This document shows positions 1 through 64,000 of a DNA stretch of 64,000 nt, one piece after another (position 1 is the first letter of the stretch; every line of letters starts with the position of its first letter). The notes below the pieces were generated by a model. It ran no database searches and had not been told where the DNA came from. It worked only from the letters and a program-made list of their open reading frames with translations. The stretch lies in the IMG/VR virus record IMGVR_UViG_3300032116_000004, positions 1-64,000 of that record. One strand, given 5' to 3'. The position numbers were made by a program, and so were the translations under genes.

Positions 1-57
1 CAGATACGGTTATTGTGGGACTGTTTGGAATATCTCAAAGTAAAGGAACTGGTATGA
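1..57 (+). CDS. 3' end of upstream hypothetical protein (partial)
   Basis: Frame 1 reads QIRLLWDCLEYLKVKELV*, ending in an ATGA overlap with the ATG at 54. Confidence 0.5.
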   Translation, partial: QIRLLWDCLEYLKVKELV

Positions 58-698
58 TCATAGGAGTATGCGGATTCATAGGTTCAGGCAAAGATACCAT
101 CGCTGATTATCTTGTGAACATACATCAATTCCGTAGAGAAAGTTTCGCCAACACGCTGAAAGATGCCTGTGCGGCTGTGTTTGGCTGGGATCGCACCATG
201 CTGGAAGGGCGCACCAAACAGGCCCGAGAGTGGCGTGAACAAGTGGATGAGTGGTGGTCAAAGCGTCTTGGACAAGTGATCACACCACGTTGGGTGCTAC
301 AGTATTGGGGCACCGAAGTGTGCCGTCGGGCTTTCCATGACGATATCTGGATTGCCAGCCTTGAAAACAAACTGCGCACATCACAGGATGATGTGGTGAT
401 TTCTGACTGTCGTTTCCCTAATGAGATTAGTGCTATCCGGGCCCAGGGCGGCATAGTTATCCGTGTGGTCCGCGGGCCAGAGCCCGAATGGTATGCAGTG
501 GCCCAACAGGCCAATCTCGGCACAAATGGAGCATCTCAGATGCTAGGTAGCATAGGAATACATGCCAGTGAAACTGCCTGGGTGGGCACGGAATTCGATG
601 CAGTGATAGACAACAACGGCACCATGGACCAACTGTTCCAGCAGATCACCGATCTTCTTCGAGATCTCCGCGTCGCCAAGGCAAGTCCTCTCTCATGA
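54..698 (+). CDS. deoxynucleoside monophosphate kinase (T4 gp1-like)
   Basis: MIIGVCGFIGSGKDT P-loop, SFA..LK, R.VLQ..GTE, ISDCRFPNE and HASE motifs; start at ATG 54 by ATGA coupling. Confidence 0.9.
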   Translation: MIIGVCGFIGSGKDTIADYLVNIHQFRRESFANTLKDACAAVFGWDRTMLEGRTKQAREWREQVDEWWSKRLGQVITPRWVLQYWGTEVCRRAFHDDIWIASLENKLRTSQDDVVISDCRFPNEISAIRAQGGIVIRVVRGPEPEWYAVAQQANLGTNGASQMLGSIGIHASETAWVGTEFDAVIDNNGTMDQLFQQITDLLRDLRVAKASPLS

Positions 699-993
699 TC
701 TCGGCTGTGCAATTAAGGCACACGCTACGGAGATTACGCAGTTCAGAGTTGTTGAGATTACCATCTACATGATATACTAGAGTCTGAGACTGGACTTTGG
801 CGCGGAATCCACAGCGGTCACAGATCATTTTTTTCTTGTATCCTGCCTGTTTCCATCTGGGTTCTGTTGGTTTTTGCCGACGATCTTTCCTGATGCAGTT
901 GTCGCAACGACTACGATAGTAGATCTTATCGCCACGATAGCAATTCACGGCAGATGGTCGTTTGTTGCAGGCTTTGCACAGGGGTCTTGACAT
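646..993 (-). CDS. small zinc-binding HNH-family endonuclease-like protein
   Basis: CxxC pairs plus HVDGNLNNSELRNLRSVCLNC HNH-like core; TAAATA motif 5 nt before the ATG. Confidence 0.7.
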   Translation of the reverse strand: MSRPLCKACNKRPSAVNCYRGDKIYYRSRCDNCIRKDRRQKPTEPRWKQAGYKKKMICDRCGFRAKVQSQTLVYHVDGNLNNSELRNLRSVCLNCTAEIMREDLPWRRGDLEEDR

Positions 994-998
994 GCAGA

Positions 999-1004
999 TA
1001 TTTA
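999..1004 (-). promoter_or_regulatory. late promoter-like TAAATA
   Basis: TATTTA on + strand, 5 nt upstream of minus-strand ATG 993; resembles the T4 late promoter TATAAATA. Confidence 0.6.
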
Positions 1005-1056
1005 AGCAAAACCTTAGGTAAGGGCAAGGTTAGATGGTGGTTTTGGTGTGTGCCGC

Positions 1057-1062
1057 TAAATA
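1057..1062 (+). promoter_or_regulatory. late promoter-like TAAATA for tail sheath
   Basis: TAAATA followed by AAGGA RBS and ATG 1091. Confidence 0.65.
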
Positions 1063-1090
1063 TCAATAGCACTTTTAAAGGAACAGACAC

Positions 1091-4000
1091 ATGGCACTAC
1101 TTAGCCCAGGCGTAGAAGTTACGATCATAGATGAATCCAACTATCTACCAGCTCCTACAAATTCAGTACCATTTATCTTGATAGCCACAGCGCAAAACAA
1201 GATCAGTGGTAGCGGTGTTGGCGTGGCTGCCGGCACCACAGAGGTCAACGCAAATCGAGTTTATTTAATCTCTAGCCAAAGAGATTTGGTCAACACATTT
1301 GGTAACCCATTCTTCTACAAAACCACAGCAGGCACACCAATCAATGGTTATGAACTTAACGAATACGGTCTGCTCGCAGCCTATTCTGTTCTAGGCATTT
1401 CCAATCGTGCATACGTCCAGCGTGCCAACATTGACTTGAGCGAACTCACAGCCAGTTTGACACGCCCCACAGGTGCACCCAACAACGGTGACTATTGGTT
1501 AGATACATCGGCCACTGTCTGGGGTATTTCTGAGTGGAGTTTCACTACCAACACATTTACCAACAAGACACCCATAGTGATCACATCAGCAGATGACTTG
1601 ATAGATCCATTGGACACTACCACTGCTCCTTTGGACAGCATCGGTAACATCGGTGACTATGCTGTGGTAGCCGTGAATGCCAACAACTATACCTATTTCA
1701 AATCTCCAGGTAACACTGTCAGTGATCCAGTGGTTGCTGCCAATACCTGGGTGTTAGTGGGGTCAGATGATTGGAAAAACTCATGGCCCTCAGTGATAGG
1801 AACCCAAACCAATCCCACATTGACCAATGCACAAAGCATTTACCTCAATGATCAGTTGGTTACTATCGCTGGAACCACGGTCACTGCCATGGCCTCGGCA
1901 ATCAATGCAGCCAACGTTCCTGGCATCAGTGCCAAGAATGTCAGTGGCAAGTTGGAAATCTACATCGATTCCAACGGATCCAATGATGGATCCACTGATG
2001 ATGGCAACGGTATCCTTGACATAGCCAACGGCACAGGAACTCTGTTGACCGATCTAGGAATCACACCACGCATCTACTATGCACCTGTGCTACAACAGAG
2101 TCCAAACTACACAGTTCCACGCTGGAGGACCACTGACACTGAGCCACATCCAACTGGTTCGGTATGGAACAAGACCAATACAGTAAACCAAGGTGCGGAT
2201 CTCGCAGTGAAGAAATATGATTCCACATTGGGACTGTTTGTGCAACAGAGTTGTCCACTTTATGCCAACGATCAGAGCGCAAACAAGGCTCTAGATCCGG
2301 CTGGTGGTGGTCGCAACATCACAGCAGGTTCGACCTATGCTCAATATGATGTGGACGAAGACTTCACATTCACTATCAAGATCCTTGAGCGTCTGGCCAG
2401 CGGTAACACAATCATCATTGGTGACGACACATCACCAACATTTGTCAACGGCGAACAGTTCACTATCTCCTGGAGCGTGAAAAACAGTGATACACTGACC
2501 ACCGCGGTCACAGCCACGCTGGGCGGAACCACAGCGGCAGATTTTGTCACAGCATTTTTGGCCGCTATACCATCCGGTGCTCCAGTCACAGCAGGCGTGA
2601 CATCAGATGGCGCCATCCAGATACAGCACACCCAAGGTGGTAGCATCGTGCTTGAAGACACATCCGGCACACCCGTGGCAGATGCAGGTATCAATACATC
2701 AGTCACTGGAGTGCGAGCAGGTGTGAGCAATCAGTTGATCCTATCTAACTGGGTAGGTGCACCCACATTCACATACACTGCCAGCGACGTGGCACCTAGC
2801 CAAGATCCTGCTGATGGACGCTTGTGGTATTATTCTGCCACAGATCAAGTTGACATCATGATCAATAGTGGCAATGCCTGGGTTGGATATCGCACACTCA
2901 GCAATGATGTGCGCGGTTACAATTTGACACAGACAGATCCCGCTGGACCAATCATTTCTGTCACAGCACCCACTGTGCAAAGTGACGATACTCCACTGGT
3001 CTATGGTGATCTCTGGATCGACACCAGCGATCTTGAACTGTATCCAGTGATCAAGCGTTGGCAATCAGTAGACGGTGCAGATCAATGGGTATTGATCGAC
3101 AACACCGACCAGACCACCGAAAATGGTGTGCTGTTCGCTGACTTCCGTTGGGCTACCAACGGTGACACAGATCCTATCACTGCTCCAATTCCAACCATAA
3201 CCAGTTTGCTGGCCAGCTCGTATCTGGATCCAGATGCACCTGAGTATACATTGTATCCTGCAGGCATGTTGGCATTCAACCTGCGTCGTTCAGGATTCAA
3301 CGTCAAGAGCTTCCAGGTAGATTACTTCAATGCCACTGACTATCCTGATTTCACAGGCACAGTCACTGATGCATGGGTCACTGCCAGCGGATTGAAAAAC
3401 GATGGATCACCTTACATGGGTCGCAAAGCAGTGCGGAACATGGTGGTGCAGGCCATGAAATCATCGATAGATGGCAATCAAGATCTGCGCGAAGAACAAC
3501 GCCAGTTCAATTTGATCGCCACACCCAACTATCCAGAATTGATAGTGAATATGATAGCACTCAACAATGAGCGCAACAACACAGCGTTTGTAGTTGGTGA
3601 CACACCAATGCGCTTGCCTGACACAGCCGACGCTATCACTGCATGGGCGACCAATGCTGGTGGTGCTGGTTTAGACGGAGAAGATGGACTGGTCACAGCT
3701 GATGCGTATCTTGGCACGTTCTATCCATCATGCCAAACCACAGATTTGACTGGTGGCACAGTGGTGCAACCGCCCAGCCATATGATGTTGCGCACTATCC
3801 TGCGTAGCGACGAAGTTTCGTTCCCATGGTTGGCACCTGCCGGCACACGCCGCGGTGTGGTTGACAATGCGTTTTCGTTGGGATATGTCAATGCCCAGAC
3901 CGGACAGTTTATCTCAACAGCGATCCGTCAAAGCATACGTGATACCTTGTATGAAAACAAGATCAACCCGATCACGTTCATACCTGGCACGGGCATAACC

Positions 4001-4384
4001 AACTACGGTAACAAGACCGAAGCTGCAACACCGTCGGCACTGGATCGTATCAATGTGGCACGTTTGATTGCATTCTTGCGTGGACGCCTTGAAACCATTG
4101 GCAAGAGCTTTGTGTTTGAACCCAATGATCAGATCACTCGTGATGAGATATCCAATGCTATCTCTAACTTGTTGAACGATCTTGTGGCCAAGCGTGGTGT
4201 TTACGACTACCTGGTTGTGTGTGATGAATCAAACAACACACCGGCTCGTATCGATCGCAACGAACTCTATGTTGACATCGCAATCGAGCCTGTGAAAGCA
4301 GTTGAATTCATCTACATACCGGTTCGTATCAAGAACACAGGTGAGATTGCCGCAGGCGATGTTGCTACCGCAAGCACCGTCTAA
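1091..4384 (+). CDS. contractile tail sheath protein (gp18-like) with large inserted domains
   Basis: N-terminal LSPGVEVTIIDES; C-terminal PWLAPAG..RG, LYENKINPI, DRINVARL, FEPND, VCDESNNTP..IDRNEL..DIAIEPVKAVEFIYI. Confidence 0.95.
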   Translation: MALLSPGVEVTIIDESNYLPAPTNSVPFILIATAQNKISGSGVGVAAGTTEVNANRVYLISSQRDLVNTFGNPFFYKTTAGTPINGYELNEYGLLAAYSVLGISNRAYVQRANIDLSELTASLTRPTGAPNNGDYWLDTSATVWGISEWSFTTNTFTNKTPIVITSADDLIDPLDTTTAPLDSIGNIGDYAVVAVNANNYTYFKSPGNTVSDPVVAANTWVLVGSDDWKNSWPSVIGTQTNPTLTNAQSIYLNDQLVTIAGTTVTAMASAINAANVPGISAKNVSGKLEIYIDSNGSNDGSTDDGNGILDIANGTGTLLTDLGITPRIYYAPVLQQSPNYTVPRWRTTDTEPHPTGSVWNKTNTVNQGADLAVKKYDSTLGLFVQQSCPLYANDQSANKALDPAGGGRNITAGSTYAQYDVDEDFTFTIKILERLASGNTIIIGDDTSPTFVNGEQFTISWSVKNSDTLTTAVTATLGGTTAADFVTAFLAAIPSGAPVTAGVTSDGAIQIQHTQGGSIVLEDTSGTPVADAGINTSVTGVRAGVSNQLILSNWVGAPTFTYTASDVAPSQDPADGRLWYYSATDQVDIMINSGNAWVGYRTLSNDVRGYNLTQTDPAGPIISVTAPTVQSDDTPLVYGDLWIDTSDLELYPVIKRWQSVDGADQWVLIDNTDQTTENGVLFADFRWATNGDTDPITAPIPTITSLLASSYLDPDAPEYTLYPAGMLAFNLRRSGFNVKSFQVDYFNATDYPDFTGTVTDAWVTASGLKNDGSPYMGRKAVRNMVVQAMKSSIDGNQDLREEQRQFNLIATPNYPELIVNMIALNNERNNTAFVVGDTPMRLPDTADAITAWATNAGGAGLDGEDGLVTADAYLGTFYPSCQTTDLTGGTVVQPPSHMMLRTILRSDEVSFPWLAPAGTRRGVVDNAFSLGYVNAQTGQFISTAIRQSIRDTLYENKINPITFIPGTGITNYGNKTEAATPSALDRINVARLIAFLRGRLETIGKSFVFEPNDQITRDEISNAISNLLNDLVAKRGVYDYLVVCDESNNTPARIDRNELYVDIAIEPVKAVEFIYIPVRIKNTGEIAAGDVATASTV

Positions 4385-4401
4385 CGGTATCGCTAGTGCA
4401 G

Positions 4402-4430
4402 AAAAATGGGGCTTTGGCCCCATTTTTTTT
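4402..4430 (+). terminator. rho-independent terminator after tail sheath
   Basis: AAAAATGGGGC-TTTG-GCCCCATTTTTTTT hairpin plus T-run. Confidence 0.85.
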
Positions 4431-4444
4431 GATCTCATCTCAGA

Positions 4445-4450
4445 TAAATA
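4445..4450 (+). promoter_or_regulatory. late promoter-like TAAATA for tail tube
   Basis: TAAATA then AGGAG RBS and ATG 4478. Confidence 0.65.
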
Positions 4451-4477
4451 ATTGCAATAAGGATTCAGGAGACCAGT

Positions 4478-5095
4478 ATGTCTATCGCATCATTGAACAG
4501 AATGACAGTGCCGTTGGCAAGTGATCAGTCAAGCCCAACCCAGGGTTTGCTGATGCCCAAACTCAAGTATCGCTTCAGAGTGGTGTTTGAGAATCTTGGC
4601 GTAAGCACACCAAGAACTGAACTCACCAAACAGGTGATCAGTTTCACACGCCCTACAATCAACTTTCCAGAGATTGAAGTGCCGGTATATAACAGCACCA
4701 TCTATCTCGCAGGCAAATACAATTGGGAAGCTGTCACATGTGAATTGCGTGACGATGCCGGTGGCAACGTTTCTAAACTGGTTGGCGAACAACTGCAGAA
4801 GCAGTTGGATTTCGTAGAGCAGGCTTCAGCCGCTTCAGGTATCGACTACAAATTCACCACACGCTGTGAAATACTGGACGGTGGTAATGGTGCGTTTGCG
4901 CCCAACGTGCTTGAAACTTGGGAACTGTATGGTTGCTACTTGAGCACAGTGAACTACAACGATTTGAACTACGGTGAGAGTGCCGCAGTCACAGTTTCCA
5001 TGACCTTGCGTTATGACAATGCCATCCAGACACCGATTGGTTCTGGTGTTGGTGCCACAGTAGGTAGAACACTGGGCGACGTAGTAACCGGCTAA
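4478..5095 (+). CDS. tail tube protein (gp19-like)
   Basis: Follows sheath; PKLKYRFRV, YLAGK..W, WELYGCY, L.YDNA tube-type motifs; 205 aa. Confidence 0.85.
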   Translation: MSIASLNRMTVPLASDQSSPTQGLLMPKLKYRFRVVFENLGVSTPRTELTKQVISFTRPTINFPEIEVPVYNSTIYLAGKYNWEAVTCELRDDAGGNVSKLVGEQLQKQLDFVEQASAASGIDYKFTTRCEILDGGNGAFAPNVLETWELYGCYLSTVNYNDLNYGESAAVTVSMTLRYDNAIQTPIGSGVGATVGRTLGDVVTG

Positions 5096-5101
5096 TCAAT
5101 C

Positions 5102-6370
5102 ATGGCCTTTGGAGCGGACTTCCTCAAGGGGTTCTTTGGAAGCGACTATCTAAAGGACTACACACACGCCAGCAAGACTTTCCGTGCCAACGGATATGAG
5201 CTGGCGCCTCGTTTTAAATATCTCTTCCATGTCTACTTTAATCTCAACACCATTGAAATCCCCAAGTTGGCCGAAGTGTTCAATCGCCAGGAACGAGACA
5301 ACATTGGACTATTGGTAAAAACAGCACAACTTCCCAACTACAACATCGAAGTTGACACAATGAATCAATACAATCGCAAGCGATTGGTCCAGAAGCGCAT
5401 AGACTACAACCCTTGCCAAATCGTGTTCCACGATGATGGCAGCGATCTGGTGCGGAGCCTGTGGTATAACTATTTCGCATACTACTACAAAGATCCTACC
5501 CAACAATATTGGGGTGTGCCCGTCACACAAGGCAGCGCCGGCCAGAGCGGCAACGGCGGTGATCCCAAACTCAGTTACAACGGTCGAGACATCTACAACG
5601 ATCAACGCACTGTGAACGACTGGGGTTATGTTGGTGAGTCCTACAGTGATGGTGTGTCGGCACCCAATGGCAAACCACCATTCTTCCGCGACATCACCAT
5701 ATATGGCATGAGCCAGCATGATTTCTGCGCCTATGTTTTGATCAACCCCATGATCACCGATTTCCGGCATGACACCTATGATTACAGCCAAAACACCGGC
5801 ACCATGGAACATCAGATGACCTTGCGTTACGAGACAGTGAAATACTATCAAGGCAAGATCGATACTTCTCGGCCCAGTGCCAACATCAAAGGATTTGCCG
5901 ATCCATCACGCTACGACACAGTGCGCAGTCCTCTGGATCGGTTGGGCAACAACGCGACCATATTGGGACAGGGTGGTTTAGTAGACACAGTGGGAGGCAT
6001 AGTGAACGATCTACAGTCGGGTTCTGTATTGGGCATCATTGGTGCCGTGCAAAAAGCCGGCACTGCCTATCAGACTTTCAAAGGCAAAAATCTCCAGAGC
6101 ATAGTGCGCAATGAAGCCAATGCCGTGGTGCAGGATGTGATCCGAGGGCAGTTACCAGGCGCTGTGAGACAAACAGCCAACGCCGCCGACGGATTTTTCT
6201 TCCCCAAAGTTCCGGTGCAACAGAATTCCACTACCACTGATCCGGCTTCGCCGAGAACAGCCGAACCTACTCTGTCAGGACCTACTACCCAGGCAGTGCC
6301 TACAGAATTCACACGCACTGGTAGGACCATACAGCCTGTAAATCAACAAGTAAATAACAACATACGATGA
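5102..6370 (+). CDS. tail tube-like baseplate protein (gp48/gp54-like)
   Basis: Tube-like motifs (LVKTAQLP, NQYNRKR..Q..IDY, FHDD, MTLRYE); position after tube gene. Confidence 0.6.
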   Translation: MAFGADFLKGFFGSDYLKDYTHASKTFRANGYELAPRFKYLFHVYFNLNTIEIPKLAEVFNRQERDNIGLLVKTAQLPNYNIEVDTMNQYNRKRLVQKRIDYNPCQIVFHDDGSDLVRSLWYNYFAYYYKDPTQQYWGVPVTQGSAGQSGNGGDPKLSYNGRDIYNDQRTVNDWGYVGESYSDGVSAPNGKPPFFRDITIYGMSQHDFCAYVLINPMITDFRHDTYDYSQNTGTMEHQMTLRYETVKYYQGKIDTSRPSANIKGFADPSRYDTVRSPLDRLGNNATILGQGGLVDTVGGIVNDLQSGSVLGIIGAVQKAGTAYQTFKGKNLQSIVRNEANAVVQDVIRGQLPGAVRQTANAADGFFFPKVPVQQNSTTTDPASPRTAEPTLSGPTTQAVPTEFTRTGRTIQPVNQQVNNNIR

Positions 6371-6726
6371 GCACAGTAAACTATACCGATCCAAGACTTG
6401 ACATGACTGTCAGGGTGTTTGATAATTTTTACGAATTTGCCGTAGAAGTTCCTGTGGATCAATACGATGCGGTCTACAGTTATTTTGCTAGGATTTTCAA
6501 AGACAAGACCGCAGCCAAAAATTTTACAGTGAGTCTGTTCCAGGTAGCAGATTACAGTAGACGTCCTGTGCTGGAATTGCTCCAAGAAATACAAGGACAA
6601 GACCAGTTACAATTGACATCTACCTTGTGTTACTATCTCAACAACCAAAGAAGCAACGCCACGCTGTTGGGTGTGAATGCCGTGGTGCAACCTAACTTCT
6701 ATGCGGCCCGCAATGTGTTACCATGA
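6367..6726 (+). CDS. hypothetical protein
   Basis: ATGA-coupled ORF in structural operon; TAAATA at 6351. Confidence 0.7.
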   Translation: MSTVNYTDPRLDMTVRVFDNFYEFAVEVPVDQYDAVYSYFARIFKDKTAAKNFTVSLFQVADYSRRPVLELLQEIQGQDQLQLTSTLCYYLNNQRSNATLLGVNAVVQPNFYAARNVLP

Positions 6727-7157
6727 GCCGCAACTATGCACAGGGATTTTTTGAAGTCCGCAATCCCAACAAATATCTAGGCAAAGGCCGACCCAAATAT
6801 CGTTCGGGTTGGGAACATGCTTTCATGCGTTTCTGTGACAACAACGATTCCATAGTGGGATGGGCCAGCGAGAGCATTGCTATCCCATATCGCAATCCGC
6901 TCACAGGCAAAATGACCAACTATATTCCTGATTTCTTGGTGCAATATCGCACCCGAGACAGCAGAGTGATCACTGAACTGATCGAAATCAAGCCCAAAAA
7001 GCAAAGCATCCTGGAAAGCAAGGCCAGTGCCCGTGACCGTGCCATAGTGGCAGTGAACTACGCCAAATGGGATGCCGCTTCGAAGTGGTGCCGCCGCCAA
7101 GGCATCCAGTTCCGGGTGATAACCGAAGACGACATCTTCCGCAACGGTAAAAAATAA
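6723..7157 (+). CDS. head completion protein (T4 gp4-like, TnsA-like nuclease fold)
   Basis: NPNKY.G, YRSGWE..FMRFCD, WASE...IPY, Y.PDF, IEIKP, N.AKW.AA, F.VITE. Confidence 0.88.
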   Translation: MSRNYAQGFFEVRNPNKYLGKGRPKYRSGWEHAFMRFCDNNDSIVGWASESIAIPYRNPLTGKMTNYIPDFLVQYRTRDSRVITELIEIKPKKQSILESKASARDRAIVAVNYAKWDAASKWCRRQGIQFRVITEDDIFRNGKK

Positions 7158-7171
7158 GCGGTAAATACCGC

Positions 7172-7654
7172 ATGACGAGAAAATTAGAAGAACTGTTTGA
7201 TCTGCCTCGCAAAGAGGATGAATCCATAGACGATCAAACTCCCTCTGAACCTGCCCTGCCTGTATTGCCCGAAACTCTGGCCACTCTTGACAAGATCGAG
7301 CAAGCATTGCCCGCTGTGCGAGGCCTGGAAGCATCAGACGAAGAAATGGACGAATTGGCCGGCAAGGCACGAGAAAGTTTTGACGATCTCATGGATCTGG
7401 GCATGCAGGTAGACAGCCGCTATGCATCAGAGATATTTTCCGTGGCCAGCACCATGCTGGGTCACGCTATCACGGCCAAAACAGCCAAGATGAACAAAAA
7501 ACTCAAGATGATACAGTTACAGATGCAGAAAGCCAAACTGGATCGCGAGTCCAACGACGGAGACATACCCGTCACAGGCACAGGGCATGTGCTGGATCGC
7601 AACGAAATGCTGGAACGCCTTGTGCGCCGCGAACAACCAAAGAAGCCAGAATAG
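7172..7654 (+). CDS. hypothetical helical protein (possible small terminase-like)
   Basis: Helical, acidic-to-basic 160 aa with DRNEML near the C-terminus; TAAATA 4 nt before ATG; function uncertain. Confidence 0.55.
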   Translation: MTRKLEELFDLPRKEDESIDDQTPSEPALPVLPETLATLDKIEQALPAVRGLEASDEEMDELAGKARESFDDLMDLGMQVDSRYASEIFSVASTMLGHAITAKTAKMNKKLKMIQLQMQKAKLDRESNDGDIPVTGTGHVLDRNEMLERLVRREQPKKPE

Positions 7655-7679
7655 GCTAAATATGATATAGGGGATTGAT

Positions 7680-8285
7680 ATGAAAACTTTTGCAGAATAC
7701 CTAACAGAATCAAAACACACGTATGATTATCGCATCAAGATAGCAGGAGACATGCCTGAGGGCTTTATGCCCGCATTCAAAGACAAGCTCAAGCAGTTTG
7801 ATGTAGTGTCAATGAGCGACGTGAAAAAAACACCTGTGCAGAAACAGCTCAAAGATTTCCCACAGTGCAACAATGAATCAATGACTTTCTTTGATGTTAC
7901 TTTCAACTATCCTGCAACACCTCCCCAAATCACCCAGATAGCTGAATTGCTGAAACTCAATCCCAACAACATTCTAATGCAAGACAAGAAATATGCAGAC
8001 AGCATGGATGAAGAGCGTGCCAAGCAAGATGTAGAAAACAAAAACGTCTTGACCGATACAGATTTTCCTGCGCCTGACAAACAGCAACGAGATCTCAAGA
8101 AAGATTACTCAGCCGCTCCCAAAGAACATCAGGTAGTGGTCAAGAACGCATACAAGAGCGATTTCACTGTGGCTGGTGGCAAGACACCGCCTGCTGTGAC
8201 TTCCAATGATTTCCCCATGGGAGACGTCAGCCCCGTGGGGACGAAACAAAACAAGATACCGGCTGTCCACAGCTCTGCCAGATAA
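7680..8285 (+). CDS. putative internal head protein
   Basis: N-terminus MKTFAEYLTES resembles the T4 capsid-targeting sequence; TAAATA at 7657. Confidence 0.6.
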   Translation: MKTFAEYLTESKHTYDYRIKIAGDMPEGFMPAFKDKLKQFDVVSMSDVKKTPVQKQLKDFPQCNNESMTFFDVTFNYPATPPQITQIAELLKLNPNNILMQDKKYADSMDEERAKQDVENKNVLTDTDFPAPDKQQRDLKKDYSAAPKEHQVVVKNAYKSDFTVAGGKTPPAVTSNDFPMGDVSPVGTKQNKIPAVHSSAR

Positions 8286-8295
8286 GGAAAACAAA

Positions 8296-9936
8296 ATGAA
8301 CAACATGTATGACATACTAGGTAAAATGAACTTGCTGGAAGGTCGTGGTTCCAAACCAGACTTTCTGGATCTGGACAAAGATGGCAACAAAACAGAACCA
8401 ATGAAGTCGGCGGCCAAAGAAGTAGACGAAGCATCCTATTCGGCCAAGGCCGCACGTGCCGGCAAAGACATCGGTAAACCTGGCAAGGCCTTTGCGCAGA
8501 TCGCAAAGTCAGCCGGTGAGCGATATGGTAGCAAAGAGCGTGGCGAGAAAGTGGCTGGCGCTGTGTTGGCCAAACTGCGCAAAACCAATGAAGATGACAT
8601 GGAAGAAGGCAACCGGTTCACAGGTAATCTTGCAAAAGCTCGTGCCGCTGGCAAGAAGATGGCCGACCTAGACGGTGACGGAGACATGGAACCAGTGCGC
8701 GAATATGAATTTGATGATCGCGATGACTTTGATCGCAGAGCCCGATCAGGCGACACAGTGAAAACAACCAAAGGCACGCTGAAGAAAACCGATCGCGGTG
8801 TGCAACACACACGTCGTCATGATGACGACAATACAGGCAGTGACGATGACTACGATGAGCACGGCAACCTCAAACCAGGCCGCAAAGATCCCAGTGCTGA
8901 AAAGCGTGGACGTGGCCGACCCAAGGGCACCAAGCATGCCATCGGTGCTAAAGGCCCCACAGGCAAGAGCAAATTGCTGAAAAAAGGTGCTATCAAAGAA
9001 GGCGATATTGATAGTATTAGTCTCGTAGATAAAGGTGAATACGATCGCGAAGGCGACATGGCCCGTGAACAGTTACACACGGTGATGGATGCAGCCAAAG
9101 AATTACACAGCATACTTGATGCAGATGAGAATTTACCAGAGTGGGTGCAGTCAAAGATCACCAAGGCCCTGGACTATCTTGACACAGCACGTGACTATGT
9201 CAAGGCCAGTGATGCTGAAGACGCAGAAGAAGTCATGCCCGAGCGCAAACTGTCAAAGCCTGAAATGGACAAGCGCGAAAAGTTTGTGAAGTCAATGAAG
9301 AAATCCAAAGGCGACTTTGAAAAGCGTTATGGCGAGCGTGGTGAAGAAGTGATGTATGCTACTGCCACCAAGATGGCCAAGAAAAAAGGCAAAGAGGAAA
9401 CTGAAGAGTCCACAGTGGCCGGATCAGTGGCCACGGCTCCTGCCACAGGAAAAGGGAAAAAAGGTATGATATTTGGTAAAGGCGTGTATGAAAGCCAGAT
9501 CACAGAAAGCTACAATCGCAGACTCAGCGAAGTGCTCACGGAAGGCATGAGCATCAACATGTCAGTGGGTGAAAACGGCGAAAAGAATCTGTCTGTGACA
9601 GCGTCAGATGACGATGCTGTAAAACTGGCACAGATACTGAAACTGGCTGGCATGGGGTCGGCTGGTGGCTACGAAGAAACATGCCCTGCATGCGGTTCCA
9701 CACCTTGTGGTTGCGAGCAAATGGCCGAAGGCCAAGAAGATGTGGCCAACGCACCCGAAGCAGAAACACAAACTGCAGACTACATGACCAAGACCATCGC
9801 AGGCGGTCTCAACAAGCAAAAACGTGACATAGCAGGCAACGGTCAGACCACTGTGCCTGTCACAGCAGTGCGTGTGCAAGAAGCCGAAGAACTTGAATCA
9901 CATTTGAGCAAACTGTATCAACAATACAAAGCATGA
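8296..9936 (+). CDS. large charged modular protein, putative prohead core/internal protein
   Basis: AAGGA RBS before ATG 8296; E/K/D-rich; repeated (L/I)xE-G/S motifs, DxDxDG motifs, RGRP motif. Confidence 0.65.
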   Translation: MNNMYDILGKMNLLEGRGSKPDFLDLDKDGNKTEPMKSAAKEVDEASYSAKAARAGKDIGKPGKAFAQIAKSAGERYGSKERGEKVAGAVLAKLRKTNEDDMEEGNRFTGNLAKARAAGKKMADLDGDGDMEPVREYEFDDRDDFDRRARSGDTVKTTKGTLKKTDRGVQHTRRHDDDNTGSDDDYDEHGNLKPGRKDPSAEKRGRGRPKGTKHAIGAKGPTGKSKLLKKGAIKEGDIDSISLVDKGEYDREGDMAREQLHTVMDAAKELHSILDADENLPEWVQSKITKALDYLDTARDYVKASDAEDAEEVMPERKLSKPEMDKREKFVKSMKKSKGDFEKRYGERGEEVMYATATKMAKKKGKEETEESTVAGSVATAPATGKGKKGMIFGKGVYESQITESYNRRLSEVLTEGMSINMSVGENGEKNLSVTASDDDAVKLAQILKLAGMGSAGGYEETCPACGSTPCGCEQMAEGQEDVANAPEAETQTADYMTKTIAGGLNKQKRDIAGNGQTTVPVTAVRVQEAEELESHLSKLYQQYKA

Positions 9937-10571
9937 TGAAAACTTTCAAAGATTATCTCGCCGAATCTGAACAATGGATGGACAATCCGGCCGTTGGTGA
10001 TGATTTTGCTATCAACATCCAAGAAGATTGCTTGATCGAAAGCCATATCATTGGCGTGGAAGAAGATAGACTGTGCATCGAAGCCGACGCCAAACTGATC
10101 AGCATACTGGAAAGTTATGGATACACTGTAGAAGATACCTGCTCTGAATGCATGCAGGAAGCATGCTCTTGCAAAGACATGGAAGAGTCCATGAGCGTAG
10201 ATGATACTTTGGTCAGCGAAGATCCCACACAAGAAGAACCTGCTTCGGACAGCCAACCTGGTGCACCCGACGGCACAGCCGCCGATGACCCCATTGGTGA
10301 AGCTGAATATCAAGGTCGCAAAGTTCCCCTGGGCAAACCCATGCGTGGCGACGTCAAGAAATTCAAAGTATATGTCCGTGATCCCAGTTCGGGCAATATC
10401 AAGAAAGTAAACTTTGGTCATGGTGGAACATCAGCCAAACGGTTGGGTCAAAAGACCATGAAGATCAAGAAGTCCAATCCTGCACGTCGCCGATCATTCC
10501 GTGCCCGACACAACTGCGACAATCCGGGACCAAGAACAAAGGCAAGATATTGGTCTTGCCGTGCGTGGTAA
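9933..10571 (+). CDS. putative internal head protein with basic Cys/His C-terminal domain
   Basis: MKTFKDYLAES N-terminus; C-terminal KKFKVYV..KKVNFG..RRRSFRARHNC..KARYWSC domain. Confidence 0.65.
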   Translation: MMKTFKDYLAESEQWMDNPAVGDDFAINIQEDCLIESHIIGVEEDRLCIEADAKLISILESYGYTVEDTCSECMQEACSCKDMEESMSVDDTLVSEDPTQEEPASDSQPGAPDGTAADDPIGEAEYQGRKVPLGKPMRGDVKKFKVYVRDPSSGNIKKVNFGHGGTSAKRLGQKTMKIKKSNPARRRSFRARHNCDNPGPRTKARYWSCRAW

Positions 10572-10586
10572 TAAGGAAAAACAACA

Positions 10587-10865
10587 ATGGCCGCAAACGT
10601 CTACACCAGTCTAGCAAACGCTACAGTCTACTCAGATAAACTGCAGATCGCCACCGGGGCTAACACCGTGACATATCAAGCCTATGCCACAGCACTCGGC
10701 AGTGCGGCTGCGGTAGGCAATATCTATTCAGCACCTATCAGCATACCGGCTAATACTGTGTTTGAAGTCTATGCTGGTGCTGGTAACAAGGTGACCGTTA
10801 CCGGAACACCTTTTACTGCTTTGGAACTAGGCACAGCGAGCTCAGCACAAGAAAGCGTGTTCTAA
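10587..10865 (+). CDS. hypothetical protein (small, Ala/Thr-rich, probably structural)
   Basis: AAGGA RBS; 92 aa beta-type composition. Confidence 0.7.
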   Translation: MAANVYTSLANATVYSDKLQIATGANTVTYQAYATALGSAAAVGNIYSAPISIPANTVFEVYAGAGNKVTVTGTPFTALELGTASSAQESVF

Positions 10866-10874
10866 GGAGCAATC

Positions 10875-11246
10875 GTGCGAGCACGCGAATTTATCGTTGA
10901 AAGTCCAGAAGGTAAGATGACCAAGCGACAGAGATGGAGCACTCGTGGTGTTCATCGTTTCAAAGATGCCGATGGTCGCGATCGCTACTACGAACTGAAT
11001 CGAGTGATGATGGCCGTGGCCTCAGCAGATGGTGTAAATCCTATAGATATCCCCAGTGCATCGTGGGCACACAATTACGACATCGCTTTTCCTTATACTG
11101 AAGAAGAAGCGGCCATGCTTCGGCAGGCCTACGATGCAGTAGGCAGCATACACCATGATCTAAACAACGGCGACATGCGCAGCCAAGAAGCACCCGGTGG
11201 TAACCCAAAGAGTCCCATCAAAGGTTTCCGAGGATATCCTCGATGA
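10875..11246 (+). CDS. hypothetical protein (paralog 1, MRAREF...FRGYPR)
   Basis: AAGGAG RBS, GTG start; shares both termini with the next gene. Confidence 0.7.
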   Translation: MRAREFIVESPEGKMTKRQRWSTRGVHRFKDADGRDRYYELNRVMMAVASADGVNPIDIPSASWAHNYDIAFPYTEEEAAMLRQAYDAVGSIHHDLNNGDMRSQEAPGGNPKSPIKGFRGYPR

Positions 11247-11647
11247 GAGCCCGAGAGTTTGTCGCTGAGCAAAAAACATTGGCGCCAGAACAAGAGTCTC
11301 CCATGCAACACACCTACGTGATCCCTGGATTGTCAGCATCAGATCCTTACAACAACTACAGATTCATGGTGGCCATCGCCCGTGCTCGTGCTGACTACGC
11401 TTCTGCACTGAATCCACAGAACAATGGCATCGATCCGTTCAAACCTGAATGGAGTTCAGAAACAGCATTTGGCGAACACGGAGTGATCGCAGGCATGAAC
11501 GCAGGCATAAAGCCCGTGATTGACCGTGCGTTGAAAATGACCAACACGCCAGGTGGCAAAAAATTAGTGACTTCAGAGAAGAGCCAGGAGCCCAGCACTA
11601 CCAATGCTACCAGCCCTATAAAAAGTTTCAGAGGATATCCTAGATAA
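11243..11647 (+). CDS. hypothetical protein (paralog 2, MRAREF...FRGYPR)
   Basis: ATGA coupling; tandem paralog. Confidence 0.7.
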   Translation: MRAREFVAEQKTLAPEQESPMQHTYVIPGLSASDPYNNYRFMVAIARARADYASALNPQNNGIDPFKPEWSSETAFGEHGVIAGMNAGIKPVIDRALKMTNTPGGKKLVTSEKSQEPSTTNATSPIKSFRGYPR

Positions 11648-12282
11648 TGGCCAGCCCGCCACCACCCTACAGCGACATAACCGGCATCAGCCGGGCGGCC
11701 ATGAAGGACAATGCCCAGGTCACTGTGGGCCAATACAATGGCAATGCAAGGCCAGCAGAACTGGTAGTAGAACAAAACGCCCTGAACTTGTATGCTGGTG
11801 ACAACAACGGCAATCTGGTGTTGTTGGCCAATGCCAATGCCACCAAGTTCTACGGATCGTTCTACGATACCACCAATCAGAACAACGACACTGGCAATGT
11901 CAACTACATGCAGTTCAACACCACCTCCAGCAACAATCATGTGAGCATAGTCAGTGGCGATGAAATCACTGTGGATTTTGCCGGTGTTTATGACATCCAA
12001 TTCAGCGCACAATTCCTGCAAACTGGTGGCGGCACACACAACATGGAAATATGGCTGGAAAAAAATGGCAACACTGTGCCAGACTCTGGTGGCGTCACCA
12101 CCTTTACAGGCAACAATAACAAAGTGGTCGTTGGTTGGAACTATGTGGAGTCCTTGGCAGCCGGTGACCATGTAAAGTTGGCCTGGTGGAGTAGTTTTGC
12201 TGGCATTGATATTGTGGCACTGGCCAGTGAAGGTCCAGGCCCTGTGGTACCCAGCGTCATAGTGACTGTGGTACAAGTTTAG
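11647..12282 (+). CDS. putative structural fibre/decoration protein with C1q/BclA-like C-terminal jelly roll
   Basis: TAATG coupling; YGSFYDTT..Q, ITV..AGVYDIQFSAQ, L.AGD.V.L pattern. Confidence 0.55.
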   Translation: MASPPPPYSDITGISRAAMKDNAQVTVGQYNGNARPAELVVEQNALNLYAGDNNGNLVLLANANATKFYGSFYDTTNQNNDTGNVNYMQFNTTSSNNHVSIVSGDEITVDFAGVYDIQFSAQFLQTGGGTHNMEIWLEKNGNTVPDSGGVTTFTGNNNKVVVGWNYVESLAAGDHVKLAWWSSFAGIDIVALASEGPGPVVPSVIVTVVQV

Positions 12283-12322
12283 CCACTTTGTTGCGCTACC
12301 AGCCCTAGCTAAATAGTATATT

Positions 12323-13945
12323 ATGGCCTATCCAAATCCAGCTAACGTAGCACCGTGGTATCTACGTAACATAACGCAGGCCCTGGAGCTGGACGAGGCC
12401 ACCGGCAACGTATTTGTCCGCACCAACGCTGTGCTAGTTGGCAATGTGTCAGTGGGCAATATAAGCATTGGCGCACTGGGTAATATCGATCTCACAGGCA
12501 ACACCATGCCCATATCGGGCAATGTCACTGTTTTCCAGGGCACCACACCTTGGGTGATCTCAGGCAACACCAATGTCGCTATAACGTCGGGCAATGTGGG
12601 CATAACCGGAAACATCGCGGGTATCACTGCCAACGTCACTGTGGTTGATGGTGGTGGAAGCATAACCATAGATGGCAATGTGGGCATCACTGGCACGGCC
12701 AATGTGGTGCTGGCTGATGACGCCAATGTAGTGATATCTGGGTTTGGCGGAGCCACTGCCGATGCGTTTGGGCGTCTGCGTGTGTCTGAACCTGTTAGCC
12801 TGTTTGAAACTCAGGCTCGCTACTACGATCATGGCCAGTTTGCTAACTCCATATCTGGCACTGGCAACGTGGTATATGTAGCCGCTCAGAGTTCCTATCA
12901 GCTCAACGTGGGCACAGCGTCGGGCGATTCAGTGCTGAGAGAAACGCTGAAGCCATTTCCTTACCAGCCTGGCAAGAGCCAACTCACACTGAACACATTT
13001 TGTTTTAACACACCAAAGACAAATCTCCGCCAGCGTGTGGGCTTGTTTGATGCCAACGACGGTGTGTATTTTGAAAACGATGGATCCTACAACTACATGG
13101 TCATACGTTCAGGATCCACTGGAGTGGAAGAGCGTATCAGACAAGATGCCTGGAATGTCGATCAACTCAATGGCACAGGACCTGTGACCAATCCGTCTGG
13201 TATCACGCTGTATCCTGATCGAACACAGATCTTTTTTGCTGATGTGGAGTGGCTGGGCGTGGGCTCAGTGCGTGTGGGCTTTGTCATCAACGGTGCGTAT
13301 ATTATCTGTCATTCATTTCCTCATGCCAATCAACCGGGCAACACCAAGGTCTACATGACCACGGCCACCTTGCCCATACGCTATGAAATAACCAACACTG
13401 GCGCTGTCGCCGGCACCAGCATGATGACACAGATCTGTAGCACAGTGATCTCTGAAGGTGGATTCCAACTGAGTGGATCAGGCAATCCCAGAGCCGCCAG
13501 TCATGCCATAGGCACTCCGGTTCGCTTGCCCAATGATCAGACTTTTAAACCCGTTATCGCTATCCGACTCAAGAGCACCAATCTCAATGCCGTGGTTATA
13601 CCCATAAACTACAGCCTGGTACCTGTGGCTGCCAGCATATTCCAGTTCCGAATCTATAAAAAAGCCATCACATCAGGTGGCTCATGGACGGATTCAGCTG
13701 TAGACAGTTCAGTGCAATACAACCTCGCTCCCACAGCCTTGGTGTCAGGCGACATCGCTGAACAGTCATTCATAAACTCAACCAACCAGAGCACAGGTTC
13801 TCCCACGCAAGAAACATTTACTTTTGAATATCAGCTGGAGCGAGAGCCTTTTACTGGCACACCATACGAGTATGTGATTACCATGGCCACCACCGGCACC
13901 AATCAAGACGTCTATGCCAGTGTGGAATGGCAAGAAATAACATAA
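12323..13945 (+). CDS. putative virion structural protein with GN(V/I) repeat stalk and globular C-terminal domain
   Basis: Repeated GNV/GNI units, then DAFGRLRVS, YQPGKS, WLGVG.VR.GF, LPIRYEI; TAAATA 7 nt before ATG. Confidence 0.6.
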   Translation: MAYPNPANVAPWYLRNITQALELDEATGNVFVRTNAVLVGNVSVGNISIGALGNIDLTGNTMPISGNVTVFQGTTPWVISGNTNVAITSGNVGITGNIAGITANVTVVDGGGSITIDGNVGITGTANVVLADDANVVISGFGGATADAFGRLRVSEPVSLFETQARYYDHGQFANSISGTGNVVYVAAQSSYQLNVGTASGDSVLRETLKPFPYQPGKSQLTLNTFCFNTPKTNLRQRVGLFDANDGVYFENDGSYNYMVIRSGSTGVEERIRQDAWNVDQLNGTGPVTNPSGITLYPDRTQIFFADVEWLGVGSVRVGFVINGAYIICHSFPHANQPGNTKVYMTTATLPIRYEITNTGAVAGTSMMTQICSTVISEGGFQLSGSGNPRAASHAIGTPVRLPNDQTFKPVIAIRLKSTNLNAVVIPINYSLVPVAASIFQFRIYKKAITSGGSWTDSAVDSSVQYNLAPTALVSGDIAEQSFINSTNQSTGSPTQETFTFEYQLEREPFTGTPYEYVITMATTGTNQDVYASVEWQEIT

Positions 13946-13956
13946 AGGATATCAAG

Positions 13957-14397
13957 ATGAAACTCTACGTTTTTTTAGCACTGCTCATAGCCATAGCAGT
14001 TCCAGCCTTGGCACAAAAAGCACCACAAGGCGTTACCTATGACGCACAAATACTAAGGGTCAGCGACGGCGACACTATTGTTATCAGTGCGCCGTTTCTT
14101 CCTCGACCGCTCAAGCCAGAACTTGCTGTCCGCATCTATGGTGTTGACACTCCAGAAAAAGGACACCGATCTCAGTGCCCCAGCGAAGCACAACGTGGTG
14201 AAGCTGCCAGTGCCTTTACCAAACAAGCAGTTGCATCAACACAAAAGCACCAAGTCACACTCTATGCCTGGGACAAGTTCGGTGGTCGTGTTCTGGGAGA
14301 TATCATACTGAATGGTGTGAGCCTACGTGCTGAATTGATTAAAAATGGATTCGCCAGAGAATACTACGGTGACGCCAAGCAGTCGTGGTGTCAGTAG
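13957..14397 (+). CDS. thermonuclease (SNase-like) with signal peptide
   Basis: VSDGDTI, VRIYGVDTPE, DKFGGRVLG, LIKNGFAREY; hydrophobic N-terminus ending ALA-Q. Confidence 0.88.
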   Translation: MKLYVFLALLIAIAVPALAQKAPQGVTYDAQILRVSDGDTIVISAPFLPRPLKPELAVRIYGVDTPEKGHRSQCPSEAQRGEAASAFTKQAVASTQKHQVTLYAWDKFGGRVLGDIILNGVSLRAELIKNGFAREYYGDAKQSWCQ

Positions 14398-14927
14398 GTT
14401 CGTATCTGTTCTTCTTTGAGGCCCAGATACAGATGCCACGAAGGATGCCGCACCCCTCGATAAGTGCTCTTCACTGAATCTACCAACTTCCAGTAGTTAG
14501 GCTTGTAAGGAGTTTTGTTTGGCCTCCACACCTTGTTGCCTTTGTTGGAGTTGCAGGTCTTGCAACAGGTCACGCAGTTTTCCCAAGAAGTGATGCCACC
14601 TTGTGCTCTGGGCAACACATGGTCTATGGTTAGATGTCTTGCGCCCAAGGTGTCATTGCAATATTGGCAAGTAAACAGATCACGCAGATAGAGATTCTGG
14701 CGGCTGAAACGCATACCACCATTCTTACCAAATCCTTTCTTTGTGACAGCCACAGCAGGCACACGCATTTCCAATTTGGCACTGCGCACAGTCCAATCGT
14801 CATACCATTCTAGCACTTGGATCTTGTCCAAGAAGAACAGTTTGATAGCAGTCTGCCAATCTATGGTTGACAGCGGCAAGTAGTTTACTGGTTGATAGTC
14901 TGGTGCTAATACTAACGTGTCGCTCAT
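14391..14927 (-). CDS. HNH endonuclease (McrA-like)
   Basis: LRD.FTCQYC, TIDHVLPRAQGG..SWENCVTCC..CNSNKG. Confidence 0.9.
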   Translation of the reverse strand: MSDTLVLAPDYQPVNYLPLSTIDWQTAIKLFFLDKIQVLEWYDDWTVRSAKLEMRVPAVAVTKKGFGKNGGMRFSRQNLYLRDLFTCQYCNDTLGARHLTIDHVLPRAQGGITSWENCVTCCKTCNSNKGNKVWRPNKTPYKPNYWKLVDSVKSTYRGVRHPSWHLYLGLKEEQIRTY

Positions 14928-14932
14928 AATGA

Positions 14933-14960
14933 TATTTATCGGCGTATATTTTGGTAAGTA
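14933..14960. promoter_or_regulatory. back-to-back late promoter-like motifs (TAAATA minus, TAAGTA plus)
   Basis: TATTTA 14933-14938, 5 nt from minus ATG 14927; TAAGTA 14955-14960, 5 nt from ATG 14966. Confidence 0.55.
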
Positions 14961-14965
14961 ACAGT

Positions 14966-16531
14966 ATGTCCAAGAGTCTCGAAGGCGTCCTTATCAAGCA
15001 ACCGCATCGCAGGATGCCTTACACTGAACAGCAGGTCGATGAGTTCGTGAAATGTGCGGATCCTGAATCGGGTCCTACTTACTTCATGAGTCATTTTTTC
15101 TACATACAACATCCCTTGTATGGTAAGATGCTGTATCAGCCCTATGAATTCCAAGAACGCTTGATCGAGACCTATCACAATTATAGATTCTCTATATCCA
15201 TGATGCCTAGGCAAACGGGCAAATCTACTTCGGCAGCAGGCTATCTGCTGTGGTATGCCATGTTCGTTCCGGATTCGACCATCTTGGTGGCCGCCCACAA
15301 GTATCTGGGCGCACAGGAGATCATGCAACGTGTTCGTTATGCCTATGAAGCCTGTCCAGATCATATCAGGGCAGGGGTTGTGAGTTACAACAAAGGATCT
15401 ATAGAATTTGACAATGGATCACGTATCGTCAGCCAGACCACAACAGAAAACACCGGTCGTGGTATGTCAATAACCTTGCTCTACTGCGACGAGTTTGCGT
15501 TCGTGCGCCCGGGCATAGCCAAAGAGTTTTGGACTTCCATCACACCCACGCTGTCAACTGGTGGTAAAGCCATTGTTACGTCCACGCCCAATTCAGACGA
15601 AGATCAGTTTGCGCTGATCTGGAAACTGGCCAACAAACTGGAAGATGACTACGGCAATCCCACAGAAATAGGGCAGAATGGTTTCCGGGCTTTCCGTGCA
15701 TATTGGCGCGAACATCCTGACCGTGACGATGCCTGGGCTTCACAGCAAAAAGCCATACTGGGCGAAGAACGTTTCCGCCGAGAGATGGACTGCGAATTCA
15801 TCATCGACGACGAGACCTTGATCGCTCCTACTAAACTGATCGATCTTGTGGCCACTGAACCCATCTACAAGACTGGACAGGTGCGCTGGTTCAAACCCAT
15901 AAACAAAGAGCATATCTATGTAGTAGCCCTGGACCCTAGCCTGGGCACCGGGGGAGACCCGTCGGCCATCCAGGTGTTTGATGCCAACACCACAGAACAG
16001 GTAGCCGAATGGCGGCACAACCGGACCGACATTCCCAGCCAGGTTCGCATCTTGGCCGATGTGTGCAAACACATTAATGAAACACTGCGTGATTCCAAAA
16101 GCATCTATTTTACAGTGGAGAACAATACCATTGGCGAAGCTGCCTTGATATCCATAGCAGAATATGGCGAAGAAAACATCCAGGGCTATTTCCTCAGCGA
16201 TCCCAGCAGTGGCGGCGGACGCAGATATCGCAAAGGATTCAACACCACCAACAAGCCCAAACTGGCGGCCTGCGCCAAACTGAAAAATCTCATTGAAACT
16301 GGTAGGATGCGCATTAATTCTGCCAGCCTCATCACTGAACTCAAGAACTTCATAGCGCACGGTGCCAGTTACGCGGCCAAAGTAGGCGAAACCGATGATC
16401 TTGTCATGGCCACGCTGTTGGCTGTGCGCATGATGCAACTGCTCCAGAGTTATCATCAAGAACTGGACACACAACTGCGTGATCATTCGGATACCATCAT
16501 AGAACCCATGCCCTTCATAGCCGTGTTCTAA
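14966..16531 (+). CDS. terminase large subunit (gp17-like)
   Basis: PRQTGKS Walker A, LLYCDEFA Walker B, TSTPN, ALDPSLG and DDLVMA nuclease motifs. Confidence 0.95.
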   Translation: MSKSLEGVLIKQPHRRMPYTEQQVDEFVKCADPESGPTYFMSHFFYIQHPLYGKMLYQPYEFQERLIETYHNYRFSISMMPRQTGKSTSAAGYLLWYAMFVPDSTILVAAHKYLGAQEIMQRVRYAYEACPDHIRAGVVSYNKGSIEFDNGSRIVSQTTTENTGRGMSITLLYCDEFAFVRPGIAKEFWTSITPTLSTGGKAIVTSTPNSDEDQFALIWKLANKLEDDYGNPTEIGQNGFRAFRAYWREHPDRDDAWASQQKAILGEERFRREMDCEFIIDDETLIAPTKLIDLVATEPIYKTGQVRWFKPINKEHIYVVALDPSLGTGGDPSAIQVFDANTTEQVAEWRHNRTDIPSQVRILADVCKHINETLRDSKSIYFTVENNTIGEAALISIAEYGEENIQGYFLSDPSSGGGRRYRKGFNTTNKPKLAACAKLKNLIETGRMRINSASLITELKNFIAHGASYAAKVGETDDLVMATLLAVRMMQLLQSYHQELDTQLRDHSDTIIEPMPFIAVF

Positions 16532-16544
16532 TAAATATAATACC

Positions 16545-18056
16545 ATGAGCGATAAAAACACACCCGCACGCCAACTATATGACCTGCTCGTAGCGCAGGA
16601 TTTTGAACCCGAAGCCCTGGACAGCCAAGGCAAACCCGCCGCTGATCCTGCTGATGCAGACATCATCAGTTTTGACTATGCCACTCCTGAAAAGGACTAT
16701 GGCACTGTGGTAGTGGCCCTGGACGGTGAAAACAACCTGGACATGTATTTTGGAGACAACATGGCACGAGCCATGGAAGGCAATGATCGTGGCGACTGGT
16801 ATGATTTCCTGTATCTGGTTCGCATGTTCGCCAAACGCAATCTGCTCACGTTTAACGTAAAAAATCTCAGCAGACTCAAATACAACATGAAGACCATGGC
16901 TGCCGTCAAAGAAAGCCTGTTTGAAGGCTACTATGGCAACCGCAAGATTTCCTACTCAGATCAACCCAATCGCGCACGGCTTGTGATCAAACACAACAAA
17001 ACCTTGGGTGAAGGTGATGCACGTTTCCGCCATATCGAAAGCCTCTATGTAGAGAATGCCGAAGGTGAACGTTTCCGTGTGCCCAGCCGCAGCCTCACAC
17101 ATGGTCGCATGCTGGCACGACACGTGGCCGAAGGTGGCACACCCTACGATGCCTTTGGCATCCACATCACAGAGATCGTGGATGAGATGAAAACGCTCAG
17201 CAACTTCGTGCGTGCGGCACGGCATCGTGACTATACCGGTGAAGCCGCGCACATGGTAGAAGCTGCCATACGCCACTACGCTGATCTCAAAGCCAAGGCC
17301 AAGAAGATGATAGGTCGCAGAGGCTATCACGAAGAACGTGACAGTTTTGATCCTGCTGAGATCACAGAGATAGACGAAGCAGTGGAGACCATACGCGAAT
17401 TGTTCGTGAAACAGACTTTGGATCCTAGAGTAGAACAGGCCTTGCCTGTGCTGGCACGACTGCAAGAACAGGATCTCCCCGAAGCCGACGAATTTGAATC
17501 ATGGACTGACCGTGTGATGGAAGGCACCTGGGCCATACCAGAGACTCCTGAGCAGGTAAAAAAATTACAGATCTTGATGAGCAAAGATCTCATCGTGGGA
17601 CCTGATGCTTCCAATGCCACAGAACAACTGTATGACATCATTGGCGACGACGAACTGTTTGACATCTTGGAAGACATGGCCATGACCAACCCTGACGCCA
17701 ATGTGTGGGACGATCCTCGTGTGCAAAAAAGATTGGAACAGTTGGGCATACCAGGTATGGATGCCATAGACCTTGATGCAGTCAAAGAAGGACAGGTAAA
17801 AAGATTGGCCATGGGCGACATCTCTGCAGAACCAGATGCTCAAGGACCCTATGATGTGATACGCAGGCGTGATGGTATCGAATCCGGCCTACATCAATAT
17901 GGCAATCGTGAGCAGGCCCGGAAACACGCACAGAATCTCAAGAACAAATACCCCAGCATGGAAGTGGGCATCAGACCCGCTGGTCAACGAACCGAATATA
18001 TAGGCATCAAAGAAAGCCAAGGGCTAGATAGATTATTGAATCTAGCTCGGTCATGA
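16545..18056 (+). CDS. hypothetical protein (probable head-associated)
   Basis: 503-aa ORF; TAAATA 7 nt before ATG; internal LFEG/VMEG/VKEG/IKES motifs. Confidence 0.7.
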   Translation: MSDKNTPARQLYDLLVAQDFEPEALDSQGKPAADPADADIISFDYATPEKDYGTVVVALDGENNLDMYFGDNMARAMEGNDRGDWYDFLYLVRMFAKRNLLTFNVKNLSRLKYNMKTMAAVKESLFEGYYGNRKISYSDQPNRARLVIKHNKTLGEGDARFRHIESLYVENAEGERFRVPSRSLTHGRMLARHVAEGGTPYDAFGIHITEIVDEMKTLSNFVRAARHRDYTGEAAHMVEAAIRHYADLKAKAKKMIGRRGYHEERDSFDPAEITEIDEAVETIRELFVKQTLDPRVEQALPVLARLQEQDLPEADEFESWTDRVMEGTWAIPETPEQVKKLQILMSKDLIVGPDASNATEQLYDIIGDDELFDILEDMAMTNPDANVWDDPRVQKRLEQLGIPGMDAIDLDAVKEGQVKRLAMGDISAEPDAQGPYDVIRRRDGIESGLHQYGNREQARKHAQNLKNKYPSMEVGIRPAGQRTEYIGIKESQGLDRLLNLARS

Positions 18057-18616
18057 ACGCTGTCCGGATCAATCAGCAACTGTGGACGGCCAAAGATTTC
18101 TTTGAACCCGATCAATGGCGATCGATCAAACTGGCATATAGACGATCTCGCGTGCCATTTTCCATGCAGTATGACGACCGTTTGCTCACACCATGGTCAG
18201 ACACTCCCGAATTACAACAGATAGTAGAAGCCAACACTGAACGTGTGAGCCAACTGGTCGGCCGGCCTCTGGCACCGCAAGTGGCCTATGTCAGCATCGA
18301 TCTAGCCGGCAGTTCCATAATGATGCACAGGCTACATCCTGACATCTTGGTGCAGGTGCAGATTGGCATGGGCGAAGAATCCGACTGCCGTATGGCATTC
18401 TGTTTCTGTCATGACAGCCAGGTCAATGCGGAAAGCGAACTAGACTATCAGCCTATGCGCCGGCTCACTAGACACGATGTTGATGTGGTCAATTATGAAC
18501 CCAATCTAGCCAGCATCTATGTCAATGAACCTCGTGGATTCTGTGGCATGCTGTCCTGCGTGCCGGGCAACACAGTGAGAGAAGTGCTGGTATTGAGTTA
18601 TACCAAATTGTATTGA
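18053..18616 (+). CDS. degenerate 2OG-Fe(II) oxygenase-like protein
   Basis: Aligns by eye with paralogs (HRLHPDILVQVQI vs HSDSPDIIVTYQVY) but lacks the HxD Asp and the distal His. Confidence 0.5.
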   Translation: MNAVRINQQLWTAKDFFEPDQWRSIKLAYRRSRVPFSMQYDDRLLTPWSDTPELQQIVEANTERVSQLVGRPLAPQVAYVSIDLAGSSIMMHRLHPDILVQVQIGMGEESDCRMAFCFCHDSQVNAESELDYQPMRRLTRHDVDVVNYEPNLASIYVNEPRGFCGMLSCVPGNTVREVLVLSYTKLY

Positions 18617-19158
18617 AATGTCACGCTGGCACGTGTGCCGATTCCAGGCAATACCCTATGAGGTTTGAGATCGGTATTGACATTGATATAACCTTTGTTA
18701 TTGGCCAACTCTAACTTGTATGGCGGATCCACATGCAAGAATTCGATACCGTGACAGGGATCCTGTTTTGAAGACCAAATGTCAACATAGACTTGATAGG
18801 TAACTATGATGTCTGGTGAATCTGAATGTGTCTGGCAGGCAAAGCCCGGCAAGTCTAGCCAAAATTTCACTATCATGAGATTGAGATCCAATCCAGAGAT
18901 CTGATTCAATGAAGGTATGATATCCAACCCTATCTGTTGTAATCGGGCATGATCCGGGCCCGGTTGCAACATCAGTCTGCGATGGGGTCGTGAAACTGCG
19001 AATTGATTTTGTTCGTTTATCACAATGTCCTGCATCCATGACAATGTTTCGGAGCAAAAACACTCATCCACAAGCCAACAGTTCGGTGCCACTGATTGCA
19101 ATTGACAGACTTGATCATATATCTTGACTTGTTGTGTAGATGTGTTATACTGTGTCAT
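18598..19158 (-). CDS. 2OG-Fe(II) oxygenase superfamily protein
   Basis: FWLD.PGF...HSD, NKGY, PHRV, RAS (HxD..H..R); start set at ATG 19158, 7 nt after TAAATA. Confidence 0.7.
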   Translation of the reverse strand: MTQYNTSTQQVKIYDQVCQLQSVAPNCWLVDECFCSETLSWMQDIVINEQNQFAVSRPHRRLMLQPGPDHARLQQIGLDIIPSLNQISGLDLNLMIVKFWLDLPGFACQTHSDSPDIIVTYQVYVDIWSSKQDPCHGIEFLHVDPPYKLELANNKGYINVNTDLKPHRVLPGIGTRASVTFQYNLV

Positions 19159-19207
19159 ATGCCGATATTTACATGCCAAAATCAATGTTCAAAAGAAAAA
19201 TCGCCTT

Positions 19208-19241
19208 TTGACATTGACATGCTAAATATCTATGCTACACT
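19208..19241 (+). promoter_or_regulatory. sigma70-like promoter(s) with nested TAAATA upstream of SSB
   Basis: TTGACA(19208)-17-TATGCT and TTGACA(19214)-16-TACACT; TAAATA 19223-19228. Confidence 0.65.
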
Positions 19242-19304
19242 CAGTAGGGTGTATGCAAGGCATATATAGGCAATTTAAAATTTCTTGAAAGGACAATTTC
19301 TATT

Positions 19305-20294
19305 ATGGCATCATTAGCAGAAATCCGCGCTCGACTACAAGCCGCAGAGTCGAACAAAGGCGGACAATCACAAGGCGGCGACAACGCAATTTACCCCCAC
19401 TGGAACATCGATGAAGGACAGAGCGCAACGCTTCGTTTCCTTCCTGACGGCGACTCAAAGAACACTTTCTTCTGGGTCGAACGGGCGATGATCAAACTGC
19501 CATTCAATGGCGTCAAAGGGGAAATGGATTCCAAACAGGTCCAAGTGCAGGTTCCCTGCGTAGAGATGTGGGGCGATGCTTGCCCGATCTTGGCAGAAGT
19601 GCGCACCTGGTTCAAAGACAAAGCCCTTGAAGACATGGGCCGTAAGTATTGGAAGAAGCGTTCATACATCATGCAAGGATTCGTCCGCGAAAATCCCCTG
19701 GCAGATGACAAGACACCGGAAAATCCCATACGCCGATTCATCATCGGTCCTCAGATTTTCCAAACAATCAAGTCCGCACTCATGGATCCAGAACTGGAAG
19801 AGTTGCCAACAGACTTGATGCGTGGTCTGGATTTCCGTATCACCAAGACATCCAAAGGTGGTTACGCAGACTACTCAACCTCCAAATGGGCTCGTAAGGA
19901 GAGTGCGTTGACAGAAGCAGAACAGGCCGCGATCGAGGCTCATGGCTTGTTCAATTTGTCCGACTTCCTTCCTAAGAAACCCGGCGAAGCAGAACTCAAA
20001 GTTATGAAAGAAATGTTTGAGGCTTCTGTCGACGGCAAACCTTACGATCCCGACCGTTGGGGTGCATACTTCCGTCCGGCTGGTGTAGCGGCTCCGCAAG
20101 GTTCTTCCACAGGCTCTGAAACTGTTGTAGAATCAGCCGCACCAGTGGAGAAGTCGGCACCTGTTTCTACTGCCATCTCGTTCGACGAAGGCGATGACGC
20201 ACCCACGCCCACAGCGCCGGTGCAGGCCAAACCAGGTGCACAAAATGCCCAAGACATCTTGGCCATGATCCGCGCACGTCAAAACAAACAGTAA
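19305..20294 (+). CDS. single-stranded DNA-binding protein (gp32-like)
   Basis: LRFLPD, C...G..CPI, KYWKKRSY, G.DFRI.KT..GGYADYSTS, acidic low-complexity tail. Confidence 0.9.
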   Translation: MASLAEIRARLQAAESNKGGQSQGGDNAIYPHWNIDEGQSATLRFLPDGDSKNTFFWVERAMIKLPFNGVKGEMDSKQVQVQVPCVEMWGDACPILAEVRTWFKDKALEDMGRKYWKKRSYIMQGFVRENPLADDKTPENPIRRFIIGPQIFQTIKSALMDPELEELPTDLMRGLDFRITKTSKGGYADYSTSKWARKESALTEAEQAAIEAHGLFNLSDFLPKKPGEAELKVMKEMFEASVDGKPYDPDRWGAYFRPAGVAAPQGSSTGSETVVESAAPVEKSAPVSTAISFDEGDDAPTPTAPVQAKPGAQNAQDILAMIRARQNKQ

Positions 20295-20310
20295 TATATA
20301 CGAGCAATCA

Positions 20311-20335
20311 CACAGGGGTTCGCCCCTGTGTTCTT
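20311..20335 (+). terminator. UUCG hairpin / terminator or attenuator between SSB and uvsX
   Basis: CACAGGGG-TTCG-CCCCTGTG followed by TTCTT. Confidence 0.6.
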
Positions 20336-20350
20336 CTAGACAGGTGAAAT

Positions 20351-21409
20351 ATGGGTAAACCCTTTGACGTTTCAAAATTCCGCAAGGAAATAACAAAATC
20401 AATCGATGGATTGAGTATCGGTTTCAATGATCCAACAGACTGGATCTCTACAGGTAATTTCGCCTTGAATTATCTTATCTCTGGAGACTTTAACAAAGGT
20501 GTGCCCTTGGGCAAGGTCACTGTGTTCGCCGGTGAGTCTGGTGCAGGCAAAAGTTATATCTGTAGTGGCAACATCGTCAAGCATGCGCAGGAACAAGGTA
20601 TTTTTGTGGTATTGATTGACACAGAGAACGCCTTGGACGAAGCATGGTTGCACGCCCTGGGGGTGGATACAGATGAACGGAAACTGTTAAAACTGAGCAT
20701 GGCCATGATCGATGATGTGGCCAAAACTATTTCAACATTCATGGCTGACTACAAAGGCTTGCCTGCAGATGAACGCCCCAAGGTCATGTTTGTGATCGAC
20801 TCTGTGGGTATGTTGCTCACACCCACTGACGTGAACCAGTTTGAAGCCGGTGACATGAAAGGTGACCTAGGTCGCAAAGCCAAGAGCCTTACTGCTTTGG
20901 TGCGTAACTGCGTAAACATGTTTGGTAACTACAACGTGGGCATGGTGTGTACCAATCATACCTATGCCAGCCAAGACATGTTCGATCCTGATGATAAAAT
21001 CTCCGGCGGTCAAGGCTTTATCTATGCTTCTAGTATTGTGGTTGCCATGCGCAAACTCAAACTCAAAGAAGATGAAGATGGCAACAAAATTTCAGATGTC
21101 ATGGGTATCCGATCTGCTTGTAAAGTGATGAAAACACGCTATGCCAAACCATTCGAAGGTGTGCAGGTCAAGATCCCCTATGAAACAGGTATGAATCCTT
21201 ATTCCGGACTCACCGACTTGGCAGAGAAAAAAGGTATGTTAAAGAAAGATGGCAACAAACTCATGTTTGTGACCAGCGAAGGAGAGATCATTAAATACTT
21301 CCGCAAAGGCTGGGAATCCAACGAAGACGGTTGCCTTGACAAAGTCATGCGAGATTTCCAAAATCAGAAGACTGAGGTAAGTATTGCTGAATCAGAACAG
21401 GAGGAATAA
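20351..21409 (+). CDS. uvsX: RecA-like recombinase UvsX
   Basis: STGNFALN..ISG, AGESGAGKS, IDTENA, VIDSVG, NHTY, SGGQG..YASS. Confidence 0.93.
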   Translation: MGKPFDVSKFRKEITKSIDGLSIGFNDPTDWISTGNFALNYLISGDFNKGVPLGKVTVFAGESGAGKSYICSGNIVKHAQEQGIFVVLIDTENALDEAWLHALGVDTDERKLLKLSMAMIDDVAKTISTFMADYKGLPADERPKVMFVIDSVGMLLTPTDVNQFEAGDMKGDLGRKAKSLTALVRNCVNMFGNYNVGMVCTNHTYASQDMFDPDDKISGGQGFIYASSIVVAMRKLKLKEDEDGNKISDVMGIRSACKVMKTRYAKPFEGVQVKIPYETGMNPYSGLTDLAEKKGMLKKDGNKLMFVTSEGEIIKYFRKGWESNEDGCLDKVMRDFQNQKTEVSIAESEQEE

Positions 21410-21412
21410 CTG

Positions 21413-21652
21413 ATGTCAGTAGAATTAGCCGCAGAAATTTGGACCGAAGTCAAACGCTATGTCAACTCTGTAGACAGATCTGAAGCCGCAGAAACCTTGG
21501 TCACGGTATTGATTGACAACGACGTCAGCGCCGAAGAAATCAAAAATTCATTCAAGGGCGATGGCGACGTAAAACGTGCCTTGGCAGAATATCTCAAGGA
21601 AGAAGAAGATCTTGGGGAAGATGAAGAAGACGATTACGATGACGAGTATTGA
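21413..21652 (+). CDS. hypothetical acidic protein
   Basis: GGAGG RBS; 79 aa with acidic tail. Confidence 0.75.
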   Translation: MSVELAAEIWTEVKRYVNSVDRSEAAETLVTVLIDNDVSAEEIKNSFKGDGDVKRALAEYLKEEEDLGEDEEDDYDDEY

Positions 21653-22902
21653 TGTCTGCGAAATATTTCCCAATCAAAACTGCCACTGCTTGTCAATTAA
21701 AATGGAATTGGTCTACCCTGTATCTACACGATGAAACTACAGCCAGTTGTCATCGCACAGGTTGGAGTCCTTTGACTGTAGAAAATTTTGACGATTTCCA
21801 TAACACCGAGAAAAAAAAACAAGAGCGTATCGCAATGTTGGACGGCCAATGGCCCAAAGAAAGTTGTGGATACTGTAGAGAAATAGAACAGTCGGGCGGG
21901 TTCAGTGATAGGATGTTGCATCTCAATATTCCTGACCTGGTTCCGCCGGAGTTAGGCCATGATCCAACAGCCATTACAGTATCTCCGACAATATTGGAAG
22001 TTTTTTTTAACAACACTTGCAATCTGGCCTGCCTTTATTGTTTGCCAGAATTGAGCAGTAAACTACATCAGGAAAATGTCAAATTTGGTGACTTCATAGC
22101 TGGACATATCAAACTGACGCCAGCACCTCGCCCACAAAACTATCCAGCACTGTTGGAAAAATTTTGGTCCTGGATGGATAAAAATTCTGGATCCTTGCGT
22201 AGGTTCAATGTGCTAGGAGGGGAACCATTCTATCAGGCTGAGTTTGAGAAATTGTTAGAGTTTTTTGAAAATAATCCACACTCCGATCTTGAATTAGGTA
22301 TAGTGACCAATCTAATGGTTTCTCAAGACAAACTAGATAAATTTGTGAAAATATTCCGTTCTTTGCTGGTAAAGAAACATCTCAAGCGCATTGACATAAC
22401 CTGTAGCATCGACTGCTGGGGACCTGAACAAGAATATGTCCGATATGGAGTTGATTTGGCATCATGGGAAAAAAATTTCCTAACTCTATTGACACACAAG
22501 TGGTTGACCATTAATATCAATCAGACTATATCAGTGCTAACTATCAAGACCATGCCTCAACTGTTGGAAAAACTATCATCGTGGAGGAATCAGCATCCTG
22601 TAGGACATTATTTTTCTGCCATCAGTCCACAACCTGGATATCTCATGCCTCATATAGTTGGAAAAGGAATTTTCCAAGAAGATTTTGATCGCATACTAGA
22701 TCTCATGCCAACAGATACCGAACAGGATCAGACATCCCTCAAATATATGCAAGGAATACGAGATCGAATCGAAAATTCTCAACCAGATCTACAATGTAAA
22801 TCTGATCTCAAATTATTCCTTGATGAAAAAGATCGTCGTAGGGGTAATAGTTGGCGCAAAACATTTCCGTGGCTGGTCAAGGAAATAGATAATGTGGTAT
22901 AG
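21649..22902 (+). CDS. radical SAM protein
   Basis: CNLACLYC (CxxxCxxC), GGEPF, VTNL, SID.W...EYVRYG; extra N-terminal Cys cluster (C..W, SCH, C.YC). Confidence 0.88.
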   Translation: MMSAKYFPIKTATACQLKWNWSTLYLHDETTASCHRTGWSPLTVENFDDFHNTEKKKQERIAMLDGQWPKESCGYCREIEQSGGFSDRMLHLNIPDLVPPELGHDPTAITVSPTILEVFFNNTCNLACLYCLPELSSKLHQENVKFGDFIAGHIKLTPAPRPQNYPALLEKFWSWMDKNSGSLRRFNVLGGEPFYQAEFEKLLEFFENNPHSDLELGIVTNLMVSQDKLDKFVKIFRSLLVKKHLKRIDITCSIDCWGPEQEYVRYGVDLASWEKNFLTLLTHKWLTININQTISVLTIKTMPQLLEKLSSWRNQHPVGHYFSAISPQPGYLMPHIVGKGIFQEDFDRILDLMPTDTEQDQTSLKYMQGIRDRIENSQPDLQCKSDLKLFLDEKDRRRGNSWRKTFPWLVKEIDNVV

Positions 22903-23344
22903 CCGAGTAGTTGCTAACCTGAGTGCTATTCCAGATTTTATAGCACACTACGAGCGCGAGCTAGAGGAAGCCAAACGCGAGTGCAGGATCGGTGGCTTTG
23001 TTGAAACCAATATCAAGGAATTGCCCGGTATCACTGAACATCGTTTTAACCAATTGCAAGAGATAGAAGCCATCTTAAACTATCTCAATATCCAATTGCG
23101 CAAGATCCGCCGTCGCCATTTCCAGAAGTATCTCGAGGGTTACGCCCGGGCGCTGACCAGCCGAGACGCGGAAAAATATGTAGATGGCGAGGACGAGGTC
23201 ATTGATTTTGAGACCATCATCAACGAAGTGGCTCTCTTACGTAATCGTTGGTTGGGTATCATGAAAGGGCTTGATACTAAACAATGGCAAATGGGACATA
23301 TCGTCCGCTTGCGCACAGCGGGGATGGAAGACATCCAGGTATGA
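22892..23344 (+). CDS. uvsY: recombination mediator UvsY
   Basis: Helical 150 aa near uvsX; KYVDGED, K.LD.K.WQ...IVRLR.AG. Confidence 0.8.
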   Translation: MWYSRVVANLSAIPDFIAHYERELEEAKRECRIGGFVETNIKELPGITEHRFNQLQEIEAILNYLNIQLRKIRRRHFQKYLEGYARALTSRDAEKYVDGEDEVIDFETIINEVALLRNRWLGIMKGLDTKQWQMGHIVRLRTAGMEDIQV

Positions 23345-24369
23345 TCAGTCGTTTACGACTGCATGACAATGGCCGAGTTTTATATTATGATGCTTGGCGC
23401 AATATCACTTCACAAGAACTGAGATCCGATGGGTTTGTTCCATTACTGGAACAGGATCTTGAACAACACAGACTTTCATTGAACGATGCCCGCGATTATA
23501 TTTGGGTTTTTGATCTCAAGCCCGAAGGCATTGATGCTGGAGACATGCAAGGAATGTTTGATTTGTTATGTCAAAGAAGACAGGTTCCTGTTGAAAATTT
23601 CCGGGTAATATTCAGTTGTGTAGAACAGATTGATCGATTGCCTTATCGAGCTACATCACTGCCCGACAGATTGATCTACAATGGTAATTGGTATGATCAT
23701 CTTCGGCATTACCGCATCAACTGGGCAGGCTTGCCAATGACGCACCGACTGACCTGTCTCATGCGAAGGCCCAGCATCGGCAGAGCGAATCTCGCAAAAC
23801 GGCTGCTATCAAAATTCAGATCTGATGAACTGATAATGACGTTTGGCACCAATGGTGTGGAGCCCAGCGATGACATCAAGCAGTTGATATGGCCGCGACC
23901 ATATCCCATGATTGTTGACCGCCCTATGGCTGATCAAGTTTTTCAGCATCGCATAGATCATGATTTTTTCTATCGAGCACCTGTGAATCTAGTAGTAGAA
24001 AGTTCCAGCCAGATCGACCCCAACACCTGGCGCAGTATTTTTATCACAGAAAAAACTTTCAAAGCCATGGCATGGCATCAGTTTCCTGTTTGGTATGCAG
24101 TGCCCGGCTTGGTGGCCCAAGTGAGGCGCATGGGGTTTGATGTGTTTGATGATGTGTTTGACAATCACTCATATGATGATATACCAGATCCCTGGGTGCG
24201 CATGACTCAGGTAGTGCAATTGGTGCATCGTGTCAGCCAGCAAGACATGGTAGAATTGAGACAACAACATTGGGATCGATTGCAAGCCAATGCTCAACTG
24301 ATCGACTATATACATGCCACAGCCATAGTTAGGCATACACAGATATTGGAAGAATTTTCTCATGCATAA
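23341..24369 (+). CDS. putative glycosyltransferase-like protein (FITEKT family)
   Basis: CLMRRP...R, NLVVES, FITEKTFK, GFDVFDD..D.HSYD; reminiscent of GT10-like donor-binding segment. Confidence 0.55.
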   Translation: MISRLRLHDNGRVLYYDAWRNITSQELRSDGFVPLLEQDLEQHRLSLNDARDYIWVFDLKPEGIDAGDMQGMFDLLCQRRQVPVENFRVIFSCVEQIDRLPYRATSLPDRLIYNGNWYDHLRHYRINWAGLPMTHRLTCLMRRPSIGRANLAKRLLSKFRSDELIMTFGTNGVEPSDDIKQLIWPRPYPMIVDRPMADQVFQHRIDHDFFYRAPVNLVVESSSQIDPNTWRSIFITEKTFKAMAWHQFPVWYAVPGLVAQVRRMGFDVFDDVFDNHSYDDIPDPWVRMTQVVQLVHRVSQQDMVELRQQHWDRLQANAQLIDYIHATAIVRHTQILEEFSHA

Positions 24370-25126
24370 AGGATTCTCAAGTCCACAAGCCAGCCACGAG
24401 CACAGTCTTCAAGTGCTGGAATCGCTGTATGAACACGACGATTTCATGGAAAGCGTGGGCCGCGTGATAGACCTAGGATGCGGAGCAGATGCTCTGGATC
24501 TCACCTGGTGGGCCACCCGAACCACCAGAGATGACAACCCTAGACCTCTCAATATCACTTGCACAGGTGTGGATACCGTGGTCGATTCACTGGCACCCCC
24601 AGCTAGACGTGCCGGCGTCCACTACATAAAACAAGATCTAGAGACTCTCAATCAAACCAAACACCGATATGACCTACTGTGGTGTCATGACACGTTCCAA
24701 TACATGATCAATCCCCTGGGTTGCCTGTCCAATTGGTGGAACATCGCCAATCCTGGTGCCATGCTGGTGCTCATGGTGCCGCAAACCACCAACATCGAAT
24801 TCCAGCGCCAGGCCTTTGACCTGCCCAGTCATTGTTATTACAATCACACCGTGGTCAGCTTGATGTATATGTTGGCCACTACCGGTTGGGACTGCTCATC
24901 GGGATTCTTCCAAAAAAATCCCGCAGATCCCTGGATCAACATCATAGTGTATCGCAGTGGTCATCAGCCCAGCGATCCCAAGACCACGTCGTGGTATCAT
25001 CTAGCCGAACGAGGCATGTTACCTTCCAGCGCAGTGGTAAGTTTGGATCGATATGGCTATGTGCGCCAGAGAGATCTGTTATTGCCTTGGTTGGACAAAA
25101 GCCTGGCCTATTTTGGCGATCATTGA
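24362..25126 (+). CDS. class I SAM-dependent methyltransferase
   Basis: VIDLGCG, YDLLWCHDTFQY, PGAML. Confidence 0.8.
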   Translation: MHKGFSSPQASHEHSLQVLESLYEHDDFMESVGRVIDLGCGADALDLTWWATRTTRDDNPRPLNITCTGVDTVVDSLAPPARRAGVHYIKQDLETLNQTKHRYDLLWCHDTFQYMINPLGCLSNWWNIANPGAMLVLMVPQTTNIEFQRQAFDLPSHCYYNHTVVSLMYMLATTGWDCSSGFFQKNPADPWINIIVYRSGHQPSDPKTTSWYHLAERGMLPSSAVVSLDRYGYVRQRDLLLPWLDKSLAYFGDH

Positions 25127-25145
25127 TCGCAATAAACTGCGTAGA

Positions 25146-25151
25146 TAAATA
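25146..25151 (+). promoter_or_regulatory. late promoter-like TAAATA heading the modification operon
   Basis: TAAATA then GGAGG RBS and ATG 25167. Confidence 0.6.
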
Positions 25152-25166
25152 CCCCATGGAGGTCAC

Positions 25167-25895
25167 ATGGGATTCAGCAATCTAATCACAAAAGCAGTGG
25201 GTTCAGTAGCGCCCGAACTTGTAACTAATCGTCGGCCCACAGTCATTGAACTGGGCAATCAAACTCTCAAGAACACCAAGGCACGCGGTGAAATCTATCA
25301 AAAGCTAGGCATATCTCCGCCCGCAGAATTAGGTGGAACCAAAGATTGGTATCTCAGTCTAGGGTTTGATCGATACTTGGCCATTGACGTCAATACTGAA
25401 CGAGATGCAGTGGCCATGGATCTCAACGTAGACATACCCAAGACCTACGGATTCCATGAGCAGTTTGATCTGGTCACAAACAACGGCACCGGGGAACATG
25501 TGTTCAACCAATACATGGTGTTCAAGAATGCACATGACCTTTGCCGTGTGGGCGGATTCATGATCCATGTGCTGCCATTCTATCGCTGGGTGGATCATGG
25601 ATTCTTCAACTACAACCCCAATCTGTTTCCGTGCTTGGCCAATCAAAACGATTATGAGTTGAGAGAGTTATGGATCGCATCCAGTGATGCCCAATATCTA
25701 CACAAACTAGACGTCAACAATCTGGGTCGCAACAAAGGCTACAGAGGCAAACTAGAACTTGATACCTGGGAAAGCGATCCCATGGTGGCTGCTGTGTTCC
25801 GCAAAGTCAAGGATGCACCATTTGAAATACCCATACAGCACATGTATGGTGGTGACAACATCAGCGACGATGGCATCGCTGGAAATTACCGATGA
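25167..25895 (+). CDS. class I SAM-dependent methyltransferase-like protein
   Basis: IELGNQ, DLN, FDLVTNNGTGEHVFNQ, GG.MIH..P, DHGFFNY. Confidence 0.75.
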   Translation: MGFSNLITKAVGSVAPELVTNRRPTVIELGNQTLKNTKARGEIYQKLGISPPAELGGTKDWYLSLGFDRYLAIDVNTERDAVAMDLNVDIPKTYGFHEQFDLVTNNGTGEHVFNQYMVFKNAHDLCRVGGFMIHVLPFYRWVDHGFFNYNPNLFPCLANQNDYELRELWIASSDAQYLHKLDVNNLGRNKGYRGKLELDTWESDPMVAAVFRKVKDAPFEIPIQHMYGGDNISDDGIAGNYR

Positions 25896-26551
25896 TCACT
25901 GCTGACAGACCTTATTCCGAACAGGAACTTGCAGTGGCCGAACGTGTGCGCGAGTTCACGATGACCAGCGGAAAATTCGTGATTTTTACCCAGCGCCTGA
26001 TACAAGATCTCAATCAACGAGACATACCCGGAGCGGTGGTTGAATGTGGCGTCTGGCGCGGAGGTCAGATCATGGCCGCTGCCATGGTAGACGATCATGA
26101 AAGAGATTATTGGCTCTATGATACATTTGAAGGTATGCAAGGAGTGTCTGAATATGATTATAGAGAAGGCAAACATGCCACTGAAAGTTTAAAATGGCGC
26201 AAAGGTGGACACGAAGGCCGCAACTGGTGCAGAGCCGATCTAGATGATGTGCAGAACAATGTATGGTCGGTATTGCCCCCGCATAGGACACATTTCATCA
26301 AGGGAGATGTAAGCCAAACTTTGACATCATCGGATCTACCGGATCAGATAGCATTTTTGAGATTGGACACAGATTTTTATCTCAGCACAAAGATTGAGTT
26401 AGAAGTGTTATATCCTCGACTGGTCAGTGGTGGGTATCTCGTGATTGATGACTATCACAGTTGGGATGGCGCTAAAAAAGCCGTGGATGAATATTTTGGT
26501 CCCGACCAAGAATTCACCAAACAAAAATTTGTAGTGGTGCAGAAATCATGA
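25892..26551 (+). CDS. TylF/MycF/NovP-family sugar O-methyltransferase
   Basis: IPGAVVECGVWRGG, YDTFEGM, IKG.V..TL, IAFLRLDTDFY.ST..EL..LYPRLVSGG...IDDY..W.G.KKAVDEYF. Confidence 0.92.
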   Translation: MITADRPYSEQELAVAERVREFTMTSGKFVIFTQRLIQDLNQRDIPGAVVECGVWRGGQIMAAAMVDDHERDYWLYDTFEGMQGVSEYDYREGKHATESLKWRKGGHEGRNWCRADLDDVQNNVWSVLPPHRTHFIKGDVSQTLTSSDLPDQIAFLRLDTDFYLSTKIELEVLYPRLVSGGYLVIDDYHSWDGAKKAVDEYFGPDQEFTKQKFVVVQKS

Positions 26552-27357
26552 ATCCCACTTGGACATGCTTTACCAGTTTTAATCGCAGGCTATACGACAT
26601 CATCGCCGAGGAGATGCTGGCTTCATGGTTGCATCACTGGCCCCAAGATGCAAAAATGGTAGTGTATCTTGAAGACGATATCGATTTGCCCACGGATCCT
26701 CGACTTGAGATCAGAGACTGGCAGACCTGTTGCGGTCAAAACTTTGATCATATCGCGCAGAACTCAACCACACTGATGCCTCATTGGGGCAGTCAGCATA
26801 CTCAACGCTATACCAAAAAAGGACTGGCCTGGGTCCATATGATGAATCACAGTCACGATCGGATATGCTGGTTAGATGCAGATAGTTTTACCATGCGTCC
26901 TTTTGAATCGCAACATCTGGATCGTGCGTTGGAAGATCACTGTGTGGCACTGTTTGATGTGAGTCGGCCCGTGGATGATCGATTGGTCGTTACCGCAGAA
27001 AGTGGCTTCGTGTTGATCGACACTGCACATGCTGATTTTTCCAAATTCCGAGATGAATATTCGCGCTATTATCTTGAGCCTTGCATGCCTGAATCAGCAT
27101 GGATGTTTTGGGACGGAGAGATATGCATGCATGCGGCATTGACCGTGGATCATGTCAATCTTCGATCTCAATGCCATAGGAAAAAAAGCACACCCATACA
27201 TGGTCATTGGTTGGGAGAATGGTTCCGTCATATGAAAACCAAGAGAAAAAAACACTGGCCTCTTTCGGCCTATAGAGAATTATGGCTCAATGGTCATGAA
27301 TTATCATCGGATGATATCAAGCCATTTTATCAACAAGGAAACAGCGATGCATCTTGA
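26548..27357 (+). CDS. GT-A fold glycosyltransferase
   Basis: ICWLDAD DxD motif, ESGFV, WDG, H.K; paralog of 31959-32798. Confidence 0.7.
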   Translation: MNPTWTCFTSFNRRLYDIIAEEMLASWLHHWPQDAKMVVYLEDDIDLPTDPRLEIRDWQTCCGQNFDHIAQNSTTLMPHWGSQHTQRYTKKGLAWVHMMNHSHDRICWLDADSFTMRPFESQHLDRALEDHCVALFDVSRPVDDRLVVTAESGFVLIDTAHADFSKFRDEYSRYYLEPCMPESAWMFWDGEICMHAALTVDHVNLRSQCHRKKSTPIHGHWLGEWFRHMKTKRKKHWPLSAYRELWLNGHELSSDDIKPFYQQGNSDAS

Positions 27358-28081
27358 TGTAACACAGACCATAACCAAAGACGATCTCCTACAGGATCCT
27401 TGCCCGTATTTTTGCATCCATGATGCTCTACCGCAGACATTGTATGATCAGTTGATAGCAGAGTATCCTGAAGCACACATGATGCAGGATGGCAAGACAC
27501 ATTTCCAGGCACGCCGTTATCGTCAGCATGAATTCGTTCCAGGAACTGTGTCTCCATTGTGGCAAGAATTTGTGGCCTATCACAACAGTGTGTCTTTCAA
27601 AAATCGTGTGTTGGATCTTTTTGAACCAGCCCTGGAAAAGTATTATCCAGAGTTTGCCCAAGATCTACGTGATGCAGGAGTATCAGAACGGCATGATGGT
27701 CGCGCTGGCACAGTGCAGATGGAAGTGCAGTTCGTTCTTAACGGTCAGCAAGATACCACAGTGAGGACCACGCATTTGGACAACAGCCGAGAACTGTTTG
27801 CTGGCCTGTTGTATATGCGCAAACCCGAAGACACCAGCGTGGGCGGCGACATCCAGGTGTTCCGCAAACTGGTGCCCGCTCCAGAATACACTGGCATCAG
27901 AGAAGTCAATCCGGATCATGTGGCAGCAGCCGGAACAGTTCCGTATCGTGCCAATACCATGATACTGTTTCTCAACACAGCAGATACCATCCACGGCGTG
28001 ACCCCGCGTATAGGTGCCAACTGTTTGCGCAGATACATCAACATAGACGCACATCAAGATAGGAAATTATTCCGAGTATGA
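27347..28081 (+). CDS. 2OG-Fe(II) oxygenase superfamily protein
   Basis: DP.PYF.I.DALP, THLDN, GLLYMR, GGD, N...F.NT...IHGVTPR, RRYIN. Confidence 0.8.
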   Translation: MHLDVTQTITKDDLLQDPCPYFCIHDALPQTLYDQLIAEYPEAHMMQDGKTHFQARRYRQHEFVPGTVSPLWQEFVAYHNSVSFKNRVLDLFEPALEKYYPEFAQDLRDAGVSERHDGRAGTVQMEVQFVLNGQQDTTVRTTHLDNSRELFAGLLYMRKPEDTSVGGDIQVFRKLVPAPEYTGIREVNPDHVAAAGTVPYRANTMILFLNTADTIHGVTPRIGANCLRRYINIDAHQDRKLFRV

Positions 28082-28638
28082 CTATAATCAATCAAAGTTA
28101 TCAACAACAGATACAGGCCATGCATGAAAAAGGCAAGTTCAACAACGGTGCCAAGCAATTCAAATTGGTCAGACCATTTATCGAACAATATCAACCCCGC
28201 GATCTCATTGATTTTGGTTGCGGCAAAGGTGCGCTGATCGCTACCATCAAAGAGAATTTTCCTGCCATAGAAGTGTTTGGATACGATCCAGGCAATCCAG
28301 ATTTCGCTGTCATGCCCACGCGGACTTTCGACACTATCATATCCACTGATGCCATCGAACATATCGAACCCGAGCACTTGGCTCAGAGCCTGGCAGTGAT
28401 GAGCGACAAGATGCAACGCTGTGGATTTTTCCGCATAGCCTGCCATCCTGCTAAAAAACTATTACCCGATGGGCGTAACTGCCATCTTATCGTAAAAGAG
28501 CCGGACTGGTGGCGAGAGCAGATACTTAAAAACATGCAGGTCAATATCGTATGGGAACGAGTAGAACCTTTCGATAGACGAGAAAAAAATCCCATACTGT
28601 TTGGCAGCAAATATGATGTGATATTGGAAAAACGATGA
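28078..28638 (+). CDS. class I SAM-dependent methyltransferase
   Basis: IDFGCGKG, YDPG, FDTIISTDAIEHI, N.HLIV....WW. Confidence 0.85.
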   Translation: MTIINQSYQQQIQAMHEKGKFNNGAKQFKLVRPFIEQYQPRDLIDFGCGKGALIATIKENFPAIEVFGYDPGNPDFAVMPTRTFDTIISTDAIEHIEPEHLAQSLAVMSDKMQRCGFFRIACHPAKKLLPDGRNCHLIVKEPDWWREQILKNMQVNIVWERVEPFDRREKNPILFGSKYDVILEKR

Positions 28639-29402
28639 AGAAAATAGTTTTGATAACCGGGGGATTCGATCCCATACATTCTGGGCACCTTGCTTACATC
28701 CAAGCAGCCAAGGCACTGGGAGACATCCTAGTGATAGGTGCCAACTCCGATGCATGGTTGCGACAAAAGAAAGGGCGTGCATTCATGCCTCTGCGCGAAC
28801 GCACTGCCATATTACGGGCTATCGCTGGTGTGGACTACGTGATAGATTTTGATGATTCAGACGGAACTGCAAAAAATGCCATCAGGATGTGTCGGCAGAG
28901 TTATCCGCAGGATGAGATTATTTTCGCCAACGGCGGTGATAGGACTGACTACAACTGTCCTGAGATGGATGTGGCCGATGACAATGTGAAGTTTGTGTTT
29001 GGCATAGGTGGATTCAACAAAGCCAATTCTTCGTCCTGGATACTGGAAGAATGGAAAGCGCCTCAGACACGACGTCCATGGGGTTATTATCGCGTGTTGC
29101 ATGAAACACCGGGAGTGAAAGTCAAAGAACTCACAGTAGAGCCAGGAGCCGCTCTCAGCATGCAACGTCATCAAGATCGCGCAGAATTCTGGTTGGTAGC
29201 ATCGGGCGAAGCCACGGTCTACACAGTGGATTCAACTACCACGGACACTGAACTACAGGGCCGTTATCAGCGTCATCAGTATCTACATATCAGCACACAT
29301 GAATGGCATCAGTTGGTCAACGAAGATCCTAACCCGCTCAAGATAGTGGAGATACAGTATGGTGATCGTTGTGAAGAAGAGGACATAGAAAGACAGTTAT
29401 GA
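28635..29402 (+). CDS. cytidylyltransferase-like (HxGH) domain fused to mannose-6-phosphate isomerase type II-like cupin
   Basis: TGGFDPIHSGH, G.NSD.WL..KKG, FANGGDR, SSS; then RPWGYY, KVKEL.V.PG..LS.QRH..R.E.W, EIQYG..C.E.DIER. Confidence 0.85.
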   Translation: MKKIVLITGGFDPIHSGHLAYIQAAKALGDILVIGANSDAWLRQKKGRAFMPLRERTAILRAIAGVDYVIDFDDSDGTAKNAIRMCRQSYPQDEIIFANGGDRTDYNCPEMDVADDNVKFVFGIGGFNKANSSSWILEEWKAPQTRRPWGYYRVLHETPGVKVKELTVEPGAALSMQRHQDRAEFWLVASGEATVYTVDSTTTDTELQGRYQRHQYLHISTHEWHQLVNEDPNPLKIVEIQYGDRCEEEDIERQL

Positions 29403-31063
29403 CTACCAATGTTTACATAGGCTGGGACAGCCGAGAACCCATAGCCGCCGATGTGTGCGAATACAGCATACAGCAAAACGCATCCGAGCCTGTGACGATC
29501 CATATGCTCAAACAAGATGATCTGAGAGAGAATCTGCTTTACACCAGACCCAGAGACGTGCAGGCCAGCACGGAATTCACCTTCACGAGATTTTTAGTTC
29601 CGCGTCTCAATGACTATAAAGGCTGGGCTATATTTTGTGACTGTGATTTCCTCTGGTTGGGAGACATACAAGAACTCATAGCACAGGCTGACCCACGATA
29701 TGCCGTGATGTTGGTCAAACATGACTATCGCCCACAAAACACTGTCAAGATGGATGGCCAGCGACAAGAGTATTACCCTCGCAAGAATTGGTCCAGCATG
29801 ATATTGTTCAACTGCGGACATAAATCAAACGAATGGCTCACGCCCTATCATATCAACAATGCCACCGGACAGGAACTACACAGATTCTCTTGGCTCAAAG
29901 AAGAAGAAATTGGCGAACTCAGACCCGAGTGGAACTGGTTGGTAGGATGGTATCATCAGCCATGGGATGGCACACCCAAAGCTCTGCATTACACCGAAGG
30001 CGGCCCCTGGTTTGACAACTACAGCCATTGTGCTTACAGCGATGTATGGAAAGAATATCAATGTGATCTGCGTGCCAAACAAGTGGATCACAGCACCAAA
30101 GAGATCGATAATCTTGATTACCCCCAGGAACTACGGCAGTTACTCAAGGATGTGGTCTGGTCTATCCAAGACAGCAAAAATCTCTACGGTTACAACCAAC
30201 ACGGTTATGATGATGTGTGCCAGCGTATCCAGAGATATGCCTGTGATCCAGAACAAAAGCAATTAATAGGAATAAGTGAAATGGAAGACGTCAGCCGCAA
30301 GGCCAAAGAAAAAGGTATCAAGTATGATGGCATAGTGCATAGTTTTGTCACCGGTGCCATGGGACGCATCAGTCCCTGGGTAGATGTGGAGCACAGCGAC
30401 AACCCTATCGCTCTGCGCAGTATCACCAAGAAAAAAATAATGCAACGATGCGAACAACAGGGCCGAGACTACTACTATATCGACACAGGATATTTTGGTA
30501 ACGGAAAACTCAAAGACTATCACAGAGTGACCAAGAATGCCATGCAATGGTTAGGTCCCATCCAAGATCGGCCTAGTGATAGATTAGACCGCACCAGAGT
30601 CCGACCCTATCGTCACACACCAGGCAGTAAGATCTTGATCTGTCCGCCCAGCGAGAAAGCTATGAAATATTGGAATCTGGATCTAGATTGCTGGATGGAA
30701 AAGACCATAACCACGATCAAAGAATACACTGATCGAGAGATTGAAGTGCGTCTCAAACAGCCTCGCAGTGTGAGAGCCAGCGTGGATACCATGCAGGATG
30801 CACTCAACCGAGATGTGCATTGTGTGGTCACTTTCAATTCTATCGCCGCGGTGGAAAGTTTGATCTATGGCAAACCAGTGTTTACCATGGGGCCCAATGC
30901 CGCACAGCCATTGTCCAACAAAGATCTATCCACTATAGAAACACCGTTCATGCCGGACACTGATCAGGTCTATGCCCTTTTGCGCTGTCTAGCCTACCAT
31001 CAGTTCACAGTGGAAGAGATGCGCTCAGGCTATGCCTGGGCCGTGATAAACGGACAAGAATGA
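29399..31063 (+). CDS. two-domain glycosyltransferase (GT8-like GT-A plus capsule-synthesis-like GT-B domain)
   Basis: IGWDSRE, STEFTFTRFLVP, FCDCDFL, YPRKNWSS, HYTEGGPW; C-terminal IDTGYF, VTFNS.AAVE...GKPVF, QFTVEEM.SG. Confidence 0.78.
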   Translation: MTTNVYIGWDSREPIAADVCEYSIQQNASEPVTIHMLKQDDLRENLLYTRPRDVQASTEFTFTRFLVPRLNDYKGWAIFCDCDFLWLGDIQELIAQADPRYAVMLVKHDYRPQNTVKMDGQRQEYYPRKNWSSMILFNCGHKSNEWLTPYHINNATGQELHRFSWLKEEEIGELRPEWNWLVGWYHQPWDGTPKALHYTEGGPWFDNYSHCAYSDVWKEYQCDLRAKQVDHSTKEIDNLDYPQELRQLLKDVVWSIQDSKNLYGYNQHGYDDVCQRIQRYACDPEQKQLIGISEMEDVSRKAKEKGIKYDGIVHSFVTGAMGRISPWVDVEHSDNPIALRSITKKKIMQRCEQQGRDYYYIDTGYFGNGKLKDYHRVTKNAMQWLGPIQDRPSDRLDRTRVRPYRHTPGSKILICPPSEKAMKYWNLDLDCWMEKTITTIKEYTDREIEVRLKQPRSVRASVDTMQDALNRDVHCVVTFNSIAAVESLIYGKPVFTMGPNAAQPLSNKDLSTIETPFMPDTDQVYALLRCLAYHQFTVEEMRSGYAWAVINGQE

Positions 31064-32013
31064 AAATAGCTGTATACCTCTCTGGTGTTCCTAGGAAATC
31101 TAAAAACGAATTCAAGCGCGATATCTTGACTAGATTTGCCCATGGTGCCAAGTTGGCCGGAGATGAAGTATATCTAGTGACCCAAGACGAACCTGTAGAA
31201 TGTGATGTGGCAGTGCTCCAAGGCTGGATAGGAATGAAAACCGGCGCACACCTCGAAGTGCGCCGTCGGGTGATCAAACAACAACGGCGAAGCAATGGAC
31301 ATACTTTGGCCATGGACAGCAATCTGTTTGGTTTCTTGGAACCTGCAGATTTCAATCGTTATCTGCGTTATAGCCTAGACGACGTGTTTCCTGACACTGG
31401 TTATTATTTTGATCGCGACCCGGATCTACAACGCTGGCAACGAATCAAAGCCCATTATGGTTTCGCCGAGCGCGGATGGAGCAACAACGGTCGCAATATC
31501 TTGGTCGCACTGCAACGCAATGGCGGTTGGAGCATGGGCGACGTTCCGGTGCAACAGTGGTTGGATACCTTGTTGCCTCAGATACGCCAGCACACTGATC
31601 GACCCATTGTGATCAGACCTCACCCAGGAAATCTAGCCATAGTGCCTACCATACAACTACCATCTGTGGCCCAGGTTGCCTGGAGCACACAACAAGACAT
31701 CAGAGAAGATCTCAATCAAACCTGGGCCACAGTGACCTACAATTCCAGTCCAGGTGTGGCCAGCATACTGTGGGGAGTTCCTGCATTTGTCACAGATCCT
31801 CGACCTGCCAAAAGCCAAGCCTGGCCCTGGGCCAGCAACAACATAGCAGAGATCGAATCACCACGCCGTGGTGATCGACAAGAGTTTTATACTAAACTAG
31901 CACAATGCCATTGGAGCTCGGAAGAGATCTCCAGCGGTGAAGCCTGGCGATTCATGCGTCAGCGCCTGCCAAAGATTCCTTGCCAATACCCCACACTGCT
32001 GTTCAATCCTTGA
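31060..32013 (+). CDS. capsule polysaccharide synthesis-like (KpsS/KpsC-like) glycosyltransferase
   Basis: LVALQ, IVIRPHP, VTYNSS.GV.S..WGVP, HWS.EEI.SG.AW. Confidence 0.6.
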   Translation: MKIAVYLSGVPRKSKNEFKRDILTRFAHGAKLAGDEVYLVTQDEPVECDVAVLQGWIGMKTGAHLEVRRRVIKQQRRSNGHTLAMDSNLFGFLEPADFNRYLRYSLDDVFPDTGYYFDRDPDLQRWQRIKAHYGFAERGWSNNGRNILVALQRNGGWSMGDVPVQQWLDTLLPQIRQHTDRPIVIRPHPGNLAIVPTIQLPSVAQVAWSTQQDIREDLNQTWATVTYNSSPGVASILWGVPAFVTDPRPAKSQAWPWASNNIAEIESPRRGDRQEFYTKLAQCHWSSEEISSGEAWRFMRQRLPKIPCQYPTLLFNP

Positions 32014-32798
32014 TTGCGATCATAATCATCGGGTAGGCTATGTCCCAAGGCCTTGCGTTTAGAGCCTTTCATGTGATCCATGTATAGGCCCAAGCGACTG
32101 GCGATAAAAGGATGCCCTGGGCCTTTGCCCGGCAGTTCGGGACTGAGATTGTGGAAAGAGGTCTGTCGTTGCGTCTGGAAGTCTTTGCGGATCACGTCAA
32201 ATACAAAACTGTCATGATATTCGCGCAGGCGGAAAAGATCTCCTGTGACATAAAGATCATGCCAACGGTCCATGAAACTGAGCAAATCGGGATGGCGCCG
32301 ATTATAGGCCACCCATCCGCATTCGCTGTGATATTTTTCCCTGCGTCCCAGATAACAGGCCATTGCTGAATCTTCGCATATGGTGCTCAAGAAATTTTCC
32401 GGAACGTCCTGGAAAGTCACTGTGTCTGCATCTAACCATATCACCCAGTCGCTGTCTAGAGTGCGGCAAGCATGGATCACAGCAAAGACCTTGTGGCTGA
32501 ATCTCACTGCATCCCACTTGAAAGCATTGTCTTTGAACGGTACTCCGGTGTCTTTGGCCACCAACCCATTGGCCATGGGATCGTTGCCCCAGCGATTTTT
32601 GAAATTTACCAAATCTGGTGACTGTGCCAACAGATCCAGGATCTTCACACGATCGCTGGGCGATCTGGGCTGGCAATTTTCTGCATATACTATCAGTTCC
32701 ACATCTCCGGGCCAATGGCGATCAAAAGCGTCGATCATGCGCTGGCCATATTGTTTGAGACCCGGGGCATGGAACGTGGTAATTACTGTGTATTTCAT
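31959..32798 (-). CDS. GT-A fold glycosyltransferase
   Basis: VITTF, WDAVRFSHKV, WLDAD, YLGR...SECGW, E.HDS.VFD, DHMKG; TAAATA 7 nt before ATG 32798. Confidence 0.75.
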   Translation of the reverse strand: MKYTVITTFHAPGLKQYGQRMIDAFDRHWPGDVELIVYAENCQPRSPSDRVKILDLLAQSPDLVNFKNRWGNDPMANGLVAKDTGVPFKDNAFKWDAVRFSHKVFAVIHACRTLDSDWVIWLDADTVTFQDVPENFLSTICEDSAMACYLGRREKYHSECGWVAYNRRHPDLLSFMDRWHDLYVTGDLFRLREYHDSFVFDVIRKDFQTQRQTSFHNLSPELPGKGPGHPFIASRLGLYMDHMKGSKRKALGHSLPDDYDRNQGLNSSVGYWQGIFGRR

Positions 32799-32811
32799 CG
32801 CAGGATATTTA

Positions 32812-33660
32812 GTGATCAAGACCATCGCCTATTTTCCATCTCAGTGCGCTCTCAACAGCAAAGAAGTGTTGGGAGCCTTTTTGGATCGATGTTCTCAACA
32901 GGGATGGCAACGTAGAGAAAATTCTCTAGATGCGGATGTAGCGGTGATCTGGTCGGTGTTGTGGCACGGTCGCATGCAACCCAATCGTTCAGTGTATCAG
33001 CATTATAAAAATCTCGGCCGACCGGTGATAGTGATAGATGTGGGCGCACTGAAACGTGGGCACACATGGAAGATCGCTGTGGACAACATCACCGCACAGG
33101 GATACTATGGACACACCACGGATCTTGATTGGGATCGCCCTGCCAAATTGGGAGTTAAACTATATCCAGTGCGCTTGGGCCAACCACGATTGATCATAGC
33201 CGCGCAACACAAACAGAGTTTCCAGGTAGAATCATTGCCCAGCATGGAACACTGGATCAATCAACAAATCGCCTTGGCTCGTTCACACACAGACTTGCCC
33301 ATAGTCGTGAGACCACATCCCAGGAGTGCATTGGATCCAGGTCTTTTGCCTCGAGATGTGACCATAGAAATGCCTCGCCCTATAAAAAATACCTACGATG
33401 ATTTTGATATCAATTATGACTGCAGGGCCTTGATAAATTATAACAGTGGCTCGGGCATACAGGCCGCCCTGTCTGGTTGCCAAGTCATCGTGGATCCCAG
33501 CAGTTTGGCTGCTCCTATTCGTACCAAATACGAGGATCTAGACACGTTGGTAGATCACGACAGAGATCGATGGTTAGTTGAGATATGCCACACAGAATAC
33601 ACAGTTGATGAAATAAGACAAGGTTCATGGTTAAAAAGAATAAAAACCGCGCTGTCGTAG
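32812..33660 (+). CDS. capsule polysaccharide synthesis-like (KpsS/KpsC-like) glycosyltransferase
   Basis: GTG start; WSVLW.GRM, VVRPHP, INYNSG.GI.A, EYT.DEI..G.W. Confidence 0.6.
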   Translation: MIKTIAYFPSQCALNSKEVLGAFLDRCSQQGWQRRENSLDADVAVIWSVLWHGRMQPNRSVYQHYKNLGRPVIVIDVGALKRGHTWKIAVDNITAQGYYGHTTDLDWDRPAKLGVKLYPVRLGQPRLIIAAQHKQSFQVESLPSMEHWINQQIALARSHTDLPIVVRPHPRSALDPGLLPRDVTIEMPRPIKNTYDDFDINYDCRALINYNSGSGIQAALSGCQVIVDPSSLAAPIRTKYEDLDTLVDHDRDRWLVEICHTEYTVDEIRQGSWLKRIKTALS

Positions 33661-34385
33661 AAACAGCGACATTGGAGCATATTGATTGCGCCTGCTTGAT
33701 ACACGACACCTTGTATCCATGGGACTATGTGGACAAACTCTACAATGCTCTTTGTCGCAATCTTTCTCTGCCGGTGAGAATGCATGTTTATACCGAAAGC
33801 AACAGAGTAGTGCCTGGTCACATGATACATCATGCCTTGGAAGAATGGCCTGGTGTGCGCGGCCCCAAACGATCGTGGTGGTACAAGATACAGTTATTCA
33901 ACCCACGGCATCATAGAGGACCCATGCTGTATTTGGATCTGGACACAGTGATCGTAGGCAATCTTGATTGGGTGTGGCGATTGCCCACGGATAGATTCTG
34001 GGCTGTGCAAGACTTCAAATATCTGTTCCGGCCCAGTAAAATAGCCATGAACTCCAGCATGATGTGGTTTGATCCTGCGAAGTTCGCGCACATTTATCAG
34101 CATTTTGATCCTGGGCAAATAGCACACAAACGCACGGCATGGCACGGTGATCAGGACTATCTACATGAGATACTGGGTCCTGGCCGAGAAAATTACTTTG
34201 AAAAAACCAGGGTGCAAAGTTGGCGCTGGCAACTCAAAGATGGAGGATTTGATTTTCGCACCCGTAAATATCTAGCCCCCGGCACTGGAACACACATACC
34301 AGATTCTACCAGTGTGTTGATTTTCCATGGCAGTCCCAAACCACACGAAGTGAAAGATGCTGTGATTGAACAGCACTGGTGCTAA
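33627..34385 (+). CDS. GT8-like glycosyltransferase
   Basis: YV.KL, WWYKIQLF, LYLDLDTVI, NSSMM, GDQDY, FHGSPKPHE. Confidence 0.8.
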   Translation: MVKKNKNRAVVETATLEHIDCACLIHDTLYPWDYVDKLYNALCRNLSLPVRMHVYTESNRVVPGHMIHHALEEWPGVRGPKRSWWYKIQLFNPRHHRGPMLYLDLDTVIVGNLDWVWRLPTDRFWAVQDFKYLFRPSKIAMNSSMMWFDPAKFAHIYQHFDPGQIAHKRTAWHGDQDYLHEILGPGRENYFEKTRVQSWRWQLKDGGFDFRTRKYLAPGTGTHIPDSTSVLIFHGSPKPHEVKDAVIEQHWC

Positions 34386-34494
34386 ATACTATGTGCGGTT
34401 CGGATACGGCTGTATCGCACGATAAAGATCCGGGTGCGCTAAGCCAAGCGATAGCCAGCCTAATGTCGTATTTAGATATTCAAAAGGAAAAATT

Positions 34495-34938
34495 ATGGCA
34501 AGCGTATTATTCCGCGGACGTGTTTTTGCAACACCCTCGGCAACAACAATTTTAATCGATGGCAATGAAGTTTTTAGCGGACAAGTAGGAGTTGGACAAC
34601 CGCTAGACACAGAAATTACATTGTTTTCTACAGATATTCCAGTGACAGGCAACGCTGTTGTTACTGCCCCTGTGTCAGTATCTGTCACATCCGGTGTAAT
34701 CACTGTGGGGCAAGTAGTCCGTTCAACTGATCCATCTACCTGTGGCTTTGATATGAGAAACAACGACATCCTAATCAACGGACAAGCACCTGAATGGCCA
34801 GCCACACCAGTGGATCCAATGCCAGGCGGCACGCCCCAGAGCCCCATCTGGAGCGGTTGGTTTTTTGAAATCAGCGCAGGAGAGACCATCACGTTCACTA
34901 TTGATGTAACAAATCCAGGTAATGTATCACCCACCTGA
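34495..34938 (+). CDS. hypothetical protein (beta-rich, possibly structural)
   Basis: AAGGA RBS; own TAAATA (34383) and downstream terminator. Confidence 0.7.
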   Translation: MASVLFRGRVFATPSATTILIDGNEVFSGQVGVGQPLDTEITLFSTDIPVTGNAVVTAPVSVSVTSGVITVGQVVRSTDPSTCGFDMRNNDILINGQAPEWPATPVDPMPGGTPQSPIWSGWFFEISAGETITFTIDVTNPGNVSPT

Positions 34939-34959
34939 TATAGTTTCAAATGGTAAAAC

Positions 34960-34986
34960 AACCCTGCCTTCGGCAGGGTTTTTTTG
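34960..34986 (+). terminator. rho-independent terminator
   Basis: AACCCTGCC-TTC-GGCAGGGTT plus T-run. Confidence 0.85.
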
Positions 34987-34989
34987 TGG

Positions 34990-35018
34990 TTGACCACAAA
35001 ATCCTTTTTCCGTAAAAT
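34990..35018 (+). promoter_or_regulatory. sigma70-like early promoter
   Basis: TTGACC-17-TAAAAT. Confidence 0.65.
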
Positions 35019-35095
35019 ACAATTATAGTAAATTTTAGCAGAATAGATCTGTGGCAAAAAAACAACACCCATAAAATGGGGGATTTTTGCCCAGG

Positions 35096-35124
35096 TTGAC
35101 CAGAATTAGCCATTTTGCTATAAT
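35096..35124 (+). promoter_or_regulatory. sigma70-like early promoter
   Basis: TTGACC-17-TATAAT, then AGGAG RBS and ATG 35157. Confidence 0.8.
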
Positions 35125-35156
35125 ATGGGTATAGTAACAAAAAAGGAGCCTAGACA

Positions 35157-36182
35157 ATGACGCAAGTCCTCATCAAGCGCGGTGTGTATCGCAATCAACC
35201 CATCGTGAACACCAACTTCACCCTAGTGAAAGATTTCTCCAGTTCGGCAAAAGGCAATTTCGTAACCGTGCAAAACGGCGATAATTTTCCTGGCTTTCCT
35301 GACGAGATCCGTGTTAAACTAGACTCTATCGAAGACATCGAAATCACCGGAGGTATTGTGTCGCAATCTAACAAGGTAGTAGAATTTAAAAAGACCGAAA
35401 AACCTGAAGAAACTGACGAAGAAATCATGGATCGTATTGAGCAACGGTTCGGGATCCTAGACGACATGACCAAGGCCGCCATCGCTGGCGACATCCGTGC
35501 CATGATTGTCACAGGCCCTCCTGGAGTGGGCAAATCCTACGGGGTAGAGTATCAACTGGAAAAGGCCGGCTTGTTTGATAACATCAGCGGTCGCAAGATC
35601 AAGTATGAAGTGATCAAAGGTGCCATGACTCCTATAGGATTGTATTGCACCTTGTATAAACATTCGGACCCTAAAAACGTCTTGGTGTTTGACGACTGCG
35701 ACTCCATTCTGCTAGATGACATCGCGCTGAACATCTTGAAAGCCGCTCTGGACTCGGGCAAAAAACGTCGTATCCATTGGAATTCAGACTCTTCGATGTT
35801 GCGCCGTGAAGGTGTTCCTGACCAGTTCGACTTCAAGGGTTCGGTGATTTTCATCACCAATCTAAAGTTTGATCATCTCAAGAGCAAGAAACTGCAAGAT
35901 CATCTTGAGGCTTTGCAGAGTCGCTGTCACTTCCTGGACCTTACGCTGAACACCACCCGCGACAAGATCCTGCGCATCAAGCAGATCTTCCGCAAAGGTG
36001 ACTTGTTCCAGGACTATGATTTCTCACCCGAACAGGGCGATGAGATTGTCCAATTCATGCAGGACAACCATGCCCGCATGCGCGAGATCAGTCTGCGCAT
36101 GGCGCTGAAATTGGCAGACTTGACCAAAGTCAGTTCTAACTGGAAAGCCCTAGCAGAGAATACCTGCATGCGACACGAATAA
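35157..36182 (+). CDS. AAA-family ATPase
   Basis: GPPGVGKS Walker A, LVFDDCD Walker B, IFITN, ALQSRC. Confidence 0.85.
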   Translation: MTQVLIKRGVYRNQPIVNTNFTLVKDFSSSAKGNFVTVQNGDNFPGFPDEIRVKLDSIEDIEITGGIVSQSNKVVEFKKTEKPEETDEEIMDRIEQRFGILDDMTKAAIAGDIRAMIVTGPPGVGKSYGVEYQLEKAGLFDNISGRKIKYEVIKGAMTPIGLYCTLYKHSDPKNVLVFDDCDSILLDDIALNILKAALDSGKKRRIHWNSDSSMLRREGVPDQFDFKGSVIFITNLKFDHLKSKKLQDHLEALQSRCHFLDLTLNTTRDKILRIKQIFRKGDLFQDYDFSPEQGDEIVQFMQDNHARMREISLRMALKLADLTKVSSNWKALAENTCMRHE

Positions 36183-36233
36183 GTTTACCCGGATCGCCAT
36201 CAAATAGTCTAGCTCCTAGGCGATCCGTTTCAC

Positions 36234-36266
36234 AGAGGCACCCTTTAAAAAGGTGCCTCTTTTTTT
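36234..36266 (+). terminator. rho-independent terminator
   Basis: AGAGGCACC...GGTGCCTCT plus T-run. Confidence 0.8.
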
Positions 36267-36285
36267 GACCTCGCTAAGTATTCAC

Positions 36286-37458
36286 ATGGGCAAAGACAAC
36301 AAAATATTTTGCACGGCACCATTTACTACTTTACGAATAGAATCTTATAGTGCCTCAATACCTGGCAAATATGATCAGTATGGAGTGATTTTCAAACCGG
36401 GATGTGTGTATGATCCACAGGGTCCTATATCCAGTCTTGACGAATATCTTCAAGGGCAGGAAATGTCCTGGCACAGAAATAACTTGTTGCAAGGATTGCA
36501 ACCACATCCTGGTTGTCATAGATGTTGGAAATCTGAACAAATTGGTCTAGACAGCACTAGAAAACAGTTGTTGAAAAAACCCTATGCCAGTGACCAGATG
36601 GGTATCAAATTGTTAGATGTTTTTTTTGGCAATGTGTGTAACATGGCCTGTTTTATGTGTGATCCTGAATGGTCCAGCAAACATGCCGAAGAAAGTTACC
36701 AATTGGGATTCATAAAGCAAAGAATCGATGTAAAAGACAACACAGACACAGTGTTGGAAACTATAGATCTGCTACCTGATCTCGAGCAGGTCAGTTTCAT
36801 AGGCGGGGAATTTTTCTTATTCAAAAACAACGTCAAAATTTGCAACAAGATCATTGAAAAAAATCTCGAAGCCAGGATCGTAACCAATGCCAGCGTATTG
36901 ACTGATGAACTTTGGAAAAAGCTTACAGAGATCAAAGCAATTGAAATGCAAATCAGCATAGATGCTATAGAAGAAACCTATGCTCTTATGCGTTACCCTT
37001 ACACCTGGGATACCTTGATCGGCAATTACCAAAAACTGAAACAACTATCAAACATCAAACTCAATTTTCATGTGGTCACACAGGTGCTTAATATTCAAAA
37101 TCTGCATGCCACTTTGGACTGGGCCAATCGAGAACGCACACCAATTTCTTTGCACAATCTATCGCCCGGATGCTGGTCTTGGGACATACTTACCGTTTCT
37201 GAAAAAATCGAACTGAAACAGTATCTACAGGATTGCAATCAAAGATTTAGATTGATATCCAAGCAGACGCAGTGGATACAAGATCTGATTGATGGGTTAG
37301 ACAAGGTTAAATTCAGTCCGCAATGGCGGCAACAGTTTGTGGATAGATTTTCCAAACTTATGAAACATAGGAAAGTTGATATACCGCAAATCCAAAAACA
37401 TTTGGGTATTTTCCGTAGCCTGTTTGACGAGGTCCTAACGGCAATGGATGCACATTAA
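36286..37458 (+). CDS. radical SAM protein
   Basis: FCTAPF, PGC, C.RC, CNMACFMC...WSS, GGEFF, VTNA, SIDA...MRYP; TAAGTA 5 nt before ATG 36286. Confidence 0.85.
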   Translation: MGKDNKIFCTAPFTTLRIESYSASIPGKYDQYGVIFKPGCVYDPQGPISSLDEYLQGQEMSWHRNNLLQGLQPHPGCHRCWKSEQIGLDSTRKQLLKKPYASDQMGIKLLDVFFGNVCNMACFMCDPEWSSKHAEESYQLGFIKQRIDVKDNTDTVLETIDLLPDLEQVSFIGGEFFLFKNNVKICNKIIEKNLEARIVTNASVLTDELWKKLTEIKAIEMQISIDAIEETYALMRYPYTWDTLIGNYQKLKQLSNIKLNFHVVTQVLNIQNLHATLDWANRERTPISLHNLSPGCWSWDILTVSEKIELKQYLQDCNQRFRLISKQTQWIQDLIDGLDKVKFSPQWRQQFVDRFSKLMKHRKVDIPQIQKHLGIFRSLFDEVLTAMDAH

Positions 37459-37465
37459 TCAAATT

Positions 37466-37496
37466 ATTTTGACACACGTCAAAATTAGTGTATAAT
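37466..37496 (+). promoter_or_regulatory. sigma70-like promoter overlapped by an inverted repeat
   Basis: TTGACA(37469)-16-TATAAT(37491); ATTTTGAC-acac-GTCAAAAT palindrome at 37466-37485. Confidence 0.65.
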
Positions 37497-37502
37497 ATCA
37501 CA

Positions 37503-38972
37503 ATGAGAACTGCACGACTAAGCATACGAGATGAAGTCAACGTCAAGATAGAAGGGCTAGAACTGGATGCACGTCGCACTCTAGTCAACAAGTTCAAATA
37601 TGATGTTCCTTACGCCAGATACCTACCAGCGGTAAGATTGGGGCGATGGGATGGCAAGGTCTCCTTTTTCCAACTGGGTGGTAGCACCTACGTAAACCTC
37701 TTGCCTGAAATCATACCAGTGCTGGAAGAATATGGTTACGACATAGAACTGGACGATCAAAGAGAGTATCGCACCACCTTTGAGTTTGAGCAAGTGCAAG
37801 AAGACACTTTCTCTAACATCTCTTGGCCCAAAGGACATCCCAATGCCGGCGAACCTGTCATGATGCGAGACTACCAAGTTGACATAGTCAACAACTTTCT
37901 TGCCAACCCTCAATGCCTGCAAGAAGTGGCCACTGGCGCCGGCAAAACAATCATGACTGCCGCCCTGAGCCATGCTGTGACACCTTATGGTCGTAGCATA
38001 GTGATAGTTCCTAACAAAAGTCTTGTGACACAGACAGAAAAAGACTACATCAACATGGGTCTGGACGTGGGTGTGTTCTTCGGAGACCGCAAAGAGTTTG
38101 GACGCACACACACCATCTGCACATGGCAGAGTCTCAATGTGCTGTTAAAGAACACCAAAAATCAATCAGCAGAAATCACCATTGGTGAATTTATCGAAGG
38201 CGTAGTGTGCGTGATAGTGGACGAGGTGCACATGGCCAAGGCCGATGCACTGAAAACTCTGCTCACAGGCGTGATGGCGCAAGTGCCAATCCGTTGGGGA
38301 TTGACAGGAACCATACCCAAAGAAGATTTTGAATTCCAGGCCTTGCATGTGAGTCTAGGACCAGTGATATCTCGACTGGCCGCCGCTGAACTGCAGGATA
38401 GAGGAGTGCTGGCGCAGTGCCATGTCAACATCGTGCAACTAGTAGACCATGTGGAATACAACAACTATCAAAGCGAACTGAAATATCTTTTAGAGGAATC
38501 AGGGCGGTTGGATACCATGGCCAGTTTGATACGGCAAGTTAACGAAACAGGCAACACTCTCGTGCTGGTAGATCGTATCACAGCCGGACAAGAACTAGTA
38601 AAACGACTGGGCGACCGTGCTGTGTTTGTTTCAGGCGCCACCAAAGCAAAGGACAGACAGGATGAATATGACGAAGTGGCTGAAGCTACCGATAAAATTA
38701 TTGTTGCTACCTATGGCGTGGCTGCTGTTGGTATCAATATTCCTCGTATTTTCAATCTGGTGCTTGTGGAACCCGGAAAGAGCTTTGTCCGAGTTATACA
38801 ATCAATTGGGCGCGGCATTAGAAAAGCTGAGGACAAAGACTTCGTCCAAATCTGGGACATCACCTCCACCTGCCGATTCGCCAAAAGGCACTTGACCAAG
38901 CGCAAACAGTTCTACAAAGAAGCCCGTTATCCTTTCACGCACGAGAAACTGGAGTGGATGACCATTGGGTAA
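37503..38972 (+). CDS. uvsW: UvsW-like SF2 DNA helicase
   Basis: WDGK, RDYQ, ATGAGKT, DEVH, GLTGT, GINIP, QSIGRGIR, H..KR..FY. Confidence 0.92.
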   Translation: MRTARLSIRDEVNVKIEGLELDARRTLVNKFKYDVPYARYLPAVRLGRWDGKVSFFQLGGSTYVNLLPEIIPVLEEYGYDIELDDQREYRTTFEFEQVQEDTFSNISWPKGHPNAGEPVMMRDYQVDIVNNFLANPQCLQEVATGAGKTIMTAALSHAVTPYGRSIVIVPNKSLVTQTEKDYINMGLDVGVFFGDRKEFGRTHTICTWQSLNVLLKNTKNQSAEITIGEFIEGVVCVIVDEVHMAKADALKTLLTGVMAQVPIRWGLTGTIPKEDFEFQALHVSLGPVISRLAAAELQDRGVLAQCHVNIVQLVDHVEYNNYQSELKYLLEESGRLDTMASLIRQVNETGNTLVLVDRITAGQELVKRLGDRAVFVSGATKAKDRQDEYDEVAEATDKIIVATYGVAAVGINIPRIFNLVLVEPGKSFVRVIQSIGRGIRKAEDKDFVQIWDITSTCRFAKRHLTKRKQFYKEARYPFTHEKLEWMTIG

Positions 38973-39570
38973 ACTGTATCAACAAGTGGGAGAACACCTA
39001 TTGGGCAAGTTCTCTGGTGAGGTTATCGTAGAGATTGGGTCGGATAGATGGGAAGGCAGCAGTGCCTATTTCGCAGATCTGGCCCACACACATGACATGA
39101 GATTTGTGTCTGTGGATCTCGATCAAGATGCCAGACATAGATTGCGCAAAACTATCGCTCCGGAGCACAGCCATCTTGCTGAATTTGTGCAAGCCGAAGG
39201 CACCCAATGGACAGCTCAATATTCCGGGTCAAAAATACGGGTGCTGTATCTGGATAACTTCGACTGGGATTGGCGCACTGATAGACAGCAACAAATGATC
39301 CAGGATCAAATCGCTTGGTATAGTCAGCAAGGCTTGATCATGACCAACATCAACTGCCAAACAGCACATGTCACTCAAATGGTCAATCTATTGCCGCATA
39401 TGAGTGATCGATGTGTGATATGTGTTGATGATACCTATGAATACAATGGCGTGTTTATTGGCAAGGGTGGCGCCGTGGTTCCTTATCTTTTGGGGCAAGG
39501 ATTTGGGGTCCTTGTCGCGAGAGATTATGGAGTCATACTCGGTCGCGGATACAGAAATTATATCGTATAA
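38965..39570 (+). CDS. putative SAM-dependent methyltransferase
   Basis: VIVEIGS.R, SVD, LYLD, VDDT, GKG...VPYL. Confidence 0.6.
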   Translation: MGKLYQQVGEHLLGKFSGEVIVEIGSDRWEGSSAYFADLAHTHDMRFVSVDLDQDARHRLRKTIAPEHSHLAEFVQAEGTQWTAQYSGSKIRVLYLDNFDWDWRTDRQQQMIQDQIAWYSQQGLIMTNINCQTAHVTQMVNLLPHMSDRCVICVDDTYEYNGVFIGKGGAVVPYLLGQGFGVLVARDYGVILGRGYRNYIV

Positions 39571-39578
39571 TGGATACT

Positions 39579-40079
39579 ATGAAGATACTCACACTAGACA
39601 ACACAGCCTATGATCTGGATGCGCTACCCGAAGAAGTGGATGACATGCGTTTCGCGATATTAGATAACTCAGATCCCGCAGATCCAGACTATCACTATAT
39701 TCCTCTGATCTTCCTTGAGAGTTTCAACTCACCGGCCTTGGTGCTACAGATCGGATCCCACAGGATCAAAATGCCCATAGACTGGCAAGTGCTGATAGGT
39801 GAGCCCGACTTGGGCGATCTAGAGATGTTGCCGTTGACGTCGATCAATGATCGCGGATTCAAAGTGTTCCAGTTCAATCCACTGACGTCATTCCGCCCCA
39901 GTTTCCTGGACATAGAGATCGTGGATGTCTATCACGACGTGGCATGGTATTGCCCTAAACTAAAAAATGGTCAGATGCTGTGTGTGCCACTCACAGAGGA
40001 TCCAGAACCTGATTGTGTGTATTTTGTCAAGGACATCTCCAGGAACTGTGAGATCGTTGACTACAACAAGGCTTGGTGA
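39579..40079 (+). CDS. hypothetical protein
   Basis: ORF in uvsW operon; TATAAT 7 nt before ATG 39579 (alternative start 39570). Confidence 0.7.
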   Translation: MKILTLDNTAYDLDALPEEVDDMRFAILDNSDPADPDYHYIPLIFLESFNSPALVLQIGSHRIKMPIDWQVLIGEPDLGDLEMLPLTSINDRGFKVFQFNPLTSFRPSFLDIEIVDVYHDVAWYCPKLKNGQMLCVPLTEDPEPDCVYFVKDISRNCEIVDYNKAW

Positions 40080-40519
40080 TGGATAAGTTAAGCATCGGCA
40101 ACGAAATGTCCGAGTTTGATCGTAAAAACAGATCATTCTATGATGAACTCACTGACGAAGAACGCAAGAAGTTTTCAAACTATCTCATGATACGTTGGGG
40201 ATCTGCCATACAAGGCGGTCAGGAATTGCAGGAATACTATGTGCAGAGCACCAATCACTATCTCAACAAAAACTTCTTTGCCATCAATCGTCACCCCAAA
40301 CTACAATGGTTATGTGCCACGGCAGTGAGTCCTGGTCTGGGCACACAACGGCATCAGTGGATCGCTCCCAAGAAGAAAGAAGCCGGCAACAGCGAAGTAA
40401 AGAAAACGTTGACAGACCTCTATCCTAACTGGAAGATGTCTGACATAGAAGTCATGGCCAAGTTGGTCACCAAAAAAGAACTACAAGAGTATCTACGTGA
40501 GCACGGAAACAAAGACTGA
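40079..40519 (+). CDS. putative clamp loader small subunit (gp62-like)
   Basis: F..YLMIRW.S, N..FF, HPKLQW, H.WI..KKK pattern resembles gp62; replication context. Confidence 0.5.
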   Translation: MDKLSIGNEMSEFDRKNRSFYDELTDEERKKFSNYLMIRWGSAIQGGQELQEYYVQSTNHYLNKNFFAINRHPKLQWLCATAVSPGLGTQRHQWIAPKKKEAGNSEVKKTLTDLYPNWKMSDIEVMAKLVTKKELQEYLREHGNKD

Positions 40520-41189
40520 CCACGTCTGTAGATATTGTGAAAAAACTTTTGCCAGGCCCGAGAGCCTGGCTGTGCATGTGTGCGAACAAAAACGCCGTTA
40601 TCAAGATCGAGAGGAGCCCGGTGTGCGGTTGGGGTTACAGGCCTATCTGCGTTTCTACGAAATGACGCAAGGTTCTGCCAAACTCAAAACCTTTGATGAT
40701 TTTGCCAAGAGTCCTTACTATCGAGCCTTTGTAAAGTTTGGCCGTCATTGTGTGGCCATCCGTGCTGTGAACACTGCCAGATTCATTGATTGGGTGGTAG
40801 AGAAAAACAAAAAGATCGATCATTGGTGTAGAGACAGCGTGTATGCAGAATACCTCGCAGAATACATGCGCAAGGAAAGCGTAAATGATGCCTTGGCTCG
40901 GGCCATAGAATATTCTATCGACTGGAGTGAAACCCATGGGCACCCGGCACAGGATTGTTTGAGATATGGCAACAGCAATGCCGTGGCCTATGCTGTGTCC
41001 ACCGGCCGCATCAGTGCTTGGGTATTGTATAACTGCGACAGCGGACAAAAATTGCTGGATGATCTAGACCAAGAGCAGATCGCCATAGTATGGCCTTGGA
41101 TCGATCCTGAATTCTGGCAACGCAAATTCCGCGATTATCCGGCAGATCAAGAGTATGCCCGCGAAATGTTACGACAGGCAGGTTGGTGA
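40497..41189 (+). CDS. hypothetical protein with N-terminal zinc finger
   Basis: CRYCEKTF....SLAVH.C C2HC-type finger. Confidence 0.7.
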   Translation: MSTETKTDHVCRYCEKTFARPESLAVHVCEQKRRYQDREEPGVRLGLQAYLRFYEMTQGSAKLKTFDDFAKSPYYRAFVKFGRHCVAIRAVNTARFIDWVVEKNKKIDHWCRDSVYAEYLAEYMRKESVNDALARAIEYSIDWSETHGHPAQDCLRYGNSNAVAYAVSTGRISAWVLYNCDSGQKLLDDLDQEQIAIVWPWIDPEFWQRKFRDYPADQEYAREMLRQAGW

Positions 41190-41767
41190 TGAGCGCAGAC
41201 ATTGACATAGATTTCGCTGATAGAGAAAAGATCCTGTCGCTGATACAGCACAGATCTGCGAGACAACATGTAGAATCTCAAGTGCGACGACACAACTCCG
41301 GAGTATATGTCACGGATATACCTTGGGATCCTATCAATCAATGTGCGTCCATAGACTATCAAGAAGCCGAATCTAGGGGTTACTTCAAACTGGATTTTTT
41401 AAATATGAGCGTGTATTCTTTGGTCCGGGGCCCGGATCATTACAAAGACATGTTGGATCGATCGCCCCCTTGGACAAAATTATGGACTGATACAGACTGG
41501 GCCAGCCGATTGGTGCATGTGGGCAATTACACTGGCCTGCTCTCAATCATGAGACCCGATTCTATACCCAGGATGGCAGCTTTTATATCTATCATACGCC
41601 CTGGCAAGGCCCATCTACAAAATCTCCCATGGGCCGAAGTGTTTGAGTCAGTGTGGGATGGTGACGACAGCCGTGGTTATACTTTCAAGAAAAGCCATGC
41701 TATCAGTTATGCGGCTTTGGTAGCACTGCACATGAACTTAATCGATCCTGCGAACCAGGGTGATTGA
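41189..41767 (+). CDS. miniature DNA polymerase III alpha (DnaE)-like protein
   Basis: ADIDIDF, RHNSGV, KLDFLN, IIRPG, GYTFKKSHAISYA in DnaE order within 192 aa. Confidence 0.75.
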   Translation: MSADIDIDFADREKILSLIQHRSARQHVESQVRRHNSGVYVTDIPWDPINQCASIDYQEAESRGYFKLDFLNMSVYSLVRGPDHYKDMLDRSPPWTKLWTDTDWASRLVHVGNYTGLLSIMRPDSIPRMAAFISIIRPGKAHLQNLPWAEVFESVWDGDDSRGYTFKKSHAISYAALVALHMNLIDPANQGD

Positions 41768-42115
41768 TTTGCGTTTGGATTTTTTGCGGGCTATGTCGGT
41801 GAGGCTGGTGCATGGTCCATGCACTATTTCCAGATCTTTGTTGGTAAATGTCCTGAGATAAGGGCGGAATACTTCCCAATCTTGCTTGAGGAATATATTG
41901 ATAGGTATGCTACGATTGCTTTCCCACCACCAAGTATTGGCCAATTCTAAGAACAGTTTCTTGAGATCTGCGTGGGGAATATTGCCAAAATCATAGATGG
42001 TGGTCACAGCATCATCGCGGTTCTGTATCACACCGATGTATTCATTGCCAGCATAGGTGCAAAATGTTATGAAAGGGTAGCGTTCGGCTATTTTAGCGAA
42101 GATTTCAGAGCCCAT
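41738..42115 (-). CDS. hypothetical protein
   Basis: YPF, EYIGVIQN, WWWESNR.IPINIFL, basic C-terminus; TATAAATA on minus strand at 42155-42162. Confidence 0.75.
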   Translation of the reverse strand: MGSEIFAKIAERYPFITFCTYAGNEYIGVIQNRDDAVTTIYDFGNIPHADLKKLFLELANTWWWESNRSIPINIFLKQDWEVFRPYLRTFTNKDLEIVHGPCTSLTDIARKKSKRKSITLVRRID

Positions 42116-42136
42116 AAATATCGTTAGGAAAACCTT

Positions 42137-43135
42137 ATGTATTCAACCACTGCCTATTTATATCAACAGCGACAGCAGGTCATTTTGATCGACACCAGTG
42201 GTGCCTATTTTGACCGGAGGTGGCAACCCGTGTATGCTAAAAATTTAAAAATCCATCGTGGCGTAGACAACGTCATACTGTTTGAATTCGTCAATCAAGA
42301 TCAGAAACCCGTGAACATCACTGGGTCTACCATCACTTTCCGATTGATCTCGACCAATGGTGATATACTTTTGTTGAGCAAAGACCTAGAAATACTCAGT
42401 GCCGCTTACGGCCGGGCCAAGGTCACTCTGCTCAGCACCGATCTAGACGAAGTTGATGCACAGCCCGTGGGCTGGAGCCTTGAACGTAACTCAGCCACCA
42501 GCGAACTCTACGAGCCTGTGTTTACCAATGCCTACTCCGGCGGCCGCGGCACAGCCGATGTAGTAGATTCAGTGTATCCTGCATTTGTGCCCAGTGAGAT
42601 AATGACTGTTCCTACCAACCCGGAAATCAGCCAGAGCAATCCCAATCGCAATCATACATCTGCGGTGTATACACAAGGTCGCGATCTTGTAACCTTCCAG
42701 ATGGACTTTGACAATTTCTCGGGCAACGTCAAGGCGCAGGGTTCCAGCACACAATTGGGGCCATGGTATGATGTTGGCAGCCAGCGACAGTATATCAACA
42801 GGACAGCACGTGATTATTGGAACGTAGAAGGATACCACAATTATCTCCGTTTCGAAGTAAATCAATATGGCTACAAGGCCAAAATTGGCAATGCAGTGGT
42901 CAGTGGTGGCACCGTGACCAATGTTACCATGAACAATTCTGGTAGTCAGTGGATTTCCACGCCATTCCCTAATGTAGACTTTGTGGGCGAAGGCACAGGT
43001 GCTGAAGGATATGCCGTGGCCACTGCAGGTGGCAATGTCAATGCTGTGATAGTCACAGCCGGTGGCGCAGGATACGTCAATAATCCCAATGCCAAAATCA
43101 ACAACGGATTCATTACATCCATCGCCTATAGATGA
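42137..43135 (+). CDS. putative structural/baseplate-associated protein
   Basis: TAAATA at 42115; LKIHRGVDN...F.F.NQDQKPV Ig-like N-terminus; C-terminal V..GG.GY repeats. Confidence 0.55.
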   Translation: MYSTTAYLYQQRQQVILIDTSGAYFDRRWQPVYAKNLKIHRGVDNVILFEFVNQDQKPVNITGSTITFRLISTNGDILLLSKDLEILSAAYGRAKVTLLSTDLDEVDAQPVGWSLERNSATSELYEPVFTNAYSGGRGTADVVDSVYPAFVPSEIMTVPTNPEISQSNPNRNHTSAVYTQGRDLVTFQMDFDNFSGNVKAQGSSTQLGPWYDVGSQRQYINRTARDYWNVEGYHNYLRFEVNQYGYKAKIGNAVVSGGTVTNVTMNNSGSQWISTPFPNVDFVGEGTGAEGYAVATAGGNVNAVIVTAGGAGYVNNPNAKINNGFITSIAYR

Positions 43136-43872
43136 AGATTAGGAAGTTAGTGGCATTTGGCTGTAGTTGGACCTATGGCGATGAACTCATCGCTCCTGAA
43201 TTCCGAGACTTGTCTGAAGAAGCATTCCGAGATCACTACGATCAAAATCGTCCTTACAGGCTGGCCAATGGCTTTGCGGGTCGTATTGCCAAAGAATTTG
43301 ATCTTGAACTAGACAACATGGCTTTTCCGGGATCCAGCCTTGAAAGCATGCGCTGGAACTTCATGTGGTATCTGCGCAACGGTCAGAGCACCGACGATGT
43401 TCTGTTTATCGTGGCACACACTGATAGCACACGGCAAAGCTGGTTTAACCCACAGCATCAAATTAGCATGAAGGATCCGCAATGGAATCGACACATGCAC
43501 GGAACTTGGTTGCTCCAACCCAACCCCGACATAGATGACAACTGGTTCTCTTTGCAACGATTATGGCTGGGCATGAGTTATCATAGAGAATGGGCAGAAT
43601 ACAATTTCCAAACATCCATCAATCTATTTGATCAGGCCGAGAGCAGGTATGGCATTCCGATAATACAGGTCAGCGCATTGCCCAATCCTTATTCTCTACG
43701 AGTGCCCAGTCTGATCTATCCAGGACTGAGTTTCAAAGAAATATTATACAACAAAAAGAAAGAATTGGGCATAGAACCGTTTGCTCGCGGCGGACATCCC
43801 AATGAATTGGGTCATAAAATCATTGCAGACCACTTGATCGAACACATAAAACATAGTAAAATGTTAGAGTGA
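43132..43872 (+). CDS. SGNH/GDSL hydrolase-like protein
   Basis: AFGCSWTYG, N.A.PG.S, GHPNELGH..IA. Confidence 0.7.
   Translation: MKIRKLVAFGCSWTYGDELIAPEFRDLSEEAFRDHYDQNRPYRLANGFAGRIAKEFDLELDNMAFPGSSLESMRWNFMWYLRNGQSTDDVLFIVAHTDSTRQSWFNPQHQISMKDPQWNRHMHGTWLLQPNPDIDDNWFSLQRLWLGMSYHREWAEYNFQTSINLFDQAESRYGIPIIQVSALPNPYSLRVPSLIYPGLSFKEILYNKKKELGIEPFARGGHPNELGHKIIADHLIEHIKHSKMLE
43834..43862 (+). promoter_or_regulatory. sigma70-like promoter for primase, inside upstream gene
   Basis: TTGATC-17-TAAAAT, 6 nt before GTG 43869. Confidence 0.5.
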
Positions 43873-44858
43873 TCGACATATTTTCTTATCTACCAGCCAA
43901 ACGCAAAAGCACAAGTTCTGGCTGGATTTCATTCAATGCTCCGTGTTGTGTTCACAATGGTGAAAGCCAGGATCGACGACAGCGCGGTGGAATCAAGGCC
44001 ACTGACCAAGGTTGGAGTTTCCACTGTTTCAATTGCGGATTCACTGCCAGCTTCATCCTGGGTCGCAATCTTTCATTCAAGGCTCGCAGACTGTTGCAAT
44101 GGCTTAATGTTCCACAACAAGAAATAGAATATATAAATCTCGAAAGCCTCAAACATCGAAACATCCAAGGCATACTGGATGATCGACAGCGCACTGCCAA
44201 TGTGGTGCAGGGCATCGAGTTTGAAGATCGAGAACTGCCGGAAGAATTCGCATTGGTGGATCGCGACATGTCAGTGCATTGGCAGTATCTCAGAGATCGT
44301 TGTGTGCCCGAGGATTATCCCATAGGTATGATCCATGGCCGGCCTGATGACAAATTCAGTCGTAGGCAAGGTGTGATCATACCGTTTACCTATGATGGAC
44401 GCATAGTAGGACACACACGTAGATTTTTTGATGATCATAATCCTCGCTACGTCCACGACATGCAACAGGGCTATGTGTTTGGCACAGATCTACAGCGACC
44501 AGATTGGCAGCATGTGATCGTGGTGGAAGGCATATTTGATGCTCTCAGCATCGGTGGATTGGCAGTATTGCATGCTGAAATCAATGATACCCAAGCGAGA
44601 CTGATACGCAGTATTGGTCGAGAAGTCACAGTGGTGCCCGATCAAGACAAGGCCGGTCTCAAGTTGATAGATTGTGCTATAGAACTGGGTTGGGCAGTGA
44701 GCATACCAGACTGGCCAGCGGATGTCAAGGACGTTAACGATGCAGTGATACGCCAAGGACGATTGGCCACGCTGTTGAATATTTTCCAGCATCGATGCAC
44801 CAGTAAAATAAAAATTGAAATGGCTCGGAAGAATCTCATGAGGAAACTCCATGTCTAG
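43869..44858 (+). CDS. DNA primase (gp61-like, zinc finger plus TOPRIM)
   Basis: N-terminal CC..HCFNC zinc domain, IIPF, VVEGIFDA, PDQDKAG, KDVND. Confidence 0.88.
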   Translation: MIDIFSYLPAKRKSTSSGWISFNAPCCVHNGESQDRRQRGGIKATDQGWSFHCFNCGFTASFILGRNLSFKARRLLQWLNVPQQEIEYINLESLKHRNIQGILDDRQRTANVVQGIEFEDRELPEEFALVDRDMSVHWQYLRDRCVPEDYPIGMIHGRPDDKFSRRQGVIIPFTYDGRIVGHTRRFFDDHNPRYVHDMQQGYVFGTDLQRPDWQHVIVVEGIFDALSIGGLAVLHAEINDTQARLIRSIGREVTVVPDQDKAGLKLIDCAIELGWAVSIPDWPADVKDVNDAVIRQGRLATLLNIFQHRCTSKIKIEMARKNLMRKLHV

Positions 44859-45558
44859 ATTGATCGTGTATGGCGACAGTTATAGCACACCAGGATTCTG
44901 TGTAGATGTCAAGGATTCTTGGTGGGGCTTAATGGCTGCTGCCTTGCAAGTTGATAGTGTAGAAAACTACAGTTGGCCAGGAAACAACGTAGATAGCATA
45001 TCACATCTCATAGTGGCTGGTTCTGGATTTAGTCCTAACGATTATGTAATAGTGGGTGTGCCCCCTATCGAGAGATTTACTGTGTATGATTATGATGGTA
45101 TGGCTCCTAGTTATCATAGATTTTTTGGCAATCTAGAACCCATAGATCAACCATGCTTACGAGAACATGATGGGCTCAGGCAAGTCACTACTCATCAGCT
45201 GGGCCAAGGCTATGTAATGTCATGGAATCGTAGTTGGCAAGAAGCACAGGCTCTTAGAGAATTATTTTTATTGACTAGATATATCCAAGGATGGACTAGC
45301 AATTATCTCATCGTGAATCTCGCCGAACCATTCCAGCCCAAGACCGAGTGGCCAACACTGGCCAGTATACAGAGAAGATTTTTAGCAGATCCGCACAGTA
45401 TCCTGTTTGAAGATACCTACTTCAGCACTAACAAAAATGTCCATCGTCCCGTGGACTTTGATACTCACGGATGGCACGGTCACTATGGATCTGCGGGCAA
45501 TCATCATTGGTATGAAAAAGTATTGTGTCCTCGCATGCAGGAGTTAGGATGGCTATGA
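44851..45558 (+). CDS. SGNH/GDSL hydrolase-like protein
   Basis: VYGDSYS, NYSWPGNN, R near IVG, GHYG..GN. Confidence 0.6.
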   Translation: MSRLIVYGDSYSTPGFCVDVKDSWWGLMAAALQVDSVENYSWPGNNVDSISHLIVAGSGFSPNDYVIVGVPPIERFTVYDYDGMAPSYHRFFGNLEPIDQPCLREHDGLRQVTTHQLGQGYVMSWNRSWQEAQALRELFLLTRYIQGWTSNYLIVNLAEPFQPKTEWPTLASIQRRFLADPHSILFEDTYFSTNKNVHRPVDFDTHGWHGHYGSAGNHHWYEKVLCPRMQELGWL

Positions 45559-46244
45559 ATTATTTTGGCGGCTGTAGCATCACCATGGGTGCAGGTTTCG
45601 AGAGCCAACAAAATGATCCCAGGATCTATCCCAATCTCATTGGCCATGCAGACAACGATGCCGAAGGTGGATCCAGCAATCTAAAAATTTTTACCCGAGC
45701 AGCCAAGGCTTTATTGGATCGTCGACATGATCGATATTTTGTGCAATGGAGTGCTTTGCACAGACACTGGGTTTACCCCAGCGCCAACCAGGGATTTTAT
45801 ATCGGTGCCGACACTGATAGCAATCTAATAGATAAAAAGTTTGTGGCCCAATATCAATTGCTTAATCACGATTATAGTAATATAATGTCATTGATAGACT
45901 ATACCAGGATACTGCAACAGATGTCCGATGATGCTGGAAAAGATATATGGTTTATCAATGGCATGATTCCTTGGACCCAAGACATGTTGACCAATCAATC
46001 TCACAGTGACTATGCCAAGACCTTATATCAAGATCTAGATGATGATCAAACTCGAGATTTCAGTGAACGGTTGCGCAATAATCTTGAATTGATAGACTGG
46101 ACACAATGGGTAAACCCGTGGCACAGCATCGTGGATCTCAAACTGGACCATGCACCGTTGGATGATCATCCGGGCGCTGCCACGCATAGAAAAATCGCTG
46201 ACATGATACAACAACACATAGATACATCGAGAGAAACCCAATGA
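45555..46244 (+). CDS. SGNH/GDSL hydrolase-like protein
   Basis: GGCSITMG, GGSSN, VQWS...R, D.HPG..TH..IA. Confidence 0.65.
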   Translation: MNYFGGCSITMGAGFESQQNDPRIYPNLIGHADNDAEGGSSNLKIFTRAAKALLDRRHDRYFVQWSALHRHWVYPSANQGFYIGADTDSNLIDKKFVAQYQLLNHDYSNIMSLIDYTRILQQMSDDAGKDIWFINGMIPWTQDMLTNQSHSDYAKTLYQDLDDDQTRDFSERLRNNLELIDWTQWVNPWHSIVDLKLDHAPLDDHPGAATHRKIADMIQQHIDTSRETQ

Positions 46245-47638
46245 AAGATTATTCCGTAGAAGTCCAAAAGTTGTTCCTGGAGTTTATGATGCAGGACGCA
46301 CAGAGTTACGTGCGAGTGCAGAACATATTCAATGAAGAAAACTTTGATCGCAGCCTGCGTAGTGCCGCGAAGTTTATCCGAGAACACTGTGATCAACACA
46401 AAACTTTGCCTGATCGCAAACAGGTTCGAGCAGTGACCAATGTTGACCTACAAGAAATACCCGATATCAATGAAGGGCATCTCGACTGGTTCATGGAAGA
46501 GTTTGAATCATTCACTCGTCGACAAGAATTGGAACGTGCGATCCTTAAGTCGGCGGACCTTTTGGAAAAGGGCAATTTTGATCCTGTGGAGAAGTTGATT
46601 AAGGATGCCGTGCAAATATCATTGACCAAGGATCTGGGCACAGATTACTTTGAAGATCCGCGATCGAGACTGCTGGCCTTGAAAAATAATAATGGACAGA
46701 ACTCTACTGGATGGCCTGCCCTGGACAAATTGCTGTATGGTGGATTCAACCGAGGTGAATTGCAGATTTTCGCAGGAGGTTCAGGTTCTGGCAAGAGTTT
46801 GTTCATGCAGAACTTGGCAGTGAACTGGGCACAGGCCGGGCTCAACGGTTGTTACATCACGCTGGAACTGTCAGAAGGTCTTTGTTCCATGCGCATCGAC
46901 TCCATGATGACCAATACGTCTAGCAAAGAAATTTTTCGAGATATCGATACAGTGGAAATGAAAGTCAAGATGATGCAGAAGAAGGCCGGCGCCTTGCAGA
47001 TCAAATACATGCCAGCACAGAGCACAGTGAATGATATCCGTGCATATCTCAAAGAACTGCAAGTGAAGACAAAGAAACGTGTGGATTTTTTATGCGTAGA
47101 TTATCTAGACTTGATCATGCCGGTGAGTGCCAAAGTTAGCCCCAATGATTTATTCGTCAAAGACAAGTATGTTTCAGAAGAACTGCGCAACTTGGCTAAA
47201 GAACTCAATGTATTGTTTGTCACTGCTTCGCAGTTGAATCGTGCGGCAGTGGAAGAGATTGAGTTCGATCATAGCCATATATCGGGTGGTATTTCCAAGA
47301 TCAACACAGCAGATAATGTGTTTGGTATCTTCACAAGTCGAGCCATGCGTGAACGTGGTCGCTATCAGATACAGTTGATGAAGACTCGTTCATCGAGTGG
47401 AGTGGGACAGAAGGTAGATTTAGAGTTTGACATTGAAAGCCTGCGTATCAGAGATTTAGGCGAAGACCAACAGCAAAGTTCTGGATTTGTCAAGAAACCC
47501 AACATCTACGAATCAATCAAGGCCAAGTCTACTATGAAGGATGACAACAGTGAACCAGCTGAAGATGTTGGCAAGGTCACAGCCGATGTGCAATCAAACA
47601 AACTCAAACAGTTATTAGGACAAATCAAACAGTCATGA
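46241..47638 (+). CDS. replicative DNA helicase (DnaB/gp41-like)
   Basis: STGW..LD..LYGG, AGGSGSGKS, ITLELSE, VDYLDL, ASQLNR, KTR. Confidence 0.93.
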   Translation: MKDYSVEVQKLFLEFMMQDAQSYVRVQNIFNEENFDRSLRSAAKFIREHCDQHKTLPDRKQVRAVTNVDLQEIPDINEGHLDWFMEEFESFTRRQELERAILKSADLLEKGNFDPVEKLIKDAVQISLTKDLGTDYFEDPRSRLLALKNNNGQNSTGWPALDKLLYGGFNRGELQIFAGGSGSGKSLFMQNLAVNWAQAGLNGCYITLELSEGLCSMRIDSMMTNTSSKEIFRDIDTVEMKVKMMQKKAGALQIKYMPAQSTVNDIRAYLKELQVKTKKRVDFLCVDYLDLIMPVSAKVSPNDLFVKDKYVSEELRNLAKELNVLFVTASQLNRAAVEEIEFDHSHISGGISKINTADNVFGIFTSRAMRERGRYQIQLMKTRSSSGVGQKVDLEFDIESLRIRDLGEDQQQSSGFVKKPNIYESIKAKSTMKDDNSEPAEDVGKVTADVQSNKLKQLLGQIKQS

Positions 47639-48243
47639 TAGATCAGGATTTGATCGAGAACAACAAGAAACATCTAGCGTCTTGCATCTCCAACAGACTG
47701 TCTACCCCTATAGCAGATTTGTATCAGATAACAGATGTCTTAGATCTTGCGATATTACAAAAACTCAATCAGTATGTTTCATCGGTTTCCAATGACAAAT
47801 GGCAAACAGTGGAAGGTCAAGAAACTCTTCCTAGACAAAAAATCACTTGGGATTTTGATACAGTGATAGAAGAGTTGCATGAAATATTTGATTCTGCGAC
47901 AGATCTGATCAATGAAACGTTTACAGACCCCTATAAACATTTCTGGGGAGTATCGCTCTGGAAAGATGAAGCGGGATATGAAATTGGTTGGCACACTGAT
48001 AATCCTGACATCGATGTTGCCATGCAAATATATCTCTACACTTCATCTGGGGTGGGAACAATCTTTGGATCGGAACACACTCCGATCCTGATACCCAGTG
48101 AGCACAACTCAGGGTATCTAATCCAACATGATAGAACAGACAAAATCTCTCATAGGTCAGAGAGTGTAGTTTCAGCCGGAACTACCCGCTACATCTTATA
48201 CGCTGTGTGGAGTCGCATCTCCAAGCATCTTACCGATACCTAA
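47635..48243 (+). CDS. 2OG-Fe(II) oxygenase superfamily protein
   Basis: LWKD..GY.IGWHTDNPDI, QIYL, GT, NSGY, SH, RY.LY. Confidence 0.75.
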   Translation: MIDQDLIENNKKHLASCISNRLSTPIADLYQITDVLDLAILQKLNQYVSSVSNDKWQTVEGQETLPRQKITWDFDTVIEELHEIFDSATDLINETFTDPYKHFWGVSLWKDEAGYEIGWHTDNPDIDVAMQIYLYTSSGVGTIFGSEHTPILIPSEHNSGYLIQHDRTDKISHRSESVVSAGTTRYILYAVWSRISKHLTDT

Positions 48244-49026
48244 CGATTGTCCTGTTTTATCTTTGGCCACATGTATTATTTTTGTTGGCAAGATATCTAA
48301 AGTCCTACAAATTTCTTGATGTTGACCGCCATAGGAATTCCATAGATAATCTCTTTCAAAATTATCAATCCAATAGCAACCGATAGAAGTGATCACTGTG
48401 TTGGTATCTTTGTAGTAGTCGTTGAATATTGTCACAGAATCCATGGATTTTTGCCTGCTGAATCGTAGTCCTACTCGATTCCATTGTAGGCTCAATTTGC
48501 TGAGACTCACACCAATGCTTTTGATGCAGGGATGATTGAGATCTAGATGGATATCTTTGGCAGTGACAATCCATGCCATATCGATGTGGATATCAATCAT
48601 CCTCTGTTCGCAGATTCTTAGAACATCCTCCCACTCCGGTCTGACATCGCAAAAAGTCCAATGGGGCATGGTGATGATCAATGGCTTGTTGGGCTCAAGG
48701 TCATTGACTTCTACTCCATGTTTGCCCATTAGGGTATAATAAGCATATTCGTTCTTGAGTATCTGAAATCCATTCCATCCATGCTTTTGGACAAAACTTT
48801 CTATATAATGTGTGCATCCCATGGTCACGTCCACATGAGGGAAAGCGTCCCACCCTTGTATATCGTTGATCTTGGTTGATGTGAACCATTCTTTTGCCAT
48901 CGGGAAAAAGTCTTGATAGGTGCTTTGTCTTTGAGCATCGTGATACCATGACTGTCGCAATGATATCATTTTTTGATCTTTCACAGGAAAGAGAGTTTTT
49001 GTTGTTTTAGTTAATTGCCATGTCAT
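48196..49026 (-). CDS. PLP-dependent transferase-like (fold type I) protein
   Basis: G.T..IE, EYAYY, IHIDMAW, SLSK (putative PLP Lys), RVGLR. Confidence 0.55.
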   Translation of the reverse strand: MTWQLTKTTKTLFPVKDQKMISLRQSWYHDAQRQSTYQDFFPMAKEWFTSTKINDIQGWDAFPHVDVTMGCTHYIESFVQKHGWNGFQILKNEYAYYTLMGKHGVEVNDLEPNKPLIITMPHWTFCDVRPEWEDVLRICEQRMIDIHIDMAWIVTAKDIHLDLNHPCIKSIGVSLSKLSLQWNRVGLRFSRQKSMDSVTIFNDYYKDTNTVITSIGCYWIDNFERDYLWNSYGGQHQEICRTLDILPTKIIHVAKDKTGQSLGIGKMLGDATPHSV

Positions 49027-49032
49027 GATGAT

Positions 49033-49503
49033 TTACTCAAATTGTGAGATAATAAATTTATAAAAAGGACTGAAAAATTCAAACTTCCATGTCCCATTGT
49101 GACTTAACCAAGTTTCTCCGATGATTTTTTCTTCCAACGCAACTCCAGCATCTATCTGTTGTTGTTTCCATACTGTGGAATAGATAGGTTCAAACCAACT
49201 GCGGTGCCAGATGAGATTCTGCACATCGATACCATCAATACAAACTTGATTCAAGATAACATATTGATCGAACCGAGATCCATTGTTATCAATCACGCAT
49301 TGATCATCTGTTTTGTTAAATCTCTTTAAAGATACTGTGTGTGGGCGATCAAATTCTAGATCATCCTCAAAGGATAATTTGCATTGCTTTTGATCTAGAG
49401 TTTTTGTGCATTTGATACGATCATCAACGGAAATTTCTATCATGGGAAATTTATCCCAAAATTCTGATCTTATGTCGAATTCAAAACGTATTCGTTCTTT
49501 CAT
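49033..49503 (-). CDS. hypothetical protein
   Basis: 156-aa ORF co-oriented in minus-strand operon. Confidence 0.7.
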   Translation of the reverse strand: MKERIRFEFDIRSEFWDKFPMIEISVDDRIKCTKTLDQKQCKLSFEDDLEFDRPHTVSLKRFNKTDDQCVIDNNGSRFDQYVILNQVCIDGIDVQNLIWHRSWFEPIYSTVWKQQQIDAGVALEEKIIGETWLSHNGTWKFEFFSPFYKFIISQFE

Positions 49504-50556
49504 TTACCACTCCGTTATATAATAGATGCCGCTGTCCCCGCGCTCAGGCCAATAATCCTCCCGGCCCCCTGATCGATGTATATCACTACAAACGCAGTGT
49601 ATTCCGGCATCCCAAAAATATCTAGATTGAAATTCTACCAAATGCGGAGTGATACCTAGAGATTCAAAATATTGAAAAGCCATTTCATCGTAAGCGCCAC
49701 ATATGATATTTTTTTCGTCTACTACCAACATATTGACTTCAAAAACAGTTTCTTGCGGATTGCCTAACCATTGTTCTGCCACGGCCATTATATCTGCGTT
49801 GAAATGCCCGTAGTCTACTCCGGGTAGATACCACTTGTCGGCTATACCAACGTGTTGGAGATTTTTATATGTGGTGTCTGGCAGATGGAACACAGACCAT
49901 CCTGGAAAACTTGAGTCATAGACCTTTCTATAATGAGACGTAAAAATATGCCCTGGCCTAATCGGACAAAAAACTCCGTCGTTATGATCTCCAGTGCCAC
50001 TGAGATGCACTCTATAATCTTTGGCTAATTCCTGTGCTACCAGATACGTGTATTTTTTTGATTCTGGTATATTTGGCTGATAATCTATCAGTATATCTTT
50101 TCCGGCCCGCACCACGCTGGCAAAAATCATCCAGGCCCATGGTTCTGGTGTAGCACGGTCAATGACATGTATTTTTTGTCCTGCTTGGCGATAATCATCT
50201 ACAGCACGTTGATAGGGATTTACTTCGGACGTGTATTGAGGCATGAGATGCAAAGTATCTCCTAGTGTCAGTGCTATGTCGCATGGACTTACCGGTGGTT
50301 TAAGCAAATGATCATGTTCGTCTAAAAAGTCGTCTATACGATCGAATTGAGGCCTGACTACTGTGACACCTAATTTTTCCAATGTGTCTGTTAGATTGTC
50401 AAAATCTTTGTTGGTAATTTCAGTGATTTTTGCAAAAATATCGTGGGATTTGTTGCCAAGATGCTGGTAAAAATCTGCAGGATAAGTGCCACCTACCCAT
50501 ACTTCTTTCAATGGTTGCCATTGGCTGTGACTTGAAACTTTACGTTGACTTATCAT
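49504..50556 (-). CDS. amidinotransferase family protein (glycine/inosamine-phosphate amidinotransferase-like)
   Basis: S...WQPLKEVWVG, GV.VVRP, HNDG, VNMLVVDE, C-terminal WDAGIHC (catalytic Cys); TAAATA 7 nt before ATG. Confidence 0.8.
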   Translation of the reverse strand: MISQRKVSSHSQWQPLKEVWVGGTYPADFYQHLGNKSHDIFAKITEITNKDFDNLTDTLEKLGVTVVRPQFDRIDDFLDEHDHLLKPPVSPCDIALTLGDTLHLMPQYTSEVNPYQRAVDDYRQAGQKIHVIDRATPEPWAWMIFASVVRAGKDILIDYQPNIPESKKYTYLVAQELAKDYRVHLSGTGDHNDGVFCPIRPGHIFTSHYRKVYDSSFPGWSVFHLPDTTYKNLQHVGIADKWYLPGVDYGHFNADIMAVAEQWLGNPQETVFEVNMLVVDEKNIICGAYDEMAFQYFESLGITPHLVEFQSRYFWDAGIHCVCSDIHRSGGREDYWPERGDSGIYYITEW

Positions 50557-50610
50557 ATAAGGATATTTACAGATACGTAAAATCTACTAAATAATTTAAA
50601 GGTTCGGATC

Positions 50611-50856
50611 ATGCACAAAAAGACCCGCAGTATATTAGAAGAACTCGATGCTATGTATATCGAGCGTGATCGCAGGCACGTGATAGAAAATCGTGCTTCA
50701 AACATCATTGCCGGCGCCATCAGGCTCATGGAGCAGATCGATGCCACTTATGATCCAGAGCAGGCAGAAAATCTCCAGCGCAAGCTACTCAACGCCATAC
50801 GCATGCGGGATGCGTCAAAATTCACGAGGACCGTGAGACGCACCGATGAAAGTTAA
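50611..50856 (+). CDS. hypothetical protein
   Basis: TAAATA at 50588; 81-aa helical ORF. Confidence 0.7.
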   Translation: MHKKTRSILEELDAMYIERDRRHVIENRASNIIAGAIRLMEQIDATYDPEQAENLQRKLLNAIRMRDASKFTRTVRRTDES

Positions 50857-51526
50857 ACAGGTCACTAACGAAGGTATTTTCCAAGATTTGGCCACCATTG
50901 GGCGTGCCGAGCAAGATCGCATGGCCCAAAGCCGTTCGGCCATGATGGGCAAGGCCGGAGCCGCGATCAAAGGCGCCATGGGCAAAATACCCGGCGTCAG
51001 TGCCATCCAGCAAACAGCCGCTGCCATCAAACAGGCCGCACAAGATACTACCATCCGGCAACTGGCAGATAAACTGGCCGCCGCATGGGACACAGAAGCC
51101 AAGAAAATAAACGCTGGCAAGACTGCTGGACAGGTCATGGATGCGGATGAATACAAAAAACGAGCGGCTGCCTGGTTAGAGCAAGCCATGCAAGGACAGG
51201 TCGCTGTGGATGAGCGCAACATGGACAAGTATATCACCCAACCAGCCATAGAACAGATGCGTGAATATCTGGCCAAGCATTTTTTGCCCGCCTACAAAGT
51301 CAGCAAAACCGCAGTGGCTCCGGAAATACCTAACGGATACAATGTGATGGTGCGTGGCGGCAGGGCAGGAACTACCGAGATTCCTGACGAAATCTACACC
51401 TGGGCCAATGGTCGTTGGACCAGTGCCAGCGGCCAACAGGTCATCGCCGGCACACCATTGCACAACAGTCTTTCACAGGATGCCGCAGGCAAAATCAAGT
51501 CCACCACAGTTTCGCAGGCCATATGA
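50846..51526 (+). CDS. putative internal head protein
   Basis: MKVKQVTNEG N-terminus; Ala/Gln/Lys-rich. Confidence 0.55.
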   Translation: MKVKQVTNEGIFQDLATIGRAEQDRMAQSRSAMMGKAGAAIKGAMGKIPGVSAIQQTAAAIKQAAQDTTIRQLADKLAAAWDTEAKKINAGKTAGQVMDADEYKKRAAAWLEQAMQGQVAVDERNMDKYITQPAIEQMREYLAKHFLPAYKVSKTAVAPEIPNGYNVMVRGGRAGTTEIPDEIYTWANGRWTSASGQQVIAGTPLHNSLSQDAAGKIKSTTVSQAI

Positions 51527-53400
51527 TGAGATTACTAGAAGGTGGCAACGTATTCAAGGATGATCAAGGACAGGTCATCACGCAACGCATAGCGCAAGCC
51601 GACATCATGCCCACTGTGCAGTGGCTAGAACCCATCACTGGCATTGACTTTACCACAGAAAAAGACTCCATAGATGGACAACCGGCACGCTGGTTGGGTT
51701 CCACCGGTCGCAAGGAATCATCAGGTGATCTGGATCTGCAGATAGATGCCACAAAAATCTCCAAAGAACAATTGATAGATCGACTGCGAGATTGGGCCAA
51801 ACAGCAAGGAGTGGATCCACAACGCTACATCAAGAAGTCCGGAATATCTGTGCATTTCCTCACTGCCATTGGTGGTGACCCACGTCGTGGGTTTGTGCAG
51901 ACCGATTTCATGTTCGCAAATAAACCACGCTGGAATCAGTTCGTGTTGCGTAGCGATCCGGCCAGTGCCTACAAAGGTGCCCTGCGCAACATCATGATCA
52001 ACTCCATGGCCAAATCCATGGGTTTCAAACTCAATCAGAATGATGGTATCGCAAATCGCAACACCAATGACATTGTCACCGACGATCCAGACGCGGTGGC
52101 CAAACTGTTGCTGAATCCCACCGCATCGGCCAAAGACCTCTATTCCGTGGAGAGCATCATGCGTGCTCTCAAAATGGATCCAAACAAAGACAGCAAGATA
52201 GCAGACTTCCGTGCGCACATGGAACGTGAAGGCCAGCCCTTTGATGAAAATTTAGAAGAAGCCGAAGTGCATTTCTTGGCTCGCCTGCGCGACAGGATCG
52301 TGAATCAGGGCATGCAAATCATCGCTGAAGGTGTGCGCATCGAGCATCCCGAAGACATGGTATTTGACATGGGCAGTCGCGGCGCACAACAAGCACTCAC
52401 AGGCATTGTAAATACCGCACAGCAACCAGACACTGCCACTGTGAAATGGGATGGCAAACCCGCTATCATCTTTGGTCGCAAATCCAACGGTGATTTTGTG
52501 CTCACTGACAAGGCCGGTTTCCTGGCCAAGGGCTATGATGGTCTGGCCACTTCGCCTGATATGATCGCCCGCATCATGACTGCCAGAGGCGGCGAGCGTG
52601 GCGAACTCATAGGACTATATCAAAAACTGTTTCCGTTGTTGAGAGCAGCCACACCTCCAGATTTCAGAGGCTATGTTCAAGGAGACTTGCTCTACAGCGC
52701 ACAACCTCAACAAGAGAATGGCAAATGGGTGTTCCAGCCCAACACAGTGAAATATTCAGTGGATGCTGACAGCGATCTTGGTCGCCAGATCGCGGCCAGT
52801 GATGCCGCAGTGGTCGTCCACACACAGTTAGATGCGCCAGGTGCGGCAGCCACTCCCATACGTGCGGCGGCACTGAAGCCGGTTCCGGGCCTGTTGATCT
52901 TGGACCCCAGCCTGCGAGAACCACAGCAAATAAAACTCGACGCCAAGACCGTAAAGAAAACACAGGATCTACTGAAATCCAAAGGTGCGGCCATAGATGC
53001 GCTGTTCAACCCTGCAGAACTGCGTGCCCGCAAGATCACCAACTTACCACAGTTGATGAAACAGTATATCAACACCCGTGTGCGTGCTGGCAGTTATGAT
53101 AACTTGATACAGGGATTTGGTCCCTGGGTGCAGGAACGAGAACCAGCCAAGGCACCGCGCATATTTGAGTGGGCCAATCTCAACAAACAGGGCGTGGCCG
53201 CTGTGTTCCAGACATTCTTGGATCTCAGCGCCTTGAAGAATCAAGTGGTGCGACAGTTAGACAGCCAAGCACATGATGTGCAGGCATCCATCAACGACGA
53301 GCCCGGACACGAAGGTTATGTGGGCCAGGGCATGAAATACGTGGATCGCATGCGTTTCAGCCAAGCCAACTTTGCCCGCAACAATCCTGATCTAGCCTGA
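51523..53400 (+). CDS. fusion protein: Pol-beta-type nucleotidyltransferase-like domain plus KxDG ligase-like domain
   Basis: LGSTG..SSGDLD..VQTDFM in the N-half; EHPED, TVKWDG, QGD, EGYV, KYVDR..FS in the C-half. Confidence 0.6.
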   Translation: MMRLLEGGNVFKDDQGQVITQRIAQADIMPTVQWLEPITGIDFTTEKDSIDGQPARWLGSTGRKESSGDLDLQIDATKISKEQLIDRLRDWAKQQGVDPQRYIKKSGISVHFLTAIGGDPRRGFVQTDFMFANKPRWNQFVLRSDPASAYKGALRNIMINSMAKSMGFKLNQNDGIANRNTNDIVTDDPDAVAKLLLNPTASAKDLYSVESIMRALKMDPNKDSKIADFRAHMEREGQPFDENLEEAEVHFLARLRDRIVNQGMQIIAEGVRIEHPEDMVFDMGSRGAQQALTGIVNTAQQPDTATVKWDGKPAIIFGRKSNGDFVLTDKAGFLAKGYDGLATSPDMIARIMTARGGERGELIGLYQKLFPLLRAATPPDFRGYVQGDLLYSAQPQQENGKWVFQPNTVKYSVDADSDLGRQIAASDAAVVVHTQLDAPGAAATPIRAAALKPVPGLLILDPSLREPQQIKLDAKTVKKTQDLLKSKGAAIDALFNPAELRARKITNLPQLMKQYINTRVRAGSYDNLIQGFGPWVQEREPAKAPRIFEWANLNKQGVAAVFQTFLDLSALKNQVVRQLDSQAHDVQASINDEPGHEGYVGQGMKYVDRMRFSQANFARNNPDLA

Positions 53401-53424
53401 TAGCCCCCGATTTCACCATTTCGG

Positions 53425-53432
53425 TATAAATA
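53425..53432 (+). promoter_or_regulatory. full T4-type late promoter TATAAATA
   Basis: Exact consensus; AGGAG RBS before ATG 53472. Confidence 0.75.
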
Positions 53433-53471
53433 AAAGTAGGCCCGCTAAGGCCACTTATTAGGAGATTTAAA

Positions 53472-53855
53472 ATGGCACAATTTACACGCACCAATGGTGA
53501 TTCGCAACCAGTATTCGCGCTAGACACACAGAATGGTCCAGTCGCACCTTCCACTTCGTTGGCCGGTGTTCCTGTCCAGCCTCAAGGTCCAAAACTTGAC
53601 TTCTTCCGTGCAGTTGCTAACAACAGCATCAACGGCGAAGGCGGTGTAGCAGAATACGTTGCAAACGTGATCCAGGCTATCCAGCAAACATCCACAGTTG
53701 CTATGTATCAAGTTGACGGCGTAGCATTGTCAGTGGCTGTATATCCTACAGGCGCATTCGCAAACGCTGCCGCTTTCTTGTCAGCAGCCAACATCACCTA
53801 CACAGGTTTCCAGTTAGACTCAGCCACAAACGCTGGTTTCAAACTCACAACCTAA
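53472..53855 (+). CDS. small, probably abundant structural protein
   Basis: Monocistronic with perfect late promoter, strong RBS and terminator; Ala/Val/Thr-rich. Confidence 0.7.
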   Translation: MAQFTRTNGDSQPVFALDTQNGPVAPSTSLAGVPVQPQGPKLDFFRAVANNSINGEGGVAEYVANVIQAIQQTSTVAMYQVDGVALSVAVYPTGAFANAAAFLSAANITYTGFQLDSATNAGFKLTT

Positions 53856-53876
53856 TCTGTAGTTTTGGTATAGAAG

Positions 53877-53906
53877 AAACCCTAGTTCTTTAACTAGGGT
53901 TTTTTT
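53877..53906 (+). terminator. rho-independent terminator
   Basis: AAACCCTAGTT-CTTT-AACTAGGGTTT plus T-run. Confidence 0.85.
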
Positions 53907-53923
53907 GTGGCTTAAATACCCGC

Positions 53924-54166
53924 ATGGCAGATCAACGATACGTATATGAAAGTCCTGATGGTGGACACACTATCTATCGCAGGCATCCTGGCAAACTGGA
54001 TAGAGAATTGGTATCCATCGATCAGGAAACCCAGGACAAACTGGCTGCCTTGAAAGAAGACAAACTGTGGGGCGATATACGGCGCAGAGCCCAGCAAGAT
54101 CCTGCCCTACAGCAGATGTTGGATCAACTACGGATCTACTACAGTCTCAAGTATGCAAAAGATTGA
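53924..54166 (+). CDS. hypothetical protein
   Basis: YESPDGG.TIY.R motif; TAAATA 5 nt before ATG. Confidence 0.7.
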   Translation: MADQRYVYESPDGGHTIYRRHPGKLDRELVSIDQETQDKLAALKEDKLWGDIRRRAQQDPALQQMLDQLRIYYSLKYAKD

Positions 54167-54584
54167 ATGCTATACCTTGTTTGATATCACTGCTACTGGG
54201 ATAAATGGGCACGTCAAAGCCGCACAGTTTCCTTATGTGAGTCGCAACGGACTGACCATGGCAGACCCAGCGTCCTTGGCACGAGCACGCAATCAACAAA
54301 GGAATTTTGACACCTTATTGCAGTTGATCGGACTGCGCACCCAAATGTTCAATGTCAGCGATCCCACTGTGCAGGACACAGGGCCCTTTGGCAATCAACG
54401 AACCTGGCACTTTGATTTTGAGATAGAACCGCAGGCGCAATGGTTGGTGGATGGTGATGAATTTTGGGTGCTTAAACAGGACAGTGACAGCACACCCATG
54501 ATCATTGATCTAGAAGAAACATCTGATCTCGAACCCAGGATCATAACATTAGGGGACAGCCCCAACACCATATATCATGCCTAA
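54153..54584 (+). CDS. hypothetical protein
   Basis: TLFDIT.TG, RNQQRNF.TL.Q.I.LR, W.F.FE. Confidence 0.7.
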   Translation: MQKIECYTLFDITATGINGHVKAAQFPYVSRNGLTMADPASLARARNQQRNFDTLLQLIGLRTQMFNVSDPTVQDTGPFGNQRTWHFDFEIEPQAQWLVDGDEFWVLKQDSDSTPMIIDLEETSDLEPRIITLGDSPNTIYHA

Positions 54585-54616
54585 ATCTATAAATAAATCC
54601 ATAACGAAGGAAGATC

Positions 54617-54880
54617 ATGGTCACGACCACGGACATCGAAAAGAAAAGCCTAGAAACTCACGTGGAACTGTGCGCGGAGAGATACAAGTTTCTGGAAGAA
54701 AAACTGGAAAACGTGGAGCAAAAGGTAACACAGACCGAAACCGTGATCAGAGAGATTCACGACATGATGCAAAGAATGGCCGACAAGCGCACGGATCAGA
54801 TCATATCGTGGGGCATAGGAATAATCGGGTTCCTGCTGGCCAGCCTGGGCTGGATGATAACCACATACGTGATCAAATAA
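54617..54880 (+). CDS. coiled-coil protein with C-terminal transmembrane helix (possible lysis/membrane protein)
   Basis: HVELCAERY, coiled coil, then WGIGIIGFLLASLGWMI; TATAAATA at 54588 and AAGGAAG RBS. Confidence 0.65.
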   Translation: MVTTTDIEKKSLETHVELCAERYKFLEEKLENVEQKVTQTETVIREIHDMMQRMADKRTDQIISWGIGIIGFLLASLGWMITTYVIK

Positions 54881-54891
54881 TCATAGACCGC

Positions 54892-55383
54892 GTGGAATCC
54901 ACGCTGGATCGCATAGCAAGACAGGTATTTGCCAATCCCAACTCAATACTGCCAGTCAACGATGGGTATCAAGCATTTGGACGCTATACTATCGTCAAAC
55001 AGGCCCAGTATTTTGAAGTGTATCGTGGAGCCACATTGGCCGCATGCCCCAGTTCTGCACGCCTGGCCCTGGCATGGTGCATAGCCGACAAACTGGGCAA
55101 ATTCACCCTCACACAAGAGATCATGCTGTTTGATCAAGAAATAGAACGCCGCAGAGATGAGATCAGATATTTCCGGCACATGATAGAAACCACCACAGAC
55201 ACTGAGCGTAAATATGTGCTGGAAGACAGATTGCAACACAGCCACACACGCTTGAAGTGGTTGCAAGAACACTTGGACAAATGCGTAAATCTGGCTAAAT
55301 ACTGGCAACAAAAAGGATTCAAAGATGAAACTGCAAGAATTGGACTCAAAAACCAAAACACAACAAACACGCAAAGTGCTTGA
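54892..55383 (+). CDS. hypothetical protein (start uncertain)
   Basis: C-terminal part of the 54577 ORF looks protein-like (ALAWCIADK, coiled coil). Confidence 0.55.
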   Translation: MESTLDRIARQVFANPNSILPVNDGYQAFGRYTIVKQAQYFEVYRGATLAACPSSARLALAWCIADKLGKFTLTQEIMLFDQEIERRRDEIRYFRHMIETTTDTERKYVLEDRLQHSHTRLKWLQEHLDKCVNLAKYWQQKGFKDETARIGLKNQNTTNTQSA

Positions 55384-56332
55384 AAGTTACTTTGGTCAAC
55401 AGTTAGACGTCGGCGCTGTCAGCGTCAAGACGGCCAAAGAGATGTTGAAAAAAATCCGCGGGCTGATCCGTGAGCATCGTGGCACACCACAATTCCATCG
55501 CAGTGAAAAGAATCCTGCTTATCTAAAGATGGTGGTCATGGAACAGGCTCTAGAGTCCAGGATACGAGAATCTCAACCTGGTGCCGCTCCTGGCATGGCC
55601 ATGGCACAACAAGATCCACGACAGGCCGCTGCCGCCGCACAAGCAGACGCCAAATCTATGTCGGGCGGAATACGCAAAGCCGCTGCCGCCACTGGCACGC
55701 AGGCCAATCCTTTGGCTCGCGCAGTATCACAGGCCGCCCTGGGCAAGACCTTGGATCAGACCCAAAAGAAAGCCATGGCAGGTTTTGCCGCTGGCATTGG
55801 TGCTGCCATGAAAGATCCTCAGCAGGCCACACGTCTACAACAGATGTTGAAAACAGCCACGGCATCAGCCATGGAAGGCAAACGAGCACGCCGGCTCAAA
55901 GAAGCCAGCGAGATACAACAGGCTCAAGTGGTATTGGCCGCACAAGACATGGTTGACCAAGTTCAAAAAATGATTGAACAAGTTTCGGCCATGCAGTTCA
56001 AAGATTTGCCAGCACTTGTAGATTCGATCCGTAACGATCTTGGTATGGATCAAGCACAACAGTTTAACAATGATTGCACAGCCGCACTACAAGGTCTCAT
56101 CCAGGGCCTCCAGGGTTCCAAGACCCAGCTGGAAACCGCACAAGGTGTGCTCACAGGTCAAGCCCCAGTGGTTCCCGGACAAGATGCTGGCGCCGCAGGA
56201 GCCGCTACCCTTCCTACCGGAGATGTATCCGGTGCTGACACCGGTGAAACTCCAGACCTCAGCCTAGATGCCAATCTCGATGTAGATGCTGAAGAACTAC
56301 CAGCCCGAGCATTAGGCCGCGAGCGTAGATAA
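55325..56332 (+). CDS. putative prohead core/internal protein
   Basis: MKLQEL N-terminus, IRES/MEG/LKEA sites, Ala/Gln-rich helices; TAAATA at 55296. Confidence 0.6.
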   Translation: MKLQELDSKTKTQQTRKVLESYFGQQLDVGAVSVKTAKEMLKKIRGLIREHRGTPQFHRSEKNPAYLKMVVMEQALESRIRESQPGAAPGMAMAQQDPRQAAAAAQADAKSMSGGIRKAAAATGTQANPLARAVSQAALGKTLDQTQKKAMAGFAAGIGAAMKDPQQATRLQQMLKTATASAMEGKRARRLKEASEIQQAQVVLAAQDMVDQVQKMIEQVSAMQFKDLPALVDSIRNDLGMDQAQQFNNDCTAALQGLIQGLQGSKTQLETAQGVLTGQAPVVPGQDAGAAGAATLPTGDVSGADTGETPDLSLDANLDVDAEELPARALGRERR

Positions 56333-56333
56333 C

Positions 56334-56669
56334 ATGCTGATCCGAGAGTTCCAGGATCCCTCAGTGCAGAGACTGGCCGCCATAGGCCAGTTTTTGCTCA
56401 AACGAGCCCAGGACACAGCCGCGGTCAAACCTTACAATGTAGATGCCTTTATAGATCTAGCCAGAGAAAATGGTATCAACATGGATCGGGAACGCTTGAT
56501 GACCTTGTCTACGCAACCACCACTCAACAATATCATCGCCAATATCCAGGGTGATGATATCATCTGGAAAGGTTCCCAAACCATCACACCAGATGGCGAA
56601 ACCATGTCAGTGGATCAAGCCCGCAAAAAAGTCAACCAAATGGCCAAACGGGCCATTGACATCAAGTAA
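56334..56669 (+). CDS. hypothetical protein
   Basis: MLIREF N-terminus; V.QMAKRA C-terminus. Confidence 0.7.
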   Translation: MLIREFQDPSVQRLAAIGQFLLKRAQDTAAVKPYNVDAFIDLARENGINMDRERLMTLSTQPPLNNIIANIQGDDIIWKGSQTITPDGETMSVDQARKKVNQMAKRAIDIK

Positions 56670-56684
56670 ATACTACTGTATACT
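56656..56684 (+). promoter_or_regulatory. sigma70-like promoter with nested TAAATA upstream of iscU
   Basis: TTGACA-17-TATACT; TAAATA 56667-56672; GGAGG RBS. Confidence 0.75.
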
Positions 56685-56700
56685 AACATAGGAGGTAGAT

Positions 56701-57093
56701 ATGGCTTATTCAGAAAAGGTCATTGATCACTATGAAAACCCCCGTAATGTTGGTGCTCTTGATAAGTCTGATCCTACCGTTGGCACTGGTATGGTTGGGG
56801 CACCTGCTTGCGGGGATGTAATGAAATTACAGATCAAGGTGGACGATGATACAGGTATTATTACAGATGCACGCTTTAAAACGTATGGCTGCGGATCGGC
56901 TATCGCGAGCTCGAGCCTGGTCACAGAATGGGTCAAAGGCAAAACCCTTGATGAAGCAGGAACAATCCGAAACAGCCAAATCGCAGAAGAACTAGCATTG
57001 CCACCAGTCAAGATCCACTGCTCCATCTTGGCCGAGGATGCCATCAAGGCTGCCATAGAAGACTATCGCAAAAAACATGATCACAGTCACTGA
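56701..57093 (+). CDS. iscU: Fe-S cluster scaffold IscU
   Basis: YSEKVIDHYENPRNVG, GAPACGDVMKLQ, FKTYGCGSAIASSS, LPPVKIHCS. Confidence 0.97.
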   Translation: MAYSEKVIDHYENPRNVGALDKSDPTVGTGMVGAPACGDVMKLQIKVDDDTGIITDARFKTYGCGSAIASSSLVTEWVKGKTLDEAGTIRNSQIAEELALPPVKIHCSILAEDAIKAAIEDYRKKHDHSH

Positions 57094-57406
57094 TGAAGCG
57101 GCCTGCCGCGTTAAGGAAAACATCGCCCGACGTGGACGCGGCCTAGGCATCAAGATTGGTGTGCGCACCACAGGCTGTTCGGGTCTGGCCTATACCCTGG
57201 AATACGTGGATACGGATCAAGGGCGAGAGCACTGCGTGGCACACTATGACATCAACGGTGTGCGCATATATGTGGATCCCAAGCATCGTCCTTATCTCGA
57301 AGGCATGACCATGGCATGGGTCAAAAACGGCCTCAACGAAGGATTTGATTTCATCAACCCTAACGAACGCGACCGCTGTGGTTGCGGAGAAAGTTTCCGA
57401 GTCTAA
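57077..57406 (+). CDS. iscA: Fe-S cluster carrier IscA
   Basis: TGCSGLAY, F.F.NPN....CGCGESF. Confidence 0.95.
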   Translation: MITVTDEAACRVKENIARRGRGLGIKIGVRTTGCSGLAYTLEYVDTDQGREHCVAHYDINGVRIYVDPKHRPYLEGMTMAWVKNGLNEGFDFINPNERDRCGCGESFRV

Positions 57407-57408
57407 TA

Positions 57409-58122
57409 TTGTATATTCAAAAATTTAACTACGAGCCCTTGAATCGCACCAGCGAAGATGGGCGACGACTGTATCTCACTCCCGATGGTAAAAAGTTACC
57501 ATCAGTTACTACCATACTTGACCGTACCAAGCCCGAAGAAAAGAAACAGGCTTTGGCCAATTGGAAAAAGCGTGTGGGTGAGGCCCAAGCACAGCAAATT
57601 ACCACGGAGGCCGCCAATCGCGGAACCCGTATGCATACATATCTTGAGCACTATGTCAAGACCGGTGAAATAAAACCAGCGGGCACTAATCCCTATGCCT
57701 GGAGCAGTCATGCCATGGCCATGACAGTGATTGAACAAGGACTTAAAAATGTTGAAGAATTTTGGGGTGTGGAAATACCGCTTTACTTTCCCAATCTCTA
57801 TGCAGGAACTTCGGACGGTGCTGGAATCCATCTTGGCAGCCAAAGCATCCTAGATTACAAACAAACCAACAAACCCAAGCGCCGGGAGTGGATCGAAGAT
57901 TACTTCCTGCAACTGGTGGCCTATGCCCTGGCCCACAACGAAGTGCATGGCACCCGCATACGCAAGGGCGTGGTGCTGATGTGTGTAAAACCTGAAATAG
58001 ACACACAGTTTACTATCACAAAACCCCCAGAATATCAGGAATTCGTGCTGGAAGAGGCGGATTTTGATTATTGGGAACAGCAGTGGTGGCGGCGCCTGGA
58101 GCTCTATTACTTGACCGCATAA
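57409..58122 (+). CDS. PD-(D/E)XK exonuclease
   Basis: LPSVTTIL, W..RVG, RGT.MH..LE, AGTSD, ILDYKQ, YFLQL.AYA; TTG start assumed. Confidence 0.85.
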   Translation: MYIQKFNYEPLNRTSEDGRRLYLTPDGKKLPSVTTILDRTKPEEKKQALANWKKRVGEAQAQQITTEAANRGTRMHTYLEHYVKTGEIKPAGTNPYAWSSHAMAMTVIEQGLKNVEEFWGVEIPLYFPNLYAGTSDGAGIHLGSQSILDYKQTNKPKRREWIEDYFLQLVAYALAHNEVHGTRIRKGVVLMCVKPEIDTQFTITKPPEYQEFVLEEADFDYWEQQWWRRLELYYLTA

Positions 58123-58142
58123 ATAGGTAATCGGAGAGTGGA

Positions 58143-59753
58143 ATGGCAATAGTTCAGATATCGCGTATCACGCAACGCAAAGGTCTAAGTGAAAATCTAC
58201 CGCAACTAGCGGGCGCAGAGTTTGGCTGGGTCATCGACCAGCGCAGATTGTTCATCGGCAATGGCACCATACAAGAAGGTGCTCCTGCCATTGGCAACAC
58301 TGAAATCCTCACCCAATATTCTGACATATTCGCCATAGCTGGAGCCTACACCTACAAAGGTGAAGCCGGTGGATACACTGTGCAGACCGGCCCCACACCA
58401 GGTGACCCCATCGAGCGCACACTGCAATCCAAACTGGATGACATGGCATCGATCAAAGATTTTGGTGCCACGGGCGACGGAGACAGCGACGACACTGATG
58501 CTATCAACCGTGCCCTGTTCCAGATGTTCTGCCGCGAACAGAATCCACAGGTGAGACGTAGCATATTCTTCCCTGCTGGTGTGTATCGTGTGACTTCCAC
58601 CATAAAGATCCCCCCGTTCTGTAAATTATACGGCGAAGGTGCCCGCAGTTCGGTCATATTCTTGGACACCACTGGTGACAGCACGTTGACTGCTACTTAT
58701 GTGGCCCAGACCGCAGACAGTCTACAGCAGGTCTATCCCAACATCGGCAACAACAATGCCACTGCACCTACCAACATAGAAATCTATGACATGGGCTTCC
58801 AGTCCGCAGAAACACTCAACATAGTGTCGATCCAGGAAGCCACCAATGTGTTGTTCCAAGACGTGGCATTCATTGGACCATTGGTGCAGGCCGAACTTGA
58901 CACCGATGTAGACGACATCTCAGGTGCCACATTCGGATCCACGACAACTTATCCCACAGAGAATATTTCGTTCACGGCCTGCGAATTTTCAGGACTGACC
59001 TATGGTTTATCCAGCGATGCTGCCATCTCTGGTATCACTGTCACTGACAGCAAATTCAACACGCTGTATCAAGGTGTGCTGTTGACAGGAACTGGTGCTG
59101 GTACTGCGGGCTATATAGGACCGCAGGGTTTCCGCATCACACAGAACTTGTTCGACGCTATCTATGCCGAAGGCATCGAGATCGATGGTGCGCAAAACAA
59201 CATGTCTGGATTCAACATGTTCCTGGACGTGGCCACCAAATTCCGTGGCGGCGCCTATCCTGCCGCCGACAATTTCAACGTCATACTGATCGACACAGAC
59301 AACAATGTAAGTTTTGGCGATATGTTTGAGCGTGATTCTTCAGCAGATGAATTAAAAGCACGTATCAATATCGACAACAAAAAAGTCTTTGCCATGGAAG
59401 CCGGCGAGAGATATCGCTTTGGCACCTTGGTACAAGAAGCTGGTGTGCTGGTAGACAAAACTGTTGGTAGTGGCACCTTGTTGACATTGCCTGCCGCGCT
59501 GGGTTCAGCATTTGAAGTGCGATACAATTTCAAAGATCTAGTAACCACTCAGGTCCGTTACGGCACCTTGGTCATTGTATCTGAAGACATAGATGACAGT
59601 TCTACTTTTCCTGTGTCTTTCACTGATGACTATACTGAAAATGGTCCTGTCGGACTCACGCTTTCTGTGAGCCAGGTAGGTTCTGACATCGAAGTCTCTT
59701 ACACCATCACGGCCAATGGCCGTTTCCGATACGCTGTTAGCACTCTAGGATAA
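58143..59753 (+). CDS. tail fibre/spike-like protein with pectate lyase-like beta-helix
   Basis: RI.QRKG...LPQLA.AEFGW N-terminus; SIKDFGATGDG.SDDTDAINRA, FFPAGVYRVT; TAAATA at 58120. Confidence 0.7.
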   Translation: MAIVQISRITQRKGLSENLPQLAGAEFGWVIDQRRLFIGNGTIQEGAPAIGNTEILTQYSDIFAIAGAYTYKGEAGGYTVQTGPTPGDPIERTLQSKLDDMASIKDFGATGDGDSDDTDAINRALFQMFCREQNPQVRRSIFFPAGVYRVTSTIKIPPFCKLYGEGARSSVIFLDTTGDSTLTATYVAQTADSLQQVYPNIGNNNATAPTNIEIYDMGFQSAETLNIVSIQEATNVLFQDVAFIGPLVQAELDTDVDDISGATFGSTTTYPTENISFTACEFSGLTYGLSSDAAISGITVTDSKFNTLYQGVLLTGTGAGTAGYIGPQGFRITQNLFDAIYAEGIEIDGAQNNMSGFNMFLDVATKFRGGAYPAADNFNVILIDTDNNVSFGDMFERDSSADELKARINIDNKKVFAMEAGERYRFGTLVQEAGVLVDKTVGSGTLLTLPAALGSAFEVRYNFKDLVTTQVRYGTLVIVSEDIDDSSTFPVSFTDDYTENGPVGLTLSVSQVGSDIEVSYTITANGRFRYAVSTLG

Positions 59754-59755
59754 CT

Positions 59756-60187
59756 GTGTGGCCCAACCGGTATGAAGACCGATTGGCTTCTTGGTATCAA
59801 CTGAGAGAGGCCAACCTCAGCAATGACTTAGATCAATGCCTATTGGCAGTGAATGATTGGTGGCAACAGTGCCCATGGGTTCCGTATTACCTCCACTGGG
59901 ATGACATGGCCGATTGGCCGGACCCCTGGGATCTTTTGTCCGATAATCATTTCTGCAGTCTTGCAAAAGCACTGGGCATAGTGTATACTCTACATATGAT
60001 GGCAAGATCAGACATAACCCAGGTGGAAATAGCCGTAAATGGCGAATCAGCGGACAATTTAGTCCTGGTCAATGAGGGAAAATATATACTGAATTGGGAA
60101 GCCGGGCAGTTGTTAAATATCACATCACCAGCAGTCAATATCAAGAAGAGCGTGGATTCACGAGCAGTCACAAAAAAAATCAATTGA
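59756..60187 (+). CDS. hypothetical protein (possible transglutaminase-like cysteine peptidase fold)
   Basis: WP.PWDLL....FC..AKALGI.YTL, LVLV....ILN. Confidence 0.55.
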   Translation: MWPNRYEDRLASWYQLREANLSNDLDQCLLAVNDWWQQCPWVPYYLHWDDMADWPDPWDLLSDNHFCSLAKALGIVYTLHMMARSDITQVEIAVNGESADNLVLVNEGKYILNWEAGQLLNITSPAVNIKKSVDSRAVTKKIN

Positions 60188-60194
60188 GGTAGCG

Positions 60195-62504
60195 ATGAGC
60201 ATACAAATCACAAAGAGAGACGGAAGCAAGGAGCCTCTGGATCTCGAGAAGTTGCATAAAGTAGTATTTTGGGCCACAGAAGGCATCACAGGCGTAAGCG
60301 CCAGCGAAGTAGAAATTAAAAGTCACATACAGTTTTACAATGGAATGAAAACCGCAGACATCCAGGAGACTCTGATCAAGAGCGCCGCGGATCTCATCAC
60401 TGAAGACACTCCCAACTATCAGTTTGTGGCCGGCCGACTGATCTGCTACCATATACGCAAACAAGTATACGGCCAGTTCCAACCTTGGCCAATCCGGCAG
60501 CTGGTCGAGAAAAATGTCACCGCAGGATTCTATGACGCGGAACTGCTCACTGCCTACAACGATGATGAGTGGGATCGCATCAACTCATTCATTCGACATG
60601 ATCGTGATGAACAACTGACCTATGCGGCCATGGAACAGTTCCGTGGCAAGTATCTGGTGCAGAATCGTGTGACCAAGGAGCTGTTTGAAACTCCGCAGAT
60701 GGCCTATGTGTTGATAGCGGCCACGCTGTTCCAACACTATCCAAGAGAAAGCCGCATGATGTGGGTGCGAGATTATTATGACGCTATTTCCACACATCAG
60801 GTATCACTGCCCACTCCGGTCATGGCCGGCGTGCGCACTCCTATCCGTCAATTCTCATCATGTGTGCTGATCGAGACCGCTGACAGCCTTGATTCAATCA
60901 ATGCCACTTCTTCCAGCGTGGTCAAGTATGTGAGCCAAAAAGCCGGTATTGGCATCGGCGGAGGACGCATACGTGCGTTGGGGTCACCCATCCGCAATGG
61001 AGATGCTTATCACACAGGTGTTATTCCTTTTTACAAAATGTTTCAGGCGGCTACCCGCTCGTGTAGCCAAGGCGGCGTGCGCAATGGAGCCGCCACTCTT
61101 TATTATCCCATCTGGCACTACGAAGTAGAAGATCTCCTGGTGCTAAAGAACAACAAAGGCACTGAAGACAATCGTGTGCGCCACATGGACTATGGTGTGC
61201 AATTCAACAAAGTCATGTATGAGCGACTGTTGACTGGTGGGGATATCACGCTGTTCTCACCGCATGATGTGCCCGAGATGTATGAAGCCTTCTTCACTGA
61301 TGTGGAACGTTTCCGTGAACTGTATGAAACAGCCGAACGCAACACCAAACTCCGTAAGAAAAAGCTCAAGGCCATCGACCTGTTCACGGCATTCATGCAA
61401 GAGCGCAAAGATACCGGACGCATCTATCTCCAGAACGTTGATCACGCCAACACTCACGGCTCGTTCAAGCCAGACTTGGCGCCTATTAAAATGAGCAATC
61501 TCTGCTGTGAGATCACCTTACCTACCAAACCACTCAATGATGTGCATGACAAGGACGGCGAGATCGCGTTATGCACACTCAGCGCCATCAACTGGGGTGT
61601 GTTCCGTGATCCTGAAGACATGGAACGTGCCTGCACTTTGGCTGTGCGAGGTCTGGATGCATTGTTGAGTTATCAGAACTATCCTATCCTGGCCGCGCAG
61701 ATCGCCACAGAAAATCGCAGACCTCTAGGAGTGGGCATCATCAACCTGGCCTATTGGTTGGCCAAGAACGATCTAAGTTACAGTGACCCCGGAGCACTGC
61801 CTGAAGTGGATCGTTGGGCGCAACACTGGTCATACTATCTCATCAAAGCATCAGCGGATCTAGCACAAGAGTTTGGCGCCTGTCCTCGCAGTCCTGAAAC
61901 CCGATATCACGATGGCATCTTGCCCGTGGATACCTACAAACGTGATGTGGACGAGTTGGTGCCGCATCGAGATCTAGTGGACTGGAAAGGTCTGCGTCAG
62001 CAGTTACAAAAACACGGCATCCGGAATTCTACCTTGATGGCCTTGATGCCAGCAGAGACGTCAGCACAGATATCTAACTCTACCAATGGTGTGGAACCTC
62101 CTCGCAGTTATGTTTCCATCAAGCAGAGCAAAGATGGTGTGCTCAAACAAGTAGTGCCCGAATATCGCAAACTCAAAAATAAGTATGAACTGCTGTGGGA
62201 TCAGAAAAGCCCCGAAGGCTATCTACGCATCATGGCTATCTTGCAGAAGTATATCGACCAAGGCATCTCTGTGAATACATCATACAATCCACAGCACTTT
62301 GAAGATGAGAAGATCCCTATGAGTGACATGCTCAAGCACATGATCATGTTCTATAAGTATGGTGGCAAGCAGTTGTATTATTTCAACACCTATGATGGCT
62401 CGGGGGAGATCGACGCAGATCGGATGAACAGACAGGAAATCCTGATCGAAGCCCCCGACACTTCGATACAAGCAGATGAAGACTGCGACAGTTGCAAAAT
62501 ATAA
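60195..62504 (+). CDS. nrdA: ribonucleotide reductase class Ia alpha subunit
   Basis: ATP-cone ITKRDG, PTPVMAG, QFSSCVL, SNLCCEI, CTLSA, MPAETS, C-terminal CDSCKI. Confidence 0.97.
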   Translation: MSIQITKRDGSKEPLDLEKLHKVVFWATEGITGVSASEVEIKSHIQFYNGMKTADIQETLIKSAADLITEDTPNYQFVAGRLICYHIRKQVYGQFQPWPIRQLVEKNVTAGFYDAELLTAYNDDEWDRINSFIRHDRDEQLTYAAMEQFRGKYLVQNRVTKELFETPQMAYVLIAATLFQHYPRESRMMWVRDYYDAISTHQVSLPTPVMAGVRTPIRQFSSCVLIETADSLDSINATSSSVVKYVSQKAGIGIGGGRIRALGSPIRNGDAYHTGVIPFYKMFQAATRSCSQGGVRNGAATLYYPIWHYEVEDLLVLKNNKGTEDNRVRHMDYGVQFNKVMYERLLTGGDITLFSPHDVPEMYEAFFTDVERFRELYETAERNTKLRKKKLKAIDLFTAFMQERKDTGRIYLQNVDHANTHGSFKPDLAPIKMSNLCCEITLPTKPLNDVHDKDGEIALCTLSAINWGVFRDPEDMERACTLAVRGLDALLSYQNYPILAAQIATENRRPLGVGIINLAYWLAKNDLSYSDPGALPEVDRWAQHWSYYLIKASADLAQEFGACPRSPETRYHDGILPVDTYKRDVDELVPHRDLVDWKGLRQQLQKHGIRNSTLMALMPAETSAQISNSTNGVEPPRSYVSIKQSKDGVLKQVVPEYRKLKNKYELLWDQKSPEGYLRIMAILQKYIDQGISVNTSYNPQHFEDEKIPMSDMLKHMIMFYKYGGKQLYYFNTYDGSGEIDADRMNRQEILIEAPDTSIQADEDCDSCKI

Positions 62505-62516
62505 AGAGAATAATAA

Positions 62517-63644
62517 ATGAGCGTATTGAATCTAAAAAAGAATCGTGACCACACCAAGAGCTTGGCTTTTCTTGATCCTCAAGGCGGACTAGGCATGCAA
62601 AGATATGACACACTGAAGTATCGTCAGTTTGACAAACTCACCGACAAGCAGTTGGGATTTTTCTGGCGTCCAGAAGAAATAGATGTGCTACGTGACTCCA
62701 AGGATTTCAAGGATCTCACACCATGGGAACAGCACATCTTTACCAGCAATCTCAAACGCCAGATATTGCTGGATTCTGTGCAAGGTCGTTCACCCAATCT
62801 GGCCTTCTTGCCTTTGGTTACACTGCCTGAATTAGAAACCTGGATAGAGACCTGGGCTTTCAATGAGACCATACACAGCCGTAGTTACACACACATCATC
62901 CGCAACATCTATTCCGACCCCGGCAAGATATTTGATGAGATGTTGGACATCGAAGATATCGTGACCTGCGGAACAGACTGTTCCAAATACTATGATGACC
63001 TCATACAATACTCCACTGCCTATCAACTGTTGGGAGTTGGCCGGCACACTGTCAACGGCAAGACACTGGAAATCACTGAATATGAACTGAAGAAACGACT
63101 ATGGTTGGCTGTGGCCTCGGTCAATGTGTTGGAAGGCATAAGATTTTATGTTTCGTTCGCTTGCTCGTGGGCATTTGCTGAGTTGAAAAAGATGGAAGGC
63201 AATGCCAAGATCATCAAACTGATCGCACGTGATGAAAACGTCCATCTAGGATTCACACAGACTCTGCTTAAACTGTTGCCACAAGACGATCCAGATTACG
63301 TGAAAATCAAACAAGAAACACAGGCCGACATGATCACCATGTATGAGTCAGCTGTAGAACAAGAAGAACGGTGGGCTGAGTATCTTTTCCGTGACGGAAG
63401 CATGATCGGTCTCAACAAACAGTTGTTGTGCGATTACGTAGAGTGGATCGCCCACAAGCGCATGACAGCCATTGGTTTGCCCAATCGCTATCGCGGCGGA
63501 TCCAACCCTTTGCCATGGACGGCCAAATGGATCGCAGGTGCTGAAGTGCAGGTAGCACCTCAAGAAACTGAGATCACTTCCTATGTGATCGGCGGCACCA
63601 AACAGGATGTCACAGATGCTACTTTTTCTGGTATGAGTCTATGA
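62517..63644 (+). CDS. nrdB: ribonucleotide reductase class Ia beta subunit
   Basis: FFWRPEE, LDSVQ, ETIHSRSY, LEGIRFYVSF, RDENVH, APQETEITSY. Confidence 0.97.
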   Translation: MSVLNLKKNRDHTKSLAFLDPQGGLGMQRYDTLKYRQFDKLTDKQLGFFWRPEEIDVLRDSKDFKDLTPWEQHIFTSNLKRQILLDSVQGRSPNLAFLPLVTLPELETWIETWAFNETIHSRSYTHIIRNIYSDPGKIFDEMLDIEDIVTCGTDCSKYYDDLIQYSTAYQLLGVGRHTVNGKTLEITEYELKKRLWLAVASVNVLEGIRFYVSFACSWAFAELKKMEGNAKIIKLIARDENVHLGFTQTLLKLLPQDDPDYVKIKQETQADMITMYESAVEQEERWAEYLFRDGSMIGLNKQLLCDYVEWIAHKRMTAIGLPNRYRGGSNPLPWTAKWIAGAEVQVAPQETEITSYVIGGTKQDVTDATFSGMSL

Positions 63645-63910
63645 TGTTGACTGTGTATTCAAAAACCGTTTGCCCGTTTTGTGTCAATGCTAAAAATTAC
63701 TTGAAAAGCAAAGACATACCCTTCGAAGAAATCAACATCGAAAAGGATGAGCAAGCACGCCAGTTCATCCAGGAAAAAGGTCATCGCACGGTGCCGCAGA
63801 TCTATTTTGAAGGCAAATTATTTGTGGAAGGTGGGTTCCAAGGTTTAAGTAAGTTGACGCGAACGGACATCCGCGAGCGCATGAATCTTACAGACCTAGG
63901 AACCATATGA
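63641..63910 (+). CDS. glutaredoxin
   Basis: CPFC, TVPQI, GG. Confidence 0.92.
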   Translation: MMLTVYSKTVCPFCVNAKNYLKSKDIPFEEINIEKDEQARQFIQEKGHRTVPQIYFEGKLFVEGGFQGLSKLTRTDIRERMNLTDLGTI

Positions 63911-64000
63911 ACGTATTCCAAAGAAGCCAAATATACACTCTAAAATTAATCAGCGGTGAAGAAATCACCGCCAAAGTCGTAGAAATCTGCGGCGATGTGA
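63907..64000 (+). CDS. hypothetical protein, 5' partial (Sm-like fold possible)
   Basis: ATGA coupling; MNVFQRSQIYTLKLISGEEITAKV runs off the window end. Confidence 0.6.
   Translation, partial: MNVFQRSQIYTLKLISGEEITAKVVEICGDV

What the first reader, a model, noticed from the sequence alone, without database searches (positions are those of the whole stretch)
993..53924. Late-promoter motif 4-7 nt before start codons: widespread leaderless late mRNAs
Seen: TAA(A/G)TA precedes ATG by 4-7 nt, leaving no room for a Shine-Dalgarno, at 993(-) (5 nt), 7172 (4), 12323 (7), 14927(-) (5), 14966 (5, TAAGTA), 16545 (7), 19158(-) (7), 32798(-) (7), 36286 (5, TAAGTA), 50556(-) (7) and 53924 (5). Expected high-copy genes (sheath, tube, 53472) instead have the motif about 25-40 nt upstream plus an SD. 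Established: T4 late transcription starts a few nt after TATAAATA. Inference: a two-tier late programme, with leaderless mRNAs for low-copy enzymes such as terminase and leadered mRNAs for abundant proteins. The motif also fixes several start codons that differ from the longest-ORF calls.
Basis: partly seen in the sequence, partly recalled or inferred. Interest (0 to 1): 0.62.

Follow-up and report, generated by a model that had tools for sequence, protein, structure and literature searches.

The report
Late promoters butted against start codons
In this uncultured 316-kb freshwater jumbo phage, a T4-like late-promoter motif sits only 4-8 bases before the ATG of about 30 genes that have no ribosome-binding site, which points to leaderless late mRNAs, a layout conserved in its wild relatives but absent from T4 and from cultured cousins.

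Summary
All 11 listed sites have TAA(A/G)TA 4-7 nt before an ATG. In the window there are 10 TAAATA-N4-7-ATG matches against 2.2 expected. Across the whole 315,778-bp phage the spacing peaks sharply at 5 nt (22 against 3.3, p 9e-12), with lesser peaks at 7-8 nt.

About 30 genes ("class L") have this layout and almost never a Shine-Dalgarno (1/30 against 55% of other genes). About 45 more ("class S", including sheath and tube) carry the same motif 10-60 nt upstream, mostly with a Shine-Dalgarno.

The genome encodes a gp55-like late sigma factor. Class L motifs lie in short divergent spacers and directly after terminators. The base before the ATG is a pyrimidine in 27/30, as expected at a transcription start.

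The layout recurs in a 331-kb relative, where 16 of 21 orthologues keep it, and in dozens of environmental relatives. T4, Atu_ph07 and Phosso lack it; there the orthologous promoter has a leader with a Shine-Dalgarno.

No 5'-end data exist, so "leaderless" and "late" remain inferences. The split by protein abundance is only partly supported. I rate this a new variant of a known kind.

The parts
991..1004 (-). Class L site: TAAATA, 5 nt, ATG of a 115-aa ORF. It is divergent from the sheath gene across a 97-nt spacer.
   Evidence: No SD. My SD-weighted model preferred GTG 948, so this start is less certain.
7162..7174 (+). Class L site: TAAATA, 4 nt, ATG of a 160-aa ORF.
   Evidence: The G001 orthologue is also class L, spacing 5.
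12310..12325 (+). Class L site: TAAATA, 7 nt, ATG of a 540-aa virion structural protein.
14925..14938 (-). Class L site: TAAATA, 5 nt, ATG of an HNH endonuclease (178 aa).
   Evidence: It shares a 38-nt divergent spacer with TerL. 10 of 15 relatives keep a motif at spacing 5-9.
14955..14968 (+). Class L site: TAAGTA, 5 nt, ATG of the large terminase (521 aa).
   Evidence: 42 of 77 environmental TerL relatives have TAARTA 4-9 nt before the aligned ATG, 30 of them at 5 nt. Public gene calls give the same 521-aa product.
16532..16547 (+). Class L site: TAAATA, 7 nt, ATG of a 503-aa virion structural protein.
   Evidence: 63 of 65 relatives (30-74% aa identity) keep the motif at 4-7 nt. In Atu_ph07, Phosso, BF and PA5oct the orthologous motif lies 17-26 nt upstream, with an SD in three of them.
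19156..19171 (-). Class L site: TAAATA, 7 nt, ATG of a 186-aa ORF, divergent from its neighbour.
   Evidence: Two of four relatives keep spacing 7.
32796..32811 (-). Class L site: TAAATA, 7 nt, ATG of a 279-aa ORF.
   Evidence: The G001 orthologue is class L, spacing 6.
36234..36266 (+). Terminator-like hairpin with a U7 run, ending 19 nt before the ATG at 36286.
   Evidence: -15.6 kcal/mol, z -3.9. Also.
36275..36288 (+). Class L site: TAAGTA, 5 nt, ATG of a radical-SAM protein (390 aa).
   Evidence: It sits directly after the terminator-like hairpin.
50554..50569 (-). Class L site: TAAATA, 7 nt, ATG of a 350-aa ORF.
   Evidence: The 54-nt divergent spacer also holds a class S motif for ORF 50611. 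The G001 orthologue is class L.
53873..53906 (+). Terminator-like hairpin with a U7 run, ending 17 nt before the ATG at 53924.
   Evidence: -17.7 kcal/mol, z -5.2.
53913..53926 (+). Class L site: TAAATA, 5 nt, ATG of an 80-aa ORF.
1057..1093 (+). Class S (leadered) site: TAAATA, 28 nt containing AGGA, ATG of the tail sheath.
4445..4480 (+). Class S site: TAAATA, 27 nt containing AGGAG, ATG of the tail tube protein.
53425..53474 (+). Class S site: full TATAAATA, 39 nt containing AGGAG, ATG of a 127-aa ORF with no family match.
50588..50613 (+). Class S site: TAAATA, 17 nt containing AGGT, ATG of an 81-aa ORF, back to back with the class L site at 50554-50569.

Best explanation
TAA(A/G)TA is the -10-type late promoter of this phage. 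It is read by host RNA polymerase carrying the phage's gp55-like sigma factor.

At about 45 genes the promoter lies 10-60 nt upstream and the short leader carries a Shine-Dalgarno. At about 30 genes (roughly 8% of genes; 11 in this window) it lies 4-8 nt before the ATG, most often 5 nt. Transcription then starts at the A of the ATG, or at most 2-3 nt before it. These mRNAs have no room for a Shine-Dalgarno and would be translated as leaderless mRNAs, by ribosome and initiator tRNA binding to a 5'-terminal AUG.

Shown:
- the motif, its spacing and the lack of a Shine-Dalgarno;
- conservation of the layout in relatives;
- the presence of the sigma gene.

Inferred:
- promoter activity;
- late timing;
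- the exact start site;
- the leaderless mode of translation.
For: 1. Spacing. TAARTA-N5-ATG occurs 22 times against 3.3 expected (p 9e-12), with lesser peaks at 7-8 nt. The peak is specific to ATG and to TAAATA/TAAGTA among TAANNN hexamers.

2. Same element in both classes. 74 of 168 motifs lie within 40 nt upstream of a start (binomial p 7e-72). Classes L and S share flank preferences: G at -2, almost no G in the two bases after the motif, and TAAATA:TAAGTA near 5:1 against 60:40 at other copies.

3. Sigma factor. A gp55-like gene sits at G000:296505-297431. It matches phrog_12791 at E 4e-78 and phrog_234 at E 2.5e-23, and T4 gp55 by tblastn at E 5e-6. An ATAAATA late promoter and a gp55-like sigma were already predicted for related Rak2-like phages (PMC5259590).

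4. No ribosome-binding site. SD of 4 nt or more: 1/30 class L against 196/359 other genes (p 7e-9).

5. No room for another promoter. Eight class L genes are divergent from their neighbour; HNH and TerL share a 38-nt spacer. At 36286 and 53924 a strong hairpin with a U7 run ends 17-19 nt before the ATG.

6. Start-site signature. The base before the ATG is a pyrimidine in 27/30 class L genes against 50% of others (p 1e-5). In G001 it is 28/40 against 48% (p 0.011). This also holds at spacing 7-8. It fits the known pyrimidine(-1)/purine(+1) preference at transcription starts.

7. Conservation.
- G001 (TerL 71% aa identity) has 40 class L genes, of which 2 have an SD.
- 16 of 21 orthologues of G000 class L genes are class L there (p 2e-14).
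- TerL keeps the layout in 42 of 77 relatives and the next gene in 63 of 65, in otherwise unalignable upstream DNA.

8. Geometry. T4 late promoters sit about one helical turn upstream of the start site (PMC2988020). A -10 motif 6-7 bp before ORFs is the accepted signature of leaderless genes in Deinococcus (PMC12340547).
Against: - No 5' end has been mapped. The only RNA run holding this phage gave four 151-nt contigs inside genes.
- The host is unknown. A PstS 70-77% identical to Comamonadaceae proteins hints at Betaproteobacteria. From general knowledge, leaderless translation is thought to be inefficient in that group.
- 19 of 30 class L genes follow an upstream same-strand gene by 40 nt or less. 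They could also be translated from longer transcripts.
- The second spacing mode at 7-8 nt and the dip at 6 nt are unexplained.
- No gp45-type clamp was detected, and no gp33 was looked for. The T4 activation mechanism may therefore not apply.
- The class L start codon was required to be ATG by my definition, and a few of the starts are uncertain.
Confidence: 0.65

Rival explanations
1. The hexamer acts at the RNA level as a non-Shine-Dalgarno translation signal, for instance an AU-rich element bound by ribosomal protein S1 or by phage-modified ribosomes. The mRNAs would be leadered or polycistronic and would start further upstream.
For: - 19 of 30 class L genes lie 40 nt or less behind a same-strand gene, so read-through transcripts are plausible.
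- The phage encodes a bS21 ribosomal protein, which sits next to the anti-Shine-Dalgarno.
Against: - The same hexamer, with the same flank preferences, lies 10-60 nt upstream of Shine-Dalgarno-led genes at variable distance. That fits a promoter, not a ribosome site.
- It resembles the T4 late promoter, and a gp55-like sigma is encoded.
- It occurs in 38-54-nt divergent spacers and directly after terminators.
- The pyrimidine at -1 is a transcription-start feature.
- bS21 is also present in PA5oct, Atu_ph07 and Phosso. Atu_ph07 and Phosso show no excess of this layout; PA5oct was too AT-rich to test.
Confidence: 0.12
2. The motif is a real late promoter, but the ORF it abuts is translated mainly from upstream polycistronic transcripts by coupling or re-initiation. 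The promoter would serve the genes downstream.
For: - The gaps to the upstream gene are short in most tandem cases.
- In 4 cases the TAA of the motif is the upstream stop codon.
Against: - It does not explain the sharp, ATG-specific spacing peak.
- It does not explain conservation of a spacing of 8 nt or less across orthologues.
- It does not cover the 8 divergent cases or the 3-4 cases after a terminator, which have no upstream transcript.
- The stop codon has no fixed register with the motif.
Confidence: 0.1
3. The hexamer marks an endoribonuclease cleavage site that trims longer transcripts to leaderless form.
For: None directly. It is AU-rich, like RNase E-type sites, and it would also place a 5' end next to the AUG.
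Against: The promoter-like distribution, the sigma gene and the divergent and post-terminator contexts are explained more simply by initiation.
Confidence: 0.03
4. Chance or base composition: AT-rich hexamers simply accumulate before start codons.
For: The total number of TAARTA copies is what dinucleotide content predicts: 170 against 171.5.
Against: - Shuffles and Markov simulations never reach the observed counts.
- Other A/T hexamers show no peak unless they overlap the motif.
- T4 shows no excess: 32 against 40 control for TAAATA-N{3,9}-ATG.
- Atu_ph07 (17 against 26) and Phosso (4 against 2) show none for TAAATA-N{4,5}-ATG.
- The result replicates in G001.
Confidence: 0.01

Closest known systems
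T4-type late transcription (gp55 sigma, TATAAATA promoter without a -35 element)
   Same: - An AT-rich -10-type motif with the TAAATA core and no conserved upstream element.
- It sits upstream of sheath, tube, portal, baseplate and terminase genes.
- A gp55-family sigma is encoded.
   Different: - Only the 6-nt core is conserved; the leading TA is not, and G is tolerated at position 4.
- The sigma is 308 aa against 185 aa in T4.
- No gp45-type clamp was detected.
- T4 shows no excess of the motif 3-9 nt before ATG (32 against 40 control). About 30-40 genes per genome here have that layout.
Predicted ATAAATA late promoters of Rak2-like, PA5oct-like and Atu_ph07-like jumbo phages
   Same: - The closest cultured relatives by TerL (42-52% aa identity).
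- The CBB paper predicts the same motif and a gp55-like sigma.
- The promoter in front of the gene after TerL is orthologous.
   Different: - In Atu_ph07, Phosso, BF and PA5oct that orthologous motif lies 17-26 nt upstream; the leader holds a Shine-Dalgarno in the first three.
- Genome-wide, Phosso and Atu_ph07 show no excess of TAAATA-N4-5-ATG.
- The leaderless-type layout is confined to the freshwater clade of G000 and G001.
-10 motif adjacent to ORFs as a leaderless-gene signature in Deinococcus-Thermus, and leaderless middle/late mRNAs of Thermus phages such as phiYS40
   Same: A -10-like element a few bp before the start codon, occupying the place of the ribosome-binding site, in a sizeable share of genes. 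In D. radiodurans it is TANNNT, 6-7 bp upstream, in about a third of genes (PMC12340547). The phiYS40 case is from memory; that paper is only cited there and was not readable here.
   Different: - There the promoter is read by the host primary sigma, in a phylum where leaderless translation is normal.
- Here the element is a phage-specific gp55-type late promoter.
- The likely host lineage is proteobacterial (inference).
Single leaderless phage mRNAs of Proteobacteria (lambda cI from pRM)
   Same: A phage mRNA that starts at the AUG and is translated without a Shine-Dalgarno (PMC10491246).
   Different: Those are isolated regulatory cases. Here the layout covers about 8-10% of genes, including terminase and portal.

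Membership tests
T4-type (gp55-dependent) late promoter system | -10-type TATAAATA-like motif with no conserved -35 element, enriched just upstream of genes | tested here: met
   The TAA(A/G)TA core is invariant by search. 74 of 168 copies lie within 40 nt upstream of a start. No conserved position lies further upstream, and the leading TA of T4 is not conserved.
T4-type (gp55-dependent) late promoter system | gp55-family sigma factor encoded by the phage | tested here: met
   G000:296505-297431, 308 aa. Matches: phrog_12791 at E 4e-78, phrog_234 at E 2.5e-23, T4 gp55 at E 5e-6.
T4-type (gp55-dependent) late promoter system | gp45 sliding clamp as activator | tested here: inconclusive
   No hit with T4 gp45 or with Pfam DNA_PPF. 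A divergent clamp could be missed, and the record is about 91% complete.
T4-type (gp55-dependent) late promoter system | gp33 co-activator | not tested
   No reference sequence was fetched. The CBB paper reports none in that relative.
T4-type (gp55-dependent) late promoter system | Motif precedes virion and packaging genes | tested here: met
   Sheath, tube, portal, TerL, baseplate wedge proteins, tail spike and several virion structural proteins.
T4-type (gp55-dependent) late promoter system | Late timing and dependence on the sigma | not testable with these tools
   There is no cultured host and no time-course data.
Leaderless mRNA | Transcription start at, or within a few nt of, the start codon | not testable with these tools
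   The one RNA run gave only internal contigs. The contigs found by exact-protein look-up were long (6.9-268 kb) and extended upstream of the ATG through TerL, so none marks a transcript 5' end.
Leaderless mRNA | -10-like promoter element 5-8 bp before the start codon | tested here: met
   Spacing modes at 5 and 7-8 nt.
Leaderless mRNA | No Shine-Dalgarno | tested here: met
   1/30 against 196/359 in G000; 2/40 in G001.
Leaderless mRNA | AUG start codon | tested here: met
   The model-free spacing peak exists for ATG only, not for GTG or TTG. One possible GTG exception lies near G000:221206 (-).
Leaderless mRNA | Pyrimidine at -1 and purine at +1 at the presumed start | tested here: met
   27/30 (p 1e-5) in G000 and 28/40 (p 0.011) in G001.

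The most novel reading that the evidence does not exclude
A whole clade of freshwater jumbo phages, probably infecting Betaproteobacteria, has turned part of its gp55-driven late programme into truly leaderless mRNAs. It would then rely on a phage-induced change of the translation apparatus, for example its own late-expressed bS21, to translate them efficiently late in infection. This would give terminase, portal and some enzymes a private translation channel that does not depend on Shine-Dalgarno pairing.
Probability: 0.12. Interest if true: 0.85.

Novelty: new variant of a known kind. Interest (0 to 1): 0.6.

Why it matters
T4-type late promoters and leaderless mRNAs are each well known. A phage-specific late promoter fused directly to the start codons of 8-10% of genes has not, as far as my literature searches reach, been described for T4-like or jumbo phages.

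If the transcripts are leaderless, these phages use two translation modes within one temporal class. The host lineage is probably one where leaderless translation is thought to be weak. That raises a testable question: how are terminase and portal made in adequate amounts, and does the phage alter the ribosome?

In practice, the motif is a sharp tool for fixing start codons and operon boundaries in a large group of uncultured jumbo phages. The short promoter-ATG cassettes are easy to test in vitro.

Tried and rejected
- **RNA evidence.** The single RNA run that holds this phage (X20) gave four 151-nt contigs, all inside genes. It shows no starts.
- **Exact-protein look-up.** Only long contigs (6.9-268 kb) that extend upstream of the ATG were found, none usable as a transcript end. 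The look-up did confirm the 521-aa and 503-aa gene calls.
- **PA5oct as comparator.** At 33% GC, TAAATA is too frequent there (109 copies in 50 kb) for a clean spacing test. Its TerL has no adjacent motif. I did not fetch the rest of that genome.
- **Phage translation factors.**
  - There is no IF3_C hit.
  - bS21 is present, but it is also present in PA5oct, Atu_ph07 and Phosso. Atu_ph07 and Phosso do not show the layout, so there is no co-variation.
- **Chen et al. 2022 phages.** The bS21 phages of that paper (31-34% GC, Bacteroidetes hosts) are a different group.
- **Terminator scan.** The consensus scan missed both hairpins. Folding showed them clearly.
- **Stop-codon hypothesis.** The motif's TAA is the upstream stop codon in only 4 of 22 tandem cases, and the register is not fixed.
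- **Extended -10 reading.** G is enriched at -2, but T is not enriched at -3.
- **Motif depletion.** The idea from my first rough estimate was wrong: the total equals the dinucleotide expectation.
- **Other.** The phiYS40 paper could not be read. The window holds no tRNA and no Rfam match.


Full report
**What the window is**

The window is the first 64 kb of a 315,778-bp IMG/VR virus record (G000, CheckV about 91% complete, 47% GC). It is a jumbo myovirus.
- It encodes a 1097-aa sheath, a tube protein, a large terminase (TerL), a portal and a gp23-type capsid protein.
- By TerL, the closest cultured phages are Pseudomonas PA5oct (52% aa), Sinorhizobium Phosso, Agrobacterium Atu_ph07 and the Rak2/CBB/BF group.
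- The DNA occurs in lake, freshwater, 'fungus' and 'algae' metagenomes from 18 studies.
- A phage PstS is 70-77% identical to proteins of Limnohabitans, Acidovorax, Hydrogenophaga and other Comamonadaceae. This hints at a betaproteobacterial host but does not prove one.

**Checking the observation**

Every one of the 11 sites is as described, at the stated spacing. The three leadered counter-examples are also correct.
- In the window, TAAATA-N{4,7}-ATG occurs 10 times against 2.2 +/- 1.6 in shuffles; no shuffle of 100 reached 10.
- In the whole genome, the count of TAARTA-N{d}-ATG is flat at about 3.3 per spacing except at three values: d=5 (22, Poisson 9e-12), d=7 (9) and d=8 (8). Spacings 4 and 6 are not enriched.
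- There is no such peak before GTG or TTG, and none for other A/T hexamers unless they overlap the motif.
- Among TAANNN hexamers 5 nt before an ATG, TAAATA (14) and TAAGTA (8) stand out.

**Two classes of motif-bearing genes**

I built a simple gene model of 389 genes. Of 168 TAARTA copies, 74 lie within 40 nt upstream of a same-strand start. That zone is 2.5% of the sequence.

| | Class L | Class S |
|---|---|---|
| Genes | 30 | 45 |
| Motif position | 3-9 nt before an ATG | 10-60 nt upstream |
| Shine-Dalgarno of 4 nt or more | 1 of 30 | 36 of 45 |

- All 359 genes outside class L together have a Shine-Dalgarno in 196 cases (55%). The class L deficit gives Fisher p 7e-9.
- Both classes share the same flank preferences: G two bases before the motif and almost no G in the two bases after it.
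- Both share a TAAATA:TAAGTA ratio near 5:1. Copies elsewhere in the genome lack these features.
- The two classes therefore look like one kind of element placed at two distances.

**Why it is probably a late promoter**
- The core matches the T4 late promoter TATAAATA. That promoter sits about one helical turn before the start site and has no -35 element (PMC2988020).
G000:296505-297431 encodes a 308-aa protein matching 'sigma factor for late transcription' (phrog_12791, E 4e-78), the T4 gp55 family (phrog_234, E 2.5e-23) and T4 gp55 itself (E 5e-6).
- For the related phage CBB, an ATAAATA late promoter and a gp55-like sigma were already predicted (PMC5259590).
- The motif precedes sheath, tube, portal, TerL, baseplate, tail-spike and other virion genes.
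- A gp45-type clamp was not detected. gp33 was not searched.

**Why the class L transcripts are probably leaderless**
1. *No room for another promoter.* Eight class L genes diverge from their neighbour. The HNH endonuclease and TerL share a 38-nt spacer that holds two back-to-back motifs, each 5 nt from its ATG. At 36286 and 53924 a strong hairpin with a U7 run (-15.6 and -17.7 kcal/mol, z -3.9 and -5.2) ends 17-19 nt before the ATG. Only the hexamer fits in between.
2. *Geometry.* A 5-nt gap puts the A of the ATG where T4-type and bacterial RNA polymerases start. The exact -13 to -6 position of the T4 box is from my memory; the review says only 'about one helical turn'.
3. *Start-site signature.* The base before the ATG is a pyrimidine in 27 of 30 class L genes, against 50% of other genes (p 1e-5). 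This also holds at spacing 7-8 (10 of 11). It fits the known pyrimidine(-1)/purine(+1) rule and suggests the start is the A of the ATG in both spacing modes.
4. *Accepted signature elsewhere.* A -10 motif 6-7 bp before ORFs, in place of the ribosome site, marks leaderless genes in Deinococcus (PMC12340547).

**Comparative evidence**

*The 331,654-bp relative G001* (TerL 71% aa identity; only 88 kb aligns, at 69% nt identity) reproduces everything.
- TAAATA-N4 and -N5-ATG occur 13 and 14 times against a background of 3.4.
- It has 40 class L genes, of which 2 have a Shine-Dalgarno, and 53 class S genes.
- Among 228 reciprocal-best-hit pairs, 16 of the 21 G000 class L genes are class L in G001 (2.3 expected, p 2e-14). 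25 of 33 class S genes stay class S.
- Protein identity in these pairs is 35-72%. The spacing drifts between 3 and 8 nt.

*In 79 environmental TerL loci* (66-88% aa identity), the upstream DNA is otherwise unalignable.
- TerL has TAARTA 4-9 nt before the aligned ATG in 42 of 77 loci, 30 of them at 5 nt.
- The next gene has it at 4-7 nt in 63 of 65 loci.

*Cultured relatives and T4.*
- In Atu_ph07, Phosso, BF and PA5oct the motif before that same orthologous gene lies 17-26 nt upstream. The leader carries a Shine-Dalgarno in the first three.
- Genome-wide, TAAATA-N{4,5}-ATG gives 4 against 2 control in Phosso and 17 against 26 in Atu_ph07. TAAATA-N{3,9}-ATG gives 32 against 40 control in T4. 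None shows an excess.
- The leaders therefore seem to have been lost in one freshwater clade.

**The abundance idea**

*Class L holds:*
- TerL, portal and an HNH endonuclease;
- a gp25-like baseplate protein;
- peptide deformylase, a QueE-like enzyme, a radical-SAM protein and a metallophosphoesterase;
- a 1699-aa protein and many unknowns;
- four or five 'virion structural proteins' of unknown copy number.

*Class S holds:*
- sheath, tube, the large baseplate wedge, a tail spike and a head-closure protein;
- endolysin, PhoH, PstS, Hsp20, DNA ligase, NifU and bS21.

The capsid protein has a strong Shine-Dalgarno and no nearby motif. But class S is not restricted to abundant proteins, so the split is only partial.

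**What is missing**
- No transcription start has been mapped. The single RNA run gave four short internal contigs.
- Late timing, sigma dependence and leaderless translation are inferences.
- 19 of 30 class L genes lie 40 nt or less behind a same-strand gene, so they may also be read from longer transcripts.
- The dip at spacing 6 is unexplained.

**Translation factors**
- The phage encodes bS21 behind a class S motif with AGGAGG.
- Loss of bS21 has been linked to better leaderless translation in E. coli (PMC10491246).
- However, bS21 is also present in PA5oct, Atu_ph07 and Phosso. Atu_ph07 and Phosso do not show the layout, so nothing here ties the two together.
- No IF3 domain was found.

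**Literature**
- Searches found no report of leaderless late mRNAs in T4-like or jumbo phages.
- AR9 leaders are 26-491 nt. phiKZ showed no leaderless transcripts among its mapped early-infection start sites. The PA5oct paper reports only sigma70-like promoters. The cyanophage review mentions only the NATAAATA motif.
- Leaderless middle/late mRNAs of Thermus phage phiYS40 are the nearest viral precedent. I cite that from memory, since the paper was not readable here.

**Verdict**
- The promoter reading is well supported.
- The leaderless reading is the best explanation but is unproven.
- The abundance rule is partly supported.
- This is a new variant of known kinds: a gp55-type late promoter combined with the leaderless-gene signature.

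Noticed in passing
L084:13431-13643 (+) = G000:73431-73643: The phage encodes a ribosomal protein bS21 (Pfam Ribosomal_S21, E 9e-18). It has a TTG start, a TAAATA motif 30 nt upstream and a strong AGGAGG. bS21 is also present in G001, PA5oct, Atu_ph07 and Phosso, but not in BF.
   Followed up: partly
L088:18004-18450 (+) = G000:150004-150450: A peptide deformylase gene (phrog_2890, E 2e-38) is itself a class L gene: TAAATA, 5 nt, ATG.
   Followed up: no
L092:8454-9458 (-) = G000:212454-213458: The phage PstS phosphate-binding protein is 70-77% identical to Comamonadaceae proteins (Limnohabitans, Acidovorax, Hydrogenophaga). This is a host hint. PhoH, Hsp20 and NifU-like genes are also present.
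   Followed up: partly
window 53425-53855: A 127-aa ORF with no PHROG match has the only perfect T4 box (TATAAATA) in front of a gene in the window, plus a strong AGGAG. A terminator-like hairpin follows at 53873-53906. It is probably a very highly expressed small late protein of unknown role.
   Followed up: no
window 1091-4384: The tail sheath is 1097 aa, much longer than the PHROG tail-sheath profiles it also hits (phrog_23 is 496 positions). The best family (phrog_10581) covers it end to end.
   Followed up: no
window 36286-37458, and L002:1836-2984 (= G000:297446-298594): Two paralogous radical-SAM proteins (phrog_14086). The second also has a SPASM domain and lies directly after the gp55-like sigma gene. 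The first is class L, and the G001 orthologue of the second is class L.
   Followed up: no
G000 near 221195-221206 (-): TAAATA, 5 nt, then GTG opens a 120-aa ORF with a hydrophobic, signal-peptide-like N-terminus. It is the one candidate leaderless-type site without an ATG.
   Followed up: no
G000:315495-315510 (+), just after the capsid gene terminator: A perfect TATAAATA, 5 nt, then ATG opens only a 45-aa ORF beginning MIG. The same ATGATTGGC string precedes TerL in several relatives. Its meaning is unknown.
   Followed up: no
79 related loci L004-L082: TAAATA-N3-TTG occurs 28 times against about 5 expected, and TAAATA-N20/21-GTG 22 and 13 times. These are probably conserved orthologous sites, but I did not resolve them.
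   Followed up: no
window 49504-50556 (-) and L094:7749-8804 (+): Two paralogues of an unknown family (phrog_25854). One is class L (spacing 7). The other has the motif 25 nt upstream and no recognisable Shine-Dalgarno.
   Followed up: no

Follow-up and report, generated by a model that had tools for sequence, protein, structure and literature searches.

An uncultivated jumbo phage marks many otherwise unrelated proteins with one of two short N-terminal peptides, which are selected as peptide signals and which we judge, at a probability of about 0.7, to be capsid-targeting propeptides of the T4 type. The source genome is T4-related and 316 kb long. In a tail-sheath comparison its closest relatives were Atu_ph07 and PA5oct, with no phiKZ-like phage among them, and we place it in the T4 superfamily. 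The window, a stretch of 64,000 nucleotides of this genome, was analyzed along with the rest of the genome and related metagenome loci (2.74 Mb for the genome and loci together). Capsid targeting in T4 is a known mechanism; the new part would be the size of the cargo set.

Tag forms and their carriers

The longer tag has ten residues, MKTF-x-[ED]-YL-x-E, and is carried in the window by the proteins at 7680 and 9936. The shorter has nine, MRA-x-EF-[IVL]-x-E, and is carried by 10875 and 11243 (Table 1). The initial annotation had described nine N-termini in the window as one T4-like family on mostly unrelated proteins in two clusters. All nine are present, each no more than 3 bases from where it had been placed. 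The carriers are indeed mostly unrelated, as BLAST after trimming of the first 14 residues links only 10875 and 11243, via the C-terminal tail. The nine are unequal: the four carriers named above are canonical, and the other five (8296, 50846, 51523, 55325 and 56334) are weaker. Tagged genes form three clusters rather than two, the largest of which (161989-172194) lies beyond the window and adds eight tagged genes at 162-172 kb. At least 12 canonical tags occur in the genome, and the N-terminus at genome position 164997 reads MRVAEFIAE.

Table 1. Candidate and canonical tagged genes in the window. A slash follows the Glu of each tag or boundary.
Coordinates	Strand	Length (aa)	N-terminus	Remarks
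7172..7654	+	160		Acidic protein overlooked by the initial annotation; low-confidence tag candidate
7680..8285	+	201	10-mer MKTFAEYLTE/S (bases 7680-7709)	Nearest match to T4 ipII/ipIII peptide
8296..9936	+	546	...MNLLE/G at residues 11-16	First 15 residues finish L-L-E/G
9936..10571 (9933/9936 start)	+	211	10-mer (M)MKTFKDYLAE/S	C-terminal 90 aa, phrog_7595
10875..11246	+	123	9-mer MRAREFIVE/S	GTG start; strong Shine-Dalgarno AAGGAG
11243..11647	+	134	9-mer MRAREFVAE/Q	Conserved C-terminal tail; paralogue of 10875
50846..51526	+	226	Degenerate 9-mer MKVKQVTNE/G	
51523..53400 (51523/51526 start)	+	625	(M)MRLLE/G	Predicted PolX-like nucleotidyltransferase plus ligase-like adenylyltransferase (DUF6267)
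55325..56332	+	335	Short head MKLQEL	L-Q-E at residues 3-5
56334..56669	+	111	Short head MLIREF	I-R-E at residues 3-5

The resemblance to T4 is close. The T4 targeting peptide is MKTYQEFIAE, as the initial annotation had it: ipII and ipIII begin this way (NC_000866), and gp21 removes the ten residues (PMC9026906). T4 genetics assigns positions 4 and 7 to targeting and positions 8 and 10 to processing (PMC9026906). The tags of 7680 and 9936 agree with the T4 peptide in M1, K2, T3 and E10, in aromatic residues at positions 4 and 7, in an acidic residue at 6 and in an aliphatic one at 8, and the 9-mer shares its E-F-[IV]-x-E core. As in T4, both forms end in the gp21 cleavage pattern (aliphatic P3, Glu P1) and sit on unrelated proteins whose genes are clustered. 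However, the dominant form here is the 9-mer, which opens with MRA and lacks the Tyr4 position.

Orthologues retain these N-termini. The 10-mer of 7680 persists at 50-73% identity, and orthologues of 9936 begin with MKSLKDYLAES or MTKSLRDYITES. Across 11 orthologues of 10875, conservation per position runs 9 9 9 1 9 9 5 1 9 and then collapses. The 11243 family is the commonest tagged family (25 members) and has an invariant S-x-E close to its C-terminus; modeling of 11243 itself gave a weak structure (pLDDT 69.5) with no fold match.

Enrichment and selection of the peptide

A motif search across the genome and its relatives, a check that the initial annotation had named, revealed clear enrichment at N-termini. 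In the phage's own genome, M[KR][ATSVY]x(1-2)[ED][FYLI] begins 12 of 378 predicted proteins, compared to 2 of ~2140 internal in-frame ATG codons (Fisher p = 7.7e-9). Over the 2.74-Mb sample, the strict 9- or 10-mer occurs at 149 ORF starts and at 1 of 20,646 internal ATGs (p = 6e-92). A pattern scan of IMG/VR found the motif in at least 120 stretches; in 80 loci among the matches listed, 86 of 95 matches lie at ORF starts.

The strict-tag carriers in the sample comprise 105 distinct proteins, which BLAST sorts into 31 families when the tag is removed. Conceivably, the shared N-termini have no present function and are left over from a common ancestor of paralogues that diverge quickly. The tandem gene arrays fit such a history, as does the true paralogy of 10875 and 11243. 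Nevertheless, the 31 families range from ~50 to ~800 aa, contain differing domains and have nothing in common but nine residues. Moreover, six of the nine tag positions are near-invariant between orthologues of only 28-55% identity, which requires purifying selection, and tag and flank change at different rates. We therefore consider ancestry alone extremely improbable.

The limits of the conserved region coincide with those of the tag. Among 86 N-termini anchored on MRAxEF, position 9 is Glu in 71 (background 5.5%) and position 7 is Ile, Val or Leu in 74, and conservation ends after position 9, with none from position 10 onward.

Could selection on RNA or DNA instead maintain the motif, for translation initiation or coupling or as a hotspot of recombination in tandem genes, with no role for the peptide? 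Many tagged genes start at ATGA overlaps, and Arg2 is encoded by AGA in 69 of 89 tags, compared to 16% of Arg codons genome-wide. This bias, which we also count against packaging, fits the stop/start overlaps, so the pattern appears partly shaped at the nucleotide level. In T-even phages, whose internal-protein genes are polymorphic, conserved tag-coding DNA is thought to aid the shuffling of internal-protein genes, which speaks for the same explanation. However, codons 3, 5, 6, 7 and 9 are freely synonymous while their amino acids stay fixed, as seen in the codons for Ala, Phe, Ile and Glu, and position 7 switches among Ile, Val and Leu codons. Upstream of the tags, a purine-rich Shine-Dalgarno signal is the only conserved nucleotide feature. 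A role confined to the nucleic acid is thus very unlikely, and the tag is selected as an N-terminal peptide signal borne by unrelated cargo.

The case for packaging

The same genome encodes a T4-type head module just upstream of the window. Its prohead protease belongs to the gp21 family (Peptidase_S77, PF03420, E = 4.8e-28, 95.5 bits), shares 35% identity with T4 gp21 and retains the HP and GVSSRG blocks. The gp23 capsid protein (PF07068, 332 bits) has an I-L-E site no more than 4 residues from where the T4 gp23 cleavage site aligns. As in T4, the protease and gp23 are accompanied by a scaffold protein, here assigned by gene position only, with no BLAST similarity to T4 gp22.

Such a conserved, T4-like tag on many unrelated proteins is probably the mark of cargo for packaging and injection. 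By analogy with T4, the peptide would bind the prohead scaffolding core at head assembly, enclosing its carrier. The gp21-type protease would then cleave after the final Glu, recognizing an aliphatic residue at P3, and free the mature cargo inside the head, from which it would later exit with the DNA into the host. By this route the phage would load at least a dozen canonically tagged proteins drawn from its three gene clusters.

Several tagged proteins are missing the final Glu, another point that we count against packaging. One is the 162965 family (HAD plus GNAT), which keeps the targeting half of the tag. Under the T4 model, such variants could be packaged uncleaved, as in T4 Asp10 mutants.

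Gene context and relatives suggest, indirectly, that some tagged and candidate genes encode virion proteins. Cluster 1 (7.7-11.6 kb) sits among virion genes. In PA5oct, gp202 is the homologue of 7680 by sequence search, and gp203, the next gene, is the apparent counterpart of 8296 by synteny and a similar N-terminus; ESI-MS/MS identified both as virion proteins, head and tail undistinguished. The 7680 protein also matches phrog_14802, a "virion structural protein" (E = 2.6e-4). In cluster 2 (50.8-56.7 kb), 55325 is homologous to 121Q gp27 and matches phrog_14154, another "virion structural protein" (E = 4e-12). The neighboring 56334 has the gene position and size of 121Q gp28, which begins MRFRDL; gp27 and gp28 are both annotated as "structural protein," a label that likewise does not distinguish head from tail.

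Other observations seem to count against packaging. PA5oct, the nearest cultivated relative, lacks the 9-mer, and its gp202 begins MKSFRDYYDA, with no Glu at position 10, unlike 7680. The paper on PA5oct makes no mention of either processing or targeting. The 11243 family has no homologue among 50,697 isolate phage records. Finally, the T4 late promoter TATAAATA, which bears on late co-expression, is not enriched in the genome (8 observed, 7.3 expected).

These points leave room for a tag that serves a process other than packaging, as a degron or processing site that a phage or host protease recognizes outside any encapsidation, or as a peptide for docking to a phage chaperone or a different compartment. 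A selected N-terminal peptide says nothing direct about where its protein ends up. Furthermore, the tagged protein at 162570 has a TAT export signal directly after the tag, as does an unrelated tagged protein in another locus (L201), which indicates a periplasmic destination and no obvious head cargo. Yet the tag matches the T4 peptide at the functionally mapped positions, it occurs alongside the gp21/gp23 module, and cluster 1 lies amid virion genes whose PA5oct counterparts are virion proteins. Because of these features, we regard a non-packaging role as quite unlikely. In the bolder reading set out below, which we think unlikely, removal of the tag from TAT-bearing cargo would expose the signal peptide and send the injected protein to the host periplasm.

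Weaker N-termini and the probable cargo repertoire

The five weaker N-termini are conserved in orthologues and are candidates only, as they may be cleavage sites or plain conserved protein starts. The 50846 orthologues keep M-K-x-x-[DE]-[IV]-x-x-E-G; in two loci (L072 and L079) the gene is fused with the next one. The N-terminus of 8296 is maintained among orthologues and is a candidate propeptide distinct from the canonical tag; it has nothing in common with that of 51523 but an [LI]-L-E/G boundary. In 55325 and 56334 the resemblance is confined to a brief M-[KR]-[LI]-x-E-[FLV] head. In 28 orthologues of 56334, M-[LRK]-[LI]-x-E-[FV] is moderately conserved.

For all five, the aliphatic-x-Glu could be incidental to an ordinary conserved start, a possibility that we rate as substantial, somewhat short of even. 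The loose pattern arises readily by chance, occurring within the first 12 residues of 74 of the 378 predicted proteins, and the untagged neighbors 53472 and 54153 likewise have conserved N-terminal regions. In 51523, whose N-terminus was compared in 58 orthologues, a lead of just 5-6 residues stands ahead of an invariant E/GGNVFKD. The residues before E-GGNVFKD vary and number only 3-6, and the Glu-Gly, here a candidate cleavage site only, may simply open the PolX-like domain. On the other hand, one 50846 orthologue has a canonical 9-mer (MRAREFISE/G). In 31 orthologues of 55325, MKL[QH][ED]L is held and conservation drops sharply after residue 6, and this protein resembles the 121Q protein with the structural annotation. 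The N-terminal region of the prohead protease also contains a V-L-E/G, the same type of boundary as in 8296 and 51523.

T4 itself offers a parallel for these starts. Its prohead-core proteins (Alt, gp22, gp67, gp68, gp21 and gp24) have short N-terminal leads that end in aliphatic-x-Glu, such as MELITELFDE in Alt and MLKEQLIAE in gp22. Similar leads occur here in two small head-module proteins (MNLFEF and MNKFEQLIE) as well as in 7172, 8296, 51523, 55325 and 56334. The weaker N-termini in the window match this looser class rather than the internal-protein tag. Twelve residues at the start of 7172, MT[RK]KLEELFDLP, are invariant and resemble the Alt lead; its PA5oct homologue, gp201, was undetected by mass spectrometry.

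Propeptides of phiKZ-like phages are long and varied, and their cleavage motif is S/A/G-x-E. The tag described here is short and uniform, and the head genes hit T4 families; however, A-x-E at tag positions 3-5 and the S-x-E of the 11243 family would agree with the phiKZ-type motif. Large cargo sets are known from such phages: in phiKZ, 201phi2-1 and SPN3US, a gp21-like protease cuts many head-internal proteins after Glu (PMC5694885, PMC10052503). T4 has 3 internal proteins, IPI, IPII and IPIII, and ~10 are reported across the T-evens (PMC12373910), compared to the dozen or more canonical tags in this genome and the 31 families in its relatives, a repertoire known from sequence alone.

All three T4 internal proteins inhibit restriction enzymes (PMC12373910), which makes tagged cargo a reasonable place to search for new anti-defense and host-takeover activities; a function is known for few tagged families. 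Should the tag act as it does in T4, its nine residues would suffice to predict packaged and injected proteins across an entire clade of uncultivated jumbo phages. The result would be a sequence-only catalogue of early-acting effectors, with 31 families in this small sample and far more in IMG/VR. A bolder reading, which we think unlikely, is that the 9-mer is the general address label of a large clade of uncultivated jumbo phages, with dozens of effectors per virion, some routed onward after injection; if so, the injected proteome could be read straight from metagenomes. A compact natural tag may also be of use for packing large capsids with foreign proteins.

Unlike T4 internal proteins, the putative cargo includes proteins of at least 600 aa with enzyme domains. 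Domain matches, namely a weak T7 gp0.7-like kinase, HAD plus GNAT, and PolX plus ligase, hint at effector-like enzymes among the tagged and candidate proteins. The last of these, 51523, matches Pfam DUF6267 (E = 1.3e-39) and is predicted to be a two-domain enzyme. In its structural model (pLDDT 84.7), residues 6-205 align with Pol beta (VIA-align Z = 9.0) and residues 269-619 with an RNA ligase (Z = 7.4).

Tagged N-termini in the genome of a jumbo myovirus

The viral contig in IMG/VR measures 315,778 bp (estimated completeness ~91%), with the window as its first 64 kb. Its tail sheath resembles those of cultured phages, and megablast with both tagged clusters of the window found no match among isolate phages; on these grounds we judge the phage to be a jumbo myovirus within the broader T4 superfamily, uncultivated and without a close isolate. 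The opposite end of the contig carries a T4-type head module, which on a circularised map would immediately precede the window. From first to last it consists of a likely portal, two small proteins, the gp21-family protease, a scaffold-position protein and the gp23 capsid protein.

Coordinates of the main features (window or contig numbering; genes are named by their start)
Feature	Position	Description
Tail sheath	1091-4384	~40% identical to sheaths of Agrobacterium phage Atu_ph07 and the Pseudomonas PA5oct group
10875/11243 family	window 10875-11647, plus relatives	Commonest tagged family; small, mildly basic, tandemly repeated
51523	window 51523-53400	DUF6267 protein; predicted two-domain enzyme; model pLDDT 84.7
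Contig gene 161989	starts at contig 161989	Weak match to T7 gp0.7-like kinase, E = 1e-4
Contig gene 162570	contig 162570-162968 (locus L026, 9570-9968)	9-mer tag, followed directly by a TAT signal
Contig gene 162965	starts at contig 162965	HAD phosphatase and GNAT protein
Likely portal	309474-311255	Part of the head module
gp21-family protease	head module	Peptidase_S77, E = 4.8e-28; contig 312482-313105
gp23 capsid protein	head module	E = 4.3e-100

The initial annotation listed nine N-termini resembling the T4 capsid-targeting sequence (tags), on mostly unrelated proteins. Every one is present in the sequence, and the start assigned to 7680 is correct, since its orthologues keep the same longer version. 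The proteins are indeed mostly unrelated, because BLAST after removal of the first 14 residues connects only 10875 with 11243. Genome-wide, a loose tag pattern matches 12 of 378 predicted N-termini versus 2 of ~2140 internal in-frame ATG codons (p = 7.7e-9). Eight of the 12 belong to a third cluster outside the window (contig 161989-172194), with tags that include MRSQEFISE, MRAQELLVE, MRVAEFIAE and MKASEFVSE. The observation is thus confirmed and extended.

The third cluster is the largest, its eight tagged N-termini lying in translationally coupled arrays. It adjoins a 1669-aa multidomain protein with an amidoligase and a weak nucleotidyltransferase match below the Pfam cut-off, as well as a protein that by eye looks Dps-like. 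An argument from late expression was dropped: TATAAATA, the late promoter of T4, shows no enrichment and does not occur upstream of the tagged genes. One of the few sites found, at 54588, falls within a region of ambiguous gene calling (window 54577-55383), in which a 268-aa ORF overlaps an 87-aa ORF (54617-54880) in a different frame.

Conservation of the tag among relatives

We gathered ~180 related loci from IMG/VR by three protein-seeded scans. Among orthologues of 10875 and 11243, which are 28-55% identical overall, M1, R2, A3, E5, F6 and E9 are near-invariant and conservation drops sharply at residue 10. In 2.74 Mb, the strict motif occurs at 149 ORF starts versus a single internal ATG, out of 20,646 ATGs lying more than 40 codons into an ORF. 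When the search is anchored on MRAxEF only, position 9 is Glu in 83% of cases, compared with a background of 5.5%, and position 7 is I, V or L in 86%. A scan of all IMG/VR with a DNA pattern of the 9-mer, MRA-x-EF-[IVL]-x-E, found at least 120 stretches, several on contigs of 190-520 kb; among the matches listed (80 loci), 86 of 95 9-mers stand at ORF starts.

Shared ancestry of the proteins would be one explanation for a shared N-terminus. We reject paralogy because, with the tag trimmed off, BLAST sorts the 105 distinct tagged proteins, of ~50 to ~800 residues, into 31 families. Conservation at the RNA level would be another; it is rejected on the synonymous variation seen in the tag codons for Ala, Phe, Ile and Glu. 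Because these codons vary and no conserved nucleotide block was found upstream of tagged genes, the sequences indicate that selection acts on the tag peptide. The sole nucleotide-level feature of the tag is AGA at codon 2, used for Arg2 in 69 of 89 tags versus 16% of Arg codons genome-wide. This preference is consistent with the many ATGA stop/start overlaps in the tandem arrays, and these overlaps, found at many tagged-gene starts, suggest translational coupling along the arrays.

The 10875/11243 family itself has no match in isolate phages by tblastn, even at E = 1, and a model of 11243 of middling confidence gave no fold match. Its members share an invariant S-x-E, placed ~18 residues before the C-terminus, and after it a conserved SP[IV]K-x-F-x-GY tail; this arrangement may represent another site of processing or a tail for binding.

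Likeness to T4 and counterparts in PA5oct and 121Q

In T4 (proteins from NC_000866), ipII and ipIII begin with MKTYQEFIAE, whereas Alt begins with MELITELFDE, gp22 with MLKEQLIAE and gp67 with MEGLIE. The first 10 residues of IPIII are enough for packaging; 4 and 7 are important in targeting, 8 and 10 in processing, and with Asp at position 10 cleavage is prevented while targeting persists (PMC9026906). The window 10-mers of 7680 and 9936, MKTF-x-[ED]-YL-x-E, conserve the character of positions 4, 7, 8 and 10. In the 9-mer, the E-F-[IV]-x-E core is kept but the Tyr4 position is lost.

The phage protease is 35% identical to T4 gp21 and retains the sequence blocks that surround its catalytic His and Ser. 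V-L-E/G (the slash marks a putative cut after Glu) is present in the protease's own N-terminal region, and the capsid protein has an I-L-E site at most 4 residues from where the gp23 cleavage site of T4 aligns. MNLFEF and MNKFEQLIE are the N-termini of the two small proteins in the head module.

Window bases 1-20,000 are syntenic with PA5oct, in which gp202 and gp203, the counterparts of 7680 and 8296, are marked ESI-MS/MS like most of the genes around them, which gives virion evidence by homology. PA5oct gp202 begins with MKSFRDYYDA, lacking the final Glu, and the paper on PA5oct says nothing of processing. As nothing in PA5oct matches the 9-mer pattern, we rejected that phage as a direct stand-in in experiments on the 9-mer. 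Synteny of the second window cluster is with genes 21-28 of 121Q, which lie between those for the helicase and exonuclease/NrdAB and of which gp24, gp25, gp27 and gp28 have the annotation of structural proteins. The protein of 55325 matches 121Q gp27 (E = 1.4e-10); that of 56334 resembles gp28 only in size and position.

The proposed mechanism, in which the tagged proteins would be packaged, cleaved and injected, is well supported by analogy with T4. Varied internal proteins with only the leader in common are already known in T-even phages, and Ip1-3 of T4 inhibit restriction (PMC12373910). The system is of a known kind; its novelty lies in the lineage, the 9-mer form and the repertoire size. 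An anti-defence role for the cargo, as first proposed, is only a reasonable guess.

Weaker candidate tags and putative cargo proteins

Five weaker N-termini (8296, 50846, 51523, 55325 and 56334) and the Alt-like 7172 are candidates only. That of 50846 is a degenerate 9-mer, which reads MRAREFISE/G in one orthologue. The head of 55325, MKL[QH][ED]L, is kept in 31 orthologues before a conservation cliff; that of 56334, M-[LRK]-[LI]-x-E-[FV], is kept less strictly, and both have aliphatic-x-Glu at residues 3-5. In 51523, 3-6 variable residues precede an invariant E/GGNVFKD that may be a cleavage site or merely the start of the fold. Genes like 50846 and 51523 are fused in frame in two contigs from different samples (L072 and L079), which keep the junction ...MLAE/GGNVF. 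The fusion links the two genes and is consistent with, though no proof of, a cut at the junction Glu. The 12-residue N-terminus of 7172 (7172-7654) is invariant across orthologues, precedes a variable acidic stretch and has ELFD in common with the N-terminus of T4 Alt; its PA5oct homologue was not among the virion proteins detected.

Pfam and NCBIfam scans gave no family for most cargo proteins. The 51523 protein has no sequence match in the PDB, and its two domains were seen only through fold searches: a predicted PolX-like nucleotidyltransferase (Z = 9.0, GS...GDLDL motif) and a predicted RNA/DNA-ligase-like adenylyltransferase (Z = 7.4, KWDG motif). The TAT signal of contig gene 162570 scores 28.8 bits against a Pfam cut-off of 22.7, and a cut after Glu9 would make the TAT signal peptide the new N-terminus. 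A second, unrelated protein (L201:2992) has the same tag-then-TAT layout.

The last ~60 residues of the 162965 protein (contig 164630-164809) recur at 80-92% identity in dozens of IMG/VR loci that are otherwise unrelated. C-terminal modules of a similar kind, basic and containing Cys, are found at the ends of several tagged proteins, among them 9936 (window 10300-10571). Just downstream of the second tagged cluster, two adjacent genes (window 56701-57406) look by eye like IscU and IscA of iron-sulphur cluster assembly.

What the first reader, a model, noticed from the sequence alone, without database searches (positions are those of the whole stretch)
23341..34385. 11-kb phage-encoded glycan biosynthesis and tailoring cluster, mostly behind a late-promoter motif
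Seen: 13 consecutive enzyme genes. They encode GT-A domains (two WLDAD paralogs, two GT8-like), three KpsS-like GT-B domains, a TEK-type GT, four methyltransferases including a clear TylF/MycF sugar O-methyltransferase, a 2OG oxygenase and a cytidylyltransferase-cupin fusion. TAAATA at 25146 heads the main run and another drives the antisense GT. No flippase, polymerase or export gene is present, and the enzymes have no obvious transmembrane segments. Inference: a cytoplasmic pathway that builds a methylated oligosaccharide at late times. Its target is probably virion proteins or hydroxylated DNA bases rather than the host surface. This is far more elaborate than T4 glucosylation.
Basis: partly seen in the sequence, partly recalled or inferred. 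Interest (0 to 1): 0.75.

Follow-up and report, generated by a model that had tools for sequence, protein, structure and literature searches.

The report
Jumbo-phage glycan assembly and tailoring cluster
An uncultivated 316-kb freshwater jumbo phage carries 13 adjacent sugar-building and sugar-decorating enzyme genes whose five-gene core recurs, at the same place and behind the same late-gene motif, in more than 400 related phage contigs, yet what the sugar chain is attached to is still unknown.

Summary
Window 23341-34385 carries 13 consecutive soluble enzyme genes: four methyltransferases, a P4H-like 2OG oxygenase, a cytidylyltransferase-cupin fusion, four GT-A-type and three KpsC-fold glycosyltransferase domains, and a possible GT10-like protein.

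New here:
- **Conserved core.** O8-O12 (nucleotidyltransferase-cupin, GT8+KpsC-fold fusion, KpsC-fold, GT-A, KpsC-fold) lies between uvsY and a UvsW-like helicase in at least 414 IMG/VR contigs. Cultivated relatives lack it.
- **Variable tailoring genes.** O1-O7 and O13 are lineage-specific. Relatives carry FkbM methyltransferases, sulfotransferases, a pyruvyltransferase, sugar kinases or epimerases in those slots.
- **Late motif.** TAAATA precedes structural genes genome-wide and precedes O8 in 48 of 60 relatives, against 0 of 64 for uvsY.
[quoted passage not shown] They are a separate family without a Pfam model.
- **DNA route.** No ThyA-homolog or TET enzyme is present, so the known DNA-glycosylation route is unsupported.

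Best reading: a late, cytoplasmic pathway builds a decorated glycan, most likely on virion proteins. The target is inferred, not shown. A lipid-linked acceptor remains possible, because KpsS/KpsC-type enzymes also lack membrane segments.

The parts
23341..24369 (+). O1: soluble 342-aa protein, possible GT10-like (fucosyltransferase-like) transferase. Its start overlaps the uvsY stop. Variable add-on, found in only one related locus.
   Evidence: The Atlas holds the protein from residue 20 of the long ORF. Neighbours are all viral. The nearest Pfam-bearing clusters are GT10 at 0.79, and structural neighbours are fused to GDP-Man-dehydratase or methyltransferase domains. No Pfam, PHROG or PDB hit. 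Six paralogs of its C-terminal domain occur elsewhere in the genome.
24362..25126 (+). O2: class I SAM methyltransferase
   Evidence: Methyltransf_11 E 1.5e-5, 26 bits, above the cut-off of 21.2. Homologs follow uvsY in 11 loci.
25146..25151 (+). TAAATA late-type promoter motif heading O3-O10 (and, by read-through, O12, O13 and the 34495 gene)
   Evidence: The same motif stands before the tail sheath, tail tube and virion structural genes.
25167..25895 (+). O3: probable class I methyltransferase
   Evidence: Profile A8 hits UbiG-type O-methyltransferases at E 3e-4. No Pfam hit.
25892..26551 (+). O4: TylF/MycF-family sugar O-methyltransferase
   Evidence: PF05711 E 1.1e-29, 104 bits
26548..27357 (+). 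O5: GT-A glycosyltransferase with a WLDAD motif, paralog of O11
   Evidence: BLASTP against O11 5e-8 over 270 residues. It aligns within A5.
27311..28081 (+). O6: prolyl-4-hydroxylase-like 2OG/Fe(II) oxygenase
   Evidence: 2OG-FeII_Oxy_3 E 6e-4, below the cut-off. Atlas neighbours at 0.96-0.97 carry PF13640. No Tet_JBP match in the genome.
28078..28638 (+). O7: class I SAM methyltransferase
   Evidence: Methyltransf_23 E 6e-8; phrog_24759 E 8e-25
28635..29402 (+). O8 (core): HIGH-type nucleotidyltransferase (HldC/TagD/ECT family) fused to a PMI-type cupin. Presumed to make the activated donor.
   Evidence: PF01467 E 2e-14 and PF01050 E 3e-22. TIGR02199 rfaE_dom_II E 1e-19. PDB profile: ECT 2e-19, HldC 8e-15, TagD 3e-14. 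At least 8000 homolog clusters at 60-73% identity.
29399..31063 (+). O9 (core): two-domain enzyme. Residues 1-233 are a GT8-fold glycosyltransferase with DxD. Residues from about 300 to 554 are a KpsC-fold domain that has lost the Q and HP motifs.
   Evidence: AF2 pLDDT 84. LgtC Z 17.8. KpsC Foldseek E 2e-6. The only PF05159 hit in the genome falls at 30779-30892. 414 viral contigs carry a homolog.
31060..32013 (+). O10 (core): KpsC/WbbB-fold GT-B with invariant Q152 and R186-x-H188-P189, but Gly at the nucleophile position
   Evidence: 4327 homologs without any Pfam family.
31959..32798 (-). O11 (core): retaining-type GT-A glycosyltransferase (WLDAD), antisense to the main run
   Evidence: AF2 pLDDT 91. 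Foldseek GT6/GT8 hits at E 1e-7. VIA: GlyE Z 13.8, PBCV-1 A64R Z 13.6.
32806..32811 (-). TAAATA (read on the minus strand) 7 nt upstream of the O11 start
   Evidence: The motif lies upstream of O11 homologs in 20 of 40 loci.
32812..33660 (+). O12 (core): second free-standing KpsC-fold GT-B paralog (Q132, H169-P170). GTG start with an AGGA ribosome-binding site.
   Evidence: hhalign against O10 E 4e-44. Homolog hits begin at residue ~143 of the long ORF. Sequence read.
33627..34385 (+). O13: GT-A-like glycosyltransferase with a DLD motif. The relation to GT8 is not shown.
   Evidence: phrog_1962 E 3.6e-24. hhalign to the GT8 domain 3.5%. Weak match at the DxD region to Gat1 (6mw5), E 0.34.
34495..34938 (+). 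Small acidic beta-rich protein (147 aa), last gene of the unit. Function unknown and not conserved.
   Evidence: Found in only one relative (45% identity).
34960..34990 (+). Rho-independent terminator that closes the transcription unit. A sigma70-like promoter (35096-35124) for the next gene follows.

Best explanation
This is a virus-encoded cytoplasmic glycan factory.

**Core (O8-O12).**
- O8 isomerises and nucleotide-activates a phosphorylated sugar or polyol.
- Two GT-A-type enzymes (the GT8 domain of O9, and O11) add hexoses from host UDP-sugars.
- The KpsC-fold paralogs O10 and O12 keep a donor-binding Gln and the CMP-binding HP motif. They would add a CMP/CDP-activated unit: Kdo-like acid from host CMP-Kdo, or the O8 product.

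**Tailoring in this phage.** Two further GTs (O5, O13), a possible deoxyhexosyltransferase (O1), four methyltransferases and a hydroxylase tailor the product into a methylated hetero-oligosaccharide or short polymer.

**Timing and target.** The unit is transcribed late, together with structural genes. The glycan is most likely placed on a phage-encoded virion protein.

**Status of each step.**
- Shown: folds, motifs, paralogy, conservation, promoter association, lack of membrane segments.
- Inferred: donors, order of steps, polymer versus oligosaccharide, and above all the acceptor.
For: - Enzyme identities rest.
- The core O8-O12 is syntenic between uvsY and the helicase in almost all of 79 fetched loci, out of 414 matching contigs. 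UvsX identity across them ranges from 60 to 99%. A conserved acceptor that travels with the phage fits this better than a host-specific one.
- TAAATA precedes the tail sheath, tail tube, virion structural proteins, a head-closure-like gene and a tailspike-like gene. It is enriched before starts.
- The motif is conserved before O8 (48/60), O12 (17/22) and O11 (20/40). It is almost absent before uvsY (0/64), SSB (1/30), O9 (1/74) and O10 (0/72).
- Slots around the core hold different tailoring genes in different relatives: FkbM and class I methyltransferases, sulfotransferases, a pyruvyltransferase, kinase-nucleotidyltransferase fusions and an epimerase/dehydratase. This resembles O-antigen or capsule loci that face diversifying selection on an exposed glycan.
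- A second locus in the same genome supplies deoxy/amino-sugar enzymes.
- All 13 proteins are soluble, and the phage has no initiating phosphoglycosyltransferase or ABC exporter.
- The closest structural matches of the GT-A enzymes include cytoplasmic protein-glycosylating enzymes: GlyE, glycogenin, Skp1 Gat1 and PBCV-1 A64R.
- Precedents: chlorovirus capsid glycans are built by soluble viral GT plus methyltransferase proteins (PMC9614988).
Against: - No acceptor protein was identified. The gene that ends the operon (34495-34938) is not conserved.
- Fold matches to protein-glycosylating GT-A enzymes score no better than matches to LPS or blood-group enzymes, so they say nothing about the acceptor.
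- The KpsC/WbbB relatives act on lipid-linked acceptors.
- The cluster sits in the replication/recombination module, as many DNA-modifying clusters do.
- That TAAATA is 'late' rests on its association with structural genes and on resemblance to the T4 late promoter (my own knowledge), not on expression data. RNA data were uninformative.
- O1-O2 lie upstream of the motif and are probably co-transcribed with uvsY.
- In this phage O12 and O13 have no motif of their own.
Confidence: 0.42

Rival explanations
1. **Lipid-linked or host-envelope glycoconjugate.** The KpsC-fold enzymes start or extend a glycan on a host lipid (phosphatidylglycerol, undecaprenyl-PP-linked intermediates or lipid A-core), as KpsS, KpsC and WbbB do. 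Host exporters would move it to the surface. This would alter receptors (superinfection exclusion, decoy) or produce a capsule-like layer.
For: - Fold and motif kinship with KpsC/WbbB, whose known acceptors are lipid-linked (PMC10148158, PMC12887879).
- Those enzymes also lack membrane segments, so one search does not argue against this reading.
- O8 resembles enzymes of LPS-core heptose and teichoic-acid precursor synthesis.
- GT8 is the family of the LPS outer-core transferases (my own knowledge).
- Cyanophage clusters holding an O9N homolog next to kdsA/kdsB have been read as cell-surface modification (PMC12801897).
Against: - Late-type regulation, shared with structural genes and conserved across relatives, is odd for a function that must act on the cell surface before lysis.
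- The core is conserved across phages whose UvsX is only 60% identical, and so presumably have different hosts. That argues against dependence on a host-specific acceptor or exporter.
- The phage encodes no initiating transferase, flippase or ABC exporter.
- The defining Asp nucleophile of the β-Kdo transferases is missing.
Confidence: 0.25
2. **DNA hypermodification.** The glycan is built on phage DNA bases after replication and before packaging, as in phages that add hexose, heptose, Kdo or arabinose chains to 5hmC or 5hoC, to evade restriction and CRISPR.
For: - The cluster always lies inside the recombination/replication module, between uvsY and a helicase.
- Published DNA-glycan clusters use LPS-type sugars, a cytidylyltransferase and several GTs, and often neighbour replication genes (bioRxiv 10.1101/2023.12.21.572611).
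- Group transfer to DNA late in development is described (PMC13326640).
Against: - Neither this genome nor a complete relative with the core has a thymidylate-synthase homolog (PF00303) or TET/JBP (PF12851). ThyX indicates ordinary dTMP synthesis.
- The 2OG oxygenase is P4H-like and absent from most loci.
- Sulfation, pyruvylation and heavy methylation have no precedent on DNA glycans in the papers read.
- The GT-B domains are KpsC-fold, not the T4 β-GT-like fold of the known DNA GT-B enzymes.
- The phage assembles completely from at least 10 ordinary shotgun metagenomes. This is weak evidence.
Confidence: 0.12
3. **Free or small-molecule product.** The enzymes make a soluble oligosaccharide, glycoside or teichoic-acid-like polymer that is not attached to virion, DNA or envelope. 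It could act as a metabolite sink, a signalling or anti-competitor compound, or a matrix released at lysis.
For: - The enzyme palette resembles sugar tailoring in natural-product pathways. The cluster holds a TylF O-methyltransferase and a cupin. The second locus holds a DegT aminotransferase, a carbamoyltransferase, radical SAM enzymes and a GHMP kinase.
- No acceptor was found.
Against: - There is no aglycone-forming enzyme (PKS, NRPS, cyclase) in either locus among the genes scanned.
- Conservation of late, structural-gene-like regulation fits a virion component better.
Confidence: 0.08

Closest known systems
Chlorovirus PBCV-1 capsid glycosylation machinery (A064R, A061L and others) and giant-virus glycogene clusters (e.g. 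the CroV 38-kb cluster)
   Same: - Virus-encoded soluble multi-domain GTs plus SAM methyltransferases build a methylated oligosaccharide in the cytoplasm without host ER or export machinery.
- CroV combines predicted Kdo-related genes, five GTs and sugar methyltransferases (PMC9614988).
- O11's second-best structural match is A64R domain 1 (Z 13.6).
   Different: - Those are eukaryotic giant viruses, and their acceptor (the major capsid protein) is known.
- Here the virus is a tailed jumbo phage and the acceptor is unknown.
- There is no sequence-level homology beyond the GT-A fold.
- KpsC-fold domains and the nucleotidyltransferase-cupin fusion are not part of the PBCV-1 set.
Mycobacteriophage virion glycosylation operons (Freeman et al. 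2023, Cell Host Microbe; known to me and listed in the references of PMC12801897; the paper could not be opened)
   Same: Phage-encoded glycosyltransferases, in some phages with methyltransferases, decorate capsid and tail-tube proteins.
   Different: - Those are small operons of 2-4 genes in actinobacteriophages, next to structural genes.
- They have no conserved nucleotidyltransferase-cupin gene and no KpsC-fold enzymes.
- Here virion glycosylation is only inferred.
Retaining β-Kdo glycosyltransferases KpsS/KpsC (GT107), WbbB (GT99) and KrkA (GT140)
   Same: - Modified GT-B fold.
- The only PDB sequence match of the O10/O12/O9C superfamily profile is WbbB, across the R-x-H-P and N-S-S segments (E 0.0055).
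- The Gln and the HP motif are conserved in O10 and O12, with the same spacing as in KpsC and WbbB.
   Different: - The absolutely conserved Asp nucleophile of QXXXD is Gly in O10 and Ser in O12. O9C has neither Q nor HP.
- No Pfam PF05159 match reaches threshold.
- A double-displacement β-Kdo mechanism is therefore unlikely. The donor and stereochemistry are unknown.
Phage DNA glycan biosynthetic gene clusters (5hmC or 5hoC glycosylation)
   Same: - Multi-GT phage clusters use LPS-type sugars, sometimes with a cytidylyltransferase.
- They are located near replication genes (10.1101/2023.12.21.572611; PMC13326640).
   Different: - Those depend on a ThyA homolog, or on a C5-methyltransferase plus a TET-like oxygenase. 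None is present here.
- Their GT-B enzymes resemble T4 β-GT.
'Cell wall synthesis and modification' gene sets of large cyanomyoviruses (S-SCSM2R, S-SCSM1, P-SSM2), and the GT clusters of Pelagibacter phage Mosig and phiCbK-like Caulobacter phages
   Same: They hold homologs of O9 or of its separate domains:
- Mosig, 35% identity.
- CcrColossus, 32%, next to tail genes.
- S-SCSM2R, N-domain 52%, near kdsA/kdsB.
Methyltransferases, a sulfotransferase and further GTs accompany them (PMC12801897).
   Different: - Different gene order and different phage lineages.
- The function there is only speculated.
- The fixed O8-O12 arrangement between uvsY and the helicase is specific to the jumbo-phage clade found here.

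Membership tests
GT8 glycosyltransferases (O9 N-domain) | GT-A fold of the LgtC/glycogenin type | tested here: met
   VIA Z 17.8 to LgtC over residues 3-231. GT8/GT24 entries fill the top 50.
GT8 glycosyltransferases (O9 N-domain) | DxD metal/nucleotide motif and the C-terminal H..G..(K)PW motif (the motif is from my own knowledge of the family) | tested here: met
   D81-C82-D83 and H197, G201, G202, P203, W204 are invariant in 26 homologs.
GT8 glycosyltransferases (O9 N-domain) | Pfam PF01501 match above threshold | tested here: not met
   No Pfam hit at E <= 0.01. Only 43% of the members of a related Atlas cluster carry PF01501.
Retaining β-Kdo transferases GT99/GT107/GT140 (O10, O12, O9 C-domain) | Modified GT-B fold of KpsC/WbbB | tested here: met
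   Foldseek finds KpsC entries 8fuw, 6mgc and 6mgb at E 2e-6 to 1e-5 for the O9 model. O10 has TM 0.81 to an Atlas cluster partly annotated PF05159. The paralogy of the three domains is shown.
Retaining β-Kdo transferases GT99/GT107/GT140 (O10, O12, O9 C-domain) | HP CMP-binding motif (PMC12887879) | tested here: met
   O10 R186-x-H188-P189 and O12 R167-x-H169-P170 are invariant and align to the WbbB R-A-H-P segment. The motif is NOT present in the O9 C-domain, which has R-L-K-Q-P there.
Retaining β-Kdo transferases GT99/GT107/GT140 (O10, O12, O9 C-domain) | QXXXD motif with an absolutely conserved Asp nucleophile (PMC10148158, PMC12887879) | tested here: not met
   The Gln is invariant (O10 Q152, O12 Q132) at the expected 36-38 residues before the HP His. 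Position +4 is an invariant Gly (O10 G156) or Ser (O12 S136). O9C has P-P-S-E-K. This is judged from motif spacing, not from a structural superposition.
Retaining β-Kdo transferases GT99/GT107/GT140 (O10, O12, O9 C-domain) | Pfam PF05159 Capsule_synth above threshold | tested here: not met
   The only hit in the genome is in O9C: 12.4 bits against a cut-off of 20, E 0.013.
TylF/MycF O-methyltransferases (O4) | PF05711 match above the curated threshold | tested here: met
   104 bits against a cut-off of 23
Cytidylyltransferase (HIGH) family (O8 N-domain) | PF01467 above threshold and the HxGH signature | tested here: met
   54 bits against a cut-off of 21. H15-S-G-H18 is invariant in 25 homologs. 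PDB hits are ECT, HldC, TagD and CCT. Substrate specificity (heptose-1-P, glycerol-3-P or other) is not resolved.
2OG/Fe(II) oxygenases, P4H branch (O6) | Pfam match above threshold; HxD...H facial triad | tested here: inconclusive
   PF13640 scores 21.1 bits, below the cut-off of 27. Atlas neighbours at 0.96-0.97 carry PF13640. H-L-D, a distal His and an Arg are readable in the translation.
TET/JBP 5-methylpyrimidine dioxygenases | PF12851 domain | tested here: not met
   No match in this genome or in three related records, one of them complete.
Phage DNA-glycosylation clusters | An enzyme that makes the hydroxylated base: a ThyA homolog, or a C5-methyltransferase plus TET | tested here: not met
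   PF00303 is absent from the genome and from five related records. PF12851 is absent. C5-methyltransferases were not searched.
GT10 fucosyltransferases (O1) | PF00852 match or demonstrated GT10 fold | tested here: inconclusive
   No Pfam or PDB hit. The Atlas feature score to GT10 clusters is only 0.78-0.79. A VESS...ITEK segment is readable.
Virion (protein) glycosylation systems | Glycan covalently attached to a virion protein | not testable with these tools
   This needs virions, and the clade has no cultivated member in the phage collection searched.

The most novel reading that the evidence does not exclude
A large clade of freshwater and marine jumbo phages coats its virions with a self-made, acidic, capsule- or LPS-core-like glycan. 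That glycan would be methylated, and in relatives sulfated or pyruvylated. The builders would be a previously unrecognised glycosyltransferase family: KpsC fold with Gln and HP motifs, but no Asp nucleophile, hence a mechanism different from all characterised Kdo transferases. A new nucleotidyltransferase-cupin enzyme would feed it. About 12% of this phage's genome (this cluster plus a 27-kb sugar locus) would then serve a phage 'glycocalyx'.
Probability: 0.3. Interest if true: 0.85.

Novelty: new variant of a known kind. Interest (0 to 1): 0.66.

Why it matters
- **Scale.** Virus-made glycans are well documented for giant eukaryotic viruses and for a few actinobacteriophages. Glycosylated DNA is known for several phages. 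A conserved multi-enzyme glycan core in hundreds of uncultivated jumbo phages would show that self-glycosylation is a mainstream trait of large aquatic phages. It could affect adsorption, stability, grazing or immune recognition, and phage-host arms races.
- **New enzyme families.** The core families are large (4327 O10-like proteins and at least 8000 O8-like clusters) and have no Pfam model or characterised member.
- **Mechanism.** The KpsC-fold paralogs lack the catalytic Asp that defines every characterised member of that fold. They are candidates for a new GT family or mechanism and for new glyco-engineering enzymes.
- **Testability.** The fixed core with swappable tailoring genes is a natural combinatorial system that can be tested by heterologous expression.

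Tried and rejected
- **No DNA relatives among cultivated phages.** Megablast of the cluster against 50,697 phage records found nothing.
- **Many genes have no family hit.** Pfam, PHROG and NCBIfam gave nothing for O1, O3, O5, O10 and O12. O9 and O13 match only PHROG families (phrog_28018; phrog_1962), and O11 has only a sub-threshold Glycos_transf_2 hit.
- **PDB sequence-profile searches.** Those for O9, O11/O5, O12 and O1 gave nothing, and for O13 only noise-level hits. Fold prediction was needed.
- **O13 as GT8.** Not supported by profile-profile comparison.
- **Minus-strand ORF 34389-35072.** Rejected as a gene. The + strand ORF 34495-34938 has a ribosome-binding site, a terminator and a homolog.
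- **The 34495 protein as the conserved acceptor.** Rejected, because it occurs in only one relative.
- **Long form of O12 (from 32380).** Rejected as an antisense artefact.
Tested through ThyA, TET and ThyX searches and demoted.
- **Phage-encoded CMP-Kdo supply.** KdsA and KdsB are absent.
- **RNA evidence.** Only short contigs of relatives in one marine metatranscriptome, with no direction or timing.
- **Sigma70-type promoter scan.** Not above shuffles inside the cluster.
- The alignment was rebuilt without it.

Full report
**Where the window lies.** The window is the first 64 kb of a 315,778-bp IMG/VR virus record that CheckV rates 91% complete. Its UvsX-like recombinase is 62-67% identical to those of the Rak2/GAP32/CBB/Atu_ph07/Vibrio 2.275.O group of jumbo myoviruses. 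The phage is recovered in full from at least ten lake and freshwater shotgun metagenomes. No DNA-level relative exists among 50,697 deposited phage genomes.

**The observation.** Thirteen consecutive ORFs fill 23341-34385.

Four methyltransferases:
- O2 is a class I SAM methyltransferase above Pfam's threshold, and so is O7.
- O4 is a clear TylF-family O-methyltransferase (E 1e-29).
- O3 has no Pfam hit, but a small profile reaches UbiG-type O-methyltransferases (E 3e-4).

The oxygenase and the donor-making enzyme:
- O6 is a prolyl-4-hydroxylase-like 2OG oxygenase. It scores below the Pfam threshold, but its Atlas neighbours at 0.96-0.97 carry PF13640.
- O8 fuses a HIGH-type nucleotidyltransferase to a PMI-type cupin. 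The N-domain matches rfaE domain II (E 1e-19). A profile of 25 homologs hits ethanolamine-phosphate cytidylyltransferase, the heptose-1-P adenylyltransferase HldC (longest coverage), TagD and CCT. The substrate is therefore a phosphorylated sugar or alcohol, but which one is open.

The glycosyltransferases:
- An AlphaFold model of O9 (pLDDT 84) has a GT8-fold N-domain (residues 1-233; LgtC Z 17.8) with an invariant DxD and the H..GGPW segment. Its C-domain matches KpsC β-Kdo transferase structures (Foldseek E 2e-6 to 1e-5).
- O10 and O12 are free-standing paralogs of that C-domain (hhalign E 7e-22 and 4e-44).
- O11 (model pLDDT 91) is a retaining-type GT-A. Its best structural matches are GlyE (Z 13.8), the PBCV-1 capsid-glycosylating A64R domain (Z 13.6), GT6 enzymes and glycogenin.
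- O5 is the WLDAD paralog of O11.

- O1 as a GT10/'TEK' transferase.
- O13 as GT8-like. It is a PHROG 'glycosyltransferase' with a DLD motif, but profile comparison with the GT8 domain fails.

Gene starts were refined:
- O11 begins at 32798 and O12 at GTG 32812. The two genes diverge from a 13-nt gap.
- A 14th gene (34495-34938, small acidic protein) and a strong terminator (34960-34990) close the unit.
- The next gene has a near-consensus sigma70 promoter.
- None of the 13 proteins has a hydrophobic stretch compatible with a membrane helix.

**The cluster is a conserved core with variable tailoring genes.** A scan of IMG/VR with O9 found 414 contigs that encode the full two-domain protein at 45-73% identity. 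In the 79 loci fetched, the order is SSB - UvsX - UvsY - [0-5 kb variable] - O8 - O9 - O10 - O11 (usually antisense) - O12 - (O13) - helicase. This order recurs almost without exception while UvsX identity falls to 60%.

- Cultivated relatives (GAP32, Vibrio 2.275.O) have uvsY followed within one or two genes by the helicase and lack the module.
- O1-O7 and O13 are present in only 1-16 of the loci.
- In other relatives the same slots hold FkbM and class I methyltransferases, Sulfotransfer_2 enzymes, a polysaccharide pyruvyltransferase, a nucleotidyltransferase-kinase fusion, an APH-type kinase, a HAD-type protein (sub-threshold hit) and an epimerase/dehydratase.
- This layout of fixed assembly enzymes and swappable decorating enzymes resembles O-antigen and capsule loci.
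- The families are large and unannotated. There are 4327 O10-like proteins, and none of the 120 best listed carries a Pfam family. There are at least 8000 O8-like clusters at 60-73% identity. Atlas neighbours are almost all viral.

**Regulation.**
- TAAATA occurs 121 times in the genome. 56 copies lie 3-40 nt before a gene-start ATG, against 5-20% for hexamers of the same composition.
- In the window it precedes the tail sheath, the tail tube, two virion structural proteins, a head-closure-like gene and a tailspike-like gene. It does not precede the terminase, SSB, UvsX, the helicases or the ribonucleotide reductase genes.
- Here it heads O3 (25146) and, on the other strand, O11 (32811-32806).
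- Across relatives it lies within 45 nt upstream of O8 in 48/60 loci, of O12 in 17/22 and of O11 in 20/40. The controls are 0/64 for uvsY, 1/30 for SSB, 4/45 for UvsX, 1/74 for O9 and 0/72 for O10.
- When tailoring genes are inserted upstream of O8, as in this phage, the motif moves to the head of the enlarged operon.
It resembles the T4 late promoter TATAAATA (my own knowledge). No expression data confirm it.
- O1 and O2 lie upstream of the motif. O1 overlaps the uvsY stop, so it is probably made with the recombination genes.

**What the KpsC-fold domains are, and are not.**
- A profile of O10, O12 and O9C hits, in the whole PDB, only the β-Kdo transferase domain of WbbB (5fa0, 8csb-f; E 0.0055), across the R-x-H-P and N-S-S segments.
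- The only PF05159 signal in the genome falls in O9C, below threshold.
- O10 and O12 keep an invariant Gln 36-38 residues before an invariant HP. KpsC has 38 by my reading of its numbering, and in WbbB the Asp nucleophile lies 33 residues before the His by my recollection of its His position. The +4 position, however, is an invariant Gly (O10) or Ser (O12).
- O9C has lost both motifs.
- They therefore share the fold and probably a CMP/CDP-linked, perhaps acidic, donor. They fail the catalytic test for membership. A different mechanism is likely, either inverting or phosphotransfer from a CDP-alcohol made by O8.
- The phage has no KdsA, KdsB or other CTP_transf_3 enzyme, so any CMP-Kdo would be the host's.

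**What is the acceptor?**

*DNA.*
- Known phage DNA glycans need 5hmC, 5hmU or 5hoC made by a thymidylate-synthase homolog or by a methyltransferase plus a TET-like oxygenase (10.1101/2023.12.21.572611; PMC13326640).
- Neither enzyme is found in this genome or in a 100%-complete 364-kb relative that has the core. A normal ThyX is present.
- The position next to recombination genes is the only point in favour.

*Host envelope.*
- The fold relatives act on lipid-linked acceptors and are themselves soluble.
- Against it stand the structural-gene-like regulation, the conservation of the core across phages that must have different hosts, and the absence of any initiating transferase or exporter.

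*Virion proteins.*
- This option fits the timing, the conservation and the diversifying tailoring genes.
- It has precedents in chloroviruses (soluble GT-GT-methyltransferase proteins building methylated capsid glycans, PMC9614988) and in mycobacteriophages.
- No acceptor was identified, however. The one candidate gene inside the unit is not conserved.

I put virion protein at about 0.42, lipid or envelope at 0.25, DNA at 0.12 and a free product at 0.08.

**A second sugar locus.**
- Paralogs of the O1 C-terminal domain and of the flanking radical SAM genes led to a locus of about 27 kb at 240.7-267.2 kb of the same genome.
- It holds three NDP-sugar dehydratase/epimerase genes, a DegT aminotransferase, a carbamoyltransferase, a GHMP kinase, a small cupin, at least five radical SAM enzymes and four O1-like proteins.
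- A sigma70-type promoter, rather than TAAATA, appears to drive it.
- Together the two loci take about 12% of the genome. The phage seems to make unusual deoxy/amino sugars itself, which fits a dedicated viral glycan.

**Verdict.**
- It is a new variant of a known kind, virus-encoded cytoplasmic glycosylation. Its distinctive features are the conserved core, new enzyme families and the unknown acceptor.
- It is not a member of the Kdo-transferase families or of the known DNA-glycosylation clusters.

Noticed in passing
G000 (own genome) about 240,700-267,200, outside the window; loci L087 and L088: A second sugar-biosynthesis locus of about 27 kb. It holds three NAD epimerase/GDP-mannose-dehydratase-type genes, a DegT aminotransferase, a carbamoyltransferase, a GHMP kinase, a small cupin, at least five radical SAM genes and four proteins with an O1-like C-terminal domain. 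The long minus-strand operon starts after a terminator and an extended -10 (TGtTATAAT), not after TAAATA.
   Followed up: partly
window 21649-22902 and 36253-37458; further copies in G000 near 99.7, 124.5, 146.1, 251.8-256.5, 261.9, 297.4 and 300.0 kb: About twelve paralogous radical SAM genes in one phage genome, two of them flanking the glycan cluster. Their function is unknown.
   Followed up: no
window 30296-31063 (O9 C-domain): The KpsC-fold domain fused to the GT8 domain has lost both the Gln and the HP motif that its free-standing paralogs O10 and O12 keep. Even so it is highly conserved (invariant P416-P417-S418, K420, R446, R451). It may be non-catalytic (acceptor binding or scaffold) or use another chemistry.
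   Followed up: partly
window 32380-32825: A 145-codon open frame antisense to O11 extends the O12 ORF upstream. tblastn even 'conserves' it in some relatives, because O11 is conserved on the other strand. The real O12 start is GTG 32812. The O11 and O12 start codons are divergent and only 13 nt apart.
   Followed up: yes
window 34495-34990: A small acidic, Val/Thr/Ser/Pro-rich, probably beta-rich protein (147 aa) ends the operon, followed by a strong terminator. It is found in only one relative (45% identity). An overlapping 54-codon ORF starts 2 nt after a TAAATA at 34383.
   Followed up: partly
genome-wide, e.g. window 7162, 12310, 16532, 53913: In about 20 genes the ATG lies only 4-8 nt after TAAATA. 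These presumed late mRNAs would then be leaderless or nearly so, while others (such as O3) keep a GGAGG ribosome-binding site.
   Followed up: no
L008:11641-12600: In a close relative (O9 72% identical), the O10 homolog contains two in-frame stop codons in the tblastn alignment. This could be a pseudogene or an assembly error.
   Followed up: no
window 56667-57093: A NifU-like Fe-S assembly gene sits among late genes with a sigma70-like TTGACA-N17-TATACT promoter. It may be relevant to the many radical SAM enzymes.
   Followed up: no
L003 (Caulobacter phage CcrColossus 98.8-103.4 kb) and L002 (Pelagibacter phage Mosig 124.8-130.7 kb): Cultivated phages of other lineages carry split versions of O9 beside other glycan genes. 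In CcrColossus these are a sialyltransferase-like gene and a GT9-like gene, directly after the tail genes and before the lysis cassette. In Mosig they are two methyltransferases and a sulfotransferase. These phages could serve as experimental models.
   Followed up: partly
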